This document shows positions 1 to 64,000 of a stretch of DNA of 64,000 nucleotides, piece by piece (positions within the stretch are counted from its first letter, which is position 1; every line of letters begins with the position of its first letter). The notes under the pieces are model-generated. The model had not been told where the DNA came from. It ran no database searches and saw only the letters and a list, made by a program, of their open reading frames with translations. The translations under genes were made by a program, and so were the position numbers. Source of the stretch: Amoebophrya sp. A120 (lineage: Eukaryota; Protista; Dinoflagellata); NCBI GenBank assembly GCA_905178155.1, contig CAJINV010000002.1, positions 9,678,650 to 9,742,649 on the forward strand, in the 5' to 3' direction.

Positions 1-17
1 CATTTTTGATTGTAATA
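1..17. mobile_element. Right end of a TIR intronic element, truncated by the window start
   Basis: CATTTTTGATTGTAATA fits TTTTT-N6-AATA and resembles the right end of the 52254-52559 element; coding sequence follows immediately. Confidence 0.7.
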
Positions 18-18
18 A

Positions 19-1626
19 TCCGCCAAAGTGCACCTTTACGAGGGCTTCCTGTCCGATGTCGTTCTCTTCAAGGACTTGAACAGGTATTTACAGATGTAAA
101 ATCAATGTTTCGTTTTGAATTATATGAGCAGTTTCTTCAAGAAAAATAAGAATAACATGCAAACTGCCCATGCTATGGATGTTGAACCATGGTGAATCTG
201 CTTTATGAGGTACGAGTTGGGCATGCTCTCAGACCTACTGGTCACCGAGGTGTTCGAGACCAGCGAGACCATCGTGCGGCAGGGCGAGCACGGGGACACG
301 ATGTACATTTTGGAACACGGGGAGTGCAAGGCCTACCTGGAGGGGGACCAGGGTGAGGTGGAGGTGAAGCACTATACCACGCAAGGCGAGTACTTCGGCG
401 AGATCTCACTGATTAAAGAGTGTCCGCGCCGGGCCACCGTGCGGGCCAGCGGCAGCGGTTGTAGTGTGCTGGTGCTCAAGAATATCCAAGAAAAAAAAGA
501 TTGTAGGTGTAAATTTCTTGGAGGAATAGCATGACAGAGATAGCAAAAACCTGTCATGCTGAGATTGTAAGTACGTGAACACGCCGACGCCCTTGAATGG
601 ACCCTACAGTGTAGGCATAGCATGACAGGCGCAATCGATTTGCATTTTGCGCATCACAAGTTTACACTAACAATGTTTTTTTCTTTGATAAAGAAGGCGG
701 ATTTCGACCGCGTCATCGGGCCGATCGTGGACACTTTAACAGGTTGAAAAATGTAGTTGCCCCGCTCTCATGATACGCAGAAGATGAATAAGGATTTGTA
801 CAAGGGAACTACCTGAATAATTTTTGCTACTTCTAAGTACTTCCATTGGAGAAGACGCAAAGGTTCTTTCTTGCATTGATGGCCTTTTTTGCATCACAAT
901 TTTTTTTCTTTTCTGGGAGCGGGGCACTTGTTTTCCGGTTGATGCACTTTGCTCGGCCTTTATCCTGAGTAAAAACGTACCCACACCAGAGTCAAGATGG
1001 GGAATCGGCTAGACAAATCCACAAGTTTTGGCTGTTTTGCATGACAAATTTGGACTCGTAGCGTAGTGCTGTTTGAGCTAGCTCAGCAGCATCACAGATC
1101 TAGCATACCATGCTGATTGGAGCTTGACAAATTGCAAAACATGACTAGAAAATGCTTCTCATGGAGCTCCGCATGAGAAACATTTTCAGCATGCAGATTT
1201 GCATTACAACTCTGGTGTGGGTACGTTTTTACTCAGGATAGCCTTCTGGACGCGTACCCACAGTACCGGGCGTTCTTTCCGTATCAAAAGGAAAAACTCC
1301 CCCTCCCCATATCGAAAACGAAATTTGTGATGCTGGATTTGAGTAAACAAATCAGATCTGTCTTGCTGAAGAGGACTGCAGGCCCACATCAGGACTGAGT
1401 CGAGAGGTTTTGGCCTAGGCGCTTAGCATGAGAAACGTCTGCGCTGTAGGCCAAACAGCATCACAAACCGCCTTCATAATGCGGCGGAGCCTGTGGAGTT
1501 GCCTTCTTGCAGGACAGAGATGATTTGTGGTCGCAAATCAGCATTACAAATTTTCTGCTACGTACCTTTTCGATATGGGCAGGGGGGATTTTTCCGCACA
1601 ATATTCCGAGTAAGGAAAAGGCTTGA
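19..1626 (+). CDS. 3' part of a cyclic-nucleotide-binding protein, PKA regulatory subunit-like (5' truncated). Exons ~19-83, 210-482, 696-736, 950-960, 1246-1281, 1609-1626
   Basis: Spliced translation SAKVHLYEGFLSDVVLFKDLNRYELGMLSDLL...IVRQGEHGDTMYILEHG...GEYFGEISLIKECPRRATVRA...LVLKKADFDRVIGPIVDTLLGLLDAYPQYRAFFPSKEKA*. It contains the cNMP phosphate-binding cassette FGE...PRxAT. One GT-AG intron (84-209) and four TIR introns. Confidence 0.85.
483..690. mobile_element. Non-canonical TIR intron (introner)
   Basis: ~31-nt imperfect TIR TATCCAAGAAAAAAAAGATTGTAGGTGTAAA / TTTACACTAACAATGTTTTTTTCTTTGATA; direct repeat AAGAA at 478-482 and 691-695; removal gives VLK|KADF. Confidence 0.92.
737..944. 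mobile_element. Non-canonical TIR intron with degenerate ends
   Basis: TAACAGGTTGAAAAATGTAGTTGCCCCGCTCTCA / TGGGAGCGGGGCACTTGTTTTCCGGTTGATG; direct repeat CACTT at 732-736 and 945-949; frame restored (DT|LLG). Confidence 0.8.
961..1240. mobile_element. Non-canonical TIR intron with a perfect 32-nt TIR
   Basis: TATCCTGAGTAAAAACGTACCCACACCAGAGT (961-992) is the exact reverse complement of 1209-1240; direct repeat GCCTT at 956-960 and 1241-1245. Confidence 0.95.
1282..1603. mobile_element. Non-canonical TIR intron, family B (second copy at 36357-36677)
   Basis: TIR TATCAAAAGGAAAAACTCCCCCTCCCCATATCGAAA / TTTCGATATGGGCAGGGGGGATTTTTCCGCACAATA; direct repeat TTCCG at 1277-1281 and 1604-1608; near-identical along its length to the copy in the bL25 gene. 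Confidence 0.93.
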
Positions 1627-3350
1627 ATGGGCGTTCATTTCGAGCATGGAGAAAGAAGGCTTGAAAGAGGTCCTGGACCTGGTTGGTCGCGCAGACAATT
1701 ACCTCCCAGAGCGGCAACACCACCTGTGTTTGAGTTACGGACCGAAGTAGTCATGATAAATTTCTACGGAAAAGTATATAGAATTACCACCAATTCGCCG
1801 AAGCAGCAATGTGTGAATATCATCGTGAAGATCAAAATCATTTTTCGTTTTCGCTAGCTTGTACGATTCCCGACTGTAATATCTCAGAGCAAAAGAATCG
1901 TAGGAAATACGACTTTTGCTCGAAGTTGAAGTTGTATAGAGCACGGGCTTACATGTATACATACATTTCCATTGTCGCAGTTGAAATTCAAAGTGAACAG
2001 TCTTTGCAAGTCAGACGCAAGTGCACGTACTTACTCTCAGAAAACAGAAGACGTGGAAAAGCACAGGACATGTTGGTGAGCTGATTCATGTGGCTGGCCT
2101 GGCCGGCCGCGTGCCGGTTAAGTAGTACTGCGGCCATGGTAGTCATGGTCGCTGGCATTGAGTTGCACAACGGTGACGATGTTGTTTCTGCGTCATTATC
2201 GCCCTTTTTTTTATCTTTTCAAATACTCGCACCCCGAAGAAGCGCGGGTCTGAGTTGCTTTTCTTCTGGGAACGTGGCCAAAAGTCGCTTTCTTTAAAGT
2301 TGATTCGTTCGTGGCACTAAGTTGTATCCTGAGATACATCAACTGCAGCATGAATAAAGCCAAAAGCGTATAGAAACGAAACTGCCGCATGTCTGGCGGG
2401 GCACTGGTGTACTTTGGAGGGAATTTGAACCTTACCCTCTCCTGAACAAGTTTCCAAGAGGGAAATATAGATGAAATGAGAATGGTGCGTCTACTTCTTG
2501 GTCCATTGCCTGTCGCTACTCGTATGGTTTGGGTCGTCTGGGGAGTAATCTCCCTGATATCTTTCGGAGTTCAAGAGCTTGGTACGATTCTCCTGCCCCG
2601 CGCCGAGCCGTTACCGGCCGAGACGGCGACCGACGAAACTTTTCTGCAGACCGATGCCAGCGATGAAACCAGAACTTCGGAGAAGCTCCAGCAACAGCAC
2701 GTATTGGGGCTCAACGAAGATGCGGAGTTCTACTCCACGTCGGCCGAAGAGGAGGAAGGTTCTTTCCTTCATCAGTTTCAGGCAGGGCATCAACTAGTAG
2801 ACGGTCACGGTATAAAACTAGTACCACCCCCGCAGCAGGGCGGTGGGCGCGAGCAAGAAGCAAAACAACTGCTGCAGCACCACGATGCCGTTGGTGCCAG
2901 AACGGATGGGGATGAACTAAGACAAGGAGCAGTTTTCCCCACAATTTCGACGTCTATACTGGAAGAAGAGGAGCAAGGGAGTCGTTCTTTTGCAACTGCT
3001 ACTTCTAGCACTTCTTTCGTGCAAGAAGAGAGACCGGGCGAGAGAAGTGAACACCATCGTCCTGCTGCTCCAGCTCCGCCCTCTAGCACAGAACGGCTTC
3101 TGCAGCAGGCTTTACTCCGGCTGGACGCATTGGAAGCGGCAAACCGTGCGCTGGACCAGACGCAGAAAAAACAGAAAGAAATTCTGCAGAATTTGCGAAG
3201 TGAAGACGTGGAATTAGACGAGAAAATAGAGGACGGGGCGAGGGCGCATCAAAAAATGCTTATGATGTACAAAGCGATGTTGATGTAAGTAACAGGAGAT
3301 ACAGATGAATTCAGACTTAAATGAAATGTTTTTCAAATGGCTGGAACAGC

Positions 3351-3421
3351 TTTGCTCATTTTTGCCTTCGCAGAGTTTCATTTTTGCCTTCGCAGAATTT
3401 GCTCATTTTTGCCTTCTGCAG
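3351..3421 (+). repeat. Three-copy tandem repeat of (TTTGC)TCATTTTTGCCTTC(T)GCAG
   Basis: Read directly; each unit is a pyrimidine tract ending in CAG. Confidence 0.8.
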
Positions 3422-3576
3422 CGTCGCTTGGGTCTTGCATAATGTTGTCGCGAATTCGATTCGCCGGGGCTGTGTATCATCAGTTTCTGCACCTCTTGGC
3501 CTGGATTAATCGCGCCGGGGAACGATCACGACTGGCATTCGCGGAAGTTCTGATGCTGATCGGATACCTGTCAATG

Positions 3577-3783
3577 TATCCACTGAAAAAGGCTCTTTGA
3601 TGTTCGACGTGCAGGAAAAAATGCTGTCGCAGCTTACTTGTGAGAAATTACCAGGGCCGCATGCGGCAGGACATTAGTACACGAGCACGAGGTGGCAAAT
3701 GTTATACATACCACGTACGTACATGGCTCCGCGGAGCTGTTGTGGCGCAGAGGGCATCGTGAAGAGAGCTTTTTCAGCGCATA
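3577..3783. mobile_element. Degenerate candidate TIR intron
   Basis: TATCCACTGAAAAAGGCTCT / AGAGCTTTTTCAGCGCATA inverted pair. Removing the element plus 5 nt joins GYLSM to HIGTILPW in frame, but no direct repeat is recognisable. Confidence 0.5.
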
Positions 3784-6700
3784 ATTGTCACATCGGGACG
3801 ATTTTGCCGTGGTGCCTCGTCGTCGGGTCCTTACCGTTGTTACGTATCTGCAGTTGTCGACTTAAGCGGCCCCGGTTCAGTTCAGCAAGAAATTCCCTAC
3901 GAGCTGCGCTGGAAACAAATATGAATACCTCGAGCGGCGATCGTGCGACATCTCGTGCTTCAATAGAAGAACAAGGATCTTCTTCGGGGCCACATGCGAA
4001 GGTCAATCGTACATCGCGCACACCCATACAAGAGAGCAGCGCAGCTACAGGTCTTGTTGCGACGCAAAATCAGAAGGGCGAAACGACCGTGCAGCGCGAG
4101 GGAGAGGCGCCAGATGGTGGGGCGACCGTGGAAGGGTCTGCAGCAGACGCAGAAGTAAGCGACTCTGAGGACAATCCTTTTCCCTACGATTTCATCGAGC
4201 GCGGCACGCTGTCGAATATCGTTCAGGACAGCAGGTCGGCCGAGGGGAGGATTTTTACCGTCACCCTGACTTTGTACATGATTTGTTCTCTGCTGGCTCA
4301 GGCACCGTTTATCGCCTACGACACTTTTTGTCCCTGGCGCAATGACAACCAAGGAGCACTGGGGCACATCGGCGACGCCCAGAGTGCGTCACATGCGGAG
4401 GCTATTCTCCGTGCCCTGTGGACTGTCTTGCCTAGCTTGTCGTTGGTGCTCACTGCGGTGCTGCCCGCAATCTCGAGGGAAGTGGGAAAGGTGCACGCGG
4501 ACAAACACGAGACGCAGCTTTGGCTCCCGGTTATCCACAACCTCTCTGCATTCATGGGGGGTGTGACGCTGCTTTTCTTTGAGACGCTCCAGCTCTGCTG
4601 GGGCGAGAACGTACCACTGTCCTACCTCTTCGCGATCTTTGACCCACCAATTCACCTTACATAGCGATGAATTTCAATGCAATCTTTTTTGCGGTGGGTT
4701 GCATCGACTGGGAGACACTGCCACGACTTTGGAGTGCGGAGAAGTGGTGTCGCCTGGTTTGCCTAGTTTTCACCTACATTTATCGTGTGTGAAATCTCCC
4801 CCGTCGCCACAGACTTCCTAAAACCAGACCGACAACAGCAGAAAAATATGTAGACCCGTCGGCCTTGTTCTTGTTGTGGCAGTATTCCGCCCTTGCTGCG
4901 GTTGCTGTATCAGGTCCGTGTTTTTGTCAAGGCTCCCTGTTCGTTTGTGTCACTTGCATGTGCAGTCGTGTCTCAGCTGTGCTGACGACTTTTTCTTTAC
5001 GGAACGTGTTTTGCTTTTGCTCTCCCTGGGCTCAACTGGCACCAAGTAGTTTTTTTCTCCTAGGTCTTAGGTGTCGGTAGGTAGCCACCGTCACGGGATT
5101 ATTGTCGCCGCGTCCGTCTCACCTTCGATCCGCGCGCCACTGTTCCTCCGCCCACGTGAGCTGCTCAAGATCAATCCGGAAGGGTTTAGGTTAGGTATCA
5201 CGGCTTAGGCCTTTATCCAACTTTACCGAAAGTAAATAATGGAATTAGATATCTCAACTTCGCCTCGCGGCAGTTAGATCTCACATGTAAATCTGGCTGC
5301 AGAAAGATGTCTTCTATAATCGATACAACGCAACAATACTTCAATCGTGGCCACGTACTCACGCTGTCGGCCGCCAAAAGTTGCCATGCGATTATTAATG
5401 TGCGAAACTTAGACCTCTGGATGCGTTTTGTATAGTATGTAAGAACCGTAGAAGTGTTTTCATAATGGGCTGGGCATGTTTTCACACAGGATAACGGGTG
5501 TGGTGTTCTCATGACCATTGCAAAAACTGTAATGATGGTGCACTACGACTGCCTGTTTGGACGTAAAGTGGCAGAGTGGACCGGGAAGAATCTCTTTCAC
5601 TCCAGCTTGTATCAATGTGAAAAGTTGAATGCGCCGTCCGCATTCCGTGTTCCCCATGCGGAAAGGTGTTTCATCCCAGTTTCGTTGTTCCTCATGCAGA
5701 AACAGAGATATCGCTATCCGCTCGATTCATCAATTTCGGATTTTTATGTTTTGTCGCGGCTTGTCTGCCTGTGCTTGCCGTTCCCTGGAACCGAGGGTCT
5801 CGCGTTTGCGCCCACCGTCGAAAGATCTCATGCCGAGTTCGTTGCTTCTCGAAGGTTACGAGAAGTCGGAGGCTGATCAGACGGAATGCCGCCGGTCTTG
5901 TCTGAGCGCCCTTTCTGATTAGCTGGTTGCTTTGCCTGATTCTATTTGTGAGGCCACTCGCCGCAAAATGGGTGGCGCCCCGCCACACAAGATGCTTTTG
6001 AGCTTTGTTGCTAAGCAGGGTCTACTTCCTCGTGGAAACCGCGAGTGGCCTGACAGTATCTCGCTTACGTAAAAGGACGGACACGTGGCGACTTTTTATG
6101 GTTGGTTGACGTGAGAAGCGTTAAGTTAACTTCTGAGACAGTGTGACTTACAGCGTGCCATTCCCTGTTAGGGAATCCAGCTGGTTTGTTTTTGGTCTTG
6201 ATTTGGCGAGGCGCCGACTTGGCAATGATGTACGAATCTCTAGTTCCTCTGTGTATACTTAATCTCTTGCGTTGCCATTAAATGAGCATTGTGCAGCTTG
6301 TCCTGTGGCTGAGCAACCTGCTTGTCCTGCATCGGAGATCGATATCCTATGCTGATTGTAATATCCAATTTGGAACAACATTTGTCTGCAAACGCAGGCT
6401 CCTTTCTGCGTCGGGGTTACTTTCTGTATTTTCAGTAAGGATACTCGTCTGCGGAAGTTTTGGCCGTGTCTTCTGTTCGTAAGCGAGGTGTTGTTTCTGT
6501 ACGCCTTGTGCCTGTTATCCTGTATTAAAGTCGCATATCGTACTTGTACATGTTCACATTCTTCAAAATGGGAAACAAGTGCAAATGTCAGGAAGAAATT
6601 TGTAATATGATGAAATGTTGGTAGTTGAGTCAACATAAGAAAGGAGTTGTACTAGTTGAGGTAGAAGAACAAGACGCACTGATGATCTTGTGACGGTCGA

Positions 6701-7143
6701 ACGATTTTTTTTCTTTGTACAAGTACGGTGAAGCTTGAGTAAATCGGGATACTCGTTGCCCCTGTTGGCCCTCCATGGACGGTTCGGATTTCATGGCGAT
6801 TTCTATGTTGGCTTTTGGGAGGCCGGTCGAGACTTAACTCCGAGCTGGTGGATTGAAGGATTTCTCGCTCCGACGATTCAGAAGCGCGTAGCTGACGTGC
6901 TAACTAGCGAGAATTTGAAGCTGACCGGAGCAACGGAGGAGGAACAGAAGAATCTCTGGCACATGTCCGTATTTGACAACGTCGCTTTTCCAGAGCTTTT
7001 TGAACAAAATTTTGGAAGTGGTGGCGGCGCCGCATGGCAGGTGAAACTCGAGGACGGGAATCTGACCCACTTCAACCCGCGCACGGCCGAAATGCTGTAC
7101 CGGACCAACCATCCGCGCGCGCGATTGGCCGACGGACCTGTGA

Positions 7144-7388
7144 TATCAGACACAAATATGTCTGGGTCTGGAGCATTTTTGCAGAGGTTTGCGATGCAGC
7201 TTTCGTATGACCTATCGAGGAAGGTCTGGACGGCTGGTCGCAGCATCAAAAGCTTTGATGAAGCTCCTCGATGCCCAATCTGCATGAGAAATGGAACCTC
7301 CGGATAACTCAAAGTGGGTTGCTTCATTTGCTACTCATTTAGCATCCATCTTCGAGCAAACATCCAGGGTGGACATTTGCAATGCATA
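7144..7388. mobile_element. Diverged family A TIR intron
   Basis: Left end TATCAGACACAAATATGTCTGGGTCTGGA; decayed right end TCCAGGGTGGACATTTGCAATGCATA; imperfect repeat TGTGA/TTCGA; removal joins GPV|TLWQLMHPE (ORFs 6735 and 7291). Confidence 0.75.
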
Positions 7389-8271
7389 TTCGACGCTGTG
7401 GCAGCTGATGCATCCCGAGTCGTTTTGGCAACTGAATCAGAACGACACTGACGGAAACCGAACCAACAAAGGCCGCGAGACCGAGAGCTCAGGCACCGCC
7501 CCCCAAATTACACGATATAATTCTTCGACGATCCAAGAAGTGCAGGCACTGTCGGACCACGAGCCCGGCCATGGATTTGGTTCCCCGGACGAGTAGGGTA
7601 CGTAGTCGTTAGAGCCACAGGTCAAGAATGTTCGGGCGGAAAACGAGGATGAAAACAGAACCGTAGTAAATGCCTTTGTGTCCTCCTGGAGGGAGGCATC
7701 ATAATTCAAGTATCTATAACTTCTTTATTCATTTGTACTACTAGAGGAAGTGGAGATGAAAGAAAGAAAGTCAAAGCCTTCGACATCACAACAGATGAAT
7801 TGCTCCGTCCGCCGACGTGCACCGCGATCGCCGTGTTGCGCGTCGCGCTACTGTCGTGTCTTTGGAACTAATCCAAGAAGTAATGATATGATAGCGCCGT
7901 ATCACGCAAAGTCGACAACTTTTCAAGTTTTCTCGGTTGGTCTTGGAGCTCTTTTTGCAGGCTTGCGATCCTCCGGAGAAGTAGGATGACCAGGCGAGTG
8001 TAAGTAGTACCTTAGGGGAACGTACGATCGAAGACGAATGCGCTGGATCGATCAAAAAGACATCAAAACCCGTTTGCTCAAGGAGGATGCGTGCAAGGTT
8101 GAACAAGTAGGCGCAAAACCAAAAGTAGTTCTCCGTATGGAGTGGCTTCTACTTCCCTGCCTCCGTTTCCGTTACACTTACATGAGACGGCTATCCTGCT
8201 CGGTGGAATAAAGTTGACAAAGTATCATGCTGCAGGAAGGTCGATCTTGCAGTGCTGTCGTAATCCCGAAG

Positions 8272-11200
8272 ATGAAGATGAAGTTCTTGACCTGGTCTTC
8301 TACGGCGCTTTTCTGCCTGCTGCTCGACGAAGCAGCGCGCGCAGCGTCCTTCCACAGCAGTACCACACCATCTGTGCAGGAGGAGCGACGTCCTGTATTG
8401 CGAGATGAAGTAGTCGCAGCGGAGCCGGACCGAGTCCTTGTCTCGCGGGACCACGACGAGCGCAACTTACTACGCAGTCTCCCCCCTTCACGATTTGAGA
8501 GCGTCGCATTTTCTGCGCAACCTGGAGCGAGAAATCATGCGAGTGTTCCTCAGGACAAGCACGTACAACAGGTGCCAGCAGAAGGTCGTGAGCGTGAAGA
8601 CGACGAGTGGACCCTGGCCGATCTGAGCAGCGTGGGGAGTGATTTTGTTTTCCTGGACGATGATTTGGAGTCGACTTTTTCAATTCGAGCAGAAGGGACG
8701 AGCGGCAGGACCGCATTCCACCCTGGACAATTGGCGGAGACGAGTGCGGAAGAGAATGCAGCTCACGCAACAGAACATCAAAATGTTTTACCACAGCATG
8801 ACCACGGGACGAAAGGGGAGCACGACGAGGGCGAGGAGCTTCAGCAGGCGGGAAGAAGGACGGCACCACTCCGTTTTTCACCCAGTTTACTCACGACCCA
8901 CGTGTGGAGAACCGCGTCACAAGAACATCTAAGCGAGGGAGAAGATGCAACAGTTCTTGTTTTAGACGATGAAAAGCTACTTTCTGCTGACGAAATCCTG
9001 AGCCAGAAGATTCGGTCCTCCGACCAGGCACAGCTTTTGTTGGATTTTTTACAACCAGTGGCGGAGAAGTGGACCGCGGCGCTTTTGCCTCGGACGACTG
9101 GTCGTGGAACTACACCCAGAAAAAGCCGAAACGAAAACAACTACAGGATCGCCCACGAGCTGAGCATCAGCTTTTTTGATCGTGCGAGCCGAAAAGTGGC
9201 GGTGCAGACAAAAGCCGTGCGGCAGATCGGGAAAGCAGAAGTCGAAGAGGAGCTACCGAAGAACGGGAACGAAGTTTGTCCTACTTCAACGAGTGAAACT
9301 AGAATCACACCGAGCGAACTTCTAGGAAATGGAACAAAGCAGGAGAACCACATGAACGCGGGCAACAACAAACAGCTCCTTTTCTCCCCTGGCGCGTCTG
9401 GAATGCTTCCTCTTCTGGTCATTCGCTTGTTTCGTGCGGTGGAAAAGCGGTGCGAAAACTTCTGTGAAACGGAGGAAGCAAAGAGGAGAGAAGCGGAACA
9501 AATGCGAACCGCGACCGCGATGCTTTTTCACCACGCGACCTACTGCAGCTACAACACGACCATGTACAACCCTGTGCAGCACCTTATTCCCAGCTTCACG
9601 AGTGTCACCCACTACGCCGGAAACTACGATAATTACCACTGCGACTATCTCTATGATCCGCTCGGCGTCTTCGCTGGCTACCCACACAATAACATTTCGC
9701 AAAAGGTCGTGGACGACCTTCATGGCGCTACCAACAGCATCGGTTTAGACGAAGTTCTCGCAGGTCAGAATAGTCATCGTCAAGCACAAAATGCCAGTCG
9801 AGGTGGGTCGTTCACGATAATGCGAGAAGACTCCTTGGACTCGTCGGACGAGTCTCCTGGTCGAGGTACGTCCGCGGTATGGTCGCGACGAGACGGACTA
9901 CACGGTGAGAAAACAATGGCAGCCTCCGAGCAGCAGTCTTGCTCACAACAGTGCAAGCGGAGGGTTTGGTTGGAAGAGACCAATGTGATGGAAGAATTCG
10001 TAAAAGTAGTACAACCTCCGCAGCGAAAGGTGTTCGATATCGAGAACCAATTACACCAGCTAAACGAGGAGCGTGAAGGCCGCGTCGCGAACCTGCGGGA
10101 GCTGCTGTTACGGAGCCTGGGCCGCAAACATGTGCTGACAGCTCCGACGTCGAGTGCGAGCGCAGCCGACAAGTCGCTGAGCAAACGCATCCGCGCGTTG
10201 CTCTCCTATGCACCGCATTTCGCCAGGGCGGAGCCGGAGTTTGTATGGAAGTACTTACTGAATTCTGACGATAGCGAGGAGGAACAGGTTGGACCCGAAC
10301 GACCCGAAGGTGCGCCCTTTCTCACTTCAGCCGCCCGCGAAAAGTCCCAGCTTTTTTTCCAACATTTGCTGCTGTTCACGATCGTAAAAATGGAGCGGCT
10401 GAGCCAGGATTTCGAGGCAGAAAGAAAGGACTTTCCGAGCCAGATCCTCTTTGACAACAAGAAACGAGGTAGTCGTGGTTCAGCAACACCAGAAATTGTG
10501 AATGCGGACGGAGGGAGCAAAGATCCCTACGATGTGTTTGATCGGATTCAAGACGAGCAGCAGAAGTGGGAGATCGTCGCAGGTTTCCGGTTTGCCGATG
10601 TTTCGAAGTCCTGCGCTGTACTGGTGGATCACCTATTCAGAACAGGCTCTGCTTCCGAGCACGACGGTTCATCTTCCGCACTTTTTCCACCGGAAGTTTT
10701 GAAACGCAAGCCGAAAAAGCAGCAAGACGTCGCCCCGGCATTGTGTGAAAGTCAACCTCCTTCTCTGGCGGGATCAACCGGCAGCTTGTTCTCGCGGGTG
10801 TTGCGGCGGTTGGTGCCGGGTGCTGTAAGCCCTCTTTCACCTTCCACTTCCGCAGCCAGCACCAACGCCAAGTCTCCCTGCAGCTCTTCGGCTGAGGCGC
10901 TTCACTCTCCTGCGAGCTTGTCTTTCGCACCAACAACTTCGGATCAAGTCGGTCCAAAAGGTGAGGACAGCGCCAGTCCGGACGTCAGCGCAGTAGAGGC
11001 ATTGATCAACACAACGGGGCACGGTCTGACCTTCCAGGGGGTGCACATGATGATGATTGATGACTTGCCAACAGGCTTTTCCCGCAGCACCAGTGCACCG
11101 AGCTTTTCCACTTCGACTACACGCCAGGCATCAAATAATATCACTCGCGTTGCTGATAATGATGAAAGAGCCAGCAGTTCCATCCTCGCCGAGAACCCCA

Positions 11201-12909
11201 ACAGGAAAACCGAAGACCAGGCAACGGCTACTGATGAGGCAAGTGAAATAAAAATCGCTACCGCGTCAACGGGATTTGGTCGCCGCCACCGCAGCTGTGG
11301 CGACATTGCGGTACAGGGCGGCAAGACTGCGGAGGCGTTTTTACCACCAAGGAAGGTAACCCCGGCCGGGTTCCTGCAGCAGCTTCCGCAAGAACCGCAA
11401 GACCGGACTGAAACGTGTGCAGATAAGCAGCGCGTGAAGCAAGAACAATTGAGAAGATTCACTTCCCTCGGCCTGGAGCAAGAGAAGCAGTTTCAACTCG
11501 CCGACCGATTCGTGCTGGACGACTTGCGGTTCGCTGGTAGCGCCAGAGCGGTCGCTTCAATCGTCGACTCCTTCCAGCAACTGGAAGCGGCCGATAGCTC
11601 GAAAGACCGGTTCACCGACATGGGTACGGCGTTGGCTGCGTTTGACCGCGAAACGAGACGAGCGCAGCACAACTACAAGTATGATCATTTTCTGCTTGAC
11701 GCGAGTGATTCTTGGGATAATCTCGTCGCAGACGATGCGTTGTATTCGCACAAAAACTTGAGGCTCACCGACACCCCGTGCGGGTTCAGTCCCGGTCTGG
11801 GAAACGCAGTTGCGACCACCGACGCGCTAGCAAGGATTATGTACCACGGGTTCCTCGGCACGTTCAATGCGGAACAAGCGGAAATAGCTGCAGATTCTTC
11901 GTCCGCGGAGGTTCTTCTTGAAGACCAAAACCGATTACTCTCTATCGCTGACGCCAAGAGCTTTTGGCGAAGTGTAGTTGGTGGCGGTGATGCAAACACT
12001 CCCGGAAGCGTTGACGTGTTCTTGAACACTGGGGATCATCATTTTAACAAGAGCATAAAGAACAAGGACTACGACTCTACAACAAGCAGGTCATACAAAC
12101 AAAGCATTGTCGTCGACCACCACGATGATGATGTCGTTACTACTACCGATGAAAATGACCTTATGGGCCGCCCACAGCTTCCTGCCTCCTGTTCCGCCTC
12201 TGCTCTGAGCCGCGAGCGAGCAACGTTTTCCTCTGCCGCCTCCGCGGGCGACGGGCTGCATGGCGAGGAATCAATCGTCGAACCTCAAGCCAGCTTCGCA
12301 TACGTGGAAGTTGTGGTCAGCCAAAACGCTGCGGCGGATACCGACACGGAACGAGGCCAAGCTAGTACTACTAGTACATCGCGTCGCACCGTTCGCGTGA
12401 AGAACTTCCGCAAGCTTTTAAACGGCGCGACTTTATCCTTTGGAGGGAACGCGCTGCCGCTGGATAGAAGTACGACTGCAAATGCAATGAGAACAACTTC
12501 TGCTTTCACGGGTGGCACAGCTAGCCCGATGCTCGCCCCTACCGGCAATTTTTGTCCGTTCCAAGCGGTGTTCGAGAAGCAAGATTTTTCGCTCGTGTGG
12601 TGCATGAACACCGACGGGCGGGTGGGTTCCACGCACGGAAGCGATCAATATGTGGAAACCTGCTCTGATCTGGCAAACCAGTTTTTTCAGTTGAAGACCC
12701 ACTATGCCTTGGGAAAAGGAATGGTCGAGCGGTTTTTGCGGTCATCTCTGGCGGAACGAGAAAATCTAGATCAAACGATGGAGTCCACCAAAGCCGACGG
12801 AGTACCTGGATCGCGAAAAAAGGTGTTGCGAGTGGAAGACGACGTCTCGTTTCTCAACTGCGAAAATGATTTTGATGAGTTGTTTCACAACCTGTGCGGT
12901 AGCGGGTGA
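8272..12909 (+). CDS. Large hypothetical protein with a probable signal peptide (~1545 aa)
   Basis: Uninterrupted ORF (track 8227-12909); MKMKFLTWSSTALFCLLLDEAARA resembles a signal peptide; no family recognised. Confidence 0.75.
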   Translation: MKMKFLTWSSTALFCLLLDEAARAASFHSSTTPSVQEERRPVLRDEVVAAEPDRVLVSRDHDERNLLRSLPPSRFESVAFSAQPGARNHASVPQDKHVQQVPAEGREREDDEWTLADLSSVGSDFVFLDDDLESTFSIRAEGTSGRTAFHPGQLAETSAEENAAHATEHQNVLPQHDHGTKGEHDEGEELQQAGRRTAPLRFSPSLLTTHVWRTASQEHLSEGEDATVLVLDDEKLLSADEILSQKIRSSDQAQLLLDFLQPVAEKWTAALLPRTTGRGTTPRKSRNENNYRIAHELSISFFDRASRKVAVQTKAVRQIGKAEVEEELPKNGNEVCPTSTSETRITPSELLGNGTKQENHMNAGNNKQLLFSPGASGMLPLLVIRLFRAVEKRCENFCETEEAKRREAEQMRTATAMLFHHATYCSYNTTMYNPVQHLIPSFTSVTHYAGNYDNYHCDYLYDPLGVFAGYPHNNISQKVVDDLHGATNSIGLDEVLAGQNSHRQAQNASRGGSFTIMREDSLDSSDESPGRGTSAVWSRRDGLHGEKTMAASEQQSCSQQCKRRVWLEETNVMEEFVKVVQPPQRKVFDIENQLHQLNEEREGRVANLRELLLRSLGRKHVLTAPTSSASAADKSLSKRIRALLSYAPHFARAEPEFVWKYLLNSDDSEEEQVGPERPEGAPFLTSAAREKSQLFFQHLLLFTIVKMERLSQDFEAERKDFPSQILFDNKKRGSRGSATPEIVNADGGSKDPYDVFDRIQDEQQKWEIVAGFRFADVSKSCAVLVDHLFRTGSASEHDGSSSALFPPEVLKRKPKKQQDVAPALCESQPPSLAGSTGSLFSRVLRRLVPGAVSPLSPSTSAASTNAKSPCSSSAEALHSPASLSFAPTTSDQVGPKGEDSASPDVSAVEALINTTGHGLTFQGVHMMMIDDLPTGFSRSTSAPSFSTSTTRQASNNITRVADNDERASSSILAENPNRKTEDQATATDEASEIKIATASTGFGRRHRSCGDIAVQGGKTAEAFLPPRKVTPAGFLQQLPQEPQDRTETCADKQRVKQEQLRRFTSLGLEQEKQFQLADRFVLDDLRFAGSARAVASIVDSFQQLEAADSSKDRFTDMGTALAAFDRETRRAQHNYKYDHFLLDASDSWDNLVADDALYSHKNLRLTDTPCGFSPGLGNAVATTDALARIMYHGFLGTFNAEQAEIAADSSSAEVLLEDQNRLLSIADAKSFWRSVVGGGDANTPGSVDVFLNTGDHHFNKSIKNKDYDSTTSRSYKQSIVVDHHDDDVVTTTDENDLMGRPQLPASCSASALSRERATFSSAASAGDGLHGEESIVEPQASFAYVEVVVSQNAAADTDTERGQASTTSTSRRTVRVKNFRKLLNGATLSFGGNALPLDRSTTANAMRTTSAFTGGTASPMLAPTGNFCPFQAVFEKQDFSLVWCMNTDGRVGSTHGSDQYVETCSDLANQFFQLKTHYALGKGMVERFLRSSLAERENLDQTMESTKADGVPGSRKKVLRVEDDVSFLNCENDFDELFHNLCGSG

Positions 12910-13969
12910 TGAATGGAAAATTTATCTCCGCCACCGCACACTGACACGACATGATTTTTTTGAGGTTCATTTCCGATCCGGCATCCTGCACGGCTTTTCT
13001 TTACAGTGACGAGAATAAAACTCAAGTAGCACAAGTAGATAGAAGGCACGGCATTCACTACTCTACTATGTTTTGTTAGCCTGAGAATACCCCGACAACC
13101 TTGTTTCCAGAAGAGTTTTGACTGTAGCTAGCCTAGCTGGCGATTTGCATTTTCCGTTTTCTCACGAGCTGTAACTAAGATTTTTAGTTACCGACCTAGA
13201 TCTTTTTCTTTTACCACAAGTGAAGAATTGCGTTTTTGTCGACATCCTTATCATGCGTTCTTTCGTAAAATGCAAAAGCAACTACTGATTGCATTGTCTG
13301 CGCAACTGTACTCCAGTTCCGATGACTTTTTGAGCTTCTGTTTGCAAATGAAAATCTACGAGAACCGCGAAAATGTTTGTCATTCCTGCTGAAATGAAAC
13401 TGGAATGTTGGATTAAGTTTCATCAGTCCGCTGTCAGAACACAGCCTTCAGGTCTTCGAACACCCGTACGCGTGCCTGCGACCTGCTACCATTTCTTTCA
13501 TGTTTACGTCTTGCGTTTCCGTATGGTGTGTGAAGGTGAACAACTCGTGCCGCCGAGACGAATACGAGCGCGCGCAGGAGGGTGGGAGTCTCGGAGAAGT
13601 CGGAAAATGGAATTTTCCGAAGCCGCTTTTTTCTTGAGTGGTGAGGCAGAAGTGTTTCAAAGTTAGCTCTGGAGGACAATGGCGTCTTCAGATGTCAGTT
13701 GTTGCGTTCGTTTGAAAAATGAAAAGAAATATTAACTGTGTAGTGAGTACTTACAGTGGTTGTAGTACTGTGGACTACCTGTATCTACCTGCACAACTGC
13801 ACGACGCGTACCCGTTTACTGTTGCCGCCCAAAACGAACATCTGGAAGCGAAGAAGGACAATCTGCAACAAGTCCGAGAAAGATACAAGCGAAATTGCGC
13901 CGGAGACAACGACTGTGCCTGCCCAGTTCCCACGAGAAACCGCCTTTGCCTGCACACAGAAACCCCCCC

Positions 13970-16900
13970 ATGGGATGCGGCGTCTCGGCCCGGCCGCGCC
14001 CAAGCCATCCTTACCAGAAGTTTTCTTCTCGATCGGAAAACTCGGAAGACAGTCTGGAAAAGGAGCTGAAACGGTCCAACTGCGACTCCAACTATGACAA
14101 CGAAGAGTTGCAGCGCGACACCAGTTCGGCGATCGCCCGGGTCCTTACCACCGTCACTTCTCTGTACAATTTTGTCGAAAATGAGCGGCAAGCCGCCGTT
14201 TTTTCTGTGGAGGCACAGCGGCGAAGGGAAATTTTGCAGCGGTTGGCGGAAAAGATTTGCGAGAAAAGACCGGTGCTGGAACAGTACAACTCGATCTTGC
14301 AGCCTGGTGGTTCATCTGCCTCTCAACAGATTGAGCAACAACATCGGATCGATGCGCAAAATGAGCGTCGCGAGCAAACTCTTCCATTTCCATCCTCGCC
14401 GTCGAAGCAGAAGAAAAAGCAGCTGTATCAAGCGGTGTCCGCGGTCGTCAAGGGGGACCTCATTCTCGTCGAGGTAGTGGAGACGGAACAAACGGGTCCT
14501 CGTGAGCAGAGTGCCGTTATTTCTTTTACCGATAATTCGGGAAGTTCTGCTGCGAAAGTAACCCGCAAGCAGATCCCGTTCACGGAGCTGTGCTGGGAGA
14601 ACGCGAAGCAGTCGCTGCAGCAGGATGTGGAGGTTTTGGTCAAGAACGCGACGGACTACAGCAACAAGCAACTTGTCCACGCCGCGGCGGATTACAGCGG
14701 GCCAAACACGAGAACTCACACCGCTGTTTCTTTCGCTGACATCAAAGGATCGACGTCCTCCTCGCAGGAACAGGGCGGACTGGGTCTGATGGACGAGGAG
14801 CAGCCGGCGACAGGAGAGGGAGAAGTCACGACGACCCCGGCGGCCGGATTGAGTGCAGACGAGGACCAAACGCAGTATTTAACGTTCAAGAAGCGGGAAG
14901 TGCTGGAAGTTCTGTACAAGACAGAGCACTGGTGGTACTGCCGGCAACTGGAAACCACCACGCGCGGAATCTCGCAGACCGGTTGGGCGCCGGCTGCGCT
15001 CTTGCAGGAACTCGGTCGCGTGCACAAAGAGTTCCAAGGAGGAGCTGGCGGCCAAGAAGAGCAGCCTAGAAGTATGAACAGCAGCAAAGAGAAAGAGCAG
15101 GCAGGGGAGGACCAGCAAGAGCAGCAATCGCCGATGCTCTTATCCGTCGATGTCAATGACACCGTTCAAATCCTTTTTCGCCATTACTCCGGGTGGAGTT
15201 ACGCGAAAAAACTAGTACAACAGGAACAACGACGGACAGCACAGCCGGACCAACATCATCCAGAAGTAAATCCGGCTGCCGATCCAGGTGTCGGAGAGCA
15301 GGTGGGCTGGCTGCCGGACGCGTGCATTGTCCCGACTTCCGAGTCCCGGGACAGCAAAACGGTGCGACCGTTTGTGCAGTCGGTGAAGAAGCACAAGGTG
15401 ATCCAGGAGAATTTGCAGAAGATCCTGGAATCCGCTCATGCGGCGCAGAGCTCGCTGCAGTGGATCATGTCGACTTCGAAGTCGAACTTGAGCGGGACGA
15501 CCAGCAACAGCCAAGCCATACTGCTTCCCGGCGCAGCGAACTTCTTGGACGAGGAAACGAATGCGAAGATCGTCGACCAGATCGGACTGTTGATCGAGCA
15601 CTTGACCGTCGAGGTGAAGCAGATTTGCGACGCACTGTACGGCAGCCAGAACTACGAAGGAGCGGGCGCAGCAGGAGTAGACTCTAGTAGTACAACTCAG
15701 AAGCAGGCCCGGGTGCGCTGGCTGTGGGAGCAAGAGGACGGGGGTCGTGGGCCGAACGACGATGAGGGAACAAACAACTCGTCGCAGTTCCTGCAGAACT
15801 GCCAGGTAAACGATGTGGTTACGGTTCTCGCGCAAAACGTCGAGGATTCCGGCTGGAGTTACTGCGTATTGCTGGTGGAAGATAGGGATAGCAGAGCAGC
15901 AGCGTCTTCCGCAGCTTCTTCAGAATCTGGAACAAAGACAGGAACTGGAAAGAACGACACGTATCAGAACGATACCAGAAATAAATCCGCCACAACTACT
16001 GCTTCCGAAGGCTGGGTGCCGGAGGACGCTCTGGACTACGAAGACGTTTACAATTCGCACAAAAGCAGCAAGAACCAGCTGTACCGGAAGGGAGCGAGCA
16101 AATCGTCCACAGCGTCTTCCTCCAAAATGTATCCTCGTTGCTCGATCGACGAGCTTCCGCCGTGGGTCGTGACCGACTCGCCCGCTCGGTGGTACTCGCA
16201 TTCGCAAAAGAAGTACTGTGACGTGCGGATAACGGAGATCAACGAGAGCCGGAACATGGTCTACATCCGGTTTAACGTGAACGAGAACGCGTGGAAGGGC
16301 GTGCGGTTCTACGAGCTTTGCCGCACGGCCGCTAGTCGGAGCAGTTCGAAGAGCAAAGAAAAAAGCGGGCCGGGGGATAGGAGTTTATTGGAGAACCATG
16401 ATTCATGTGGCCTTGACCACGACAGTGCCGACGACAGTGGCAGGCCGTTTTGCTGCCTCCAGCCACCGCTTTCCTACCATGCCGGAGAACAAGAAGCGCA
16501 ATACACCAGAGGAACTAGCACGCTGGACCAAATTCGCGAGGAACGGCCGGAAGACCTCTCCAGCCGTGGCCTAAATGACGTGACCAGCCAGGCGGACGTC
16601 GACATGCTGGGCGACATGGTGACCGGGGTGCAGCAGATGCTGGCGGCCCAGCAGGACGACAATTCGACCACCGGTTCGATGCCCACCACTGGGCAAGAGC
16701 AGCTGGAATTTGACCTGGGCCAGAGCATATGAATTGCAAAAATGTCTGGGTCTGGAAGAATGCATGTTTGTCATGCATATTTTTGCATGCCCCAAGAGGT
16801 CTGCAATGCAGGACTTAGCATGACAGGTTCTGTGAAGTCTCTATCATGTCTATCCCGCATGACAAACTGCCGCTACACTTGTTCAAACGTGGACGCCTTT

Positions 16901-19900
16901 TGGTAATCATGCAACGCAAATTTCTGTACTATCCAGACTTAGCATGACAAGTTCCAACCTTCCAGACCCAGACACTTTTACAATCCATAGAGCAGCGACG
17001 AGGATAGCATCGAGAAAGCTTTGTCCTCTCCCGGGGTTGGTGGAGAGCATGGGAGTACTAGAGGTCGATACAACGCCGCAGCCGCCAAACTTTTGGACAA
17101 GCCCACAACGCCCGTCGTGGTGAACGTGAACAACACCAGTTTTGACGCATCACCCGCCCCGTCCGCGCAGTTCTTTTCCGCACCGGTCACGCCGCCGCCG
17201 AACAGCAACGCAGTAACGCCGAACGCCGTGTTTTCCGCAGTGACGCCCAACAATTATGGAAAGTCGCCGGGGAAAGATGAACCGTCGAGCGACAGCAGGC
17301 AAAGTTCCCCGGCGGTTCGGTTAAACGCCACGACGACCGTGGAGGAGGGGGAAAGAACTCTTGAAAGACGCGACTCCATCCCGTATGTTCCGCCGCCGCC
17401 CCTGCCGAACGAGATGCAGCACGCACCGCCGCCCGAGGAACTCAAGAAGGGCACGATCGTCATGCAGAGTCTAACAAAAAGCGGCGGGATGAGTTTGAAT
17501 TTGCAAGGAAACAATGGTTCGTCCTTTCTCGACGTGCAGCTTGGCCCGTCCGAAACCACGGTGCGTTCCGCGCGGAGGTCTCCGGAAGCTGTGTCCCTGG
17601 ACGGAAGCCCACTGAAACAGCTGAAGTTTCGGAAGTCAGACACCAGGGTATTGGAAATCGCGTCGAAGGAAGAGCTCTCGCAGGTGCTCTTTTTACCAAG
17701 CCCACCGCATGGAGATGCAGGTTTGTTGTGCTGTTTTTGCGTGCTTTTTTTGTTGTTCTCCTCTGCAGCTCGACAAAATCAATGCACTTTTTGCTTCTTG
17801 CACGTGCAACAGGTGGTCTCTTTTACATTGATTAGTGTTTACGGTTTTTTTGTTCCTACTTGTACTTTTCACGTTCAGGAGCCGGCGCCGACGACCAGCG
17901 AAGTGCGAATATCGAGGACATTATGCAAGAAGGTACGCACGACGTTCGCACAGCCGACGTGCTAATCGATGAGCGGAACAACGTGTTGCTCCACCCCGAA
18001 TCCCGACAACCGGTTCTAGCCAGGACAGAAAGTGATGACGTGAATGTGAAGTACGTATACGTGAACCCTGACTCCAACCAAATCACCGGCCTCGCTGCGC
18101 TCCGACCCGACGGATCGCCGAAGAAACTGGACAAGTCCGCAACGAACATCGAGGTGAAAGCGGTGGTCGTAGACAAGAGCACGAAGGCGAAACTGGGCAT
18201 GTTGCCGGTGGCGGAACAGGATTTCTCATCCACTGTGCAAGACCCGTTGAAGGACCCCAGCAACGCCATCCGCTTGGTCATCGATGCGGAGGCGAGGGAG
18301 GTGCTGGGATACTGCGACCAAACAGTTCCGCTGCTGAGCACGTGTGACGAAACGGAAAAACCAGAGTCAAAACAAGTTTCCCCAAACATCAGCACCACGA
18401 GTGGCGCGCCGGCGTCCTCGCCGGGCGAGAAATCGAAGTCTAGCGCGGACAACAAATCCGAAGTTCAGATCCGGCTGCCAGATCCCGGTGTCGGAGTAGG
18501 AGTTGTAGAAGGAGAAAATAAAACCGCGACCGCAGACGCAGCAGTTGCCGCTGGCACACAGCAGACACCAGCGCAGGTATCGAAGAAGAAACAGGAGAAG
18601 CAGCAAAAGAAGGAGAAAAGAGCCGCGGTGCGGATTCAGGCGATCGCCCGGATGTTCTTGATTCTGAAAAAGATCCGGAAACGCAAAATAACCGCGATCA
18701 ACACGGTGAAGGCGAAGTGGCGGTCGTGCGTCGCCATGCGGGTCATGCACAATTTGCTGTACAACTTCTCCGCAACGGTGGTCCAGAAAAGGTGGCGAGG
18801 GATCAAGGGGAGACAGACCGCGAAGCAGAAGAGGAAGGAGTTTGAGCAGCGGCAGTTGGCGAAGATTGGCAAGGAGTTGGAATCCAGCGAGTTTGTCCTG
18901 TCCATGATCAACAAATTGCAGCAATTGGACGACGCGTTGGATTTTAATCACGTGAACAAGGAGCTAAAATACGAATACGAGTCCTTGCGGAGGAGAAGTA
19001 ACAGCAACCCGAATGTGGGCGTTGCAGTGGGCGGCGGAGGACAATCGCACAACAGAAGTTTGCTATCACAAACTCTTGAGCCAAGTAGTTCAACATCCGC
19101 GACTACTACCTCAAAAGGGTCTCCTACAGCCTACCACAACCCGAATTCCGTTGTCGAATTACTTGCCAGCCCGATTGCAGAGCTGCAACCTCCACAAGGC
19201 TACCTGGTGTCGAGTAGCAGTAAGACGAAAACAAGCAAAGGAGCTCCGTCGCCGGGGACTCCTTCTACTACAACTGGTGGAGTTTTTGCCTTCGCTAACG
19301 CCGGCGGATTGTCACTCGCGCCAACTTCACCGGCGAAGTTGCAGCAGAAGAAAACCACGCAGCGCGGGAAGATCATGGTGCTCGCGGGGAAGACGGCGGA
19401 TATGCGGAAGAAAGAGCACTTGCTGTTTGAAGAGGCGATTCAAGCGCGAATCGGGGTGCTGGAGCTGGAGCTGGCAAACGCAGCGGAGGCGGAGAGAGAA
19501 AAGCTGGAGGCGAAGCGGAAGGAGCGGCAAAAGCGCGTGGATTTGGCGAAGGAAAGGAGCTCGGCTTCCTCGTCTTCCGGGAACGAATCGACCTCCACAG
19601 AAGTTGTAGCTGAAAACGGCGACAATGACAAAACAAAGCCAGAAGCGCTGCAGGCGGAGAACCAAAAAGATTTGGACAATTGGTTCGAAATGGAAAAAAG
19701 CAACTTGGAAAAAGAGATAAGCGAAACACGAACTTACGAGCTGGACAAGCTAAAATTAAAATCGAAGCGGCTCCGGGCCCTGCACGATTTGGCGGACGCG
19801 TTTGTCGGCATTCCGCTGTTTAAGACGTCAAAAGACAACGAAAACAACTTCTCGCAGCAGAAAGACATCGAGGTGCAGAACGTCAGCGTGATCAATAATT

Positions 19901-22388
19901 TACGGTTCGAGTTACTCAACTCGACGGAGTTAAGCGTCACACGAACATCGGAGGAAATAAGCACGACCAGCCAAACTGCGACAGCAACCTCCTCCTCTCT
20001 CCCTCTCCCGTTCCTGCTGCGCAAGTCCGCCGAGTGGGTGTCGGCGCTGGCGCTGGAGGGCGAGTGGCCGAGCTCGATCGAAGAGAGGAGAGAACGGAAC
20101 AAGTTGCTGTTCGAAAACATGAAACAACTCCTCCAACAGGTTTTTGAAAAGGTCAAGCTCGTGGAACTTGCCGCGAAGGAAAGCGAGCAGCTGGTGGACA
20201 AGCACTCCTGGGACGAGGACCTGATCGTGCTACGGATGACGAAGCAGGAGCGCCAGGACCGCGCGGCCTTCCTGGCGCAGCAAAACTTTTCCAAGCAGAG
20301 TAAAATCGACAAGGAGTTTCACGACGAACGGGTGAAAAGGGACCAGTTCACCGAAATCGAGCTGAAAAAGATGTACGAGGAGCAGATGTTCCGCCTGTCC
20401 TCACTCTTCCGGTTTCAGAAATCGAAATTTATGGACTGCTACTCCAAACTGAAAATGACCGTCTCCGATCTGGAAGCCATTGCGAGCAAGGAGAAGACCG
20501 CGCTCATTGAGCAGACGCAGGAGAAGGTGGATCTGCTGGAGAAGCAGCTGGTAAGCAAGCAAGCGATTTCCCGCCAGATTGCGCACTGCGCCATGCTGAT
20601 CCAGATTGAAAAGGAGCGGCTGGAGCAAATTCTGGCGAACTACAAAACGATGACGACGAAGGAACGCGACACCGCAATTTTCAAGGGATTGCGAGTCACG
20701 AAGTGTGTGAAGAGGAAGTTGAAGGACCTCGACGTGGACCGAAACGCGAAAGAGAAAGTTTCCATTCTCCTCTACTCACTGAGGATGATCGAGGCCAGGT
20801 TGCAGTCGAAATTATCCGCGAAAAACAAACGGGACCCGGACGAAGGCGCGGACGAGGATTTCGACGCAGTGTACGAGTCGTGCTTTGCGGGGACAAGTAG
20901 CAGTGGGAACACTTCGAAGGCAACTCCAGCGGTCACTACGTCGAAAGAGGTGGAGAAAAAGCAAAGGGACTGGCAACAGAGAGAAGAGGACTTCGCGATC
21001 AGGTTAGCGAAGGAAAAGGCAAGGTATTTTAGATTTTGCTTTTAGAGGGGTTTTTGTGATTTGGAAGAAGAAGAAAGTGATACTCCATGTGACCACTACT
21101 ACATACAATCCAGACTCCGCGACAAAGAGGACAAGCTCGCCAGGAAGCAGATTCGCAGCATGTTGAATAGCGGTAAAGAGACGGCCGAGAAAGAATTCCG
21201 CGCGAAGTTCCTGGTTTTTGAAAATCTCCCAACCGCATGGAAAAGCAAGATCGAAAAGACTGCGGAACCCCTGCGACTTGTGAGGTTGGGCAAGGAGATC
21301 GGGGACGCCCTGCAGGTGGAGGTGAGCCGCTTCTTGTCGAGGCGCAGACACGAATACATGCTGGAAAGCAAAGCGTTGGCGGAAATGGGGCAAAGTTTGG
21401 AAGCCGAGCTGCAGAAATGCGAATCCTTCGATTTGCAAGAGACGATCTTTGCGTACTCGTGGATAAGTAATTCTAGTTTCATCTTTGCAGTGCTGCTGTT
21501 CGTAATTTCGTATCAGACAAAATTAAAAATTACTTTGCTCTTGCATCGGCTTCGACTACACGGAAAAACTTCATCTCCGATCAAAACAGCACCAACCCGG
21601 AGACGACAAAAGCGTACAAGGAACTGGAGAGCGAGCTCGCCGCTTGGAATACGCACGTGTCAGAATACCGCGAAGTGATGGAATCTAAGTTGAAACTTGA
21701 CGAAGAGGAGGAGGAGCACGTTCCGTCCAGGAGGAACTCCGTGCAAAGACTCGACACATCCATGGAAGACGAAGAATTAGGGTCGGATTCCGACCAAATC
21801 CCCACGCCACGCGGGGACGAGGACGAAACCGGCGCGACGGCGAAGGATCCTCAACATAACAAGCGGGCAAACGCAAGGCACTCGGCGAAGCGAAGCAGTG
21901 CGAGTGGACTTCCTACCGGGCGGTCCTCTGCGCAACAGGGGACGACGACAAACAAGGGAGGAACAGGGAACAAGCAAGAATCGCCTGCATCCAGTGCCAC
22001 CAAAACGCCACCGGCCAACCGTCCCCCATTGCCCAACTTTCCTCAGATGCTGAAAAAGATCAACTTACCTCCAGCCACGACCGGTGCACTTCCCCCTAGG
22101 CCTGTGAAATTTGACATGCCGGCATTGAACCCGTTTTCCGCTGCGGCAACTAACAATCTAGCGATGGAACACCATAAGGAACAGCAGCGAGGCGGCGAGC
22201 ACCTGAAGCAAAAATCATCTGGCGGTGGTCCGCCGAAGAAGCAAAGACCGGCACAATTGATGCTGAAGGAGCTGGACGCAGGGTTGGGCGATCTGGAAAA
22301 GTTCGTCAACACTGCGGGGGGCGCGAAAAATTTGCCGCGAAAAGTTGCACGCGCGCCAATGCCGCAAACGCCAATGTTTAAAGCGTAA
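13970..22388 (+). CDS. ~2617-aa scaffold-like protein: N-terminal MGCGVS, three SH3-like domains, IQ motifs, long coiled coil. Exons 13970-16727, 16995-17720, 17879-21023, 21114-21466, 21517-22388
   Basis: SH3 signatures (LTFKKREVLEVL..WW..GWAP; GWSY..GWLP; GWSY..GWVP) and IQ motifs (AAVRIQAIARMF, ATVVQKRWRG). Five ORFs join in frame through one TIR intron and three GT-AG introns; the total of 7854 nt is divisible by 3. Confidence 0.75.
16728..16989. mobile_element. Family A TIR intron
   Basis: TIR TATGAATTGCAAAAATGTCTGGGTCTGGAAG / CTTCCAGACCCAGACACTTTTACAATCCATA; direct repeat GAGCA at 16723-16727 and 16990-16994; removal gives GQS|SDEDS. Confidence 0.93.
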
Positions 22389-23221
22389 AGATGATAGGCG
22401 GGGGTATCTTGGCGCTGTGACGCGGAATATTTTCTGTCTTCTGAGGTTGCCTTTACTAGCACTTGCATAGGTATGTTTTTTCGAATGAACTTTCTTGACC
22501 TGCTTCGTGACTTTCTTTTTACAATCTTCACTTTGCTTCCAAAAAATGTTGTTGTTGAGCTTCTAGGTTTACATCTGCGTTGGCGCCGTTGCCTCGTACG
22601 ATCTGTTTCAAAATTTGATGATGAGCTTCAGTATAGATGACAAAAACATAAAAGAAGAAGATAAAGAAGTATAGAAAAACTGGAACAAGATAAGGACTCC
22701 ACCCATCTTGAGAATAAAAAAAGGTACTCGGTCAATAAAAACGAGCAGCTTCTCTCGACAGTCACGGGCACATTCGCTAGATGGCTGCGTCTCATGACGC
22801 AAGGGGAGGCTTGACGAATGTGGTCGTCGGGGCGCGTAGGACTCGCGCGACTGTCGACGAAACAGATCGTAAAGTCTAACTGATGTCCCAATCTAAAAAC
22901 AGCAATGGCGCTGCGATGAAGCTTTTCAAGCACGGTTCATGATGTGAGTGAATGAGAGTTTCCATGCAGAAATGCTTTGTGAGGTGAGCCAATGAGTTTG
23001 CTGATCTGATGTCTCCGATTTAGCTCCGGGCTTATCGCCGCTGGCGACCCGCGCAGTGACGGCCTTGCTTTTCCTTGTGAGCGAAGAAGAGCGGGCGCGA
23101 GCGAATCTACGCGCGGCGCCGTACGTCCGCGCTGGCAGCCGCTGCATCAGTTCCCAACCAGCAACAAGCTACCCGAGGCCCGATGTGCAAGGAAGCCGCG
23201 GCGCGCGACGCAGCGGCGCTC

Positions 23222-23775
23222 GCACCGGGGGAAGCGGCTCCGGCGGGGCCGAAATTGGCCCGCCCGCCTGGCCATTCTGGTCCGTTCGGGCGCAGGTTGG
23301 AGCCGCGCCAGCATCGGGGGAAGCTTCGCCCGCGGGGCCGAAGTTGGCCCGCCCGGGTGGTCGCGACGCCAATCGGACAGCACAAGCACGCCGGTAGCGA
23401 GGCAGGCGCCGGCGCCTGGCCGCGGGAAATCAATAAGCCCCGAGCCGCGACGGGTAAGGTGGTAAACTGCACTGCTGGCACGGGCGTAGTCTGGTGCGAC
23501 GCGGGCAGCGAGCTCTTCAAAAACTGAGAGCGGGGGGCGGTGCGTAACGCGCAGGCCACGCCGGCGGGGCCGAGGTGAGCCGAGGCGGCGCCACTTCGGC
23601 ACTGAGGGCAAAAAGCCGGCCAGCTTCGACCCCGATGAACAAGAGCAAGCGGATTCAACCCCGACGGGAGCAGGAAGCGGGCCCGCATCTTCATCGTCGC
23701 GCCAGCAGCAGCGTGACTACTAGCAGCAGCCACCACCAGGGGCGCGCCGGCGGGGCCGAGGTGGGCCGCGGCACT
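23222..23775. repeat. GC-rich intergenic island with dispersed direct repeats
   Basis: ~45-nt repeat at 23222-23266 and 23311-23355 (CGGGGGAAGC..GCGGGGCCGAARTTGGCCCGCCCG); CGCCGGCGGGGCCGAGGTG near 23559 and 23745. Confidence 0.65.
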
Positions 23776-24420
23776 TGCCAGGGCTGGCGGCGCGCCTGCG
23801 GTCGGCGCGCCGCCGCGCGGGGGTAGTCAGTGCGTGGCCAGTCTTTTTTATGGCCCGAGAAGCAGTGGCGCCCGATGCCCCCTTTTGGCAGACCGCGTGC
23901 CCGCCCAGCCGTAAGTGGGCAGATGCGTGTGGGTACACAGGCCGCTTCGAGTCTGGCGTGCGTGGCCATGCGCGGGGCTGGCTCACCGCTGCGCATTCTT
24001 TGTAGCCCTGCTCGCCGGCTCCGGCGCCTGCTGCCGGCGATAATTACGCGATAGCGCATGCCGTAGCCGCCGGGTGCCAGCCGGTCTCCTACCGTCCTTT
24101 TCGTATGCTGATTCATCGAAAAAGAGTGTGTGTGTGTGTGGGCTGCGTCCGTTGCCACGGAACCCGTTTCTGAAAGGTCGCGGCGCTAGAAGGTCACGTT
24201 GTGTTTACTGAGTTGCACTAAGTGCTGGCGCACTCAAGAGAAGAAACAGCAGCGATTCTTAGCTGGCTGTGACGGAGGGTATGCATTTTGAGGACGAAGG
24301 TGCGTTGGACCAACAGAGAGGTTTGCAGGAGAGTCGCTATGTTTCCTGCCACAGCTGCTGAAACAACTGAGTGAACCCGATCCCATGTAGTAGGGCCGCT
24401 AAGCTGTGCATGCGAAGTGC

Positions 24421-25245
24421 ATGTCTCACTACCTGTGCCGCTTTGCGGCGTTGCAGGCCTGCCTCACGAGCAGTGCCGGCTTAGCCTGGGGGACTCGTGA
24501 CTTTTCGAAAACCTCCGCACTCCACCTGAAAAAAGTCGAGTCCACCTCCAACAGTCGGCGTGCAAACTCGTTCCTGGCCCGGAAAGCAGCAAGAAAAATC
24601 GTCTCGGATCCAATTGCTAAGATCAATGCCGTGGATTTTGGCTCCACGGTGCAAGTGACGCTTGTAAATGCAGAGACCGGCGCGAGCGTCCCGATCACAC
24701 TGCAGATGGCGTACTCGCTTCAGCAACACACAAGGGGGCTTATGTACCGGACGAATCCTCTGACTGAATCAGAAGGCATGATATTCGTGTATCCACAGGA
24801 AGGGCATCGGGTAATAATATTGTTAGAAAGCAAGAACATTGAAGATTACAGTCATGTTTTTCAGGAATTTATTGTGCCCGAGCTTTCTAGATACATAAGA
24901 TGCTTATTGGGTGGACAAAGTTGCGTTTCGCAGAAAGCCACGTCAACATCAAAACCCTTACTGCGCCAGGTTTTCTGGATGAAGAACACGGAAATTCCGA
25001 TGGAAGCTACCTGGTGGAACGCGAAGGGTGAGCTGGTCGAGAAGCCCACAGCCATGGAGCCACTAACGCTGGACTATCACTGGTCGACCTCTCACAATGT
25101 GCAGTTCGGGATCGAGCTGGCGCCTGGTTTTTTGGAGAACAAAGGGCTGGACGCACCAGGACAGACGAAGATCGAAGACATGAAGCCGGTTCTCGACGAG
25201 ATTCAGCTGCGCGGGGGCCTCACTGCATCGAATCAATATTTCTGA
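24421..25245 (+). CDS. DUF192 (COG1430)-like protein; GT-AG intron at 24811-24969
   Basis: Motifs RGLMYR...GMIFVY...R|VFWMKNTEIPM...IELAPG are typical of DUF192; hydrophobic N-terminal extension. Confidence 0.85.
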   Translation: MSHYLCRFAALQACLTSSAGLAWGTRDFSKTSALHLKKVESTSNSRRANSFLARKAARKIVSDPIAKINAVDFGSTVQVTLVNAETGASVPITLQMAYSLQQHTRGLMYRTNPLTESEGMIFVYPQEGHRVIILLESKNIEDYSHVFQEFIVPELSRYIRCLLGGQSCVSQKATSTSKPLLRQVFWMKNTEIPMEATWWNAKGELVEKPTAMEPLTLDYHWSTSHNVQFGIELAPGFLENKGLDAPGQTKIEDMKPVLDEIQLRGGLTASNQYF

Positions 25246-25659
25246 GCTCCGGAGGTCGGAGCGAGGGTGTAGGGGGCTCTAGTTCCCCCTCCGCTCAAAA
25301 ACTGATTCCTCACTTTTTTCTAAAATTAAAGTCACTGAATGAACAGAAGCGAAACTAATAGAACGCTGATTCGCTGCTTCGCGGGCTCTGTCGAATTTTC
25401 AACCGTTTCCGAGAATTTTCCGTTTCGCCTTCAGTAAAGTCTTAGAAGACTAGCACCAAAACGACTGTTAATCTTCTCACCGTGTTGTGAGAAGCTCTGG
25501 GAGTACCAATGCGATCTTGTTGTTGTTCAGTCTTTTTTTCCTCAAGTCCCAACGAACCTTGTCGCTTTTTCTCCCAAAGCGACCATCAACAATGTCAAGG
25601 GAAGCAGTAGAGGTAGATGAAATTCAAACTATCAACTGCGTGACTATAGCGGAAATGAA

Positions 25660-28653
25660 ATGAGGGGGTCGTGCACAACTATCACGAAAAGCAGGATGCG
25701 GTTCGCACTTTACCATCTGCAATGCGTCCTGTGCGTGCGGGGTATGCGTATGGACTTCCTCTCGTCTTTTCCGTGGGCGGGGTCCTGCGTCGGACCAACG
25801 CAAGACGAAGAGGACACGACTACCGCGAAGGTCGTGACAGAATCCGTGCCTGCAGCTTCGACATCCGCACAGCCAAGTACTTCAAGCGTCGTCGAGGACA
25901 AGAACTCGTTCGGTGCATTTGGTGCGGATGCCGCGAACCCTCACCCTCCTGCTGAAAATAGCGCAAACATCACTGGCCTAAGCTCTTGCGAGGACAACGC
26001 GGACACATCCGAGGATGTGTTCGCCGTGCACGAGGAGGTCGCAGATGAGGACGTTGCCGCTGCGAGGGCGGAAGTACTACTTCTTTCCTCTTCTACCATC
26101 ACCCTGACGGAGAAAATTGACTTGAACGAGGTAAAAATGGAAAATGAAGATGAAATCAGCACGGTTGCGTGCGAGGCGGATCACCAGGATGGCCGCACGG
26201 ATGGAGTGGTTGTGCCTCGTGGCCGCGCGGGCGACGAGAACGGCCAGACTAATTTGCCACAAGAGGCGTCGGAAGACGAAGACAGTGCGAACGAGCAGAA
26301 CAACAACGCGCCAGGCGAGAAAAATAAGTTCACGTCCACCAGTGACAGTGCGCGACCTGACCGCGACCTTCAAATCCCAACATCCGCGCCCCAGCCCCGC
26401 CCGATCTCCGTTTTCGTCCTCGATCCGGTAAATGTCGCGCTAACGTACACGGTTATTCCCGGCACCACAGACTACAAGCAGCTTATCCAGCAATTGAAGA
26501 AGGACTTGCCGAAAGAGTTTAAGCGCGTGGCCAAGAAGAGTCAGGAGAAGGCGAAAAATTTGAAGAAGCTCCGAGGAAATAGTCAGGCGCAACAAAATGA
26601 AAGTCCGGACAACACGTTGTCGGGTTCGAACCCCATGAGAAAGCGACCGACGATCCAAATCCGTGTCGTCCGGCCCATGTCGGGGATCCAGGGGCCATAT
26701 ACGGCACGGTACTGCGTCATGTCGGGCAGCTACGTGCCCGCGACGATCCCGAACCCGCGGAAGGGGCCGTTTCTCGGTTCCGGGTGCGTGGAGGAGGTTT
26801 TACCGGTTTACTTGCAGCAGGACGAGCTGGGCGAGCCGATTTTGGAGCAGCTGCAACAGAGGTTTCTCACTGCTGGGAGCAGTACGACTAATCCCAACGC
26901 AGACGGAGCGCAATTGCTGAATCATTTAACCGATGACACCAGTCGGTACAATCGTATTCTGAGCACGCAGGGCCACATCTACATTTCCGTCACGCGCGAA
27001 AGGCTTCCGACGTTGCTGCGGCTGGCGAACACGCAGGTCGGGCGGCTATTGGAGCACCGAAACCGTTTGGTCCGGGAGGTGAAGCGGTCCGCGAAGATCA
27101 ACAGCAGCTCCCAAAAGTACTTGCAAAACATGAAGCAAGAGGAGGAATACCGCAGGACAAGTGGGCAACAACAAAGTGCTGCAGACCTCCGCCGAAGGGA
27201 GGACCAGAAAGGCAACATCAAGGACGTGCTGGAGCGCAGCTACCTGCGGGCGTCCACCCAGGAGCAGGCCAGCCGCATGCTACTGACGTCGGTGGAAAAC
27301 GCGAGTCGGCGCTTGGCGTACGAGTTTTGGACCTCCTTGATCGGGGAAAATTTGGAGTCTTTGGAAGAAGAGTGGAATTCGTATTGGACGGCGGAGGACC
27401 GTGCGCCGTACTCGCCGTCTGCACTGGTAAAAAAATTCTGGAAGCTGCTCACCTCCTGCGCGAACCCAAAGTCTGTCGCTGCGAGTGCAGTGGATCCGGC
27501 GGTAGCCTCGGCGTCGGCCGGAGGGAAAATAAAGACTGGTAAAGCTGCAGCATCATCCTCCGCTGCGGCCTCGAGTAGTTCTTGCGGAATCCAAGCAAAA
27601 TCCGCGCCTTCGGCCTTGAAGCCGCCGCCGCCCAAGCAAAAGACGCTGAAAAAAACTTGGGCAAGGGACATGCCAGTGTTTCACGTACGGAAGAACTCTT
27701 TGGCCTTTGCGCCCGACTGCGTGTGCGGCGAAGGGCTGCACAACAGAGTGACCGAGCCAGCGGTTCTTGTACAGCGACCCTACAACTCCCAAGGAGGAAC
27801 TTCTACCGATGTTGCAGTAAGAACAAACCAAACAGAAAATAACGCGATGAAGATACGTTGCCTCAGCGACTGCGAGGTGGAGTGCGAGGATGACGACTTT
27901 ATCGGTTGCTCACCCGGACCCCCTCCGAACAGTCCGAAAATTTTGCCACCCTGCGGCCGCGCTTTGCAAAAGTCATCCACCTCGCGGTCGAAAATCAATG
28001 CGGCGCTGGCGAACTTGGACGATCCGTATAAGATCGCTTCTTTAGGAAAGTCCGCTCTGGCGAAAATGATCGAAAAGATCCCGGTCGAGTTCCTGGATGA
28101 CGACCGGTTTGCCTTTGCGCTCCCAGGGACGATCGTGCGGAAGAAACGCGTGTTTAAACCCACCGCGAGGGGCTCTTCTTCCTTCTCTTCGTCCTTCTCT
28201 TTTCGCGCACCACCGCCGGCGGAACAAATGGTGCAGCCGGAAGCAGTGCAATACGAAGAGGAGGAAAAACCCTACCACCTAGTTTTCGTCATCCGCTCCC
28301 CGTTGCCGGGTTTTGGCACGGCCTACAGCGGAGCGTCGCCGCGCAGCGGTATGACGATTGCACTGAAGAACGGCAGGAGCAACCCACTGGCCGAAACGAG
28401 GGCAGATCATAGTAGAGGCAAACCGCCTACTGAGCAGCGGCCCCACGACGAAGTGAAAATAGATGTGTTTTACGTCGAAGGACCGGACCAGGGCTATACG
28501 CAAATGGAAGATCACGACCCAATTGCGAAAGCGACAAGACCGATAATGAGCGGAAGTGGTAGCAGTTTGAGTCTCTCGTTGCCGGGCTCTGCGAGTCGAA
28601 AGCGCATGAAAGTTCCCGAGCCCGATTGGACAATGTCGTGGCGAAAGGTGTAA
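25660..28653 (+). CDS. Hypothetical protein (~997 aa; start uncertain)
   Basis: Long open frame with a codon pattern like the neighbouring genes; no domain recognised. Confidence 0.7.
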   Translation: MRGSCTTITKSRMRFALYHLQCVLCVRGMRMDFLSSFPWAGSCVGPTQDEEDTTTAKVVTESVPAASTSAQPSTSSVVEDKNSFGAFGADAANPHPPAENSANITGLSSCEDNADTSEDVFAVHEEVADEDVAAARAEVLLLSSSTITLTEKIDLNEVKMENEDEISTVACEADHQDGRTDGVVVPRGRAGDENGQTNLPQEASEDEDSANEQNNNAPGEKNKFTSTSDSARPDRDLQIPTSAPQPRPISVFVLDPVNVALTYTVIPGTTDYKQLIQQLKKDLPKEFKRVAKKSQEKAKNLKKLRGNSQAQQNESPDNTLSGSNPMRKRPTIQIRVVRPMSGIQGPYTARYCVMSGSYVPATIPNPRKGPFLGSGCVEEVLPVYLQQDELGEPILEQLQQRFLTAGSSTTNPNADGAQLLNHLTDDTSRYNRILSTQGHIYISVTRERLPTLLRLANTQVGRLLEHRNRLVREVKRSAKINSSSQKYLQNMKQEEEYRRTSGQQQSAADLRRREDQKGNIKDVLERSYLRASTQEQASRMLLTSVENASRRLAYEFWTSLIGENLESLEEEWNSYWTAEDRAPYSPSALVKKFWKLLTSCANPKSVAASAVDPAVASASAGGKIKTGKAAASSSAAASSSSCGIQAKSAPSALKPPPPKQKTLKKTWARDMPVFHVRKNSLAFAPDCVCGEGLHNRVTEPAVLVQRPYNSQGGTSTDVAVRTNQTENNAMKIRCLSDCEVECEDDDFIGCSPGPPPNSPKILPPCGRALQKSSTSRSKINAALANLDDPYKIASLGKSALAKMIEKIPVEFLDDDRFAFALPGTIVRKKRVFKPTARGSSSFSSSFSFRAPPPAEQMVQPEAVQYEEEEKPYHLVFVIRSPLPGFGTAYSGASPRSGMTIALKNGRSNPLAETRADHSRGKPPTEQRPHDEVKIDVFYVEGPDQGYTQMEDHDPIAKATRPIMSGSGSSLSLSLPGSASRKRMKVPEPDWTMSWRKV

Positions 28654-29357
28654 GAATAGGAGTCGGGAGGTGGAGACCCGTTTTCGAATGTAGAAAAACT
28701 AGTCCAGAGAAAGTCCCAGCGTCCACTTCTGCAGTGGTATCGGCGCGCTCGAAGTCAATGTTGAAATCACAAATCCGCTTGCAGATTTGACGTGTATACT
28801 TTACCGAAGAGAGACTGAAGCAGAGGCACCACCTCGTTCTGTAGCGGGGTCGCTATCGAGGAAACGGAGCTTCTCTTTTGAACAAATGCATGACATCACG
28901 AACTTTCGAGTCGTTCACGGTGTGCTGTATTTTGAAACCGAAAATCTGATGCCTGCGAAATGTCAAGACAAAATATTACAGTACAGTAGATTGAAATTTT
29001 ACATCATCGTTTCAAGCACACGAAAATTCGAAAGGAGTTAGAGAAACCAACGGCGTCCGTAAACAAAAAAACGAGGCCCGCGGCAGCGCGCTCTGAACGA
29101 GCAGCATCGATGACGATGCATCCTGTTCGCTATGGTTACTCCATCAATAGGTGAGCAACGAGTGAATGTGAAAATGTACATCAATACTATGAGGGAGGGT
29201 CTTCGTTGCAAACTACCGGAACACGACGACACGCTGCCGGCAGAAGATGGAGGGACAGGAACTGACCCGCAGATCTTGCTTTTCATCTAAATAGGGCTTC
29301 TGCAGGCCCCTGACACGGCCTCCAGCTACTGCACGGTGTCTGCTTGTTTACAAAAAA

Positions 29358-32300
29358 ATGAGCTTATTTCTCGAGCTGGGGCCAGCAGGAATCCAGTCCG
29401 CATTCACCGACCACGAGCTGAGCGCAAAGCGTAGCTACTTGAGGCCGAGCAAGAAAAGCCAACAATCACGCTCCACGAGAAGTGGGAACGATGAGCGGGG
29501 CGGCCTAGAATTCGATCATTCACAACTCCATGTAAGCTACAAGCGCGTGCAAGAGCTGATCAAGCCGGAGCCACCTTCTGACTACTACAGCCACACTGTA
29601 TACGACCGGCTGCAGAAACTGAACCAGTATGAAGATGATCAGGCGGGTTTTTATCTTCACCAACAAGGTGAGGGAGGACCAGGAGCACCTGCTCTGCGTG
29701 GTTCAAGCTGTGCAAAGACAGGCTCTTCATCTTTCGGAAAAAGCACGAGACGCGCCTCGTGGTTTCGGTCTATTCTGGAGAAGCGGGGCTTTTTTGATTA
29801 CACCCCGAAGAAGGCATCCGATGTTCAAACAGGAAGTTCAGGCTTCATCGGCATTGCCGCGCCGCAAGATAAAACCCATAGGACGACAACCGAGGCACGA
29901 AGAGAACTGGTCGAACGTCGAGCCGCGACTTCTTTGCAACCTGTCGTGGCGACATCGCTTAACCAACCGGCGTTCGAAACTTTTGTACTCGCCAAAGAAC
30001 ACTACAAGAAGCCAGATTACCGCCAGATCGCTCCGACCCTCCTGGAGCGCATGGACCTTCTGCAGACGCGCCTAAACGAGCATCGAACGCTAGATACGAA
30101 CCTGTCGGCGCTACACGAAGAGAGCGCGAAGAAGCTCGCGGGAATGTTGGAGCAACAGTTCACAAAGGAAAACGCCGCGATTTTGCGGATCCAGCGCTTT
30201 TGGAAGCGAAAACTCAACAAAAAACAATTTCTGCAGCAGCGGAGGCTGATTCTTTGGGTGCAGACGCGCTGGCGGTTCAAGTGTTTGCGGAAAAAGTTCC
30301 GAGAAAAGCGGAAAAAGGAAGATTTTGAAAGGCTGATCACTTTTCTCGACAATCATCTGTTCTTCCGCAAGAAGCTGATTGCGAAGAAATTCGAGCTGAT
30401 TCAGAAAAACATCCAGGAAAAAGTCGTCGGGAATCTGCCCGTTCTTTCCACCGAAGTGTACGACCGTGCCGCGGCGATCGAAATCCAGAAAGTATACCGC
30501 CTTCATCTCTTCCGGAAAAGAAGATGGGAAGCCTGCGTGAAGATTCAAAAGTGGTTTCGATCAGAGTACCTGGCGAGGAGAGAAACGCAGAAGAGGTTTT
30601 TCCACGAAGTTTCGAAATGCTGCAACTTCTGCGTGGTGCATTGTAACAAAGGGAGAAGGAAGAAAAAGCACAGCAGCGGAAGCAGGACAAAGCTTTTTTA
30701 TTCCAAGAAGGAAAAGACGATCCCGATGCAGGTGTACGCCGGAGGATTTTTGATGAACGCAGGCAGTATAGCGCATCAAAAGCATCGAAGTAACCAAAAG
30801 AAGCCCGGCTTCGCGTCCGCCTCCAGTACCGGGTCGATACTACAGCGTGCACGCAGTACTGATCGGGCCGCGTTGCTCGACGAGGATAGCAGTTCGAGTT
30901 CAGGAGGATCGTCGGTGAGCAGCATTTCAGCGTCGTCTGAAGATGGGACGAATGACTCCCAGCTGATGTTCTTGTCCGAGGGAGACGGCTTTACCAACGA
31001 GAAGCTCGACTCTCGAGAGTCTCGTCCTCCAAAGACTGCCGAGCTTGAAACTCGGGAGATCAACAATCATTCTCGTGCAGCGGGAGTAGTTGCAACTGAT
31101 TCATTTTTTGACGCAGAACTAGATGGCCCAACAAGAGGACAAGCAGAAGCATCAACATTGCTTGATCGGGGCAAGAACTCTTCCCGCATTTCCGGGAAAG
31201 TGAGAGATTGGGCCTCTCACAGCTCTTTCTCTACCGCGGGCGAGAAAGTCGCAGGCTCTATTACTACATCTGGCATTATGACGGAAGCGCTCGCGTTCCC
31301 TTCACTCGAAGACCGCCTGTTAACCGCCGGTTCGCATTGCTTCGAAGACGACTGCTTCTCCATCATTCGCACATTCCGCACCGGGAAGGACCGGGAACAG
31401 AAGCTGCTTGACTCAGGCTCTTCGTCCTCCGACAGCGAGGAGGTGGAGGCCGCTGCGCGAAAAATGAACAGGTCAGGGAACAACAAGTTTCTGAGCCGTT
31501 TCGGTGGGAACAACAATAGGACGACGAAGCATAAAGCTTCTGCAAAGAGCAGCGCCGCGACTTCTTCTTTCGGAGACAGCAGCACTAAGATGAAAACGCT
31601 CTCGCCGAGGAAAACAACCACCGCAGCAGCTCCGAGAAACAGGGCTACGGCAGCGGTCGGCGGGACTTCTCGAATTGGCAAGATGACAAGTGATGGCGCA
31701 GCAGAGAATGGCAGGGAAGTTGTCAAGAAAACCAGAAGCGATGCAAGTGACAGTCGAGGAAACATCAAGCGAAATGAGAAGAATTTCGGGCGGCGCGCAA
31801 TTGATTCAGACAACAGAAAAAACTGCAACGACGCCGCATCTTCAACACGTCGGCTGCAGGAGTTTTTGAAAGAACAAGTCGCGGAACCCACGGTGGCAGA
31901 AACCAAGGCCGGGGTCCCTGGAGAAAAACATAACGAAGATGAGCAAACTACAACTGGAACAGAACCACAGACACAGAGTGAGGGCAAAGAAGCCTCCCCA
32001 CCTCTTCCAGAGAAAAAAGCTTTGAAAAAAGGCAAGTCCGTTCGGATCGAGGAGAGTGTTTCCGTGACCAGCTTTCGTACCAGTGCGGAGGAGTTGGAGA
32101 GTGTCGTAAAAAAGTTTACTTCGGTAGAAGAAGGGGACGAAGATGACCTCGAATTTCTTGAGGATGATGCGGACCACCAGCTGTCAGCAGGCTCCGAAGA
32201 AGACGATGAAGATTCGTTCGCTGAAACAGGCTTATTGTTGTCGGAGATGAAACAACATCAGAAGCTCAGTCCGCGCGTTGGGCTCGGTGGCAGCAGCACC

Positions 32301-34982
32301 AGCGGAGTGGCGGTTTCGAACAGGAACGGCAAGGCAACCAGAACGACGCGGGTCGGTATCAGTGGCAGCTTCAGCGGTGGCGCCGGTACAACGGGTCCCG
32401 GTTCCCCACCTCGCAAGACGGCTGTTGGTTCAAAGGGTTCGAGAAATACAAAAGTTTTCGACTCCTCCTCTCCGAGCAAAAACAGTAGCAGTAGGAGGAC
32501 GACAGCAATGATGTCACCTGGACGAACATCAAACCGAATCCGAGACACGCAGATAGGTTTTTCACCGTCTCTGTCATCAGCTGATCAACCTGACTTTCCC
32601 GCCTCGTCGAGAAAAACCACCCTGATGCCGGTGTCCTACGAGGACGAGTTCTGTGAGCAGCAGATCCTTCCACCGCCCCCCACACGAATGTCCATGATGT
32701 ACCGGGGAAACCGGGTGTCCTCCATGTTCGCGCAGTTGCAGCCAAAAAAACGCGAGGCCGAGCTGCTACTGGAGAACGTTTTGAATGAAAAGTCGACTAT
32801 CAAGGAAAAACGAGCCACCATGTTCTTCTCTACTCCGACCAAGGATGGCGGCGGTCCGGTCCGGAGGAGCGGCTGGAATGGTGGAGGTCTGCGGATGACG
32901 AAAATCTCCGAAGACGGAACATCCAGTGCTGGTGGAACAAGATCCACGACCACGCGGGCCTCGTCGCGGAAGAGCGGCACGGCAACGAACGATTTTTCGC
33001 CCAGAATGAATAATAACACAGCTGGAGGCGGCTCTGGACGAAGTAGTAGCATGAGGCCTGGTTTTGGTCTCCCTGGGAACAGAATGAATCGCTCGTCAAG
33101 AACATCGCCGACCTCTTCGCGTACAACCAGGGCTGCTGGCCCTGTTTTATCTCCGCAAAATATGCACATGCGAAAGACTAGCAGTCGCAAAACACAGATT
33201 TCGATGCGGAAGACGAACAGCCGAAAAACGACGCTGGGGCGGGATCTCGGGCTCTTTGCGTCGATGGAAGATGAAATAGATGAAGAGGCGGGAATGGGCT
33301 TGGAAGAAGAGTTCGATGAATCCACAACAGCATTGCAAGGCGAGCAAGACTTGGAACAAACGAATGTTCAAAACAATAGAAAGCAGTCCACCTCCAAACG
33401 AGTGGTCGACAGCACCACCTCTGGTAGGAAGAGCGCAAGACCGGGAGGCGCACTGTCAGGAGGAGCGGGACCTCAAGGGGCAGCAGCCAGCAAGAACAGG
33501 GCAAAAAACCACATCAACAGTCGCCGGACGGTAGGTCCGGGCTCGGAAGATGGATCCTCGTGCGCAGTTGGAGAAGATGAAGAGCAGAAAAGCGGTGTTG
33601 CCGACGTCGGTAATCTTCCAGGAACTGATCAGCGTACCGACGGCAGCAGTGCTTTCAGCGCGTCTCAATCTCAAAGCAACACATTTTTCCAGCCTGCAGA
33701 AACGCCGACCATTGTGCTCAATGGTGGTGCACCAGAAGGAGCATCTGCAGTAGCAGAATCTGAGCTGCAATCTTCAGGCTCTCTTCGCTTCGGGCCGAAA
33801 GATCCGGCAGCCGAACTGGTAACATCAGCACCTGCCGCGAATCCCGGAGGAGCAAAAGAAGCGGACGGGGACCTGCACAAGCCTCAACTCGCGAGCAGAC
33901 AGACGCCCGCGCCGGCCACCGCTCTGCAGTACATCCCGCGACTGCACCAAACGCCGCGACTGGTGCCGGGGATGGGTACCGGCAAAAATTTTGCGAAAGG
34001 AACTACAATGATGAACTCCGATCGAGAAAAGGATTTCAAAGTCATCATCCTGTTCGCCGACACCGAGTCGCGGAGCATTTGCGAAGTAAAGTTGCGGTTT
34101 GGAATTTTATCCGGGAAACAGTACTGCAACAGGGAGCTGCTATTCTTTTCTACAAGTTCCGGCAGGACTATAAGTGGAAGTCAGCAGACAAAAAACTGTG
34201 GCAACCTGCTCAACACGGGATTTATTCTGCGCGAAGAGGGAGACGGTCCTGGTTACGTACAGAAGAGCGACGCCAAAAGCGCTAAGCATCTGGCGAATCT
34301 GATTCTGCAGCAGTATGGAGGATTGAAGCCTGGAACTACTACTGGATCGAACAGCAAAGCGGCACTTCACGGTGCCGCGTCTCAACATCAAGTACCAAAG
34401 AGCATCGGAAAAAGAGTTTACTTCTTTGTCGGTACGAGTGCTAGTGGTCATTCCAACACCAGCAGAACCACGAAAAAAGCTCTTCCATTAGTGCCGAACC
34501 CCGCGGACCTCTTCGTCAACACCCGCTTCGGAAGTCCGAACAGCGGGAAAAAATCCAATTTTCTCACGACAGGAGCTGCGAGCAAAGCTGCTCACCTACT
34601 GAGAAGGGGCAGCGTCATGTTCCTGTCAGCTGCAGCAGATGATACTCAAAAAAATAACACCGCCGACGACCGAGCGGCGGATAGCAGCGATGAGGAAGAG
34701 CAACTTGTTGGAACCAGAACAGGAAAAAGAGATGAACAAAACCCACGCTCTTCTTCATCCTTTAGTACTTCTGCGGTTGCAAAGTCGAAAGAACATTATG
34801 TGAAGATGAAAAGCGACCACTTCGCCCGGTCCGCGGACTGCTTGAATGCGTTTGAAATCGCGGAAATGCTCTACGAGTCCGAAGATCCGATGGTTTTGAA
34901 ACCAACCGTGCACTCGTTTTCCTTCGACTACGCTACGACGGCAGATTTGGATCGAGGAGGACTCATGTTTTTCAGTTTGTGA
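29358..34982 (+). CDS. IQ-motif protein, largely low complexity (1874 aa)
   Basis: IQ-like repeats AAILRIQRFWK, ILWVQTRWR, AAIEIQKVYR, ACVKIQKWFR. Confidence 0.8.
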   Translation: MSLFLELGPAGIQSAFTDHELSAKRSYLRPSKKSQQSRSTRSGNDERGGLEFDHSQLHVSYKRVQELIKPEPPSDYYSHTVYDRLQKLNQYEDDQAGFYLHQQGEGGPGAPALRGSSCAKTGSSSFGKSTRRASWFRSILEKRGFFDYTPKKASDVQTGSSGFIGIAAPQDKTHRTTTEARRELVERRAATSLQPVVATSLNQPAFETFVLAKEHYKKPDYRQIAPTLLERMDLLQTRLNEHRTLDTNLSALHEESAKKLAGMLEQQFTKENAAILRIQRFWKRKLNKKQFLQQRRLILWVQTRWRFKCLRKKFREKRKKEDFERLITFLDNHLFFRKKLIAKKFELIQKNIQEKVVGNLPVLSTEVYDRAAAIEIQKVYRLHLFRKRRWEACVKIQKWFRSEYLARRETQKRFFHEVSKCCNFCVVHCNKGRRKKKHSSGSRTKLFYSKKEKTIPMQVYAGGFLMNAGSIAHQKHRSNQKKPGFASASSTGSILQRARSTDRAALLDEDSSSSSGGSSVSSISASSEDGTNDSQLMFLSEGDGFTNEKLDSRESRPPKTAELETREINNHSRAAGVVATDSFFDAELDGPTRGQAEASTLLDRGKNSSRISGKVRDWASHSSFSTAGEKVAGSITTSGIMTEALAFPSLEDRLLTAGSHCFEDDCFSIIRTFRTGKDREQKLLDSGSSSSDSEEVEAAARKMNRSGNNKFLSRFGGNNNRTTKHKASAKSSAATSSFGDSSTKMKTLSPRKTTTAAAPRNRATAAVGGTSRIGKMTSDGAAENGREVVKKTRSDASDSRGNIKRNEKNFGRRAIDSDNRKNCNDAASSTRRLQEFLKEQVAEPTVAETKAGVPGEKHNEDEQTTTGTEPQTQSEGKEASPPLPEKKALKKGKSVRIEESVSVTSFRTSAEELESVVKKFTSVEEGDEDDLEFLEDDADHQLSAGSEEDDEDSFAETGLLLSEMKQHQKLSPRVGLGGSSTSGVAVSNRNGKATRTTRVGISGSFSGGAGTTGPGSPPRKTAVGSKGSRNTKVFDSSSPSKNSSSRRTTAMMSPGRTSNRIRDTQIGFSPSLSSADQPDFPASSRKTTLMPVSYEDEFCEQQILPPPPTRMSMMYRGNRVSSMFAQLQPKKREAELLLENVLNEKSTIKEKRATMFFSTPTKDGGGPVRRSGWNGGGLRMTKISEDGTSSAGGTRSTTTRASSRKSGTATNDFSPRMNNNTAGGGSGRSSSMRPGFGLPGNRMNRSSRTSPTSSRTTRAAGPVLSPQNMHMRKTSSRKTQISMRKTNSRKTTLGRDLGLFASMEDEIDEEAGMGLEEEFDESTTALQGEQDLEQTNVQNNRKQSTSKRVVDSTTSGRKSARPGGALSGGAGPQGAAASKNRAKNHINSRRTVGPGSEDGSSCAVGEDEEQKSGVADVGNLPGTDQRTDGSSAFSASQSQSNTFFQPAETPTIVLNGGAPEGASAVAESELQSSGSLRFGPKDPAAELVTSAPAANPGGAKEADGDLHKPQLASRQTPAPATALQYIPRLHQTPRLVPGMGTGKNFAKGTTMMNSDREKDFKVIILFADTESRSICEVKLRFGILSGKQYCNRELLFFSTSSGRTISGSQQTKNCGNLLNTGFILREEGDGPGYVQKSDAKSAKHLANLILQQYGGLKPGTTTGSNSKAALHGAASQHQVPKSIGKRVYFFVGTSASGHSNTSRTTKKALPLVPNPADLFVNTRFGSPNSGKKSNFLTTGAASKAAHLLRRGSVMFLSAAADDTQKNNTADDRAADSSDEEEQLVGTRTGKRDEQNPRSSSSFSTSAVAKSKEHYVKMKSDHFARSADCLNAFEIAEMLYESEDPMVLKPTVHSFSFDYATTADLDRGGLMFFSL

Positions 34983-35470
34983 TGCCGGGGATACATGATT
35001 GGTGCAGTAAATGCACCGCGGTCGAGGCGGACGCAAAAAGACATGATGAGGATGCTGCGCAGGAAATGCGTAGGTGGGAAGTCTGTGTTGCAAAAACACA
35101 AACCTTCACTTCTGATTCTCTATCTGGTCATTTCAACTCATTCATTTGTAAAACGCGGCGAGGAAGAGGACTCCCAGCGGTTCCCTATGTCGTTGAGTAC
35201 CGTTCCATCGGACGTTGTGTTTCGTTTGACTTCCGCGGCACTAGATTTCGTTTTTAAAATTTTGGAAGGAGCTTTGCGCACCCAAGATCAAAAAGTGCTT
35301 GTATTTGAACTTTTTTGTTGAAAGCTGGCACATATTGATCCCGCACCCGCTGACGTTTCCTTGACCTGCTTAAGCTGCACCTATTGGCGGATGCAGTAAT
35401 TAAGTCTACGTAGTTCATCACAAAATTATTACCACACCCCTCGCCCCCACCCCGCACAAGATCTATTCCC

Positions 35471-37431
35471 ATGTCGCGGCTTCCCGCGAAGATCAGTTCG
35501 TCGTCTTCCTCGCGTTGTCGCGCCGTCTCGGTTCAACATCACGACAGCAGGAGCAATAAAATACTGATCCGGAAGATGAACAATCAGATATCTGGATGCC
35601 CAGGGGCCCAATATTCGCAGTATCGCGCCTTCGGCAAGATGCGGACAATGCGGCGGGTCGCGTACCCATGGATGCAAGAGTTACGACGGGACGCTTGGAA
35701 ATTCCTCCACCAGGAGATGATTGAGCATTTCCGCGGTAGTGAGGCCCCACAGCACAGTTTGATAACGAATGGCAGTTCCGGCGGCAGCACGTTGACAGGG
35801 ACCTCGTACCTGAACCCAGCATTTCGCGCGACGGCGTCGTCCGAATCATCTTCCGGGGCAAGTGGATCGTCCTCGTCCTCAACATCTACTAGCTCATCAA
35901 GCCATTTCTACGGCGATAATGCGGAAGAGGACCATGCACGAGGACACCAAGAACTTTGTCCGCGATCTGTGAACCCGCCGACCTTTCTGAATGCTCGCGA
36001 CTGGCCGAAGTTTTCGAGCAAGGACATGATCCTCGAGGAGAAGGACCGGCTACCGGCCTTGATCACGAAGCACGGTCCGGATCGCGGGATTGTGCTGAAG
36101 ATGTCGGACGTCATGCCCTTGGCTTTTGACGAGGAGGGGGGACATCTGTCGCACCTGCTGAAGTCCCGGCTCTACCGCATCCGAAACGACGACCAGTGGG
36201 CCAGGGCGAACACGGTGGACCCGAGTACGATGAAACTTGGTGACAAGGACGACAAGAACAATGGGCTGCAGAGCAAGAAGAGGATTTCCTACGCCGGAGA
36301 CGAGCTGTGCTACGTGTCCGACGTCCGCGCGCACGTGGTGGACAAAAAGCTGTACTTATCAAAATGAAAAATCCCCCTTCCCCATATCGAAACGAAGTCT
36401 GTGATGCTGGATCTGCGTACACAAATCAGATTTGTCTTGCTGGAGAGGACTGCAGGCCCACAGCAAGCCTGAGTACAGAGGTTTTGGCCTAGGCGCTTAG
36501 CATGAGAAACGTCTGCGCTGTAGGCCCAACAGCATCACAAACCGCCTGCATGATACGGCGAAGCCTGTGGAATTGCCTTCTTGCAAGATAGACGTGACTT
36601 GCGGTCGCAAATCAGCATTCCAAATTTTCTGCGACGTACCTTTTCGATATGGGGAGGGGGGATTTTTCCCCACGATACTACTTCCTGCGGTTCGAGCGGC
36701 ACGTGCCGTTCAAGACGATGACGAAAATCCCCGTGCCCGTCTGCCTCATCGGGGTGTACGGGTGCCCGGGGCAGCTGAAGGGCGCGCACATAGACCTGAA
36801 CATGCCGACGGTGATGTGCGAGGTGGTCGGGGAGGAGTTCCCCAAGCCCTTCCTCGTCGATTGCTCGAAGCTGACAAACTATCGCAAGAAAAAACTGTTT
36901 CACTTTGAACTTGTGATGCAGAGAATGGAGCACAGAACGACTTGGCTTGCTACACCTGCAAGCCATTGGATTTTTTAGCGTTTTTTCCCTTGGGAAGCGC
37001 GCGTAACAAATTTTCTGATGCAGATGCAGATCTTGTTGCAAGATCATCACAGTGAAACAGTTTTTTCGTGGGATACCGACACCGGCGCGGCCACCGACCC
37101 CGAGTCCCTCGAGAGAATGGGCAAGAACGCGAAGGAGTCCCGGCCGTTCGGGTCGCCCGTGGTGGAGTACGGGCGGATCACGCTGCGGGATTTGCTGGAG
37201 AAGGGGATGTTGGAGCAGTACAACGGCTTGGTGCGGTTTTCCCGGGAGTACGACGCGGAAAACGGGGGCTACGGCTTGGAAAACACCGAGGTGGTGCTCT
37301 GCTACGACTGGGGCAACGTGCCAGAGCAGCCTCTGCCCGCGGATTGGGAAGACCCGAATTTTAACACGAGGCAGGGCCGCTACCACCTCACCTACAGCGG
37401 ATTCTGGCCCAGGCAGGTGCAGCGGAGCTGA
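35471..37431 (+). CDS. Ribosomal protein bL25/TL5/CTC-like, probably mitochondrial (477 aa). Exons 35471-36356, 36683-36879, 37081-37431
   Basis: Spliced sequence VSDVRAHVVDKKLY|FLRFERHVPFKTMTKIPVPVCLIGVYGCPGQLKGAHIDL...FPKPFLVDCSKL matches the CTC pattern (H-P-V..D-F; V-P-V..G; I-P..V-D-V-S-L); Ser/Arg-rich N-terminus. Confidence 0.75.
36357..36677. mobile_element. Family B TIR intron
   Basis: Homologous to 1282-1603 in the same orientation; repeat GTACT/CTACT at 36352-36356 and 36678-36682; frame restored. Confidence 0.93.
36880..37075. mobile_element. Non-canonical TIR intron
   Basis: TIR TATCGCAAGAAAAAACTGTTTCACT / AGTGAAACAGTTTTTTCGTGGGATA; imperfect repeat CAAAC/CCGAC; frame restored. 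Confidence 0.88.
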
Positions 37432-38167
37432 GGCGTGCCTGCTGCGTGTATTTCATTCTTTCAGCTGTATTGAGCCTGAAGATGGACTTTCACGATTAAC
37501 GTAAAAGTGGCCACAATCCCAATTAGGAGAAAACAAGATCTATTCTTTTCATTCAGATCAAAGAGTCCGTGTAGAAGGCTGCGGATGTATTATTCAATGG
37601 CCACGATAAGACGGCACTCACTTTTGCCCAGAATCTCGTCACCGGAACAGGGTTCCAATGTCATTACCGGCGCACCTTTTTAACAAGCGTTTGCTGTTCC
37701 CTCTGATCGTTATTTTCAATCGAAGTATTTTTTTACATTGCAATTCTCAGTGGCTTCGAGATCGCACAACGACAACCGCCTAGCAGCAACTTTTTTGTGT
37801 GATCAGATCTGACAACAGCGCAGCTCTTTTCTCTCTCTTTTCTGTGAAGAATGTAGCAGGAAGCAGCACAGCGACTCATACGCGAAATTTGAAGATCATG
37901 GCTGCAAAACGCAGACAACAAAAAATGTTCTTCTCTCTGCTGCCCTCACCGTAGTGCCTCGGGCTCCTTGAGAATATAGCGCGGGAACTGACCACGATAT
38001 ACGACGTCCCTTCGTGATAGCGGCCTCGGATCAAGTATCCAACACCAGTCCGGTGCACGCCGACCCGAAATACAATTCGGTACAGCCACAGCCACAAGAC
38101 GGTCTAGTAGCGGCCGAGACCCTGAGCAGACCACCAGCACCTTTAGGGCAGCGAAGCTACCTGCAAC

Positions 38168-38742
38168 ATGATCTACTTCGTGTTGATGGTGAACAAGCAG
38201 GGACAGACCCGGCTGTCCCAGTACTACGAGTACATGACGATACGGGAAAAAGCGCAGCTCGAAGGCGAACTCATCCGCAAGTGCCTCAGCAGACACGAGA
38301 ATCAGTGCAGCTTCTTGGAGTACAGGCAGTACAAGGTCATCTACAGGAGATACGCATCACTGTACCTATTAATTTTTGCTGCGTAATTGTGACGAAGACG
38401 AAGTGAACGTGATGAAGTTAGTGGAACTTCTATCTAGATCTAGAATGCTGATGCTCAACGTCAACCAATTATTGGATCCATCATGAAACAAAAATCAGGT
38501 ATTTCATCATAGGCTGCGACCAGGACGAAAACGAGCTGGGCTACCTTGAGTTCATCCACACGCTGGTGGAAACGCTCGACAAGTACTTCGAGAATGTGTG
38601 TGAATTAGACATCATGTTCAATCTCGAGAAAGCGCACTTTATTCTCGACGAAATGGTTCTCAATGGCTGTATAGTAGACACAAACAAGTACAACGCATTG
38701 AATCCGCTGTATTTGATGGAAAAACATTCTGCTGGTCAGTGA
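38168..38742 (+). CDS. AP4S1: AP-4 complex subunit sigma (145 aa); GT-AG intron at 38362-38498
   Basis: MIYFVLMVNKQGQTRLSQYY...QCSFLEY...YASL|YFIIG...ELDIMFNLEKAHFILDEMVLNGCIVDTN; the VNKQGQTRL and DEMVLNGCIV motifs are characteristic of sigma-4. Confidence 0.93.
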
Positions 38743-39407
38743 CTTGATTGATACTGAAGCAGCACACTTGCAGCTTCATCAGCAACCGAGCTACGCACTT
38801 CGTATTTTCGCAAGAAAACTTTTGGAAAGTTGTGACTGACGAGACTGGTAGGCGTACTTAGACAATATGGCTATTTCGCCTGAATCTGTGTTCAGGTCTC
38901 TGCAAGCATTGAGAGAGGTCTTCCCAACAAAATTGCAATTTGCATTTACTCTTGGAGCGCGAAGCGACAATAGAGCAGCGCAAAACCCGTTTAGAGAGTC
39001 AAAGAGAGACGCTCATACATGCATCAAAGCGCAAGCATGGGGGCCCAGCCAAAAACTTGCCGCGGCCGCATGCGTGCGGGCCCTTTGGCGCAAATACCCG
39101 GCCTTTCCTTGCACGTAGTGTGACCCTGATGCGACAGTGAGTATATTTATAAATATCTGTCCCTTTTCTTGCAATGGGGTCGATGACCATTCAGGTAAAT
39201 CCTAAAAATGAATTGTTAATTTGACGATGGACGGAAACGCCGCAAAGGAGACGGCGACGAGAGACGCTGCGTCGTCAACATCGCCGTCCGTTCGAGATCG
39301 TGTCAAACACTTCGAGCGGGTTTCTCCGAGAAAAGGAAAAGAACAGGAACAGGCTGCAGATAGCCCCGGGCGAGGCAAAAGTATTCCTGTTTTTGTTTAA
39401 TCTTTGA

Positions 39408-41633
39408 CCAGGAAGATGAACTGCCGGCGGTCTGGACGTGGAGAGGGGATCTTGAATGTGCAATGTATAAGTATAAAAATGTATGCCAGCCACACTTGCG
39501 ACGAGTCATGAAATCCAGTGATGAATCTTAGTAGTGAACCAAATGGAGGAGCAGCTGCAATTGCGACAATGAAAGCTGTAATCAAAAGCAACATTACTTG
39601 TTCCTCGTGCAATTACCAGTTAACAACCTCAAAGATCGCGTTACAAGTCCGACTCCGAGCTCGAGTGCAAAGGCGGGCAACAAAGTCGCATTGGTGACGA
39701 GTCCTCCCTCTGCTTCGAAAGCTGTGCTGCCCCCAATACCTTCTATTCTTGGAGTAAAAGATATAGCGCCGCCGTGCCGTCCTTCAGCATCAGCGTCGTC
39801 TGTGTCTCGTTCGCGCGACAGCAGTGGGGCGGGTGTATCTCGTCCGCGCGACATTTTGCGAAATAATAATGAATTTCACGAGCACGACATTACCATTACG
39901 CGGCCCCGTGAGGGGAAACATCAAGACGCAGGGCCGGAAACAAGAGGTAAAGTCTCAACATAGGAGCTTCTTATATCAAATGAGTAAGGTCAGGACGTCG
40001 TGTCTGTGCTCCTGCGATAGAAACAAAAACATGTGAACCACAATCCGAAATTAATATAAGTATAACTGTCAGGTACTAACATCTTGAGTAGCGATGGCGT
40101 CGTTATGTTTGCTCCGGCAAATATGGATATGACCGATGGGGCAAGTGCATCAACTGCCTCTGGAGCCAGCGAGGATAAGAAGGAAGCCATTCGAGGCCCG
40201 ACCCATGCAGCTTCCAGGGTAAGTGGAGAAATTTTCCCGCGATGCGACGACGTGGAGAACGGGGCAAATAAAACCGACGTGAAGAATATTGGGAACTACG
40301 GAGAAGGTCCTAATAGATACTTCTTTCTGTTTTGTATTCGTTGTCTCTCGAGGTGAAGATGTAATAAGTCCGCTGTAAACCGGATAAGGCACGTGATCCA
40401 CAAAGGGAGTGCACCTGCGAGCGGAAAAATCGGACCCGCATCTGCTTTTGCTTCGTCTCATTGCAGAAAAGCAGTGACCCAAGCGAAGTCAGTCAGAAAA
40501 TTTACCTATTTACCTCCAGGAAGAGGCACTGCCGGCGTTCTGGCCCTGGAGAGTGGATCTTGAATGTACAGTGTAAAAAATGTATGCCAGCCACACTTGC
40601 GGCGAGTCATGAAATCTAGTGAAGAATCTTAGTAGCGAACCAAATGGAGGAGCACCAGCAATTGCGAAAATGAAAGCTGTAATTATGTGCGAGCAACATT
40701 ACTTCCGCATGCAATTACCAGTTGACTTTAATGATCGCGTTGCAGGTCCGACTCCGAGCTCGAGTGCAAAGGCGGGCAAAAAAGTCGCGTTGGTGACTCC
40801 TCCCTCTGCTTCGGAAGCTGTGCCCCCAGTACCTTCTATTCTTGGAGTAAAAGATATAGCGCTTCCGCACCGTCGAAGCCCTTCAGCGTCATCCGTGTCT
40901 CTGTCGCGTGACAGTAGGGATAGTATTGATCGGCAACATCACCAGCAAGAATCAGCAATACCTTGTTCACGGCCGGAAACAAGAGGTAAAGTCTCAACAT
41001 ACATAGGAGCATCTTTGTCAAATGAGTGAGGTCAGGATGTCGCGTTTGTGCCCCTGCGATAAAAACAAAAACATGGGGACCACAATCCGAAATATAACTG
41101 TCAGGTAACATCTTGAGTGCGAGCTCTACCTCCTGCTCCTCGAGCGATGTCGTCGATATGTCTCTTCCGGCGGATAAGAATATGACCGCTGGGGCGAGTG
41201 CATCAACTGCCTCTGGGGCCCGTGAGACCCCTGCAGCTTCCAAGGTAAGTGGAGAAATATTCACGCGAAGCGACGCGAATCGCAGTTCATCATTGTCGGT
41301 GAAATTGCCTGCGAGCGCACATGCCCATGACGAAATGAAACTCGCTAAGAATGTAAACGACGTGGAGAACGCGAACGGGGCAAAAACCGACGTGAGTAAT
41401 ATTGGGAACTACGGAGAAGGTCCTAATAAGTAGATACTTCTCTCTGTTTCGTATCTATTCGTTGTCTTTCGACGTGATGTAATAAGTCAGCTGTAAACCA
41501 GATAGTGCACGAGATCCACAAAAGGAGTACACCTGCGAGCGGAAAAATCGGACCCGCAGCTGCTTTTGCTTCGTCTCATTGCAGAAAAGCAGTGACCCAA
41601 GCGAAGTCAGTCAGAAAATTTACCTATTTACCT
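39408..41633 (+). repeat. Diverged tandem duplication with a ~1.1-kb unit (39408-40515 and 40516-41633)
   Basis: Both units begin CCAGGAAGA.. and end ..GAAAATTTACCTATTTACCT; many colinear shared blocks; both encode similar peptides (PTPSSSAKAG..PSILGVKDIA; NIGNYGEGPN). Confidence 0.9.
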
Positions 41634-42102
41634 ACTATTTTCATCAGGTCACAATAGCGGATCAACATCAACAGCACGTTGGCGGTCGTCAGGCACAGAT
41701 GCTGTTGCAGAAGCAGATAGTACGTCCACGTGGAGAAGGAGCACAACGTGGCATGCGACCGCTGCCGGTTCACCAGAGGTGTGCGTCGACCCCAGAGGAT
41801 CGCTGACTGCCACCGACCTTGGTGATCCTGGTCGACACGGGGCGAGAGGGCGCAGAGGCACGGAGTCGTGGAGGCACACTGCTGCTCCGTTTCTTAGCGG
41901 TCTTTTCGAGAAAAGTTCATCCAAATCGAGCGCCTCGGGCACATTACCGGCTGCGAAGTTATTCCCCGCGGAGAAGAGCAAGGCGGACGCTGAGGACGCA
42001 GGTACTCCAACTTTTATGGAAGCCATGATCATGACCAGGCACCAGCGACTAGACTAGCCCTTCACTAAGAAACTCACTCCTAATCATGTATTTTTAATCA
42101 GG

Positions 42103-43146
42103 TTCATCAGGCTCTGCTGGGGCGGCACCAGCGGCAGTACGCACTGGGTTCAGACCCTATTCCCAAAAAGCGTGGAACACAACCGGAGAAGTCGTCGGAA
42201 AGCACTTCGTCCGAGACACCATTCGCGGATTTGGTACGGAAGACGAGCTCCGTGGAGTGCCGGAGCATCCGCATACAAGTCCAGGCAATGTCAAACGATC
42301 AGATCGCTCTTCCCAGGGCTCGTGGACGGCGTTCGGACGCAAAACCAACGAGGGCAAGGACTTCGAGGCCAGGGTGCTGCTGGAGCAAACGACCGAGCTC
42401 CTCGTAGATGCCGTCCGGCAGACAAAGAGTCTGCAGTCTGTGATTACCGGCGGACACCCCCCCGGGGGCGGCGCGGTCACCGTGCCGGAGTTTTGCGAGT
42501 TCGCCCTGGGCTGGGACGAGGGAACTCCCGTCGCGGCCGCCGGGTCCTTTGTTTTTCGCATATGCGCGGGGCGGGTGGTTGCGCGTCTCGCGCACGGAGA
42601 CACCGGATCCAGCGACAGTTCCGTTATTGTTCCCTGCGGGCACCTGGCTCGGCGGGAAGTAGCGCAGGGAAGGGCTGTCCGCGCAGTGACGCTTGGAGTG
42701 GCAGGCGATGGGCGGTGGTTGGTCGTCGGGTGGCAGGGCGAACGCCCAAACCGGAGAAGAAATCGAAAAAACCCGGTGCTAGCAGCAAGAAAAGTAAAAA
42801 TGATGGTGAAGTGAAGAAGGATAAGAAAAACCTCGGGGGCGGGAAATTCGAGTGTGCAGCTCAGTTGAGTGCAATCCGCCTGGCAAGATACAGAGGAGCT
42901 GCCGCCCAAGACTTCGCATCTCTCTGGCCAGACCTCTCCGGCCTAGGCTGGCCGTGGAACACAACAGCCTCTGCGACGAGGAGTCGAGCAGAACGAGACC
43001 GGAATGCCGCTGTTGGCGATCGCGATGCGGGAGCAGCACAAGGAAGTAATTCGGACAGCATTGCGGGAAGTAACGAGAATGACAAAGACGCGGCTAACCC
43101 GGACCAGCTGTTACGGGAAGAGGATTCAGACAAGGGAAATCAATGA
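42103..43146 (+). CDS. Probable terminal exon of a hypothetical multi-exon gene, with an apparent frameshift near 42748
   Basis: A GC3-rich frame (ORF 42257-42814) appears to continue in another frame (KPEKKSKK...) to the stop at 43146. Confidence 0.35.
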   Translation, partial: FIRLCWGGTSGSTHWVQTLFPKSVEHNRRSRRKALRPRHHSRIWYGRRAPWSAGASAYKSRQCQTIRSLFPGLVDGVRTQNQRGQGLRGQGAAGANDRAPRRCRPADKESAVCDYRRTPPRGRRGHRAGVLRVRPGLGRGNSRRGRRVLCFSHMRGAGGCASRARRHRIQRQFRYCSLRAPGSAGSSAGKGCPRSDAWSGRRWAVVGRRVAGRTPKPEKKSKKPGASSKKSKNDGEVKKDKKNLGGGKFECAAQLSAIRLARYRGAAAQDFASLWPDLSGLGWPWNTTASATRSRAERDRNAAVGDRDAGAAQGSNSDSIAGSNENDKDAANPDQLLREEDSDKGNQ

Positions 43147-44218
43147 AAAGCAAAAGAGTCGAAAAAAGATGTAGAGATGTGCACTAACCGCGGCTCTACT
43201 AAACAGGACTACCGTGTTGACATTTGTACTTAAACCAATCAAGAGGCCGCAAGACGAGGCCTTGCTGAGGCAGCATCTATTCAAACTAAATCTGATAGCT
43301 CTAAAAGGTGCGAAACAAATCGCATTTTCTGTGTCTCCAATTGATATGAGTAAAGAAAATCGTATTCCAATGAATACAACCGAAGAGATTATTTGTATCA
43401 TGCTTAGTTTTCTGGGCGCGCTTCTTCTCCTGTACCTACTCTGTTGTATGCAGGCTCGCTCGAATCCTAGACTTCGCAGAGCATTAGCAGCATCGCACCT
43501 GATGCAGATAGGACACCGACTCCAACAGACCATCCGGCACCATTCACCTGTCAAAGGCTTGACTTTTCCGCAAAATAAACAAAGGCGATTAACGAAGCAG
43601 TGCGATCGCGTGATACACAAAACCGAGAAAATAGAAAATGACACTCACGGTCACGGCGATGCAAGAAAACGACTACAGCATTGGCATCAGTTGCTGCCGC
43701 CATGAGTTCAATGATTCCAGCTATCGCTTTCGTGAAGTATCTCTTTGTTCCGAGTGAAGAAACAATGTCTTGTCCGTTGATATACTGCAGATCACGAGCG
43801 AGCACCTCCGAACACGCACCTGAGTGCAACAGGATAATTCTGCATCCTGAGCACGACCTTCTCGCTCACATCAGATCACAAGCTCTCGTTGCTTGCGGTT
43901 TCGCAACGAAAGCGTGGAGAGGGAAACTTTTCTGGGTATTTGGCTCCTTTCAACTACTATCCGAAATTGAGTCATGCGCCGTCGGTTTGATCAGGTTTTC
44001 CTTTTCGCAGTCTATGCGAATACAATTTCGGCATGCTCAGCTTCAGATCCTCGCCCTCCAATGCTTGCGTGTATGCTAACGTTGCGCCAGGAATTTGTGT
44101 GTGAGCGACAAGGGCAAACGAAAAGACGCGAAGAGTGAAATAGAAGGCCAACCGGAGAGAAGTAAGTACATGTTTTTTATGAGGGAATTACGGGCACTCC
44201 GTTTTGGGCATCTACTCC

Positions 44219-44318
44219 NNNNNNNNNNNNNNNNNNNNNNNNNNNNNNNNNNNNNNNNNNNNNNNNNNNNNNNNNNNNNNNNNNNNNNNNNNNNNNNNNN
44301 NNNNNNNNNNNNNNNNNN
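44219..44318. other. Assembly gap (100 N)
   Basis: Run of N; a similar CTCCGKTTTGGGC motif on both flanks suggests a collapsed repeat. Confidence 0.99.
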
Positions 44319-44891
44319 GCTCCGGTTTGGGCGCAAATCGGACTCAAAGTTTTTCTGGTTTTGCCGATCGTGTCCAAAGCACGTTGGCTTCCGGCCAAAA
44401 AATCGTCACCCGTGCCCGTCCCACCCTAGACCACTAAATGTAACTAAGGTGTGTCATGGATTACGATTGATGGAGGACGTAGTGGCGCTTAATTAAATTT
44501 GTTATATCTCGTTTGAACTTCAGTAGAGCACGGCTGCAGAAGTGTTCAATTGTTGTATGGAATGACGAGAATTCTGAGGATATATTGAAGATCATGATCA
44601 TTGTGGGAACGAACCAACGCGCAACTCAAATGTTTAGCAGGTGCTTTCTTTTACCTGAAAGAATTCGAAATTTGGCTACGTCTGTTTCATCTTCAAAGAG
44701 CAAGTGGACACAGATTCGAAAAATTTAAGGTCTTTTATTACAGAGACTGTACGCGAAGTTGAAGTAGTAGTTATCGCTGAATATATTATGAGGAGTAGAG
44801 GAGGAAGAACCACAAGCGCATACTCTAGTAGCTGTTTCCTCCTTGGTCGAAAGGCATCGATAAAGAATTTACAGAAATCAACAATCCAAAG

Positions 44892-45920
44892 ATGTCTTCG
44901 CCCGCTTCCGCAGTCGCAATGAAGAACAGTGTCGCGAAGACGAGGAAATCGTTAGTAGGGAAGGAGAAATTTGCCTGCGCAGCTACAACGAAGAAAAAAA
45001 CACAAAAGACCACCAGAACGGCCGCAAGTGTGCAAAAACAAAAGCCATCCGAAGATATTATCGTGGGTCTTCATCAGAAGAATATCCCAAGCACGACAAG
45101 TACACAAAAAATGACAGCGCACCGTTTGGGCTTGGTCTCTGATGCAGCAATATTGCAGCAGCTCGAGTCCGCACTTTACTACTGCCATGTGCCGGAGTTG
45201 AAGGAGATTTGTGCAAAGAAACTGAAATTGCCTAGCGTAAAATCTTCTGCGGACAAAACAACACTTGTAGAGACGATTTGCGGCGCGTTGCAAGGCCTGA
45301 TACCTGGTGGCGAAGGAGATGTACACACCGGAAAGGCCGCTGGCCCGTCATCCACCTCTGCAGCGCCGAAAAGCCTCTCCTCCCTCCCGATTCCCCCGGA
45401 GGCAAAAAAGGTGCCCGGCGCCTCATCCGCTTCGTCTGCAGCAACGAAAGATATCACAAAAAAGGCTGCAGAACCAACCAGCATACAAAATTTCATGGTC
45501 TTCGGGCATTACAAAAACGACCTGAAGCATCGGAAGTTTTTCGAGAGCCAGATCGGAAAGCACTTCCACTACACAGCGAGCGGCATTAGGTGGCTGAACG
45601 AGCAGTGGAAGATCGAAAAGCGAACACCTAAGTTTAAGGAATACATCGAGTTCTGGAAAAAAGAGCACGAGCAGGCGCGGAAGGCGAAGGAGGCAGGGAC
45701 AAAAGGAAGCAAGGGACGCAATGTTGACGTCGGCAAATCTTCTTCTTCGCAAGTAAAAAAGTTCAGCGAAACCACGAAAACGCTGCAATTCAACCAGTTC
45801 TGTGTGAAGCACAAAAACCAGTTTGCAGATCGCGCTGCAATGCTTGAGGCTTGGGAAGAAAAGCGTATGGCGAACAAAACCAAGGCGCTCGAAATAATCA
45901 ACAAGTACCACAAGAATTGA
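44892..45920 (+). CDS. SAP-like plus DUF6434-like protein of bacterial type (342 aa)
   Basis: YYCHVPELKEICAKKLKLP...KTTLVETI (SAP-like), then YKNDLKHRKFFESQIGKHFHYTASGIRWL...QFNQF...AWEEKR; recognised from memory of the bacterial family. Confidence 0.65.
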   Translation: MSSPASAVAMKNSVAKTRKSLVGKEKFACAATTKKKTQKTTRTAASVQKQKPSEDIIVGLHQKNIPSTTSTQKMTAHRLGLVSDAAILQQLESALYYCHVPELKEICAKKLKLPSVKSSADKTTLVETICGALQGLIPGGEGDVHTGKAAGPSSTSAAPKSLSSLPIPPEAKKVPGASSASSAATKDITKKAAEPTSIQNFMVFGHYKNDLKHRKFFESQIGKHFHYTASGIRWLNEQWKIEKRTPKFKEYIEFWKKEHEQARKAKEAGTKGSKGRNVDVGKSSSSQVKKFSETTKTLQFNQFCVKHKNQFADRAAMLEAWEEKRMANKTKALEIINKYHKN

Positions 45921-46780
45921 AGCGTACATAAGTTCTCGCAGGAGATGACAGCCACAGCCATGCTTTGGTCTATGATCAGGTAGACGTACAGATGACGAGA
46001 CTCGACGCGCAACTCATTTTTGCGGGACACACGTCCATCACGGGAGCCTTCTTGTTAAAAATCTGATGAACGACAAAAGCGGAGACAACAGAAATGTTTT
46101 TGTGTTCAATGATACGAATGCGGTGCCATAATGACGTTGTCTTTGCGCACAAAAAATCCGCCTCCTTTACTTTTAGGGTATCGACGACTCGCTCAGGACG
46201 TCGGTATTCTCTGCTTTTCGTCAAACGAAAAACTAAGTTGTGACAAGAAGTCCGCGTCAACATCGTCATCGTATAAGTGGCATTCTTTTTCGTGGTCGTG
46301 AAAGTCGTGGATCAACATCGTATTGAAGCATGGGATACTGCTTGCGCAAAAAAAAACATGCGCTTTCTTCGGTATTCATCATTGTTCTGTGTAAAACGTA
46401 GTTGCGTCGAGATCTTCAGCAACGGTGATACTGCTCTGGGTCTGCCTTGACGTATATATATTACATAGCTGGACACTAAACGACGCCATATCCTTTTTCT
46501 ACAAGAGCTAGAGACCTTCTGCTTTTTTTGCAATAAACGCACACACAGGCCGGCGCAACAGTTTTTCTAGTGCGTAATGTAAATGTTTGTTTCTCCGCCT
46601 CCTGGCTACTCATAACGTATCAGTATCACAGTAACTAGTTGTATTTGCTCCAGAAGACGCAACATAGAAGAAAATGAAGTGAAGCTTTGCTTTGGTGGTA
46701 GCAACACACACCATGTCAAGCTAGGATGAGACTCACACGCGAAATAGGACAGTGTCGGCAGCGCCAGGCTGGTGAGGGGC

Positions 46781-49700
46781 ATGTTGTGCCGCATGTCCTC
46801 CGGTAAAAGTCATTGCACTATGGAAGTCTCCCTGTCCGCAGTGGTGCGGCCGCGGGGTCTCACCCGCCGCCGTTTTCTGTGGCTCGACGTCTGCTGTTCC
46901 ATTCTCTACTTGTTGGGGAAAAGAAGAACCACGGCCACCGCGACAGCGCACGACGAGAAAGCTAGCTTATCTTCGCCCGAAATAAATGAAGATCCTGAGA
47001 ACACAACGCCGATTTCCTACCTGGAGCGCCGTCGTGGCTGTTGTGGCGGCGGCGATGAAGATGCGGGTAGCAAAAATGACACCAACGGAACCGACTCCGG
47101 CGACCTCAGTCCGACCTCCGAGTCCTCGGGTGTCAACAACAAGGACAAACAAGACGAAAGCGAGATCTCGATTTTGGCCACAGCCTCCGGGAGGCAGGTG
47201 CTGAAGTCGACCTACACGGCTAACGACGTGACCCGGTGGTACTTCCTGACCGCGAAGGGGGTGACGCAGTGCCCGGCTCCATCCTCCCGGGGCCTGCTGG
47301 ACTCAGCCAACATTGACAACCACGCCGCAGCCTGCACCAACATTTTGAGTCTCTTCGCGCAGAGCAACAATGCGGAACTCGACAGGCCAATCAACAAAGT
47401 GGACGACGCGGAGTACAGCGGCGGTCTGCCGACGAATTGCGTTCCCGTCGGCTGCTCCGTGGAGGTCAGCGCGGAGAAAAACTGGACGCATTTTCTCCGC
47501 ACGAAACTGACCGCTTCCGTGCTGAGTCCCACGCTCGGGGACTGTCCGGAGGGCAAGCGGAATTTGAACTTACAGCTGGTTTGCGAAGGCGACGAGCAGG
47601 AGGCGGCGGACAAGGCTCCGGTTTTTTCCGAAGCGCCGCGGGCGTTGCGGGAGGCCGCACAGGACACGCAGCTGCAGGCCTGGCTGACGGAGCAGGACAA
47701 CCGCGCGCCCACGGCGTCGCCCTTCTGCCGCGTGTTGTCGGCGGCCACGCCGGTGGAGAACGCGATCAACCTGATTTTTCTCCCGGACGGCTTCCACCAC
47801 CTCGGGTTCGAGGGGCACATGAAGTGGAAGGAAGTGGTGTGGAAGATTTGGGAGGGCTTCACCCGCGTGCTTCCCTTCGACGCGAAGCAGAACGTCGGGA
47901 TGAACATTCTGTACGTCGACACCGCGCTGCCCGATCCCTCGGTGCCCCCCAAGGACGCCACCGCGGAGGAGATCGCCAACCACGACCCGAACACGCACTG
48001 CCGGCTGAACTGCCAGGGCATCGAGCGGCTCTTGTGCTGCGGCGAGATGGACGTGTGGAACCGGTTCGCCGCGCTCCACTGCGGCGCGGGACTGTACATG
48101 GGCACCATGGTGATCGCGAACATGGACCAGTACGGGGGCGCGGGTATCACCACGAAAAACTCCGCGACCATCACCATTCACGCGGAGGCGGTCAAGCTCG
48201 GCGTGCACGAGCTGGGGCACGGGATTTTCGCGCTCGGCGACGAGTACGCGTACACGGAATACGCCACGGCGGACCTGACGCCCAACTGCGACACCTGCGA
48301 ATTCGACCCGCAGAGCTACCAGCTGGTGAACCCATCGGACCCGAATAACTGCAAAAAGTGGCGGGATTTGCTGGACGCCAAGCGAGATCAAGACATCTTC
48401 TCCTCCGGGGTGGAGGAGGTGGGGTGCCACCCCGGCTACTGCTACGAGCACAAGTTTTGCGTCGGCTACGAGGACTCGATTATGCTGGCCTTCACAGACG
48501 CGATCAACGAGCTCGGACCGGTGAACGAACGGGTGACCTGCTGCAAGTACGTCATCCTGCTGCAGCAAATCCCGCCGTACTGCCAAAAATTTGACCGCAA
48601 GGGCCTCGACCTCTTTGCCTTTTGCGCCGGCAGCTTGTGGAAAACGCCCACGACGAAAAGCACGCTACAGCGCTTTGACAGGACGAGCAGTAGTTCCTCG
48701 ATGCTGGAGACCGAGTACAAAGAGTTGAAGGAAACAAGTACTTCTGGAAGTAGATCGAGAATGAAGTTGCGCCGCCGGACGTACATGTATGACAAACCCG
48801 TGAGGAGCTCCAGATACCTGTTTCGCGGTTCGTTGGCAAAGTCGCCGCGTTCGAAGGCAGCGTCCATCCCCGAAATGCAGGGCCTGTTGCTCAACCAAAC
48901 GGCAGACTTTACGCTGGTGTCCTCTGCCAGCACGGAAACTACAACGGCTCCTCCTTCAACTTCTTTTTTGTCCGTCGCGGGGAACAACGACGTCGCGGCG
49001 CCGGGAGCTTCCCTCGCTGACGCGCGCTTGTCGGAGGAAGACGACTCGTTCGTGATTGCCGCCCATTCGGAGGTGCTCAACCTGCAGGGGGATTTCGACG
49101 CGAGCGAGCTGCCGACGGCGGAAAAAGCGCGGGAGGACCTCGGGCTCCCGGTGGCGCCGGCCACGCCGCTGGAGCGCAATATTCTGCTCGATCTGGACGT
49201 GCAGGGCGGCACGCCCTTCATGGTGGTGGAGAAGCCAGTCGAGTGGCGGCTTCACCGGAGCGGAACAGAACCGACCGACCCGTGGCAGTGCAAGATGCTG
49301 CCCACCGAGGTGCCCGTCGTCACCTCCACCGAAGAACTGTTCGCGCAACCAAATCAGCATGCGGATGGTGGTGGTGGTCCTACTGCTTCACCTTTATCCC
49401 AAAGCCAAAGCTATTCTGCAGAAACCGAGCAGTTGTTGCGGGAGCGCGCCGGGCCAGCGCCATTGTCCTGGACGTTGGACGCCGAGGTGCCGCCAGAAGA
49501 GGAGGCCGAGAACGCGGCCGCGAAGCGGCGGCTGGTGCAGGACATGCGGCTGCAACGCCGGGTACGCGGGCTGTTCAGCCCGATGCGCCATACGGTCGAC
49601 GGCAACGCTCGGCTGTTGCCGAATCCGGCGGATTTCGGGTTTGACCCGAACTACTTTGTGGGTGCGCCCTACTGCCGCCAATTTGTCGGGAACGAGTGGC

Positions 49701-52700
49701 TGCGGAACTACGAGACAAACAGCACGGTGGGACACCCTCCGGTGGTCGATATCAAAAACTGGGGCTTTAAAACGAAGGCAAAATACGAAGCCACGCAGCC
49801 GTTTCTCTGCCGGGTGAAGATACGCAGCGACGCGGATTCCTTGGCGCAGAGCGGCGTGGTTATGGAAACTGACGTGGAACTGAATACTGATCATCAGACG
49901 TTGTTTGACGCCAGCGGTTCCTCGACAACATCTGCAAGCGATCAGACGCCGTGTCATCAGGCGTTACGCTACGCAACCGACCTGCGCAACCGATTCGCTT
50001 CAAAGAAGACCACACATGAGGGCTTCGGTCTCGAGCTCTTGCTCTCTCTGCTACCCTGGATCGATAGGAATGCGTTCCTTCAACAGAAGCAAACTGCAGA
50101 CGCCTTGAACAAAAATCCGCAAGGCGTCGATAATGCCGTCGAAATAAATCTGAACGCAGGAGGCGATAACAATGAGCGGTCGGTGCTGCTGACACTGGGA
50201 GGCCCTCAGATGTGCGAAATAATCTGCGATCTTGTAACAGCCTGCATTGCTTTTTCGGTCGTCGAAGAGATGGCAAATCTCGAAGGTGGGAAGAGCTGGA
50301 CTTGCAGTCTGCAGAGCACTGGCACCCTCGAGAGGCTGGAAGGGGCGAGTGATGGGACGACTAATGACTCTGCTGATCATTTGAACTCTGCCGTTTGTAC
50401 GCGTCGCGTGTGCGAGCGAGAGACCGAAATCGTGGATAGTCTTTCATCCGCGCAATCGTTTTTTCCTAGCTCACGAATGCGGGACGCGTATTGCGGAGAG
50501 AAAATTGATTGCGTCGTGACTCCGTGGGAACCTGTGCCTGAGCCGGTAGGAGACGTCGACGGGGGCGGCCAGATTTCCTTCGCAGAGAAGACAAGAAAGT
50601 TGCAAACAGCGCAGCAGGCCACATCGTCAACCACCAGAAAGCAAAAGTTTGTCGACATTGCAGAAGGAATCAAGGACGGCACTTACGCTGGCAACGAGCG
50701 GTCGAAGTATGGCCCGAACGAGAAGGACGCTTTTCTGGGGCCCTTCCCCGCGGCGCTGCAGAAAGTGATGCACGAGGAGTTCGGAACCGAAAATCCGACC
50801 GAGGGCGAGACGGAGCTGTTTGTCGCAAACCCGAAGAAAGCGAGCAACTGGGATTACAAAGACACTTACATCAGGAGCTCGGAGCTGAATCGGTGCGAGC
50901 AGGAGGTTTTCGTGGCAGCATTGGAAGCTTACTCCGGAGCAGAGTACGGCGGTCCTAGAGTGAATGTGAGGAAGATCCCGGACGCAGTGATTGGCGAGAT
51001 CAGTACTGAAGAAAAAGCCGAGGAGTTCCGCGCACTGATACACCAGGCCCGGGCACAACAAACCAACTGCTCGCTGGAACCACACGTGGAATCCACACGT
51101 GGGATTGTCATCCACGTCGTGGATGACAATCCCAGCGATCAGGAAGTACAACATCCAGGCAATAACGAGAACAACTCCGCAAATGCCCCTGCCGCTGCGG
51201 GAGAGGTAGATGACACATTTGCGGTGGATCAGCACAGCGGTCAAGAGGTCCAAGAACTAGGCAACAACGAGAACAACTCCGCAAATGCGAATGCCCCTGC
51301 CGCTCCTCCTAAGCCTAAAGGTAAGGCCTACGGACAACTTCTCAGACCACCCGCGTGTAGCAAGCCGTGCCAAGGAGCGGACAAACAGGGCGGTATTACT
51401 TATGTCGGTTGTGCGCAGGGTGGTGGTGCCGAGTCGCAACGGAGGTAGGGAATGCCCAAAGCTAGAGCTGCAGGTGCCTTGTAACCAAGACGTGGTCTGC
51501 CCCCCCGGCTACTCCGAAGATGGCGGATCAGGGGATCTCAATGCTGCTTGGCACGTGAATAGCCACCACCTGGAAGACGGCCGACTTCGACCCATCGGAA
51601 CTATTGCTCCGCCCCCGCCCGCAGCAAAGTACGGGCTGTACCCGGTGGCAATCGTCCTCGGAGACACTCAGGAGCAGATCGACCAGGCAAAAAAGCTAAA
51701 CGAAGGCACGACGCCCCCTACCGTGACGGTGAGGATAAAACCGTACGTCAAACAAGGCGATAATACTCGTGGAGATGATGCTGGTACCACGTACCAGTGA
51801 TGGTGATCCTAGCGCAACAACGACCTCCGAGACCGCCACGACAACGGTGCTGCTGCACTTCGTTACGTTTGACACCTTATCAAATGTAAAAATGTCTGGG
51901 TCTGGAAACTTGTGATGCTGGGTGGCGTATCATGAGGAAGCCATAAGTGCTGGCTCAGCATGACAAGTTTCTGAGCTTCTAGGTGTTGCCTATTCTGCAT
52001 GACAAACTGCGTTTTTGCATGACAGGAAAGTGGGGTTCTTGGGTAACCTGCATGACAGATTTAAGAGTCATGCCAGAGAAGCATGACAAATCGCGCATTC
52101 TTCCAGACCCAGACATTTTTACACTTGATACACCTACGAGTCCCTCGAGCCTGGGCCGCCCGTTTCCGCCACGGAAAAGAAGGATCTTGCCGCTGCTGGG
52201 CAGAACGTGCAAGAACAAGAAAGCCGGTTTGCCGGAGAACCCCGGAGGGAGGTTATCAGAATGAAAAATGCCCCTACCCCCGAACTTGAAAGCATTTGTA
52301 TTGCAAACCTTTCCAAATGAAACATTCGCCCTCTTGCACCTATCAGCATCACAGGTTTCCAATCGTGAATAGCGAAAATTTGTATTGCAAAAGACCCCAG
52401 CAAGAGCGGCGCTTGTCATGCAAGGGATGCGATACACACCTAGACTCTGCATCAGAAAGATTCATACTCGTTTCATGCATGACAAAAAGTTTTCATTTGG
52501 AAACTTCGCATCACAAATTTTTGCAATTTGAGGGGTGGGGGGCATTTTTTACTGTAATAGAGGTTCGGTTGATCTTGTCAGAGGGCGAGGCCTATGAATT
52601 GCAAAAATGTCTGGGTCTGGAAGGATGCAACTTGTAATGCTCATTCTGGATCGTGCAAGAATCTGTGTTGCATGAATGCCAAAAGTTGTCCACTTTTGTT

Positions 52701-53228
52701 TTTGACCAAGTTGAGAGGAAGTTTCTCATGCAGGATTGGCATGATAGGCATCTCACAGAATCTGTCATGCTAGGTCCTGCATTCCAGACGACATGGATCG
52801 TGGAAAAACTCCATGACAAATCTCAGAATCTTCCAGACCCAGACATTTTTACGTTTGATAAGGCCTGCCAGGTGGTGCAAAGAGATCCCGCGAACCCGGA
52901 AGAGTGGGTAGAGGTAGACAACGACGCGACGACGCAGCACGAGGAGACGGCCGCTGAACAAGATAGTACCGGAGCCGTGGCATCTTCTTCCTTCCTCGCG
53001 CGCGGTCGTGGGCGAAAGATGAAAGGAAAGCAAAAGATACATCAAGAAGAAGTGAGCAGCAGTCGGGGTCTTGTAGTTGAGGCGAGCTCGCCGCATCAAC
53101 TTCCGCGCAGAACAGCATCTCTGCCGAGGACGAAGAATTTTCTTCGAGGACTGCGACAGCGGCACAGAACAAGGGACTCTGACAGGCAACGTACTGAAGA
53201 TGTCGTGTGGGCAGAGTGGAAATCTTAG
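46781..53228 (+). CDS. M64-like zinc metallopeptidase with PAN/apple and TSP1-like modules, paralog 1. Exons 46781-51877 (two apparent frameshifts), 52136-52253, 52565-52592, 52866-53228
   Basis: INLIFLPDGF and HELGHGIFALGDEY (48206-48247); CEIICDLVTACIAF; CSKPC..RRVV..GGRECP..PCN..CP. The spliced C-terminus FVTFDTYES..PRREVRLILSEGEACQVV aligns with paralog 2. Confidence 0.8.
51878..52130. mobile_element. Family A TIR intron
   Basis: TIR TATCAAATGTAAAAATGTCTGGGTCTGGAA / TTCCAGACCCAGACATTTTTACACTTGATA; direct repeat CACCT at 51873-51877 and 52131-52135. Confidence 0.95.
52254..52559. mobile_element. TIR intron whose repeat contains AG|GT
   Basis: TATCAGAATGAAAAATGCCCC / GGGGCATTTTTTACTGTAATA; direct repeat GAGGT at 52249-52253 and 52560-52564. 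Confidence 0.92.
52593..52860. mobile_element. Family A TIR intron, inverted relative to 16728-16989
   Basis: Family A TIR; direct repeat AGGCC at 52588-52592 and 52861-52865; the interior is the reverse complement of the 16728 copy. Confidence 0.95.
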
Positions 53229-54253
53229 ATACTGATACTTACAAAATAGCGCTCATGTCATAGTACACAAACCCTCGTAGTCGATGCAGATTATTGCGAC
53301 CAGGAGCAGGACCATGTCCACCAAGAAAAAGTTTTTTTTGTACGATCCCACTGATTGACTCATTCATTCTCTATCTAACTCAACACAGCAACATGATTTT
53401 AATGAGAGAAATTCGGCCCTTGTTTCTGTTTTCATTCTATCCATTGATGTCTTTCTCTCTCCCAGACACAAACACCGCTTCATAAAAGCGCTTGTCGACT
53501 AATCCGTCATCACACGACGATGGATGAGTATCACTCTGTACGTTCAGTAGACTTGTTGGCCCAACATTGCCAGGAGGCAGACCTGTATCCGATGTCATGA
53601 AGAGACTGGAATTCCCATTGCATTTGATCGCGATGATTTGGTGATCGGGCGTGGACAGAGCATCCCTCTTACGAAGGATTCCATCACGAAACTCATCATG
53701 TTGTCCCTCGCAGTTGATGATGATGCAGATCTTTGTACCAACTTCTGACTGTCCCGCACACTGGCCACCGGCGCTATTGGAGTACATCGACGTTGGGGGC
53801 TTCTAGTCGTTGGTTGCAACATCAGCGGTGTACCTCTGGCAGTTTTTGTAGTCGTAGCGATTGCAGCTGAATTTCGTGTCTGTCGCTGCATCGTGGGTGT
53901 GGGCGGGACGAGAAAGATTCATTTCGAAAGTGTATACTTGAAAATGAAATTGAATCTCAATTATTTTTCGTGGATTAGCTCGTCGCCCAGTCGTTTAGTT
54001 TTTTAGATGCACAGTTTGTCGTCGTGTAGTCGAGCCTTCTTCAAGCTTTCATTTCTGAATTCCTGATAAAGCTAAGTCGCGGCTGCTACGAAAATCAATT
54101 GGAATAAAAGGAAAAAGTAAGCACAATTTATTTCCACCGCGGCGGGACGTTTTTTTTTTTCAATACGAATATCATGGATTACGGATAGTACCATGCGCTT
54201 TAAGCATATTCACTGACTCCATCATGTAGATATTCCATGCCTTCCCCTTCGCC

Positions 54254-57200
54254 ATGTCGGTTTTTCCGGCGAAAAGAGCACGTGCACTTTTTTGTTTCCG
54301 ATTCCGCTGGTTTTTGTTGCTGCACCGGAGCAAAAATTTCGCTCCTCTTCATTGCGTCAGAGCACTCGCAGTCGAACAGCAACTGAATGGAAAAACGAAA
54401 GCCGAAGCAGAGCAACCTTCCCCGTCCTGTTGTGGATCAACATCCCTTGAGGAAGATGAAACAAAAACTGATTCCCAGGGTCCGTTACAACCCCCACCTT
54501 CGGAGCCCAGCAGTGGCGGAGAGGAAAGCACGCCGGTCAGCAGCGGTATTATCCCCGTTGCCGATCCGGACCTCATCAAGCCGCAGCAGAACCCGGAGTG
54601 GCGCGAGGAAATCGTGTACTCGAGCGAATTTTCCTTCGCCAACTACACTATCAAGTGTAAAAATGTCTGGGTCTGGAAGGATGTAACTTGTGATGCGCAT
54701 TTCAGAACACACAAAAATCTCTGATGCATAGGCAGCAAAAACTGCTCACTTTCTGTCACCAAAGTGGGGGATTTGTCATGCGGATTCGGCATTGCGGAAG
54801 CTTCTCGGAACCTGTGACGCTAGAGCTTCCATGCAAGACCTTCTGTGTCATGCAGAAACAGCAGGACTCTTCCAGACCCAGACATTTTTACATTTGATAT
54901 ACACGCAGGAGTGGCAAAACCGCGCGCCCACCGCGACGGAGTTTTGCCGGGTGCTGAGCGTCCGCACGCCGGTCGAAAACGCGATCAATGTGATTCTGCT
55001 GCCCGACGGGTTCCACCACAAGGGCCGCAAGGGGCGGACGCGGTGGAAGCAGATCGTTTCCAAGGTGTGGCAGGGGTTCCAGCAGATGGAGATCTACGAC
55101 GCGCGGAAGAACAAGGGGCTGAATTTCATGTACGTCGACACCGCGATTTACCTCCCGGACACCGGGCACGAGAAGCACTGCACGGTGGGGTGCGACGGCG
55201 TGAAGCGGATCGTGTGCTGCGGGGACCTGGACAAGTGGAACCGGTTTGCGGCAGAGCACTGCGGCAGCGGGCTGTACATGTCCACGCTGGTGATCACCAA
55301 CGACGACGAGTACGGCGGCGGGGGCATCCCCCTGCAAAATTCCGCCGCGATCTCCTCCCACGCCGATGCGGTGGGCCTCGGGCTGCACGAGATGGCGCAC
55401 GGGGTGTTTGCGATCGGCGACGAGTACGACTATACCCCCCACGCCACGCCGGAGATCGTTCCCAACTGCGATCACTGCAAATTCGACCCGAACACGCTGG
55501 AGCTGGACCCCACGGCGGAAAACTGCCCCAAGTGGAAGGATTTGCTGACTGCGAGAGAAAAGGAAAATGTCTTCACTGAAGGGGAGGACAATGTCGGCTG
55601 CAATCCCGGGTTCTGCCACAATAACAAGTACTGCGTCGGCTACCCGAACTCGCTGATGAAGATGCTGTGGAAGCCGATCGGGCCGGTGAACGAGCGGATC
55701 ACCTGTTGCAAGCATTTGTATCTGCTGCAGGAGGTTCAGCCGTACTGCGAAAAGTACGACAAGGAGTTCAGTTCCAAAACGAAGACGCTAGACCTGTTCC
55801 AATACTGCAGCGGGAAAAATTGGCGTTCCGTGAACAACGCGGACAGCACCTTGCAACGGTTCGACGGCCACTCGTATTTCAAGGGTGCGCAGCGGACGCC
55901 GACTACGGGTGCGGCCTTTGTAGAAGTGAGGAAGAGGAGAAGTAAAGCAGATGACTTGGTACTAGCCGAGAATTCCACCGCTTCTGGAACAAATGCTGAT
56001 ACTGGTACTGCTCAAGAAAATCCAGAAAAAATCGAAGAGAATTTCGACGTACAACAGGCCCATGTAGTCCGTCTGATCCAAGAGTACCACAACCAGGCCG
56101 CGAAACGCATGCAGGAGAAGGAGAAAAGCGAACGAGAAGTGTTGGAAAAGGAAAATCATGTGAGTGGTAACGATCAAGAAGATAATGAGAACTCCCGTCT
56201 GTTCAAACTCCTCGGACGGGCCTACAATCCCTCGCGCTTCCACGTGCAGACCAAGCTGGACGATTCGTTTCTGCCTTCCGTGGAAGAGATTCAAGAAATT
56301 CTGGGTCTCAAGTACCCGCCCAGCCACCCATTGGAGCGCAATATCGCTCTGGAGCGAGATCTGAACGGCGCGACGAAGTTTATGCTTGTGAAGAACCCGG
56401 TGGAATGGCGGTTGTTTCGAAAAAACGTCGAGTCCGCTTGGCAGTGCGAGATGCTGAGTCCCGGGAGGCCGGTGTTGGGCGACGAAGGGGATGGTAGTGC
56501 TGGTTCTTCTACTACCATATCGGGAGGAGCTTTACCCGTGCCACCAGCAGATGACTCAGAAGATCCACTGCATGTTATCAGTCCGGAGCCCAGCTTGGGG
56601 CTGCTCGCGCAGCGGGCGCTGCGGGGTATGCAAAGTCCGTCGGCGATGACGACGGAGCAGATGCTAGCAGATGCGGAGCTGTTGCCGCGGGGCGAGGAGT
56701 TTAAGTTACCAAATCCAAATTATGTCGCGAATGAGCCGTACTGCCGCGGAGGGGATATCAGTGGAGCGAGCGGGTTGGGGAGTAGTGACATCAACAACTC
56801 TATGGACGAGGCAGACAAAAAAAGTTGGAACTGGCTCCGCAGTTGGCGAGTTGTAGACATCGGTAGAAGTAGTTCTGCTGAGTCGCTCCGTATTGAACAT
56901 GACTGGCAGGTTAGCACGAACGGGGGTGATGGTCAGGATGTTGATGACAAACCGGTTCTGTGCAAAATCCCAGCGGCGGGGCGGCGTGCCACGACATCTT
57001 TAACTGACAGCTCCACGGTTTCTGCGAACACAGAGGAAAGTCGAGAGCTGTGCCGAAACGCATGGAAATATGTAAACGAGGTTGAAAAACAGTTGTCAGC
57101 ACTGGATGTGAAAAGTGAAAATGCTGGTGAACAGCAGCAGAATGCACCGTCCTCGCAACCATTACCTTCGAATGACGACCCGCTTCACATGTTGCGAAAT

Positions 57201-60185
57201 GAGCTGTACTGGGCGGCATTTCCGTGGCTGCAAGCCGATAAAGCCGGCGAAGTGTTGGAAAAGGCAGAAGCGGCAGAGTTATCGCAGGAACACATTGTTT
57301 ACAACTACGCCTTCAGCGACGAGCAGAGTGTAGCTGATGGGAGTGGAACTGCGGACCCCGATTCTCAACGTCCTGCAGAGTGGAAGTGCGAAATGCTGTG
57401 CGATATCGTGCCCACTTGTGTCCTGTACCAGTTCGATATTACCGATGGCACTTGTTGGCTCCAAGATTTGACAAGCTTGCTCGTCGGAGAAGGTGAAGGA
57501 GCTGCGAATGGCTCTACTGCAACCACGCTTGTGGAGAAACTTGACCCGCCCGCTATCGCAACTCTGAGCGAGGAAAATAGTGGAGCTGGTGGCACTACAT
57601 CTTCACCGACACGAACAAGATCGGCGCAGTGTGTGCGTCGTATATGTGAGCAGTTTTCTTCTGCAACAACCACTACCTCTTCTACGGAGGGGACGAGCAA
57701 TCAGGAGATGATGAAGGATCAACTTCGCCGGCTTGGCGCGAAAACCAGTACCGACTACGAGTCAACTTGCGAAAACCTAATGACCAAACCGGACGACTGT
57801 CGACTGTCCGCCTGGAGCGAGCTGGACCTGGAGGTGCCAAACAACCGCAAGCGGTGCTCGGAGGAACTGAGTGTGCACTTCACCGGCTCCACGCACGCCG
57901 AATCGCACGAGGAGAATGCGAAGCTCCGCGCCATCACGGAGTCCGGCGACTGCCGCGAGTTTTGTGAAAACGCGGTGAATTGTGTCGCTTACGAATTTCG
58001 ATCGCTGCATCCACAAGAACCAGAACAGCCGTCTGTAAAGCCGAGACACGGCTGCCGGATTTGGCGGAACTCCGCCAAACTCGGCGACGCGATCACGAGC
58101 ATATTGTCTGGGCCTGGCACCGGGACAGAATTTGCGCCGTACCGCTACACGAGCGGTCGTTGCGCGGTCGTCGACGAAACTTTTGAAGACCAGATAGAAT
58201 ATCCCGTGGCGCTGCAGCTCTTTCAATTTGGACAGAATCTCGCTGCGTTCGAGTCGGTTTTGCAGGAGGAAGAACCACGTCAACCCAACGTGGAACCGCT
58301 GTTCGAGAAGCGGTGCACGGTCGAGGAGCGCACGTTGTTCGTTTCCGACAGAGGTCTGGACACTGTCATGTTTTCCATCCGGGGACAAAAAGTTCCAGAA
58401 GACGTGCTGAACAAGCTGCGGAGCGGCGATCTCAAGCCAGTTCGGGCGGAAGATTTGAAAGATTTCAACACCGTTATTCAGCCCCTGTTCCAGGACAACG
58501 ACCTCTTCGCGATCGGCGACCCCTCGGGAGACCAGTACCACTATATTGACAAGACAAAAAACGGGCGCCTGTGCAGGATCGTGTGTGAGGTGGTGCCCAC
58601 CTGTACGGCATTCAGCAAAGGGCCGGACTATTGCCGCCTTCTGAATTTCGCGACCGTTACTGAGGTGAGGCTGCATACTGTCGGAGGAGCGCCGAAGGAA
58701 TACCACGGGCTGTTTGACCCGGAGAGTCTGGCCTACGAGCGGAGAAAGAAGGAATGTTTCAACACGCTCGGACCCGCTTGCGAACCGGACGCGGACTGGG
58801 CCGGCCTTGTAGACCGCGACCTGTACCAGGCTGGCCGTTGCCGCGGGTTCGACGAAAGTTCAACATTATTTTCCGAAACCGTGGCGGAGCACGAAAGGGA
58901 CAAACTGAAGCAGATCGAAAAGAATTACGATCGACTGAACACATTTTCCGAGCCGGATGCCACCGATCCGAGCAAGACCGTCCGGCGGCACGAGTGCAGC
59001 GCCAGCTGCGCACCAGGCGGGCTCATCCGCCAAACGCGCCGGGTTCTGCGCGAAGCGACCAACAGCGGGAAGCCGTGCTCGGAATTCTCGCTGAAACGCT
59101 TCGTGAAGTGCAACGCGGATGTCCCCTGTCCGCCGGCGGAGCAAGAGAAGAGCCCGATCCCGGCCCCGATCCCGCCGGCCGTCAGCCACGGCATCTACCC
59201 GGCGCACAGCGTGATTGGAGACCGAGGGGAGGTGTTGCGCGAGGGGCTGGCGATCGTGGAGAAATTTCAAGACCGATTCGCCAATCAAACAGAAAGCAGT
59301 GCAATTGTCAAAACATACATCTTTCCCTGCGCGGAAACCTCTACAACATCAGGCGGGGTGGACGAACAAACCGGGTTCATCCCGGGTTTGTCCACGAGCA
59401 TTTTCGGTGGCGCCAACCAACTGTCGTTTTTGACCTTCGAGGTGTACGAAAGTCCGATGGTGCCGGAAACGTTGCAAATAAATGGAACGTCTGGTGCAGA
59501 AGATGAAAATGCAAATGGTGTAGAGGATGATGATCACCAACCGCAGGGCCGGTATCCCGGGAAACCTCGGCTAGATATTCGGATCGTGTTGGAAGAGGGC
59601 CAATGCTGCAGTGTGATCGCTCCGGAAAAGAAAGCCACGGTGGAGGCAAGCAAGAGCGAGGCTGATGGCCAGGAGCCCGCACCTGGAATGGTAAATCCGG
59701 GTGCTGGGTTGGCCGCACCTCCATCAACATCCCCGGAAGGAATTATGGGGGGATCTGCGGCGCCGCCAGGTCCAGCACCATGGTCCAGCGAGATCAACGT
59801 GAGCGTGGGCGGCGGGAATTCGCTGGATTATGCCTCCGGAGATAGGCTTGGTGGTGATGTGTTTGTTTCCGGCGGCCACGGCTTGACCTTTGTGGAGCAC
59901 GAGAACAAAAGAAAGGAAGCAAGCTTGCTGCAAAGTGTTCGTGGCGGTTCGCCTGGTTCAGAAGTAGAAGATGATGTTGAGCCAACAATAAGTGGAAGGA
60001 AGACCCGCGGGATACCCGCATCGATACGAAAAAGCACGGATGCGGCAGCACTACCAGAGGAAGAGAAAGTCATCGCCGTGCACCATAGGAAGACTAGTAT
60101 ACTCAAAAGAAAAGATGCTCGAGCTACTGATAGTGAAGCAAACCCAGGAAAGAAAAACTCTTACCCATTTCTGCGTGGGCGGTGA
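54254..60185 (+). CDS. M64-like metallopeptidase with several PAN/apple modules and a TSP1-like module, paralog 2 (~1891 aa). Exons 54254-54648, 54905-60185
   Basis: INVILLPDGF and HEMAHGVFAIGDEY (55386-55427); three CxxxC...C.. PAN-like cores; CSASC..RRVL..GKPC..KCN..CP. Confidence 0.85.
54649..54899. mobile_element. Family A TIR intron, inverted relative to 51878-52130
   Basis: Family A TIR; direct repeat TACAC at 54644-54648 and 54900-54904; removal gives ANY|TQEWQN. Confidence 0.95.
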
Positions 60186-60958
60186 CATCATGGGGTTTTG
60201 CGAGAATCGCATGTTTGGTGTAAAACACAGAAGTACAACGACCTATCAGCAACGCTAGGATGCGATTGCAGGTGGGCTATTTGTTCGCTCAATTGAATGA
60301 TCTTTGCTGAATTGCTACCAGAAGAAGGAAATCGATAAAATAGGTTCCTACGTTCTCATCCTCTTCGTCCGCTTTATTCAAGGAAGTAATCAACTCGTTT
60401 CCGTTTGGGGCGGCAGAAACCTGTTTGCATACACCAAAAACGTGAAACTCAGGCGTCGGAATTCGATTGCAGACCACGGCATTCGTGGTTACTGGATATC
60501 GGTTTTGCACATGGAAGTTGTGGTCATGGGCCGTTGCTCTGCACGAACTGTCACGAGTCTTGTCGTTTGTCGTGGCTTTTATCGTGCTTCACTAAAACAA
60601 AATGAGCCGTATTTTTACTCACATCGCATTTGCAACAGCCTCGTTGGTTAAGGACTAAACTTAAATGAACTTATCAAATGAAATGAATGTGATTCGTGCT
60701 TGTGGTTCCATTTTCCAAAGCCAGTGCAGCAATTGGTAGGTGGAATTTGTAGTCAGGTTTTTTTTGAAGAGGTAGACAGCTCGATATCATTGGTGGATGC
60801 AAGAGACGCATTTTGTCTGCTGACTTGTGTTTTGTAAGCCAAGCTGTGCTTCAGCTTTTTGACTATACGAATTCTATCTGAGTAAGCGAAAACGAAGATC
60901 AGGACCCTCAGAAAAGTATGCCGGTCTCATCCACGGGTAGCATATACTTATCGCCGCG

Positions 60959-63900
60959 ATGATGGACGACCTGGACAGAATTAAGCCGGGCCGCTCGGCC
61001 TCCCCTTTAGCGGGCACTGTCGTCCTGTTTCGGATGCTGCTTTTCCTCGGCAGAACAGTGTCGACCTTAGCAAGCACTTTGTGCTTTTCGACGGCTTTTT
61101 TGCAAATCGCAATACTATCACCGAGGCTCGACCACTCCGTTTCACTTTTTGCTCGTGCAGCTACGAAAACAGAAGATGCGGAAAACAAATCGCTTCCCTG
61201 TTGCGGCGGGGGTGAGACTGAGACCACGACTGAAGAAACACGAGCCGCAGGCGCAACGGATTCTCCTGCGGGCGACGGGATAATGACGAAGCAGGGGACA
61301 GAGCAGGATTCACCTTCGGTCACCAGCGCGGACCTCCCGCCAGAAGCCCCTCCCGGGGCGTTGAACCAAGCACCCGAGGACACTCCACCGGGGGAGCGCG
61401 AGAAGTTTCTGAACCAGTGGAAGTACCTTTCCTCCGCTGCCACGGAGTACTGCCGTCCGCTGTCCGTGAACAAGCCGGTGGAGGACGCGATCAACATTGT
61501 TTTGGTCCCGGACGGGTTCCACCACCTTGGCCCCGAGGGGGAGCAGAAGTGGAAGATGAAGATCTACGAGCTGCTGGAGGGGGTGAAGCGGGAGGTGGCG
61601 TTTGATCCGGAGCGCAACCCGCACCTGAATTACATGTACGTGAACACGCGGCTGGACGGGCCGAACTATCACTGCGTCGTGGGCTGCAACGGGAGACCGG
61701 GCACGCTCGAGCGGGGCATTTGCTGCGAGCCGCCGGGTGACGTGATCGGTTTCATCCGGTGGGGCGCGCGGCACTGCGGGTCGGGCTTCCGCATGGCAAC
61801 GCTGATCATCACGAACAGTGAAAAGTACGGCGGCTTGGGGTATCCGCCCATCAATGCTGCTGTGATGACCGCGAATCCGAAAGCGTTCACCGACATTGGC
61901 ATGCACGAACTGAGCCACGGTTTGTTCAACCTTGCGGACGAGTATTCCTACGGCCCGACCGGGACGAATGGCCCTTCGGTCTCGCCGAACTGCGACCACT
62001 GTTCCTTCAATCCGGACGCAATCACGGCGGAGTGCAAACAGCAAAACACTTGTTTGGCGCACGGGCCTGACGACTGCACCAAATGGCGGGACCTGCTGGA
62101 CGCCAGGCAGAAAGCGAAATCTTTAGATGTGGACTTGTTCCAGGACGTCGTGTGTGCACCCGGATACTGCCACATGAGCGGGTTCTGCACCGGCCTGCAC
62201 CGGGGCCTGATGTTCCAGGTGGCGGGCAACATGGGCAGCGTCAACGAGCGCATCTCGTGCTGCAACTATCTCGTCGAGCTGCAAGTGCTGCCGCCCTACT
62301 GTGCGCCCTACGACGACAGTAGATTTGGGCTTGACATCGTCGATTTTTGTGCGCAAGAAGACGGCGACGAGAACGGCGACGCTCTGGTGATGACAAAAAA
62401 CGGGAGCTGGCTCAAGAGATTTGACGAAACGCCGATTGGGCAAATGGACTCGTTTTTGGAGGAACAGGAGACATCAAGTAGCGCGAAGACAAAAAAAGCA
62501 AAAAACGAGGACGACAATGAGGACCCGTTGAGCCCCATGACTTATCTGAACCCGGAGACGAACCACGTGAAGATCCGGCTTGCGCCGGTCTCGATTATGG
62601 ACAGCAAAAACGCGAACCTAGACCCGAACGACCCGACTGACCCTTTGCATGCGAGGCACCATCTTTTGCACCAAAACTTCTACCACGGGCGTCAGCCCAC
62701 CATTGCCGAGCTGGAGCAGGCGCACCTGCACATGAAAACCCAATTCGACGACGAGGCGCTGCCAACGGTGCTGGAATTACAAAAGGACTTGGCCCTCGAC
62801 AGCCCTCCAGCGCATCCAGCGGAACGCAACACGATTCTGGGCGTCGGCGACGGCAAAATGGTCTTTGTCCAGCGCCCCGTCGAGTGGTCGCTCACGCGCG
62901 AGGACGAGGATAGTCCCTGGCAGTGTAAGCAGCTCATTGTGGGGAGGGAGAGACCGGTCGTTGGCGAGTTGCATGCGGTGGGTCAGACGAAAAGCCCTAC
63001 CAGCGAGGATGATTTCGTTGTCTCTGCGGAGCACAACGAGGGCAAGACATCAAAGCAGACTGCTGATCTGATTCCCGACTCGCTGAAGCAGCGGCAGGCG
63101 CGGGGCATCAGAGCGACGTCGCACATCAGCTGCGACGAAGAAAAGTTGTTTCACAGCAACCAGCACATGCTGCCAACCGGGAAAGGATTCGATTTACAGA
63201 ATTACAACCCGACGGAGCCCTATTGTCGCAGCAACGGAAGGACCGACGCCGATGGCTGGGTGCGGAACAGTGCGATCAGCAAGGTGGTGCCCGTGAAAGC
63301 CGACTGGGCCAGTGTCGGAGCTTTCTTCGCCGACCCGAAAATGCCGACCGACACGGTAAAAGCCACTCTCAAGGTCGACTGGCTCGTGAACAAACCGCGC
63401 AGCAAGGCGACTTTGTGCATCATCAATTTCCGGACGCGGTCCGTGGAAACCGGCTTAGAGCACCTGGATTTGGAGAAGCAAGAGCAGCTGGAGAAACAGA
63501 TGATGGACAATCAGGCTGCTGCTGGGGTGCCGCAATTTTCTCCTTATCCTTCGGCAGCCCAGATCGAGATGGCCAACAGTCCGTTCATTTCTGCGGAGGA
63601 GCGGGAAAAGGCGCAAGAGATCAAGAAGAACTGCTTCGCGGCCGTGCACTATGTGAATGAGATCCACATGGCCACCATGTTTGTCGAAAACGACGAGAAC
63701 GACCGGCCGGACAACTTCAGCCCGGGCGACCCGTCGGTGAAACTCCGGACCGAGTCGGACGCCGTGCTGGAAAAAGAGATGGCGCGGAAGGCGAAAGTGG
63801 AGTTTTTGAAAAAGGAGGTGCAGTGGAGTCTGTTCCCCTGGTTCGACCAAGCTGAGTACACGAACGACAATTTCAAGTGCGAAGTCGCTTGTGACATCAT

Positions 63901-64000
63901 CCCGGAATGCATCCTCTATTCCTACCACCCGGACGAGCTGGGGGACCACGAGCACTCTTGCCGGCTGTACGGGAAGGGCGTGGAGATCACGAAGATGCAG
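60959..64000 (+). CDS. M64-like metallopeptidase, paralog 3 (3' truncated)
   Basis: Hydrophobic N-terminus, PCCGGG, INIVLVPDGF, HELSHGLFNLADEY (61904-61945), PAN-like CEVACDIIPECILY; the frame appears to run off the window end. Confidence 0.85.
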   Translation, partial: MMDDLDRIKPGRSASPLAGTVVLFRMLLFLGRTVSTLASTLCFSTAFLQIAILSPRLDHSVSLFARAATKTEDAENKSLPCCGGGETETTTEETRAAGATDSPAGDGIMTKQGTEQDSPSVTSADLPPEAPPGALNQAPEDTPPGEREKFLNQWKYLSSAATEYCRPLSVNKPVEDAINIVLVPDGFHHLGPEGEQKWKMKIYELLEGVKREVAFDPERNPHLNYMYVNTRLDGPNYHCVVGCNGRPGTLERGICCEPPGDVIGFIRWGARHCGSGFRMATLIITNSEKYGGLGYPPINAAVMTANPKAFTDIGMHELSHGLFNLADEYSYGPTGTNGPSVSPNCDHCSFNPDAITAECKQQNTCLAHGPDDCTKWRDLLDARQKAKSLDVDLFQDVVCAPGYCHMSGFCTGLHRGLMFQVAGNMGSVNERISCCNYLVELQVLPPYCAPYDDSRFGLDIVDFCAQEDGDENGDALVMTKNGSWLKRFDETPIGQMDSFLEEQETSSSAKTKKAKNEDDNEDPLSPMTYLNPETNHVKIRLAPVSIMDSKNANLDPNDPTDPLHARHHLLHQNFYHGRQPTIAELEQAHLHMKTQFDDEALPTVLELQKDLALDSPPAHPAERNTILGVGDGKMVFVQRPVEWSLTREDEDSPWQCKQLIVGRERPVVGELHAVGQTKSPTSEDDFVVSAEHNEGKTSKQTADLIPDSLKQRQARGIRATSHISCDEEKLFHSNQHMLPTGKGFDLQNYNPTEPYCRSNGRTDADGWVRNSAISKVVPVKADWASVGAFFADPKMPTDTVKATLKVDWLVNKPRSKATLCIINFRTRSVETGLEHLDLEKQEQLEKQMMDNQAAAGVPQFSPYPSAAQIEMANSPFISAEEREKAQEIKKNCFAAVHYVNEIHMATMFVENDENDRPDNFSPGDPSVKLRTESDAVLEKEMARKAKVEFLKKEVQWSLFPWFDQAEYTNDNFKCEVACDIIPECILYSYHPDELGDHEHSCRLYGKGVEITKMQ

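Follow-up and report, generated by a model that had tools for sequence, protein, structure and literature searches.

The closest described system is that of the introner elements of Amoebophrya A120, which start with TAT followed by seven variable bases and at least three As (Farhat 2021, PMC7789003), as do the ends of the elements analyzed here. The available text of that study describes further shared features, namely direct repeats, a length of about 240 nt, non-canonical junctions, a hairpin, repeat families and a gene block on one strand. Its direct repeats are given as 3-5 nt at a variable position (5 bp in the legend of Fig. S19), while those found here are 5 bp and abut TAT. The same text reports that no transposase was found in A120 and argues against general mobilization by a transposase. 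The host is a marine parasite, and the elements are cut from its mRNA without normal splice signals. Because both the end motif and this class of element had been reported from the organism before, the finding as originally stated adds no new biology. An internal GCATNAC motif, independence of orientation and families lacking the A-run are not described in the main text of PMC7789003; figures S19-S25 may show them. In the literature searched, which included partial texts and few subscription journals, we found no account of GCATNAC, of insertion in both orientations or of a cut limited to 0-2 nt, no later paper on mechanism, and no occurrence of "Amoebophrya" with "branch point".

Elements and their ends in the window

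The window, a 64-kb stretch of A120 DNA, contains 25 matches to TAT-N7-AAAAA on both strands versus 1.22 +/- 1.17 in shuffled sequence, with none of 100 shuffles reaching 25. Nineteen of the matches are ends of ten paired elements of 196-322 bp with terminal inverted repeats (TIRs) and 5-bp target site duplications (TSDs). The shared end motif reported in the preliminary description is thus real in the window, and all seven left ends quoted there were found in place (483, 961, 1282, 16728/52593, 36880, 51878 and 52254). A chance origin is ruled out by the shuffles and by the recovery of 211 de novo candidates versus 2 in a block-shuffled control. Another match, at 3..17 on the minus strand, probably represents the right end of an element whose left part lies upstream of the window. 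The commonest family has an orphan left end at 7144..7177 on the plus strand, for which neither a matching right end nor a TSD was found. No partner end was found in the window for the matches at 22632, 38710, 48145, 54151 and 62596.

All 20 paired ends carry TAT, seven variable bases and at least three As at the start of the TIR. No variation is found at positions 1-3 or 11-14, and 19 of the 20 have A at position 15, while at each of positions 4-10 the left and right ends mismatch in one to five of the ten elements. This conservation is circular evidence, since the motif was used to pick the ends. The TSD is exact in eight of the ten elements; the remaining two have one and two mismatches. 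The elements have stops in all three plus-strand frames and contain no open reading frame (ORF). They are repetitive, with families inside the window and many contigs of run X1 piling on them, and their interiors mostly fail to align with each other.

The element at 483..690 (208 bp, TSD AAGAA) lies inside a gene for a cNMP-binding protein resembling a protein kinase A regulatory subunit. Taking it out together with 5 nt yields the database protein P0002, labeled Amoebophrya sp. A120, which matches its A25 orthologue P0003; the exon at 199-480 is 100% identical to P0002 and 77% identical to the A25 orthologue. A degenerate eleventh element at 737..944 (208 bp, exact TSD CACTT) ends in TAA/ATG instead of TAT/ATA. 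It has kept its A-runs despite mutation of both TATs and contains a single GCATNAC, at 891. The C-terminus of P0002 is colinear with P0003 and requires removal of 737-944, as judged from the proteins with no RNA joint seen. Two further elements follow: 961..1240 (280 bp, TSD GCCTT), with a perfect 32-bp TIR and in a coding position, and 1282..1603 (322 bp, TSD TTCCG), of the same family as 36357-36677 (90%). Another degenerate element had been proposed at 3261-3440; the simple model of removal with 5 nt does not fit it.

The element at 16728..16989 (262 bp, TSD GAGCA) interrupts a long ORF (987 + 323 codons) and is inserted in the orientation opposite to that of 52593..52860 (268 bp, TSD AGGCC). 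Imperfect duplications flank 36357..36677 (321 bp, GTACT/CTACT) and 36880..37075 (196 bp, CAAAC/CCGAC). The elements at 51878..52130 (253 bp, TSD CACCT) and 52254..52559 (306 bp, TSD GAGGT) complete this group, the latter allowing a GT-AG reading that uses its TSD. Finally, 54649..54899 (251 bp, TSD TACAC) lies near the start of a gene with a Peptidase_M64 domain. Taking it out leaves 139 + 1760 open codons, a reading-frame result without RNA cover of the flanks, and no alignment across the junction that would mark an empty site was found in Peptidase_M64 paralogues.

Conservation of the ends outside the window

The outside sample comprised 141 loci among the matches listed in a scan of a metagenome collection, with about 320 stretches estimated; 79 of 80 listed loci came from one assembly. 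A non-circular test used 147 ends of one family found among the listed loci by TIR positions 16-35 alone. In these, positions 1-3 are conserved at 94-97% and 11-13 at 97-99%, position 14 at 74% and position 15 at 80%. The full TAT-N7-AAAAA occurs in only 76 of the 147 listed ends, and positions 6, 8 and 9 are also 95-97% fixed within the family. De novo searching of the listed loci found TAT at both ends in 167 of 211 candidates. Clustering of ends, restricted to those with at most one mismatch from TAT (181 of the 211), gave 15 families of listed ends, all starting with TAT. AAA at positions 11-13 is found in 12 of the 15 listed families and in 0 of 24 ends of the other three (12 elements). 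Comparison of the two ends within each of the 181 listed elements gave differences in 1-5% at positions 1-3 and 11-13 and in 9-56% at positions 4-10.

The preliminary description had taken positions 1-3 and 11-15 as nearly fixed and 5-10 as variable and often mismatched between ends. The larger sample of listed loci upholds the first three positions nearly everywhere and 11-13 in 12 of 15 families; a universal AAAAA is ruled out by the 147-end test and by the families lacking the A-run. Mismatch between ends extends to all of positions 4-10, while 6, 8 and 9 are nearly fixed within the family tested.

Among TAT..ATA pairs at the listed outside loci the TSD is exactly 5 bp in 167 of 239, 4 bp in two and 6 bp in none, without target preference. 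Removal of element plus 5 nt restores ORFs of at least 100 codons on both sides in 37 of 137 listed cases, versus 9-10 when 3, 4, 6 or 7 nt are taken. Family members at the listed loci are inserted both in the same orientation as the host strand (42) and in the opposite one (37).

An internal motif common to the families

GCATNAC is found inside 188 of 190 elements, across families, in 748 copies versus 37 in shuffles. The families were described as unrelated, which holds for their mostly unalignable interiors and not for this motif, common to nearly all of them. The copies peak 30-50 nt before the element 3' end, and at 284 of 380 ends a copy lies 20-70 nt from the terminus. There are several per element, in both polarities (180 sense, 220 antisense). 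Relative to the host strand GCATNAC shows no 5'/3' bias (22 vs 15, p=0.32), as expected for a subterminal repeat acting at the DNA level. It is absent from seven of seven canonical introns of the same genome. GCATNAC is a candidate for a transposase-binding site or a branch point.

Removal from RNA

RNA evidence over the host genes consists of contigs; in the raw-read runs X11 and X12, coverage was confined to fragments of elements. Five window elements are dropped in RNA-type contigs of one sample, each as the element plus exactly 5 nt. Joints 36352 -> 36679 (326 nt, element 36357-36677, with the left G kept) and 36877 -> 37079 (201 nt, element 36880-37075) were found in four of four runs of this sample; at the latter, three bases from the start of the left TSD copy stay in the RNA and a GT-AG reading is impossible. 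Run X5, one of the four, skips 258 nt at 51878-52130, 311 nt at 52254-52559 and 273 nt at 52593-52860. Indirectly, an RNA-type contig piece stops at 16721, where a joint for 16728-16989 would be placed. By these joints the 5' cut would fall 0-2 nt upstream of TAT and the cut at the 3' side 3-5 nt past ATA, a register that one element fixes. One of the five is readable as GT-AG and four are not; among the listed outside loci only 9 of 112 stranded elements allow GT/GC-AG in any register. The end motif is missing from the seven GT-AG introns detected in RNA, so two intron classes coexist.

Some families without the A-run lie in long ORFs restored by removal of element plus 5 nt (421 + 368 open codons at listed locus L011, an ORF-based result). 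Judging by sequence, these families and the TAT-less 737-944 appear to be removed as well. Both weaken the proposal that the bipartite motif acts as the effective signal for splicing. Pairing of the two ends is predicted to be strong in most window elements. In 737-944, 12 of 30 end positions are complementary, and 52254-52559 is almost without predicted pairing at positions 1-8; the latter is removed and the former must be, so a perfect hairpin is not needed.

A strand asymmetry was also considered. TAT variants at the listed loci fell at the 5' end in eight cases and at the 3' end in none, this being one of six features tested; a later count was 10 vs 3 (p=0.09). Unpaired ends show no 5' skew (7 vs 6), nor do AAA variants show strand bias (5 vs 2). 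The skew hints at recognition of the 3' AUA in RNA, though as a strand-specific signal the 3' AUA was not upheld.

Origin and function of the end motif

We consider it probable that these A120 introners are short, non-coding elements removed with one TSD copy, and that their end motif is the signal of a transposase encoded elsewhere. The motif is likely a transposition signal and not the sole splice signal. A single recognizer common to the families is plausible because TAT occurs in all 15 of them, the TSD is 5 bp and GCATNAC is found across families; of the earlier proposal, in which one recognizer serves all families and the motif may also be the splice signal, this is the part that gains support. 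One lineage of integrase-like DDE transposase, perhaps akin to IS3EU/GingerRoot by the TA..TA ends, would cut at TAT and bind positions 11-30 and the GCATNAC repeats. The main guide to splicing would be a hairpin formed between the two ends, workable in either orientation, with cuts 0-2 nt before TAT and 3-5 nt after ATA; TAT and the A-run would aid splicing, neither half being indispensable. Counting against this explanation are the imperfect hairpins, the possible 5' skew, and the lack of a transposase or autonomous element both in the window (24 translations, Pfam) and in 400 kb of listed outside loci, where ORFs were searched by motif regex only. Six long TAT..ATA spans examined as autonomous elements contain no integrase, and most look nested or mis-paired.

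The coexistence of GT-AG introns lacking the motif, the reported failure to detect U1 snRNA in A120 and the rarity of differences between ends at positions 1-3 and 11-13 of the listed loci (1-5%, vs 9-56% at 4-10) could all be taken to mean that the bipartite motif serves directly as the signal for splicing, being recognized in pre-mRNA by a protein or a variant small RNA in place of U1. The 5' skew of TAT variants, 8 vs 0, was in its favor until it fell to p=0.09 and disappeared in unpaired ends. We regard this as unlikely, given the three of 15 listed families without AAA, some in long ORFs, the absence of TAT from either end of 737-944, and the fact that a transposase acting on young elements predicts the same conservation. 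No Rfam hit to a small RNA or snRNA was obtained in the window at the gathering threshold. The minor spliceosome recognizes 5' sites of AT-AC consensus; N-TATCC as such a site was set aside, given its variable first base and the reported lack of minor snRNAs.

Branch sites have the consensus core UNAC, which GCATNAC contains. A modified U2-type spliceosome could use GCAUNAC as branch point and the U-run as pyrimidine tract, the inverted symmetry supplying both either way. A120 is reported to have U2, SF1, U2AF65 and U2AF35, the placement of GCATNAC before the 3' end would suit a branch point, and the one copy left in decayed 737-944 is in sense near the 3' end. Several features make this quite unlikely: GCAUNAC would pair poorly with the standard branch-binding sequence of U2, canonical introns of the genome lack it, and its multiple copies of both polarities are no better preserved near the 3' end. 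In a review (PMC11282704), removal of Fritillaria TIR introns is ascribed to the spliceosome, which favors such a route. Spread through an RNA intermediate, by reverse splicing or reinsertion of excised introns without a transposase, would make the shared ends a reflection of that route and fits the lack of a transposase in A120 reports and here. This we consider very improbable, since a fixed 5-bp TSD without target preference and random orientation are typical of staggered DNA cleavage; insertion by reverse splicing would presumably favor the sense orientation.

More speculatively, and with low probability in our view, a second, U1-independent splicing route could combine the end hairpin, a GCAUNAC branch signal and the 3' AUA in a fixed register within the TSD, in either orientation. 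If so, any insertion of this transposon lineage would be a perfect intron. Splicing and mobility are made easier to test by GCATNAC, by the natural variants in which TAT or the A-run is missing, and by the imperfect duplications that locate the cut.

Comparison with known systems

The A120 introner families of Gozashti et al. 2025 (PMC12130899) are described as TIR DNA introners with lengths around 250-320 bp, as here; a search of the supplement text for four short motifs gave no match. Its fam38 is listed with a 5-bp TSD and TA/TA termini, like the window elements. By description alone, fam38 differs in its length of about 808 bp and homology to an integrase-like ORF, whereas the window elements have no ORF. 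IS3EU/GingerRoot transposons (PMC10045372) share TA..TA termini with these elements, but their TSD is usually 6 bp, against 5 bp here and 0 of 239 listed pairs at 6 bp, which counts against the assignment. Tdd-4/Tdd-5 (PMC2836005) produce a 5-bp TSD, as here, while the termini of Ginger1 and Ginger2/Tdd are TGTNR (PMC2836005), and here TAT. According to section 6 of PMC11282704, the TIR introns of Fritillaria borealis and the nonconventional introns of euglenids are likewise transposon-derived, carry TIRs and TSDs and are removed without GT-AG. Their end motifs differ from that described here, being AG-AC/AG-AT with spliceosomal removal in F. borealis and CAG/CTG with circular products in euglenids.

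Terminal motif and elements in the window

The spaced end motif of the preliminary description, TAT-N7-AAAAA with its mirror image at the right end, is present as described: we found 25 matches in the window against 1.22 expected, and 19 of them bound ten elements, 196-322 bp long, that carry terminal inverted repeats (TIRs). The ten elements are 483-690, 961-1240, 1282-1603, 16728-16989, 36357-36677, 36880-37075, 51878-52130, 52254-52559, 52593-52860 and 54649-54899. Eight have exact 5-bp direct repeats on either side, taken as the target duplication (TSD); in the remaining two the copies differ by one and two mismatches. An eleventh element, 737-944, has an exact TSD and ends in TAA and ATG. 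A per-position table of the 20 window ends agrees with the preliminary description, in a comparison that is circular.

Exon 199-480 codes for a cNMP-binding domain; its protein is 100% identical to P0002, a database protein labelled Amoebophrya sp. A120, and 77% identical to the A25 orthologue; the lineage is Syndiniales. The end motif and the elements are real and correctly observed, and already published for Amoebophrya A120 (Farhat et al. 2021, PMC7789003; Gozashti et al. also treat these introners). The text of Farhat et al. has the inverted repeats of A120 introners open with TAT, then seven bases of lower conservation and three or more As; the direct repeats are 3-5 nt long. In that text U1 snRNA is undetected and no transposase is found in A120, and introner splicing and mobilisation are left open. 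The remaining interest lies in an internal GCATNAC motif, natural end variants and a constraint on the cut.

Across window positions 1-64000, every ORF above 400 codons reads from the + strand; such one-directional gene blocks have been described in Amoebophrya. Three long ORFs in tandem (46748-51448, 54400-60185 and 60941-64000) are paralogous and contain a Peptidase_M64 domain, with E-values from 1e-8 to 1e-11; weak PAN and TSP1 matches occur in one of them, and a TIR element only in the second, close to its start. RNA-type contigs join across the canonical GT-AG introns of a tandem duplication at 39400-41650 (spacing about 1.1 kb). The TAT-like ends at 3261, 3577 and 3783, none of them with GCATNAC, may represent two ancient, degenerate elements; a contig of sequencing run X3 connects 3259 to 3788 via 130 other letters. 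There is also a GC-rich island (0.70) at 23001-24000 with an 89-nt spaced direct repeat, and a 100-N gap at 44219-44318.

Larger sample outside the window

Positions 16-35 of the TIR of the commonest family, counted inward from the element end, were used as query and gave at least 141 loci; the sample totals 400,687 bases, is drawn largely from a single assembly and favours one family together with its neighbours. Elements of this assembly are 74-96% identical to window elements, with no unique sequence in common among the top matches; it belongs to the same species or a close one and does not count as an independent lineage. Conservation in 147 ends is 94-99% at positions 1-3 and 11-13, 74% at position 14 and 80% at position 15.

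A de novo search that required nothing but an exact 5-bp repeat and pairing of TIR positions 16-35 returned 211 candidates, compared with 2 in a shuffled control. TAT was found at both ends in 167 and within one mismatch in 181; clustering of these 181, the other 30 having been left out beforehand, gave 15 end families, with AAA at positions 11-13 mostly present in 12 and never in three (12 elements). Among 239 TAT..ATA pairs found independently of the repeat, 167 had an exact TSD of 5 bp, 2 had one of 4 bp and none had one of 6 bp, and the 5-bp TSD showed no base preference. After removal of element plus 5 nt, 37 of 137 elements had at least 100 open codons on either side, against 9-10 at other offsets. 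Long TAT..ATA spans with a 5-bp TSD occur at L044:2986-4016 and in loci L034, L048, L056 and L076; the L044 span encloses other elements and the remaining ones may be nested too.

Removal from RNA

Contigs came from four runs of one sample whose RNA nature was guessed, a guess supported by the skipping of seven GT-AG introns and by the lack of cover over about 46700-50000; cover is also absent at the 54649 flanks. Elements 36357-36677 and 36880-37075 are skipped in all four runs and those starting at 51878, 52254 and 52593 in one, every skip being the element plus exactly 5 nt. Since two imperfect duplications tell the TSD copies apart in RNA, the cut can be located: the RNA retains left position 1 for element 36357, and left positions 1-3 for element 36880. 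At 36880, a single element, the 5' cut lies 0-2 nt upstream of TAT and the 3' cut 3-5 nt downstream of ATA.

Taking four elements, each with 5 nt, out of 199-1630 gives a 129-residue product that is colinear with the A25 protein and whose last 126 residues are the end of P0002. Removal of the 16728 element joins 987 and 323 open codons, and one contig piece stops, as indirect evidence, at the expected joint.

At 51800-53240 three elements are spliced out of one X5 contig. The longest open frame after removal is just 215 codons and a stop at 51798-51800 precedes the region, so splicing of these elements may be free of coding selection. Raw RNA reads of X12 (989-1046) and X11 (16934-16982) cover element fragments only, leaving exons uncovered, and their consistent differences suggest that a different strain or lineage carries related elements.

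End motif and splicing

Within families, elements are inserted in either orientation relative to the host strand (42 vs 37), and a GT/GC-AG reading is possible in only 9 of 112, so whatever guides splicing is symmetric. End pairing is predicted to be strong in most window elements; it is weak over the outer 8 positions in 52254 and in the inner part for 483. The preliminary description also proposed the end motif as the effective splice signal. TAT variants, 8 at the 5' end and none at the 3' end, speak for this reading, but the skew drops to 10 vs 3 (p=0.09) under a second strand assignment and to 7 vs 6 in unpaired ends. Against it, judged from sequence and in small numbers, 2 of 14 elements without AAA at either end restore an ORF specifically, compared with 27 of 116 with AAA at both; among the former, removal at locus L011 opens 421 and 368 codons. 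Removal of 737-944 is required for the conserved protein despite its TAA and ATG ends. The motif as sole splice signal is thereby weakened.

Internal GCATNAC motif and mobilisation

The 190 outside elements contain 748 copies of GCATNAC (shuffled mean 37), usually with a following A; 188 of these elements carry it, in all families, those lacking the A-run included. Of 46 sites in the window, 33 fall inside the ten elements, which make up 2.7 of its 64 kb, and seven canonical introns contain no site. Sites peak 30-50 nt from element ends with mirrored polarity, and show no host-strand bias. The motif is likely a subterminal transposase-binding repeat, with a branch point as the rival reading. 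It is absent from the searched text of Farhat et al. (PMC7789003) and of the Gozashti supplement; the figures may show it.

The fixed 5-bp duplication, the lack of target preference and the random orientation argue for a DNA transposase acting in trans. The single trans-acting recogniser proposed for all families is plausible as a transposase but unproven; no transposase was found in the window or the outside loci, and the window gave no Rfam RNA hit.

Comparison with known systems

From the cited texts, IS3EU/GingerRoot elements have similar TA..TA ends, yet their TSD is usually 6 bp rather than 5 bp (PMC10045372). Ginger elements have TGTNR ends in contrast to TAT here, while Tdd-4/5 share the 5-bp TSD (PMC2836005). 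The elements behave like an integrase-type MITE but cannot be placed in either superfamily. In a related Amoebophrya with U1, introns are described as mostly canonical (PMC12005148). As presented in a review (PMC11282704) and a preprint (bioRxiv 10.1101/2025.08.15.670264), the TIR introns of Fritillaria and euglenids are functional analogues of the elements studied here.
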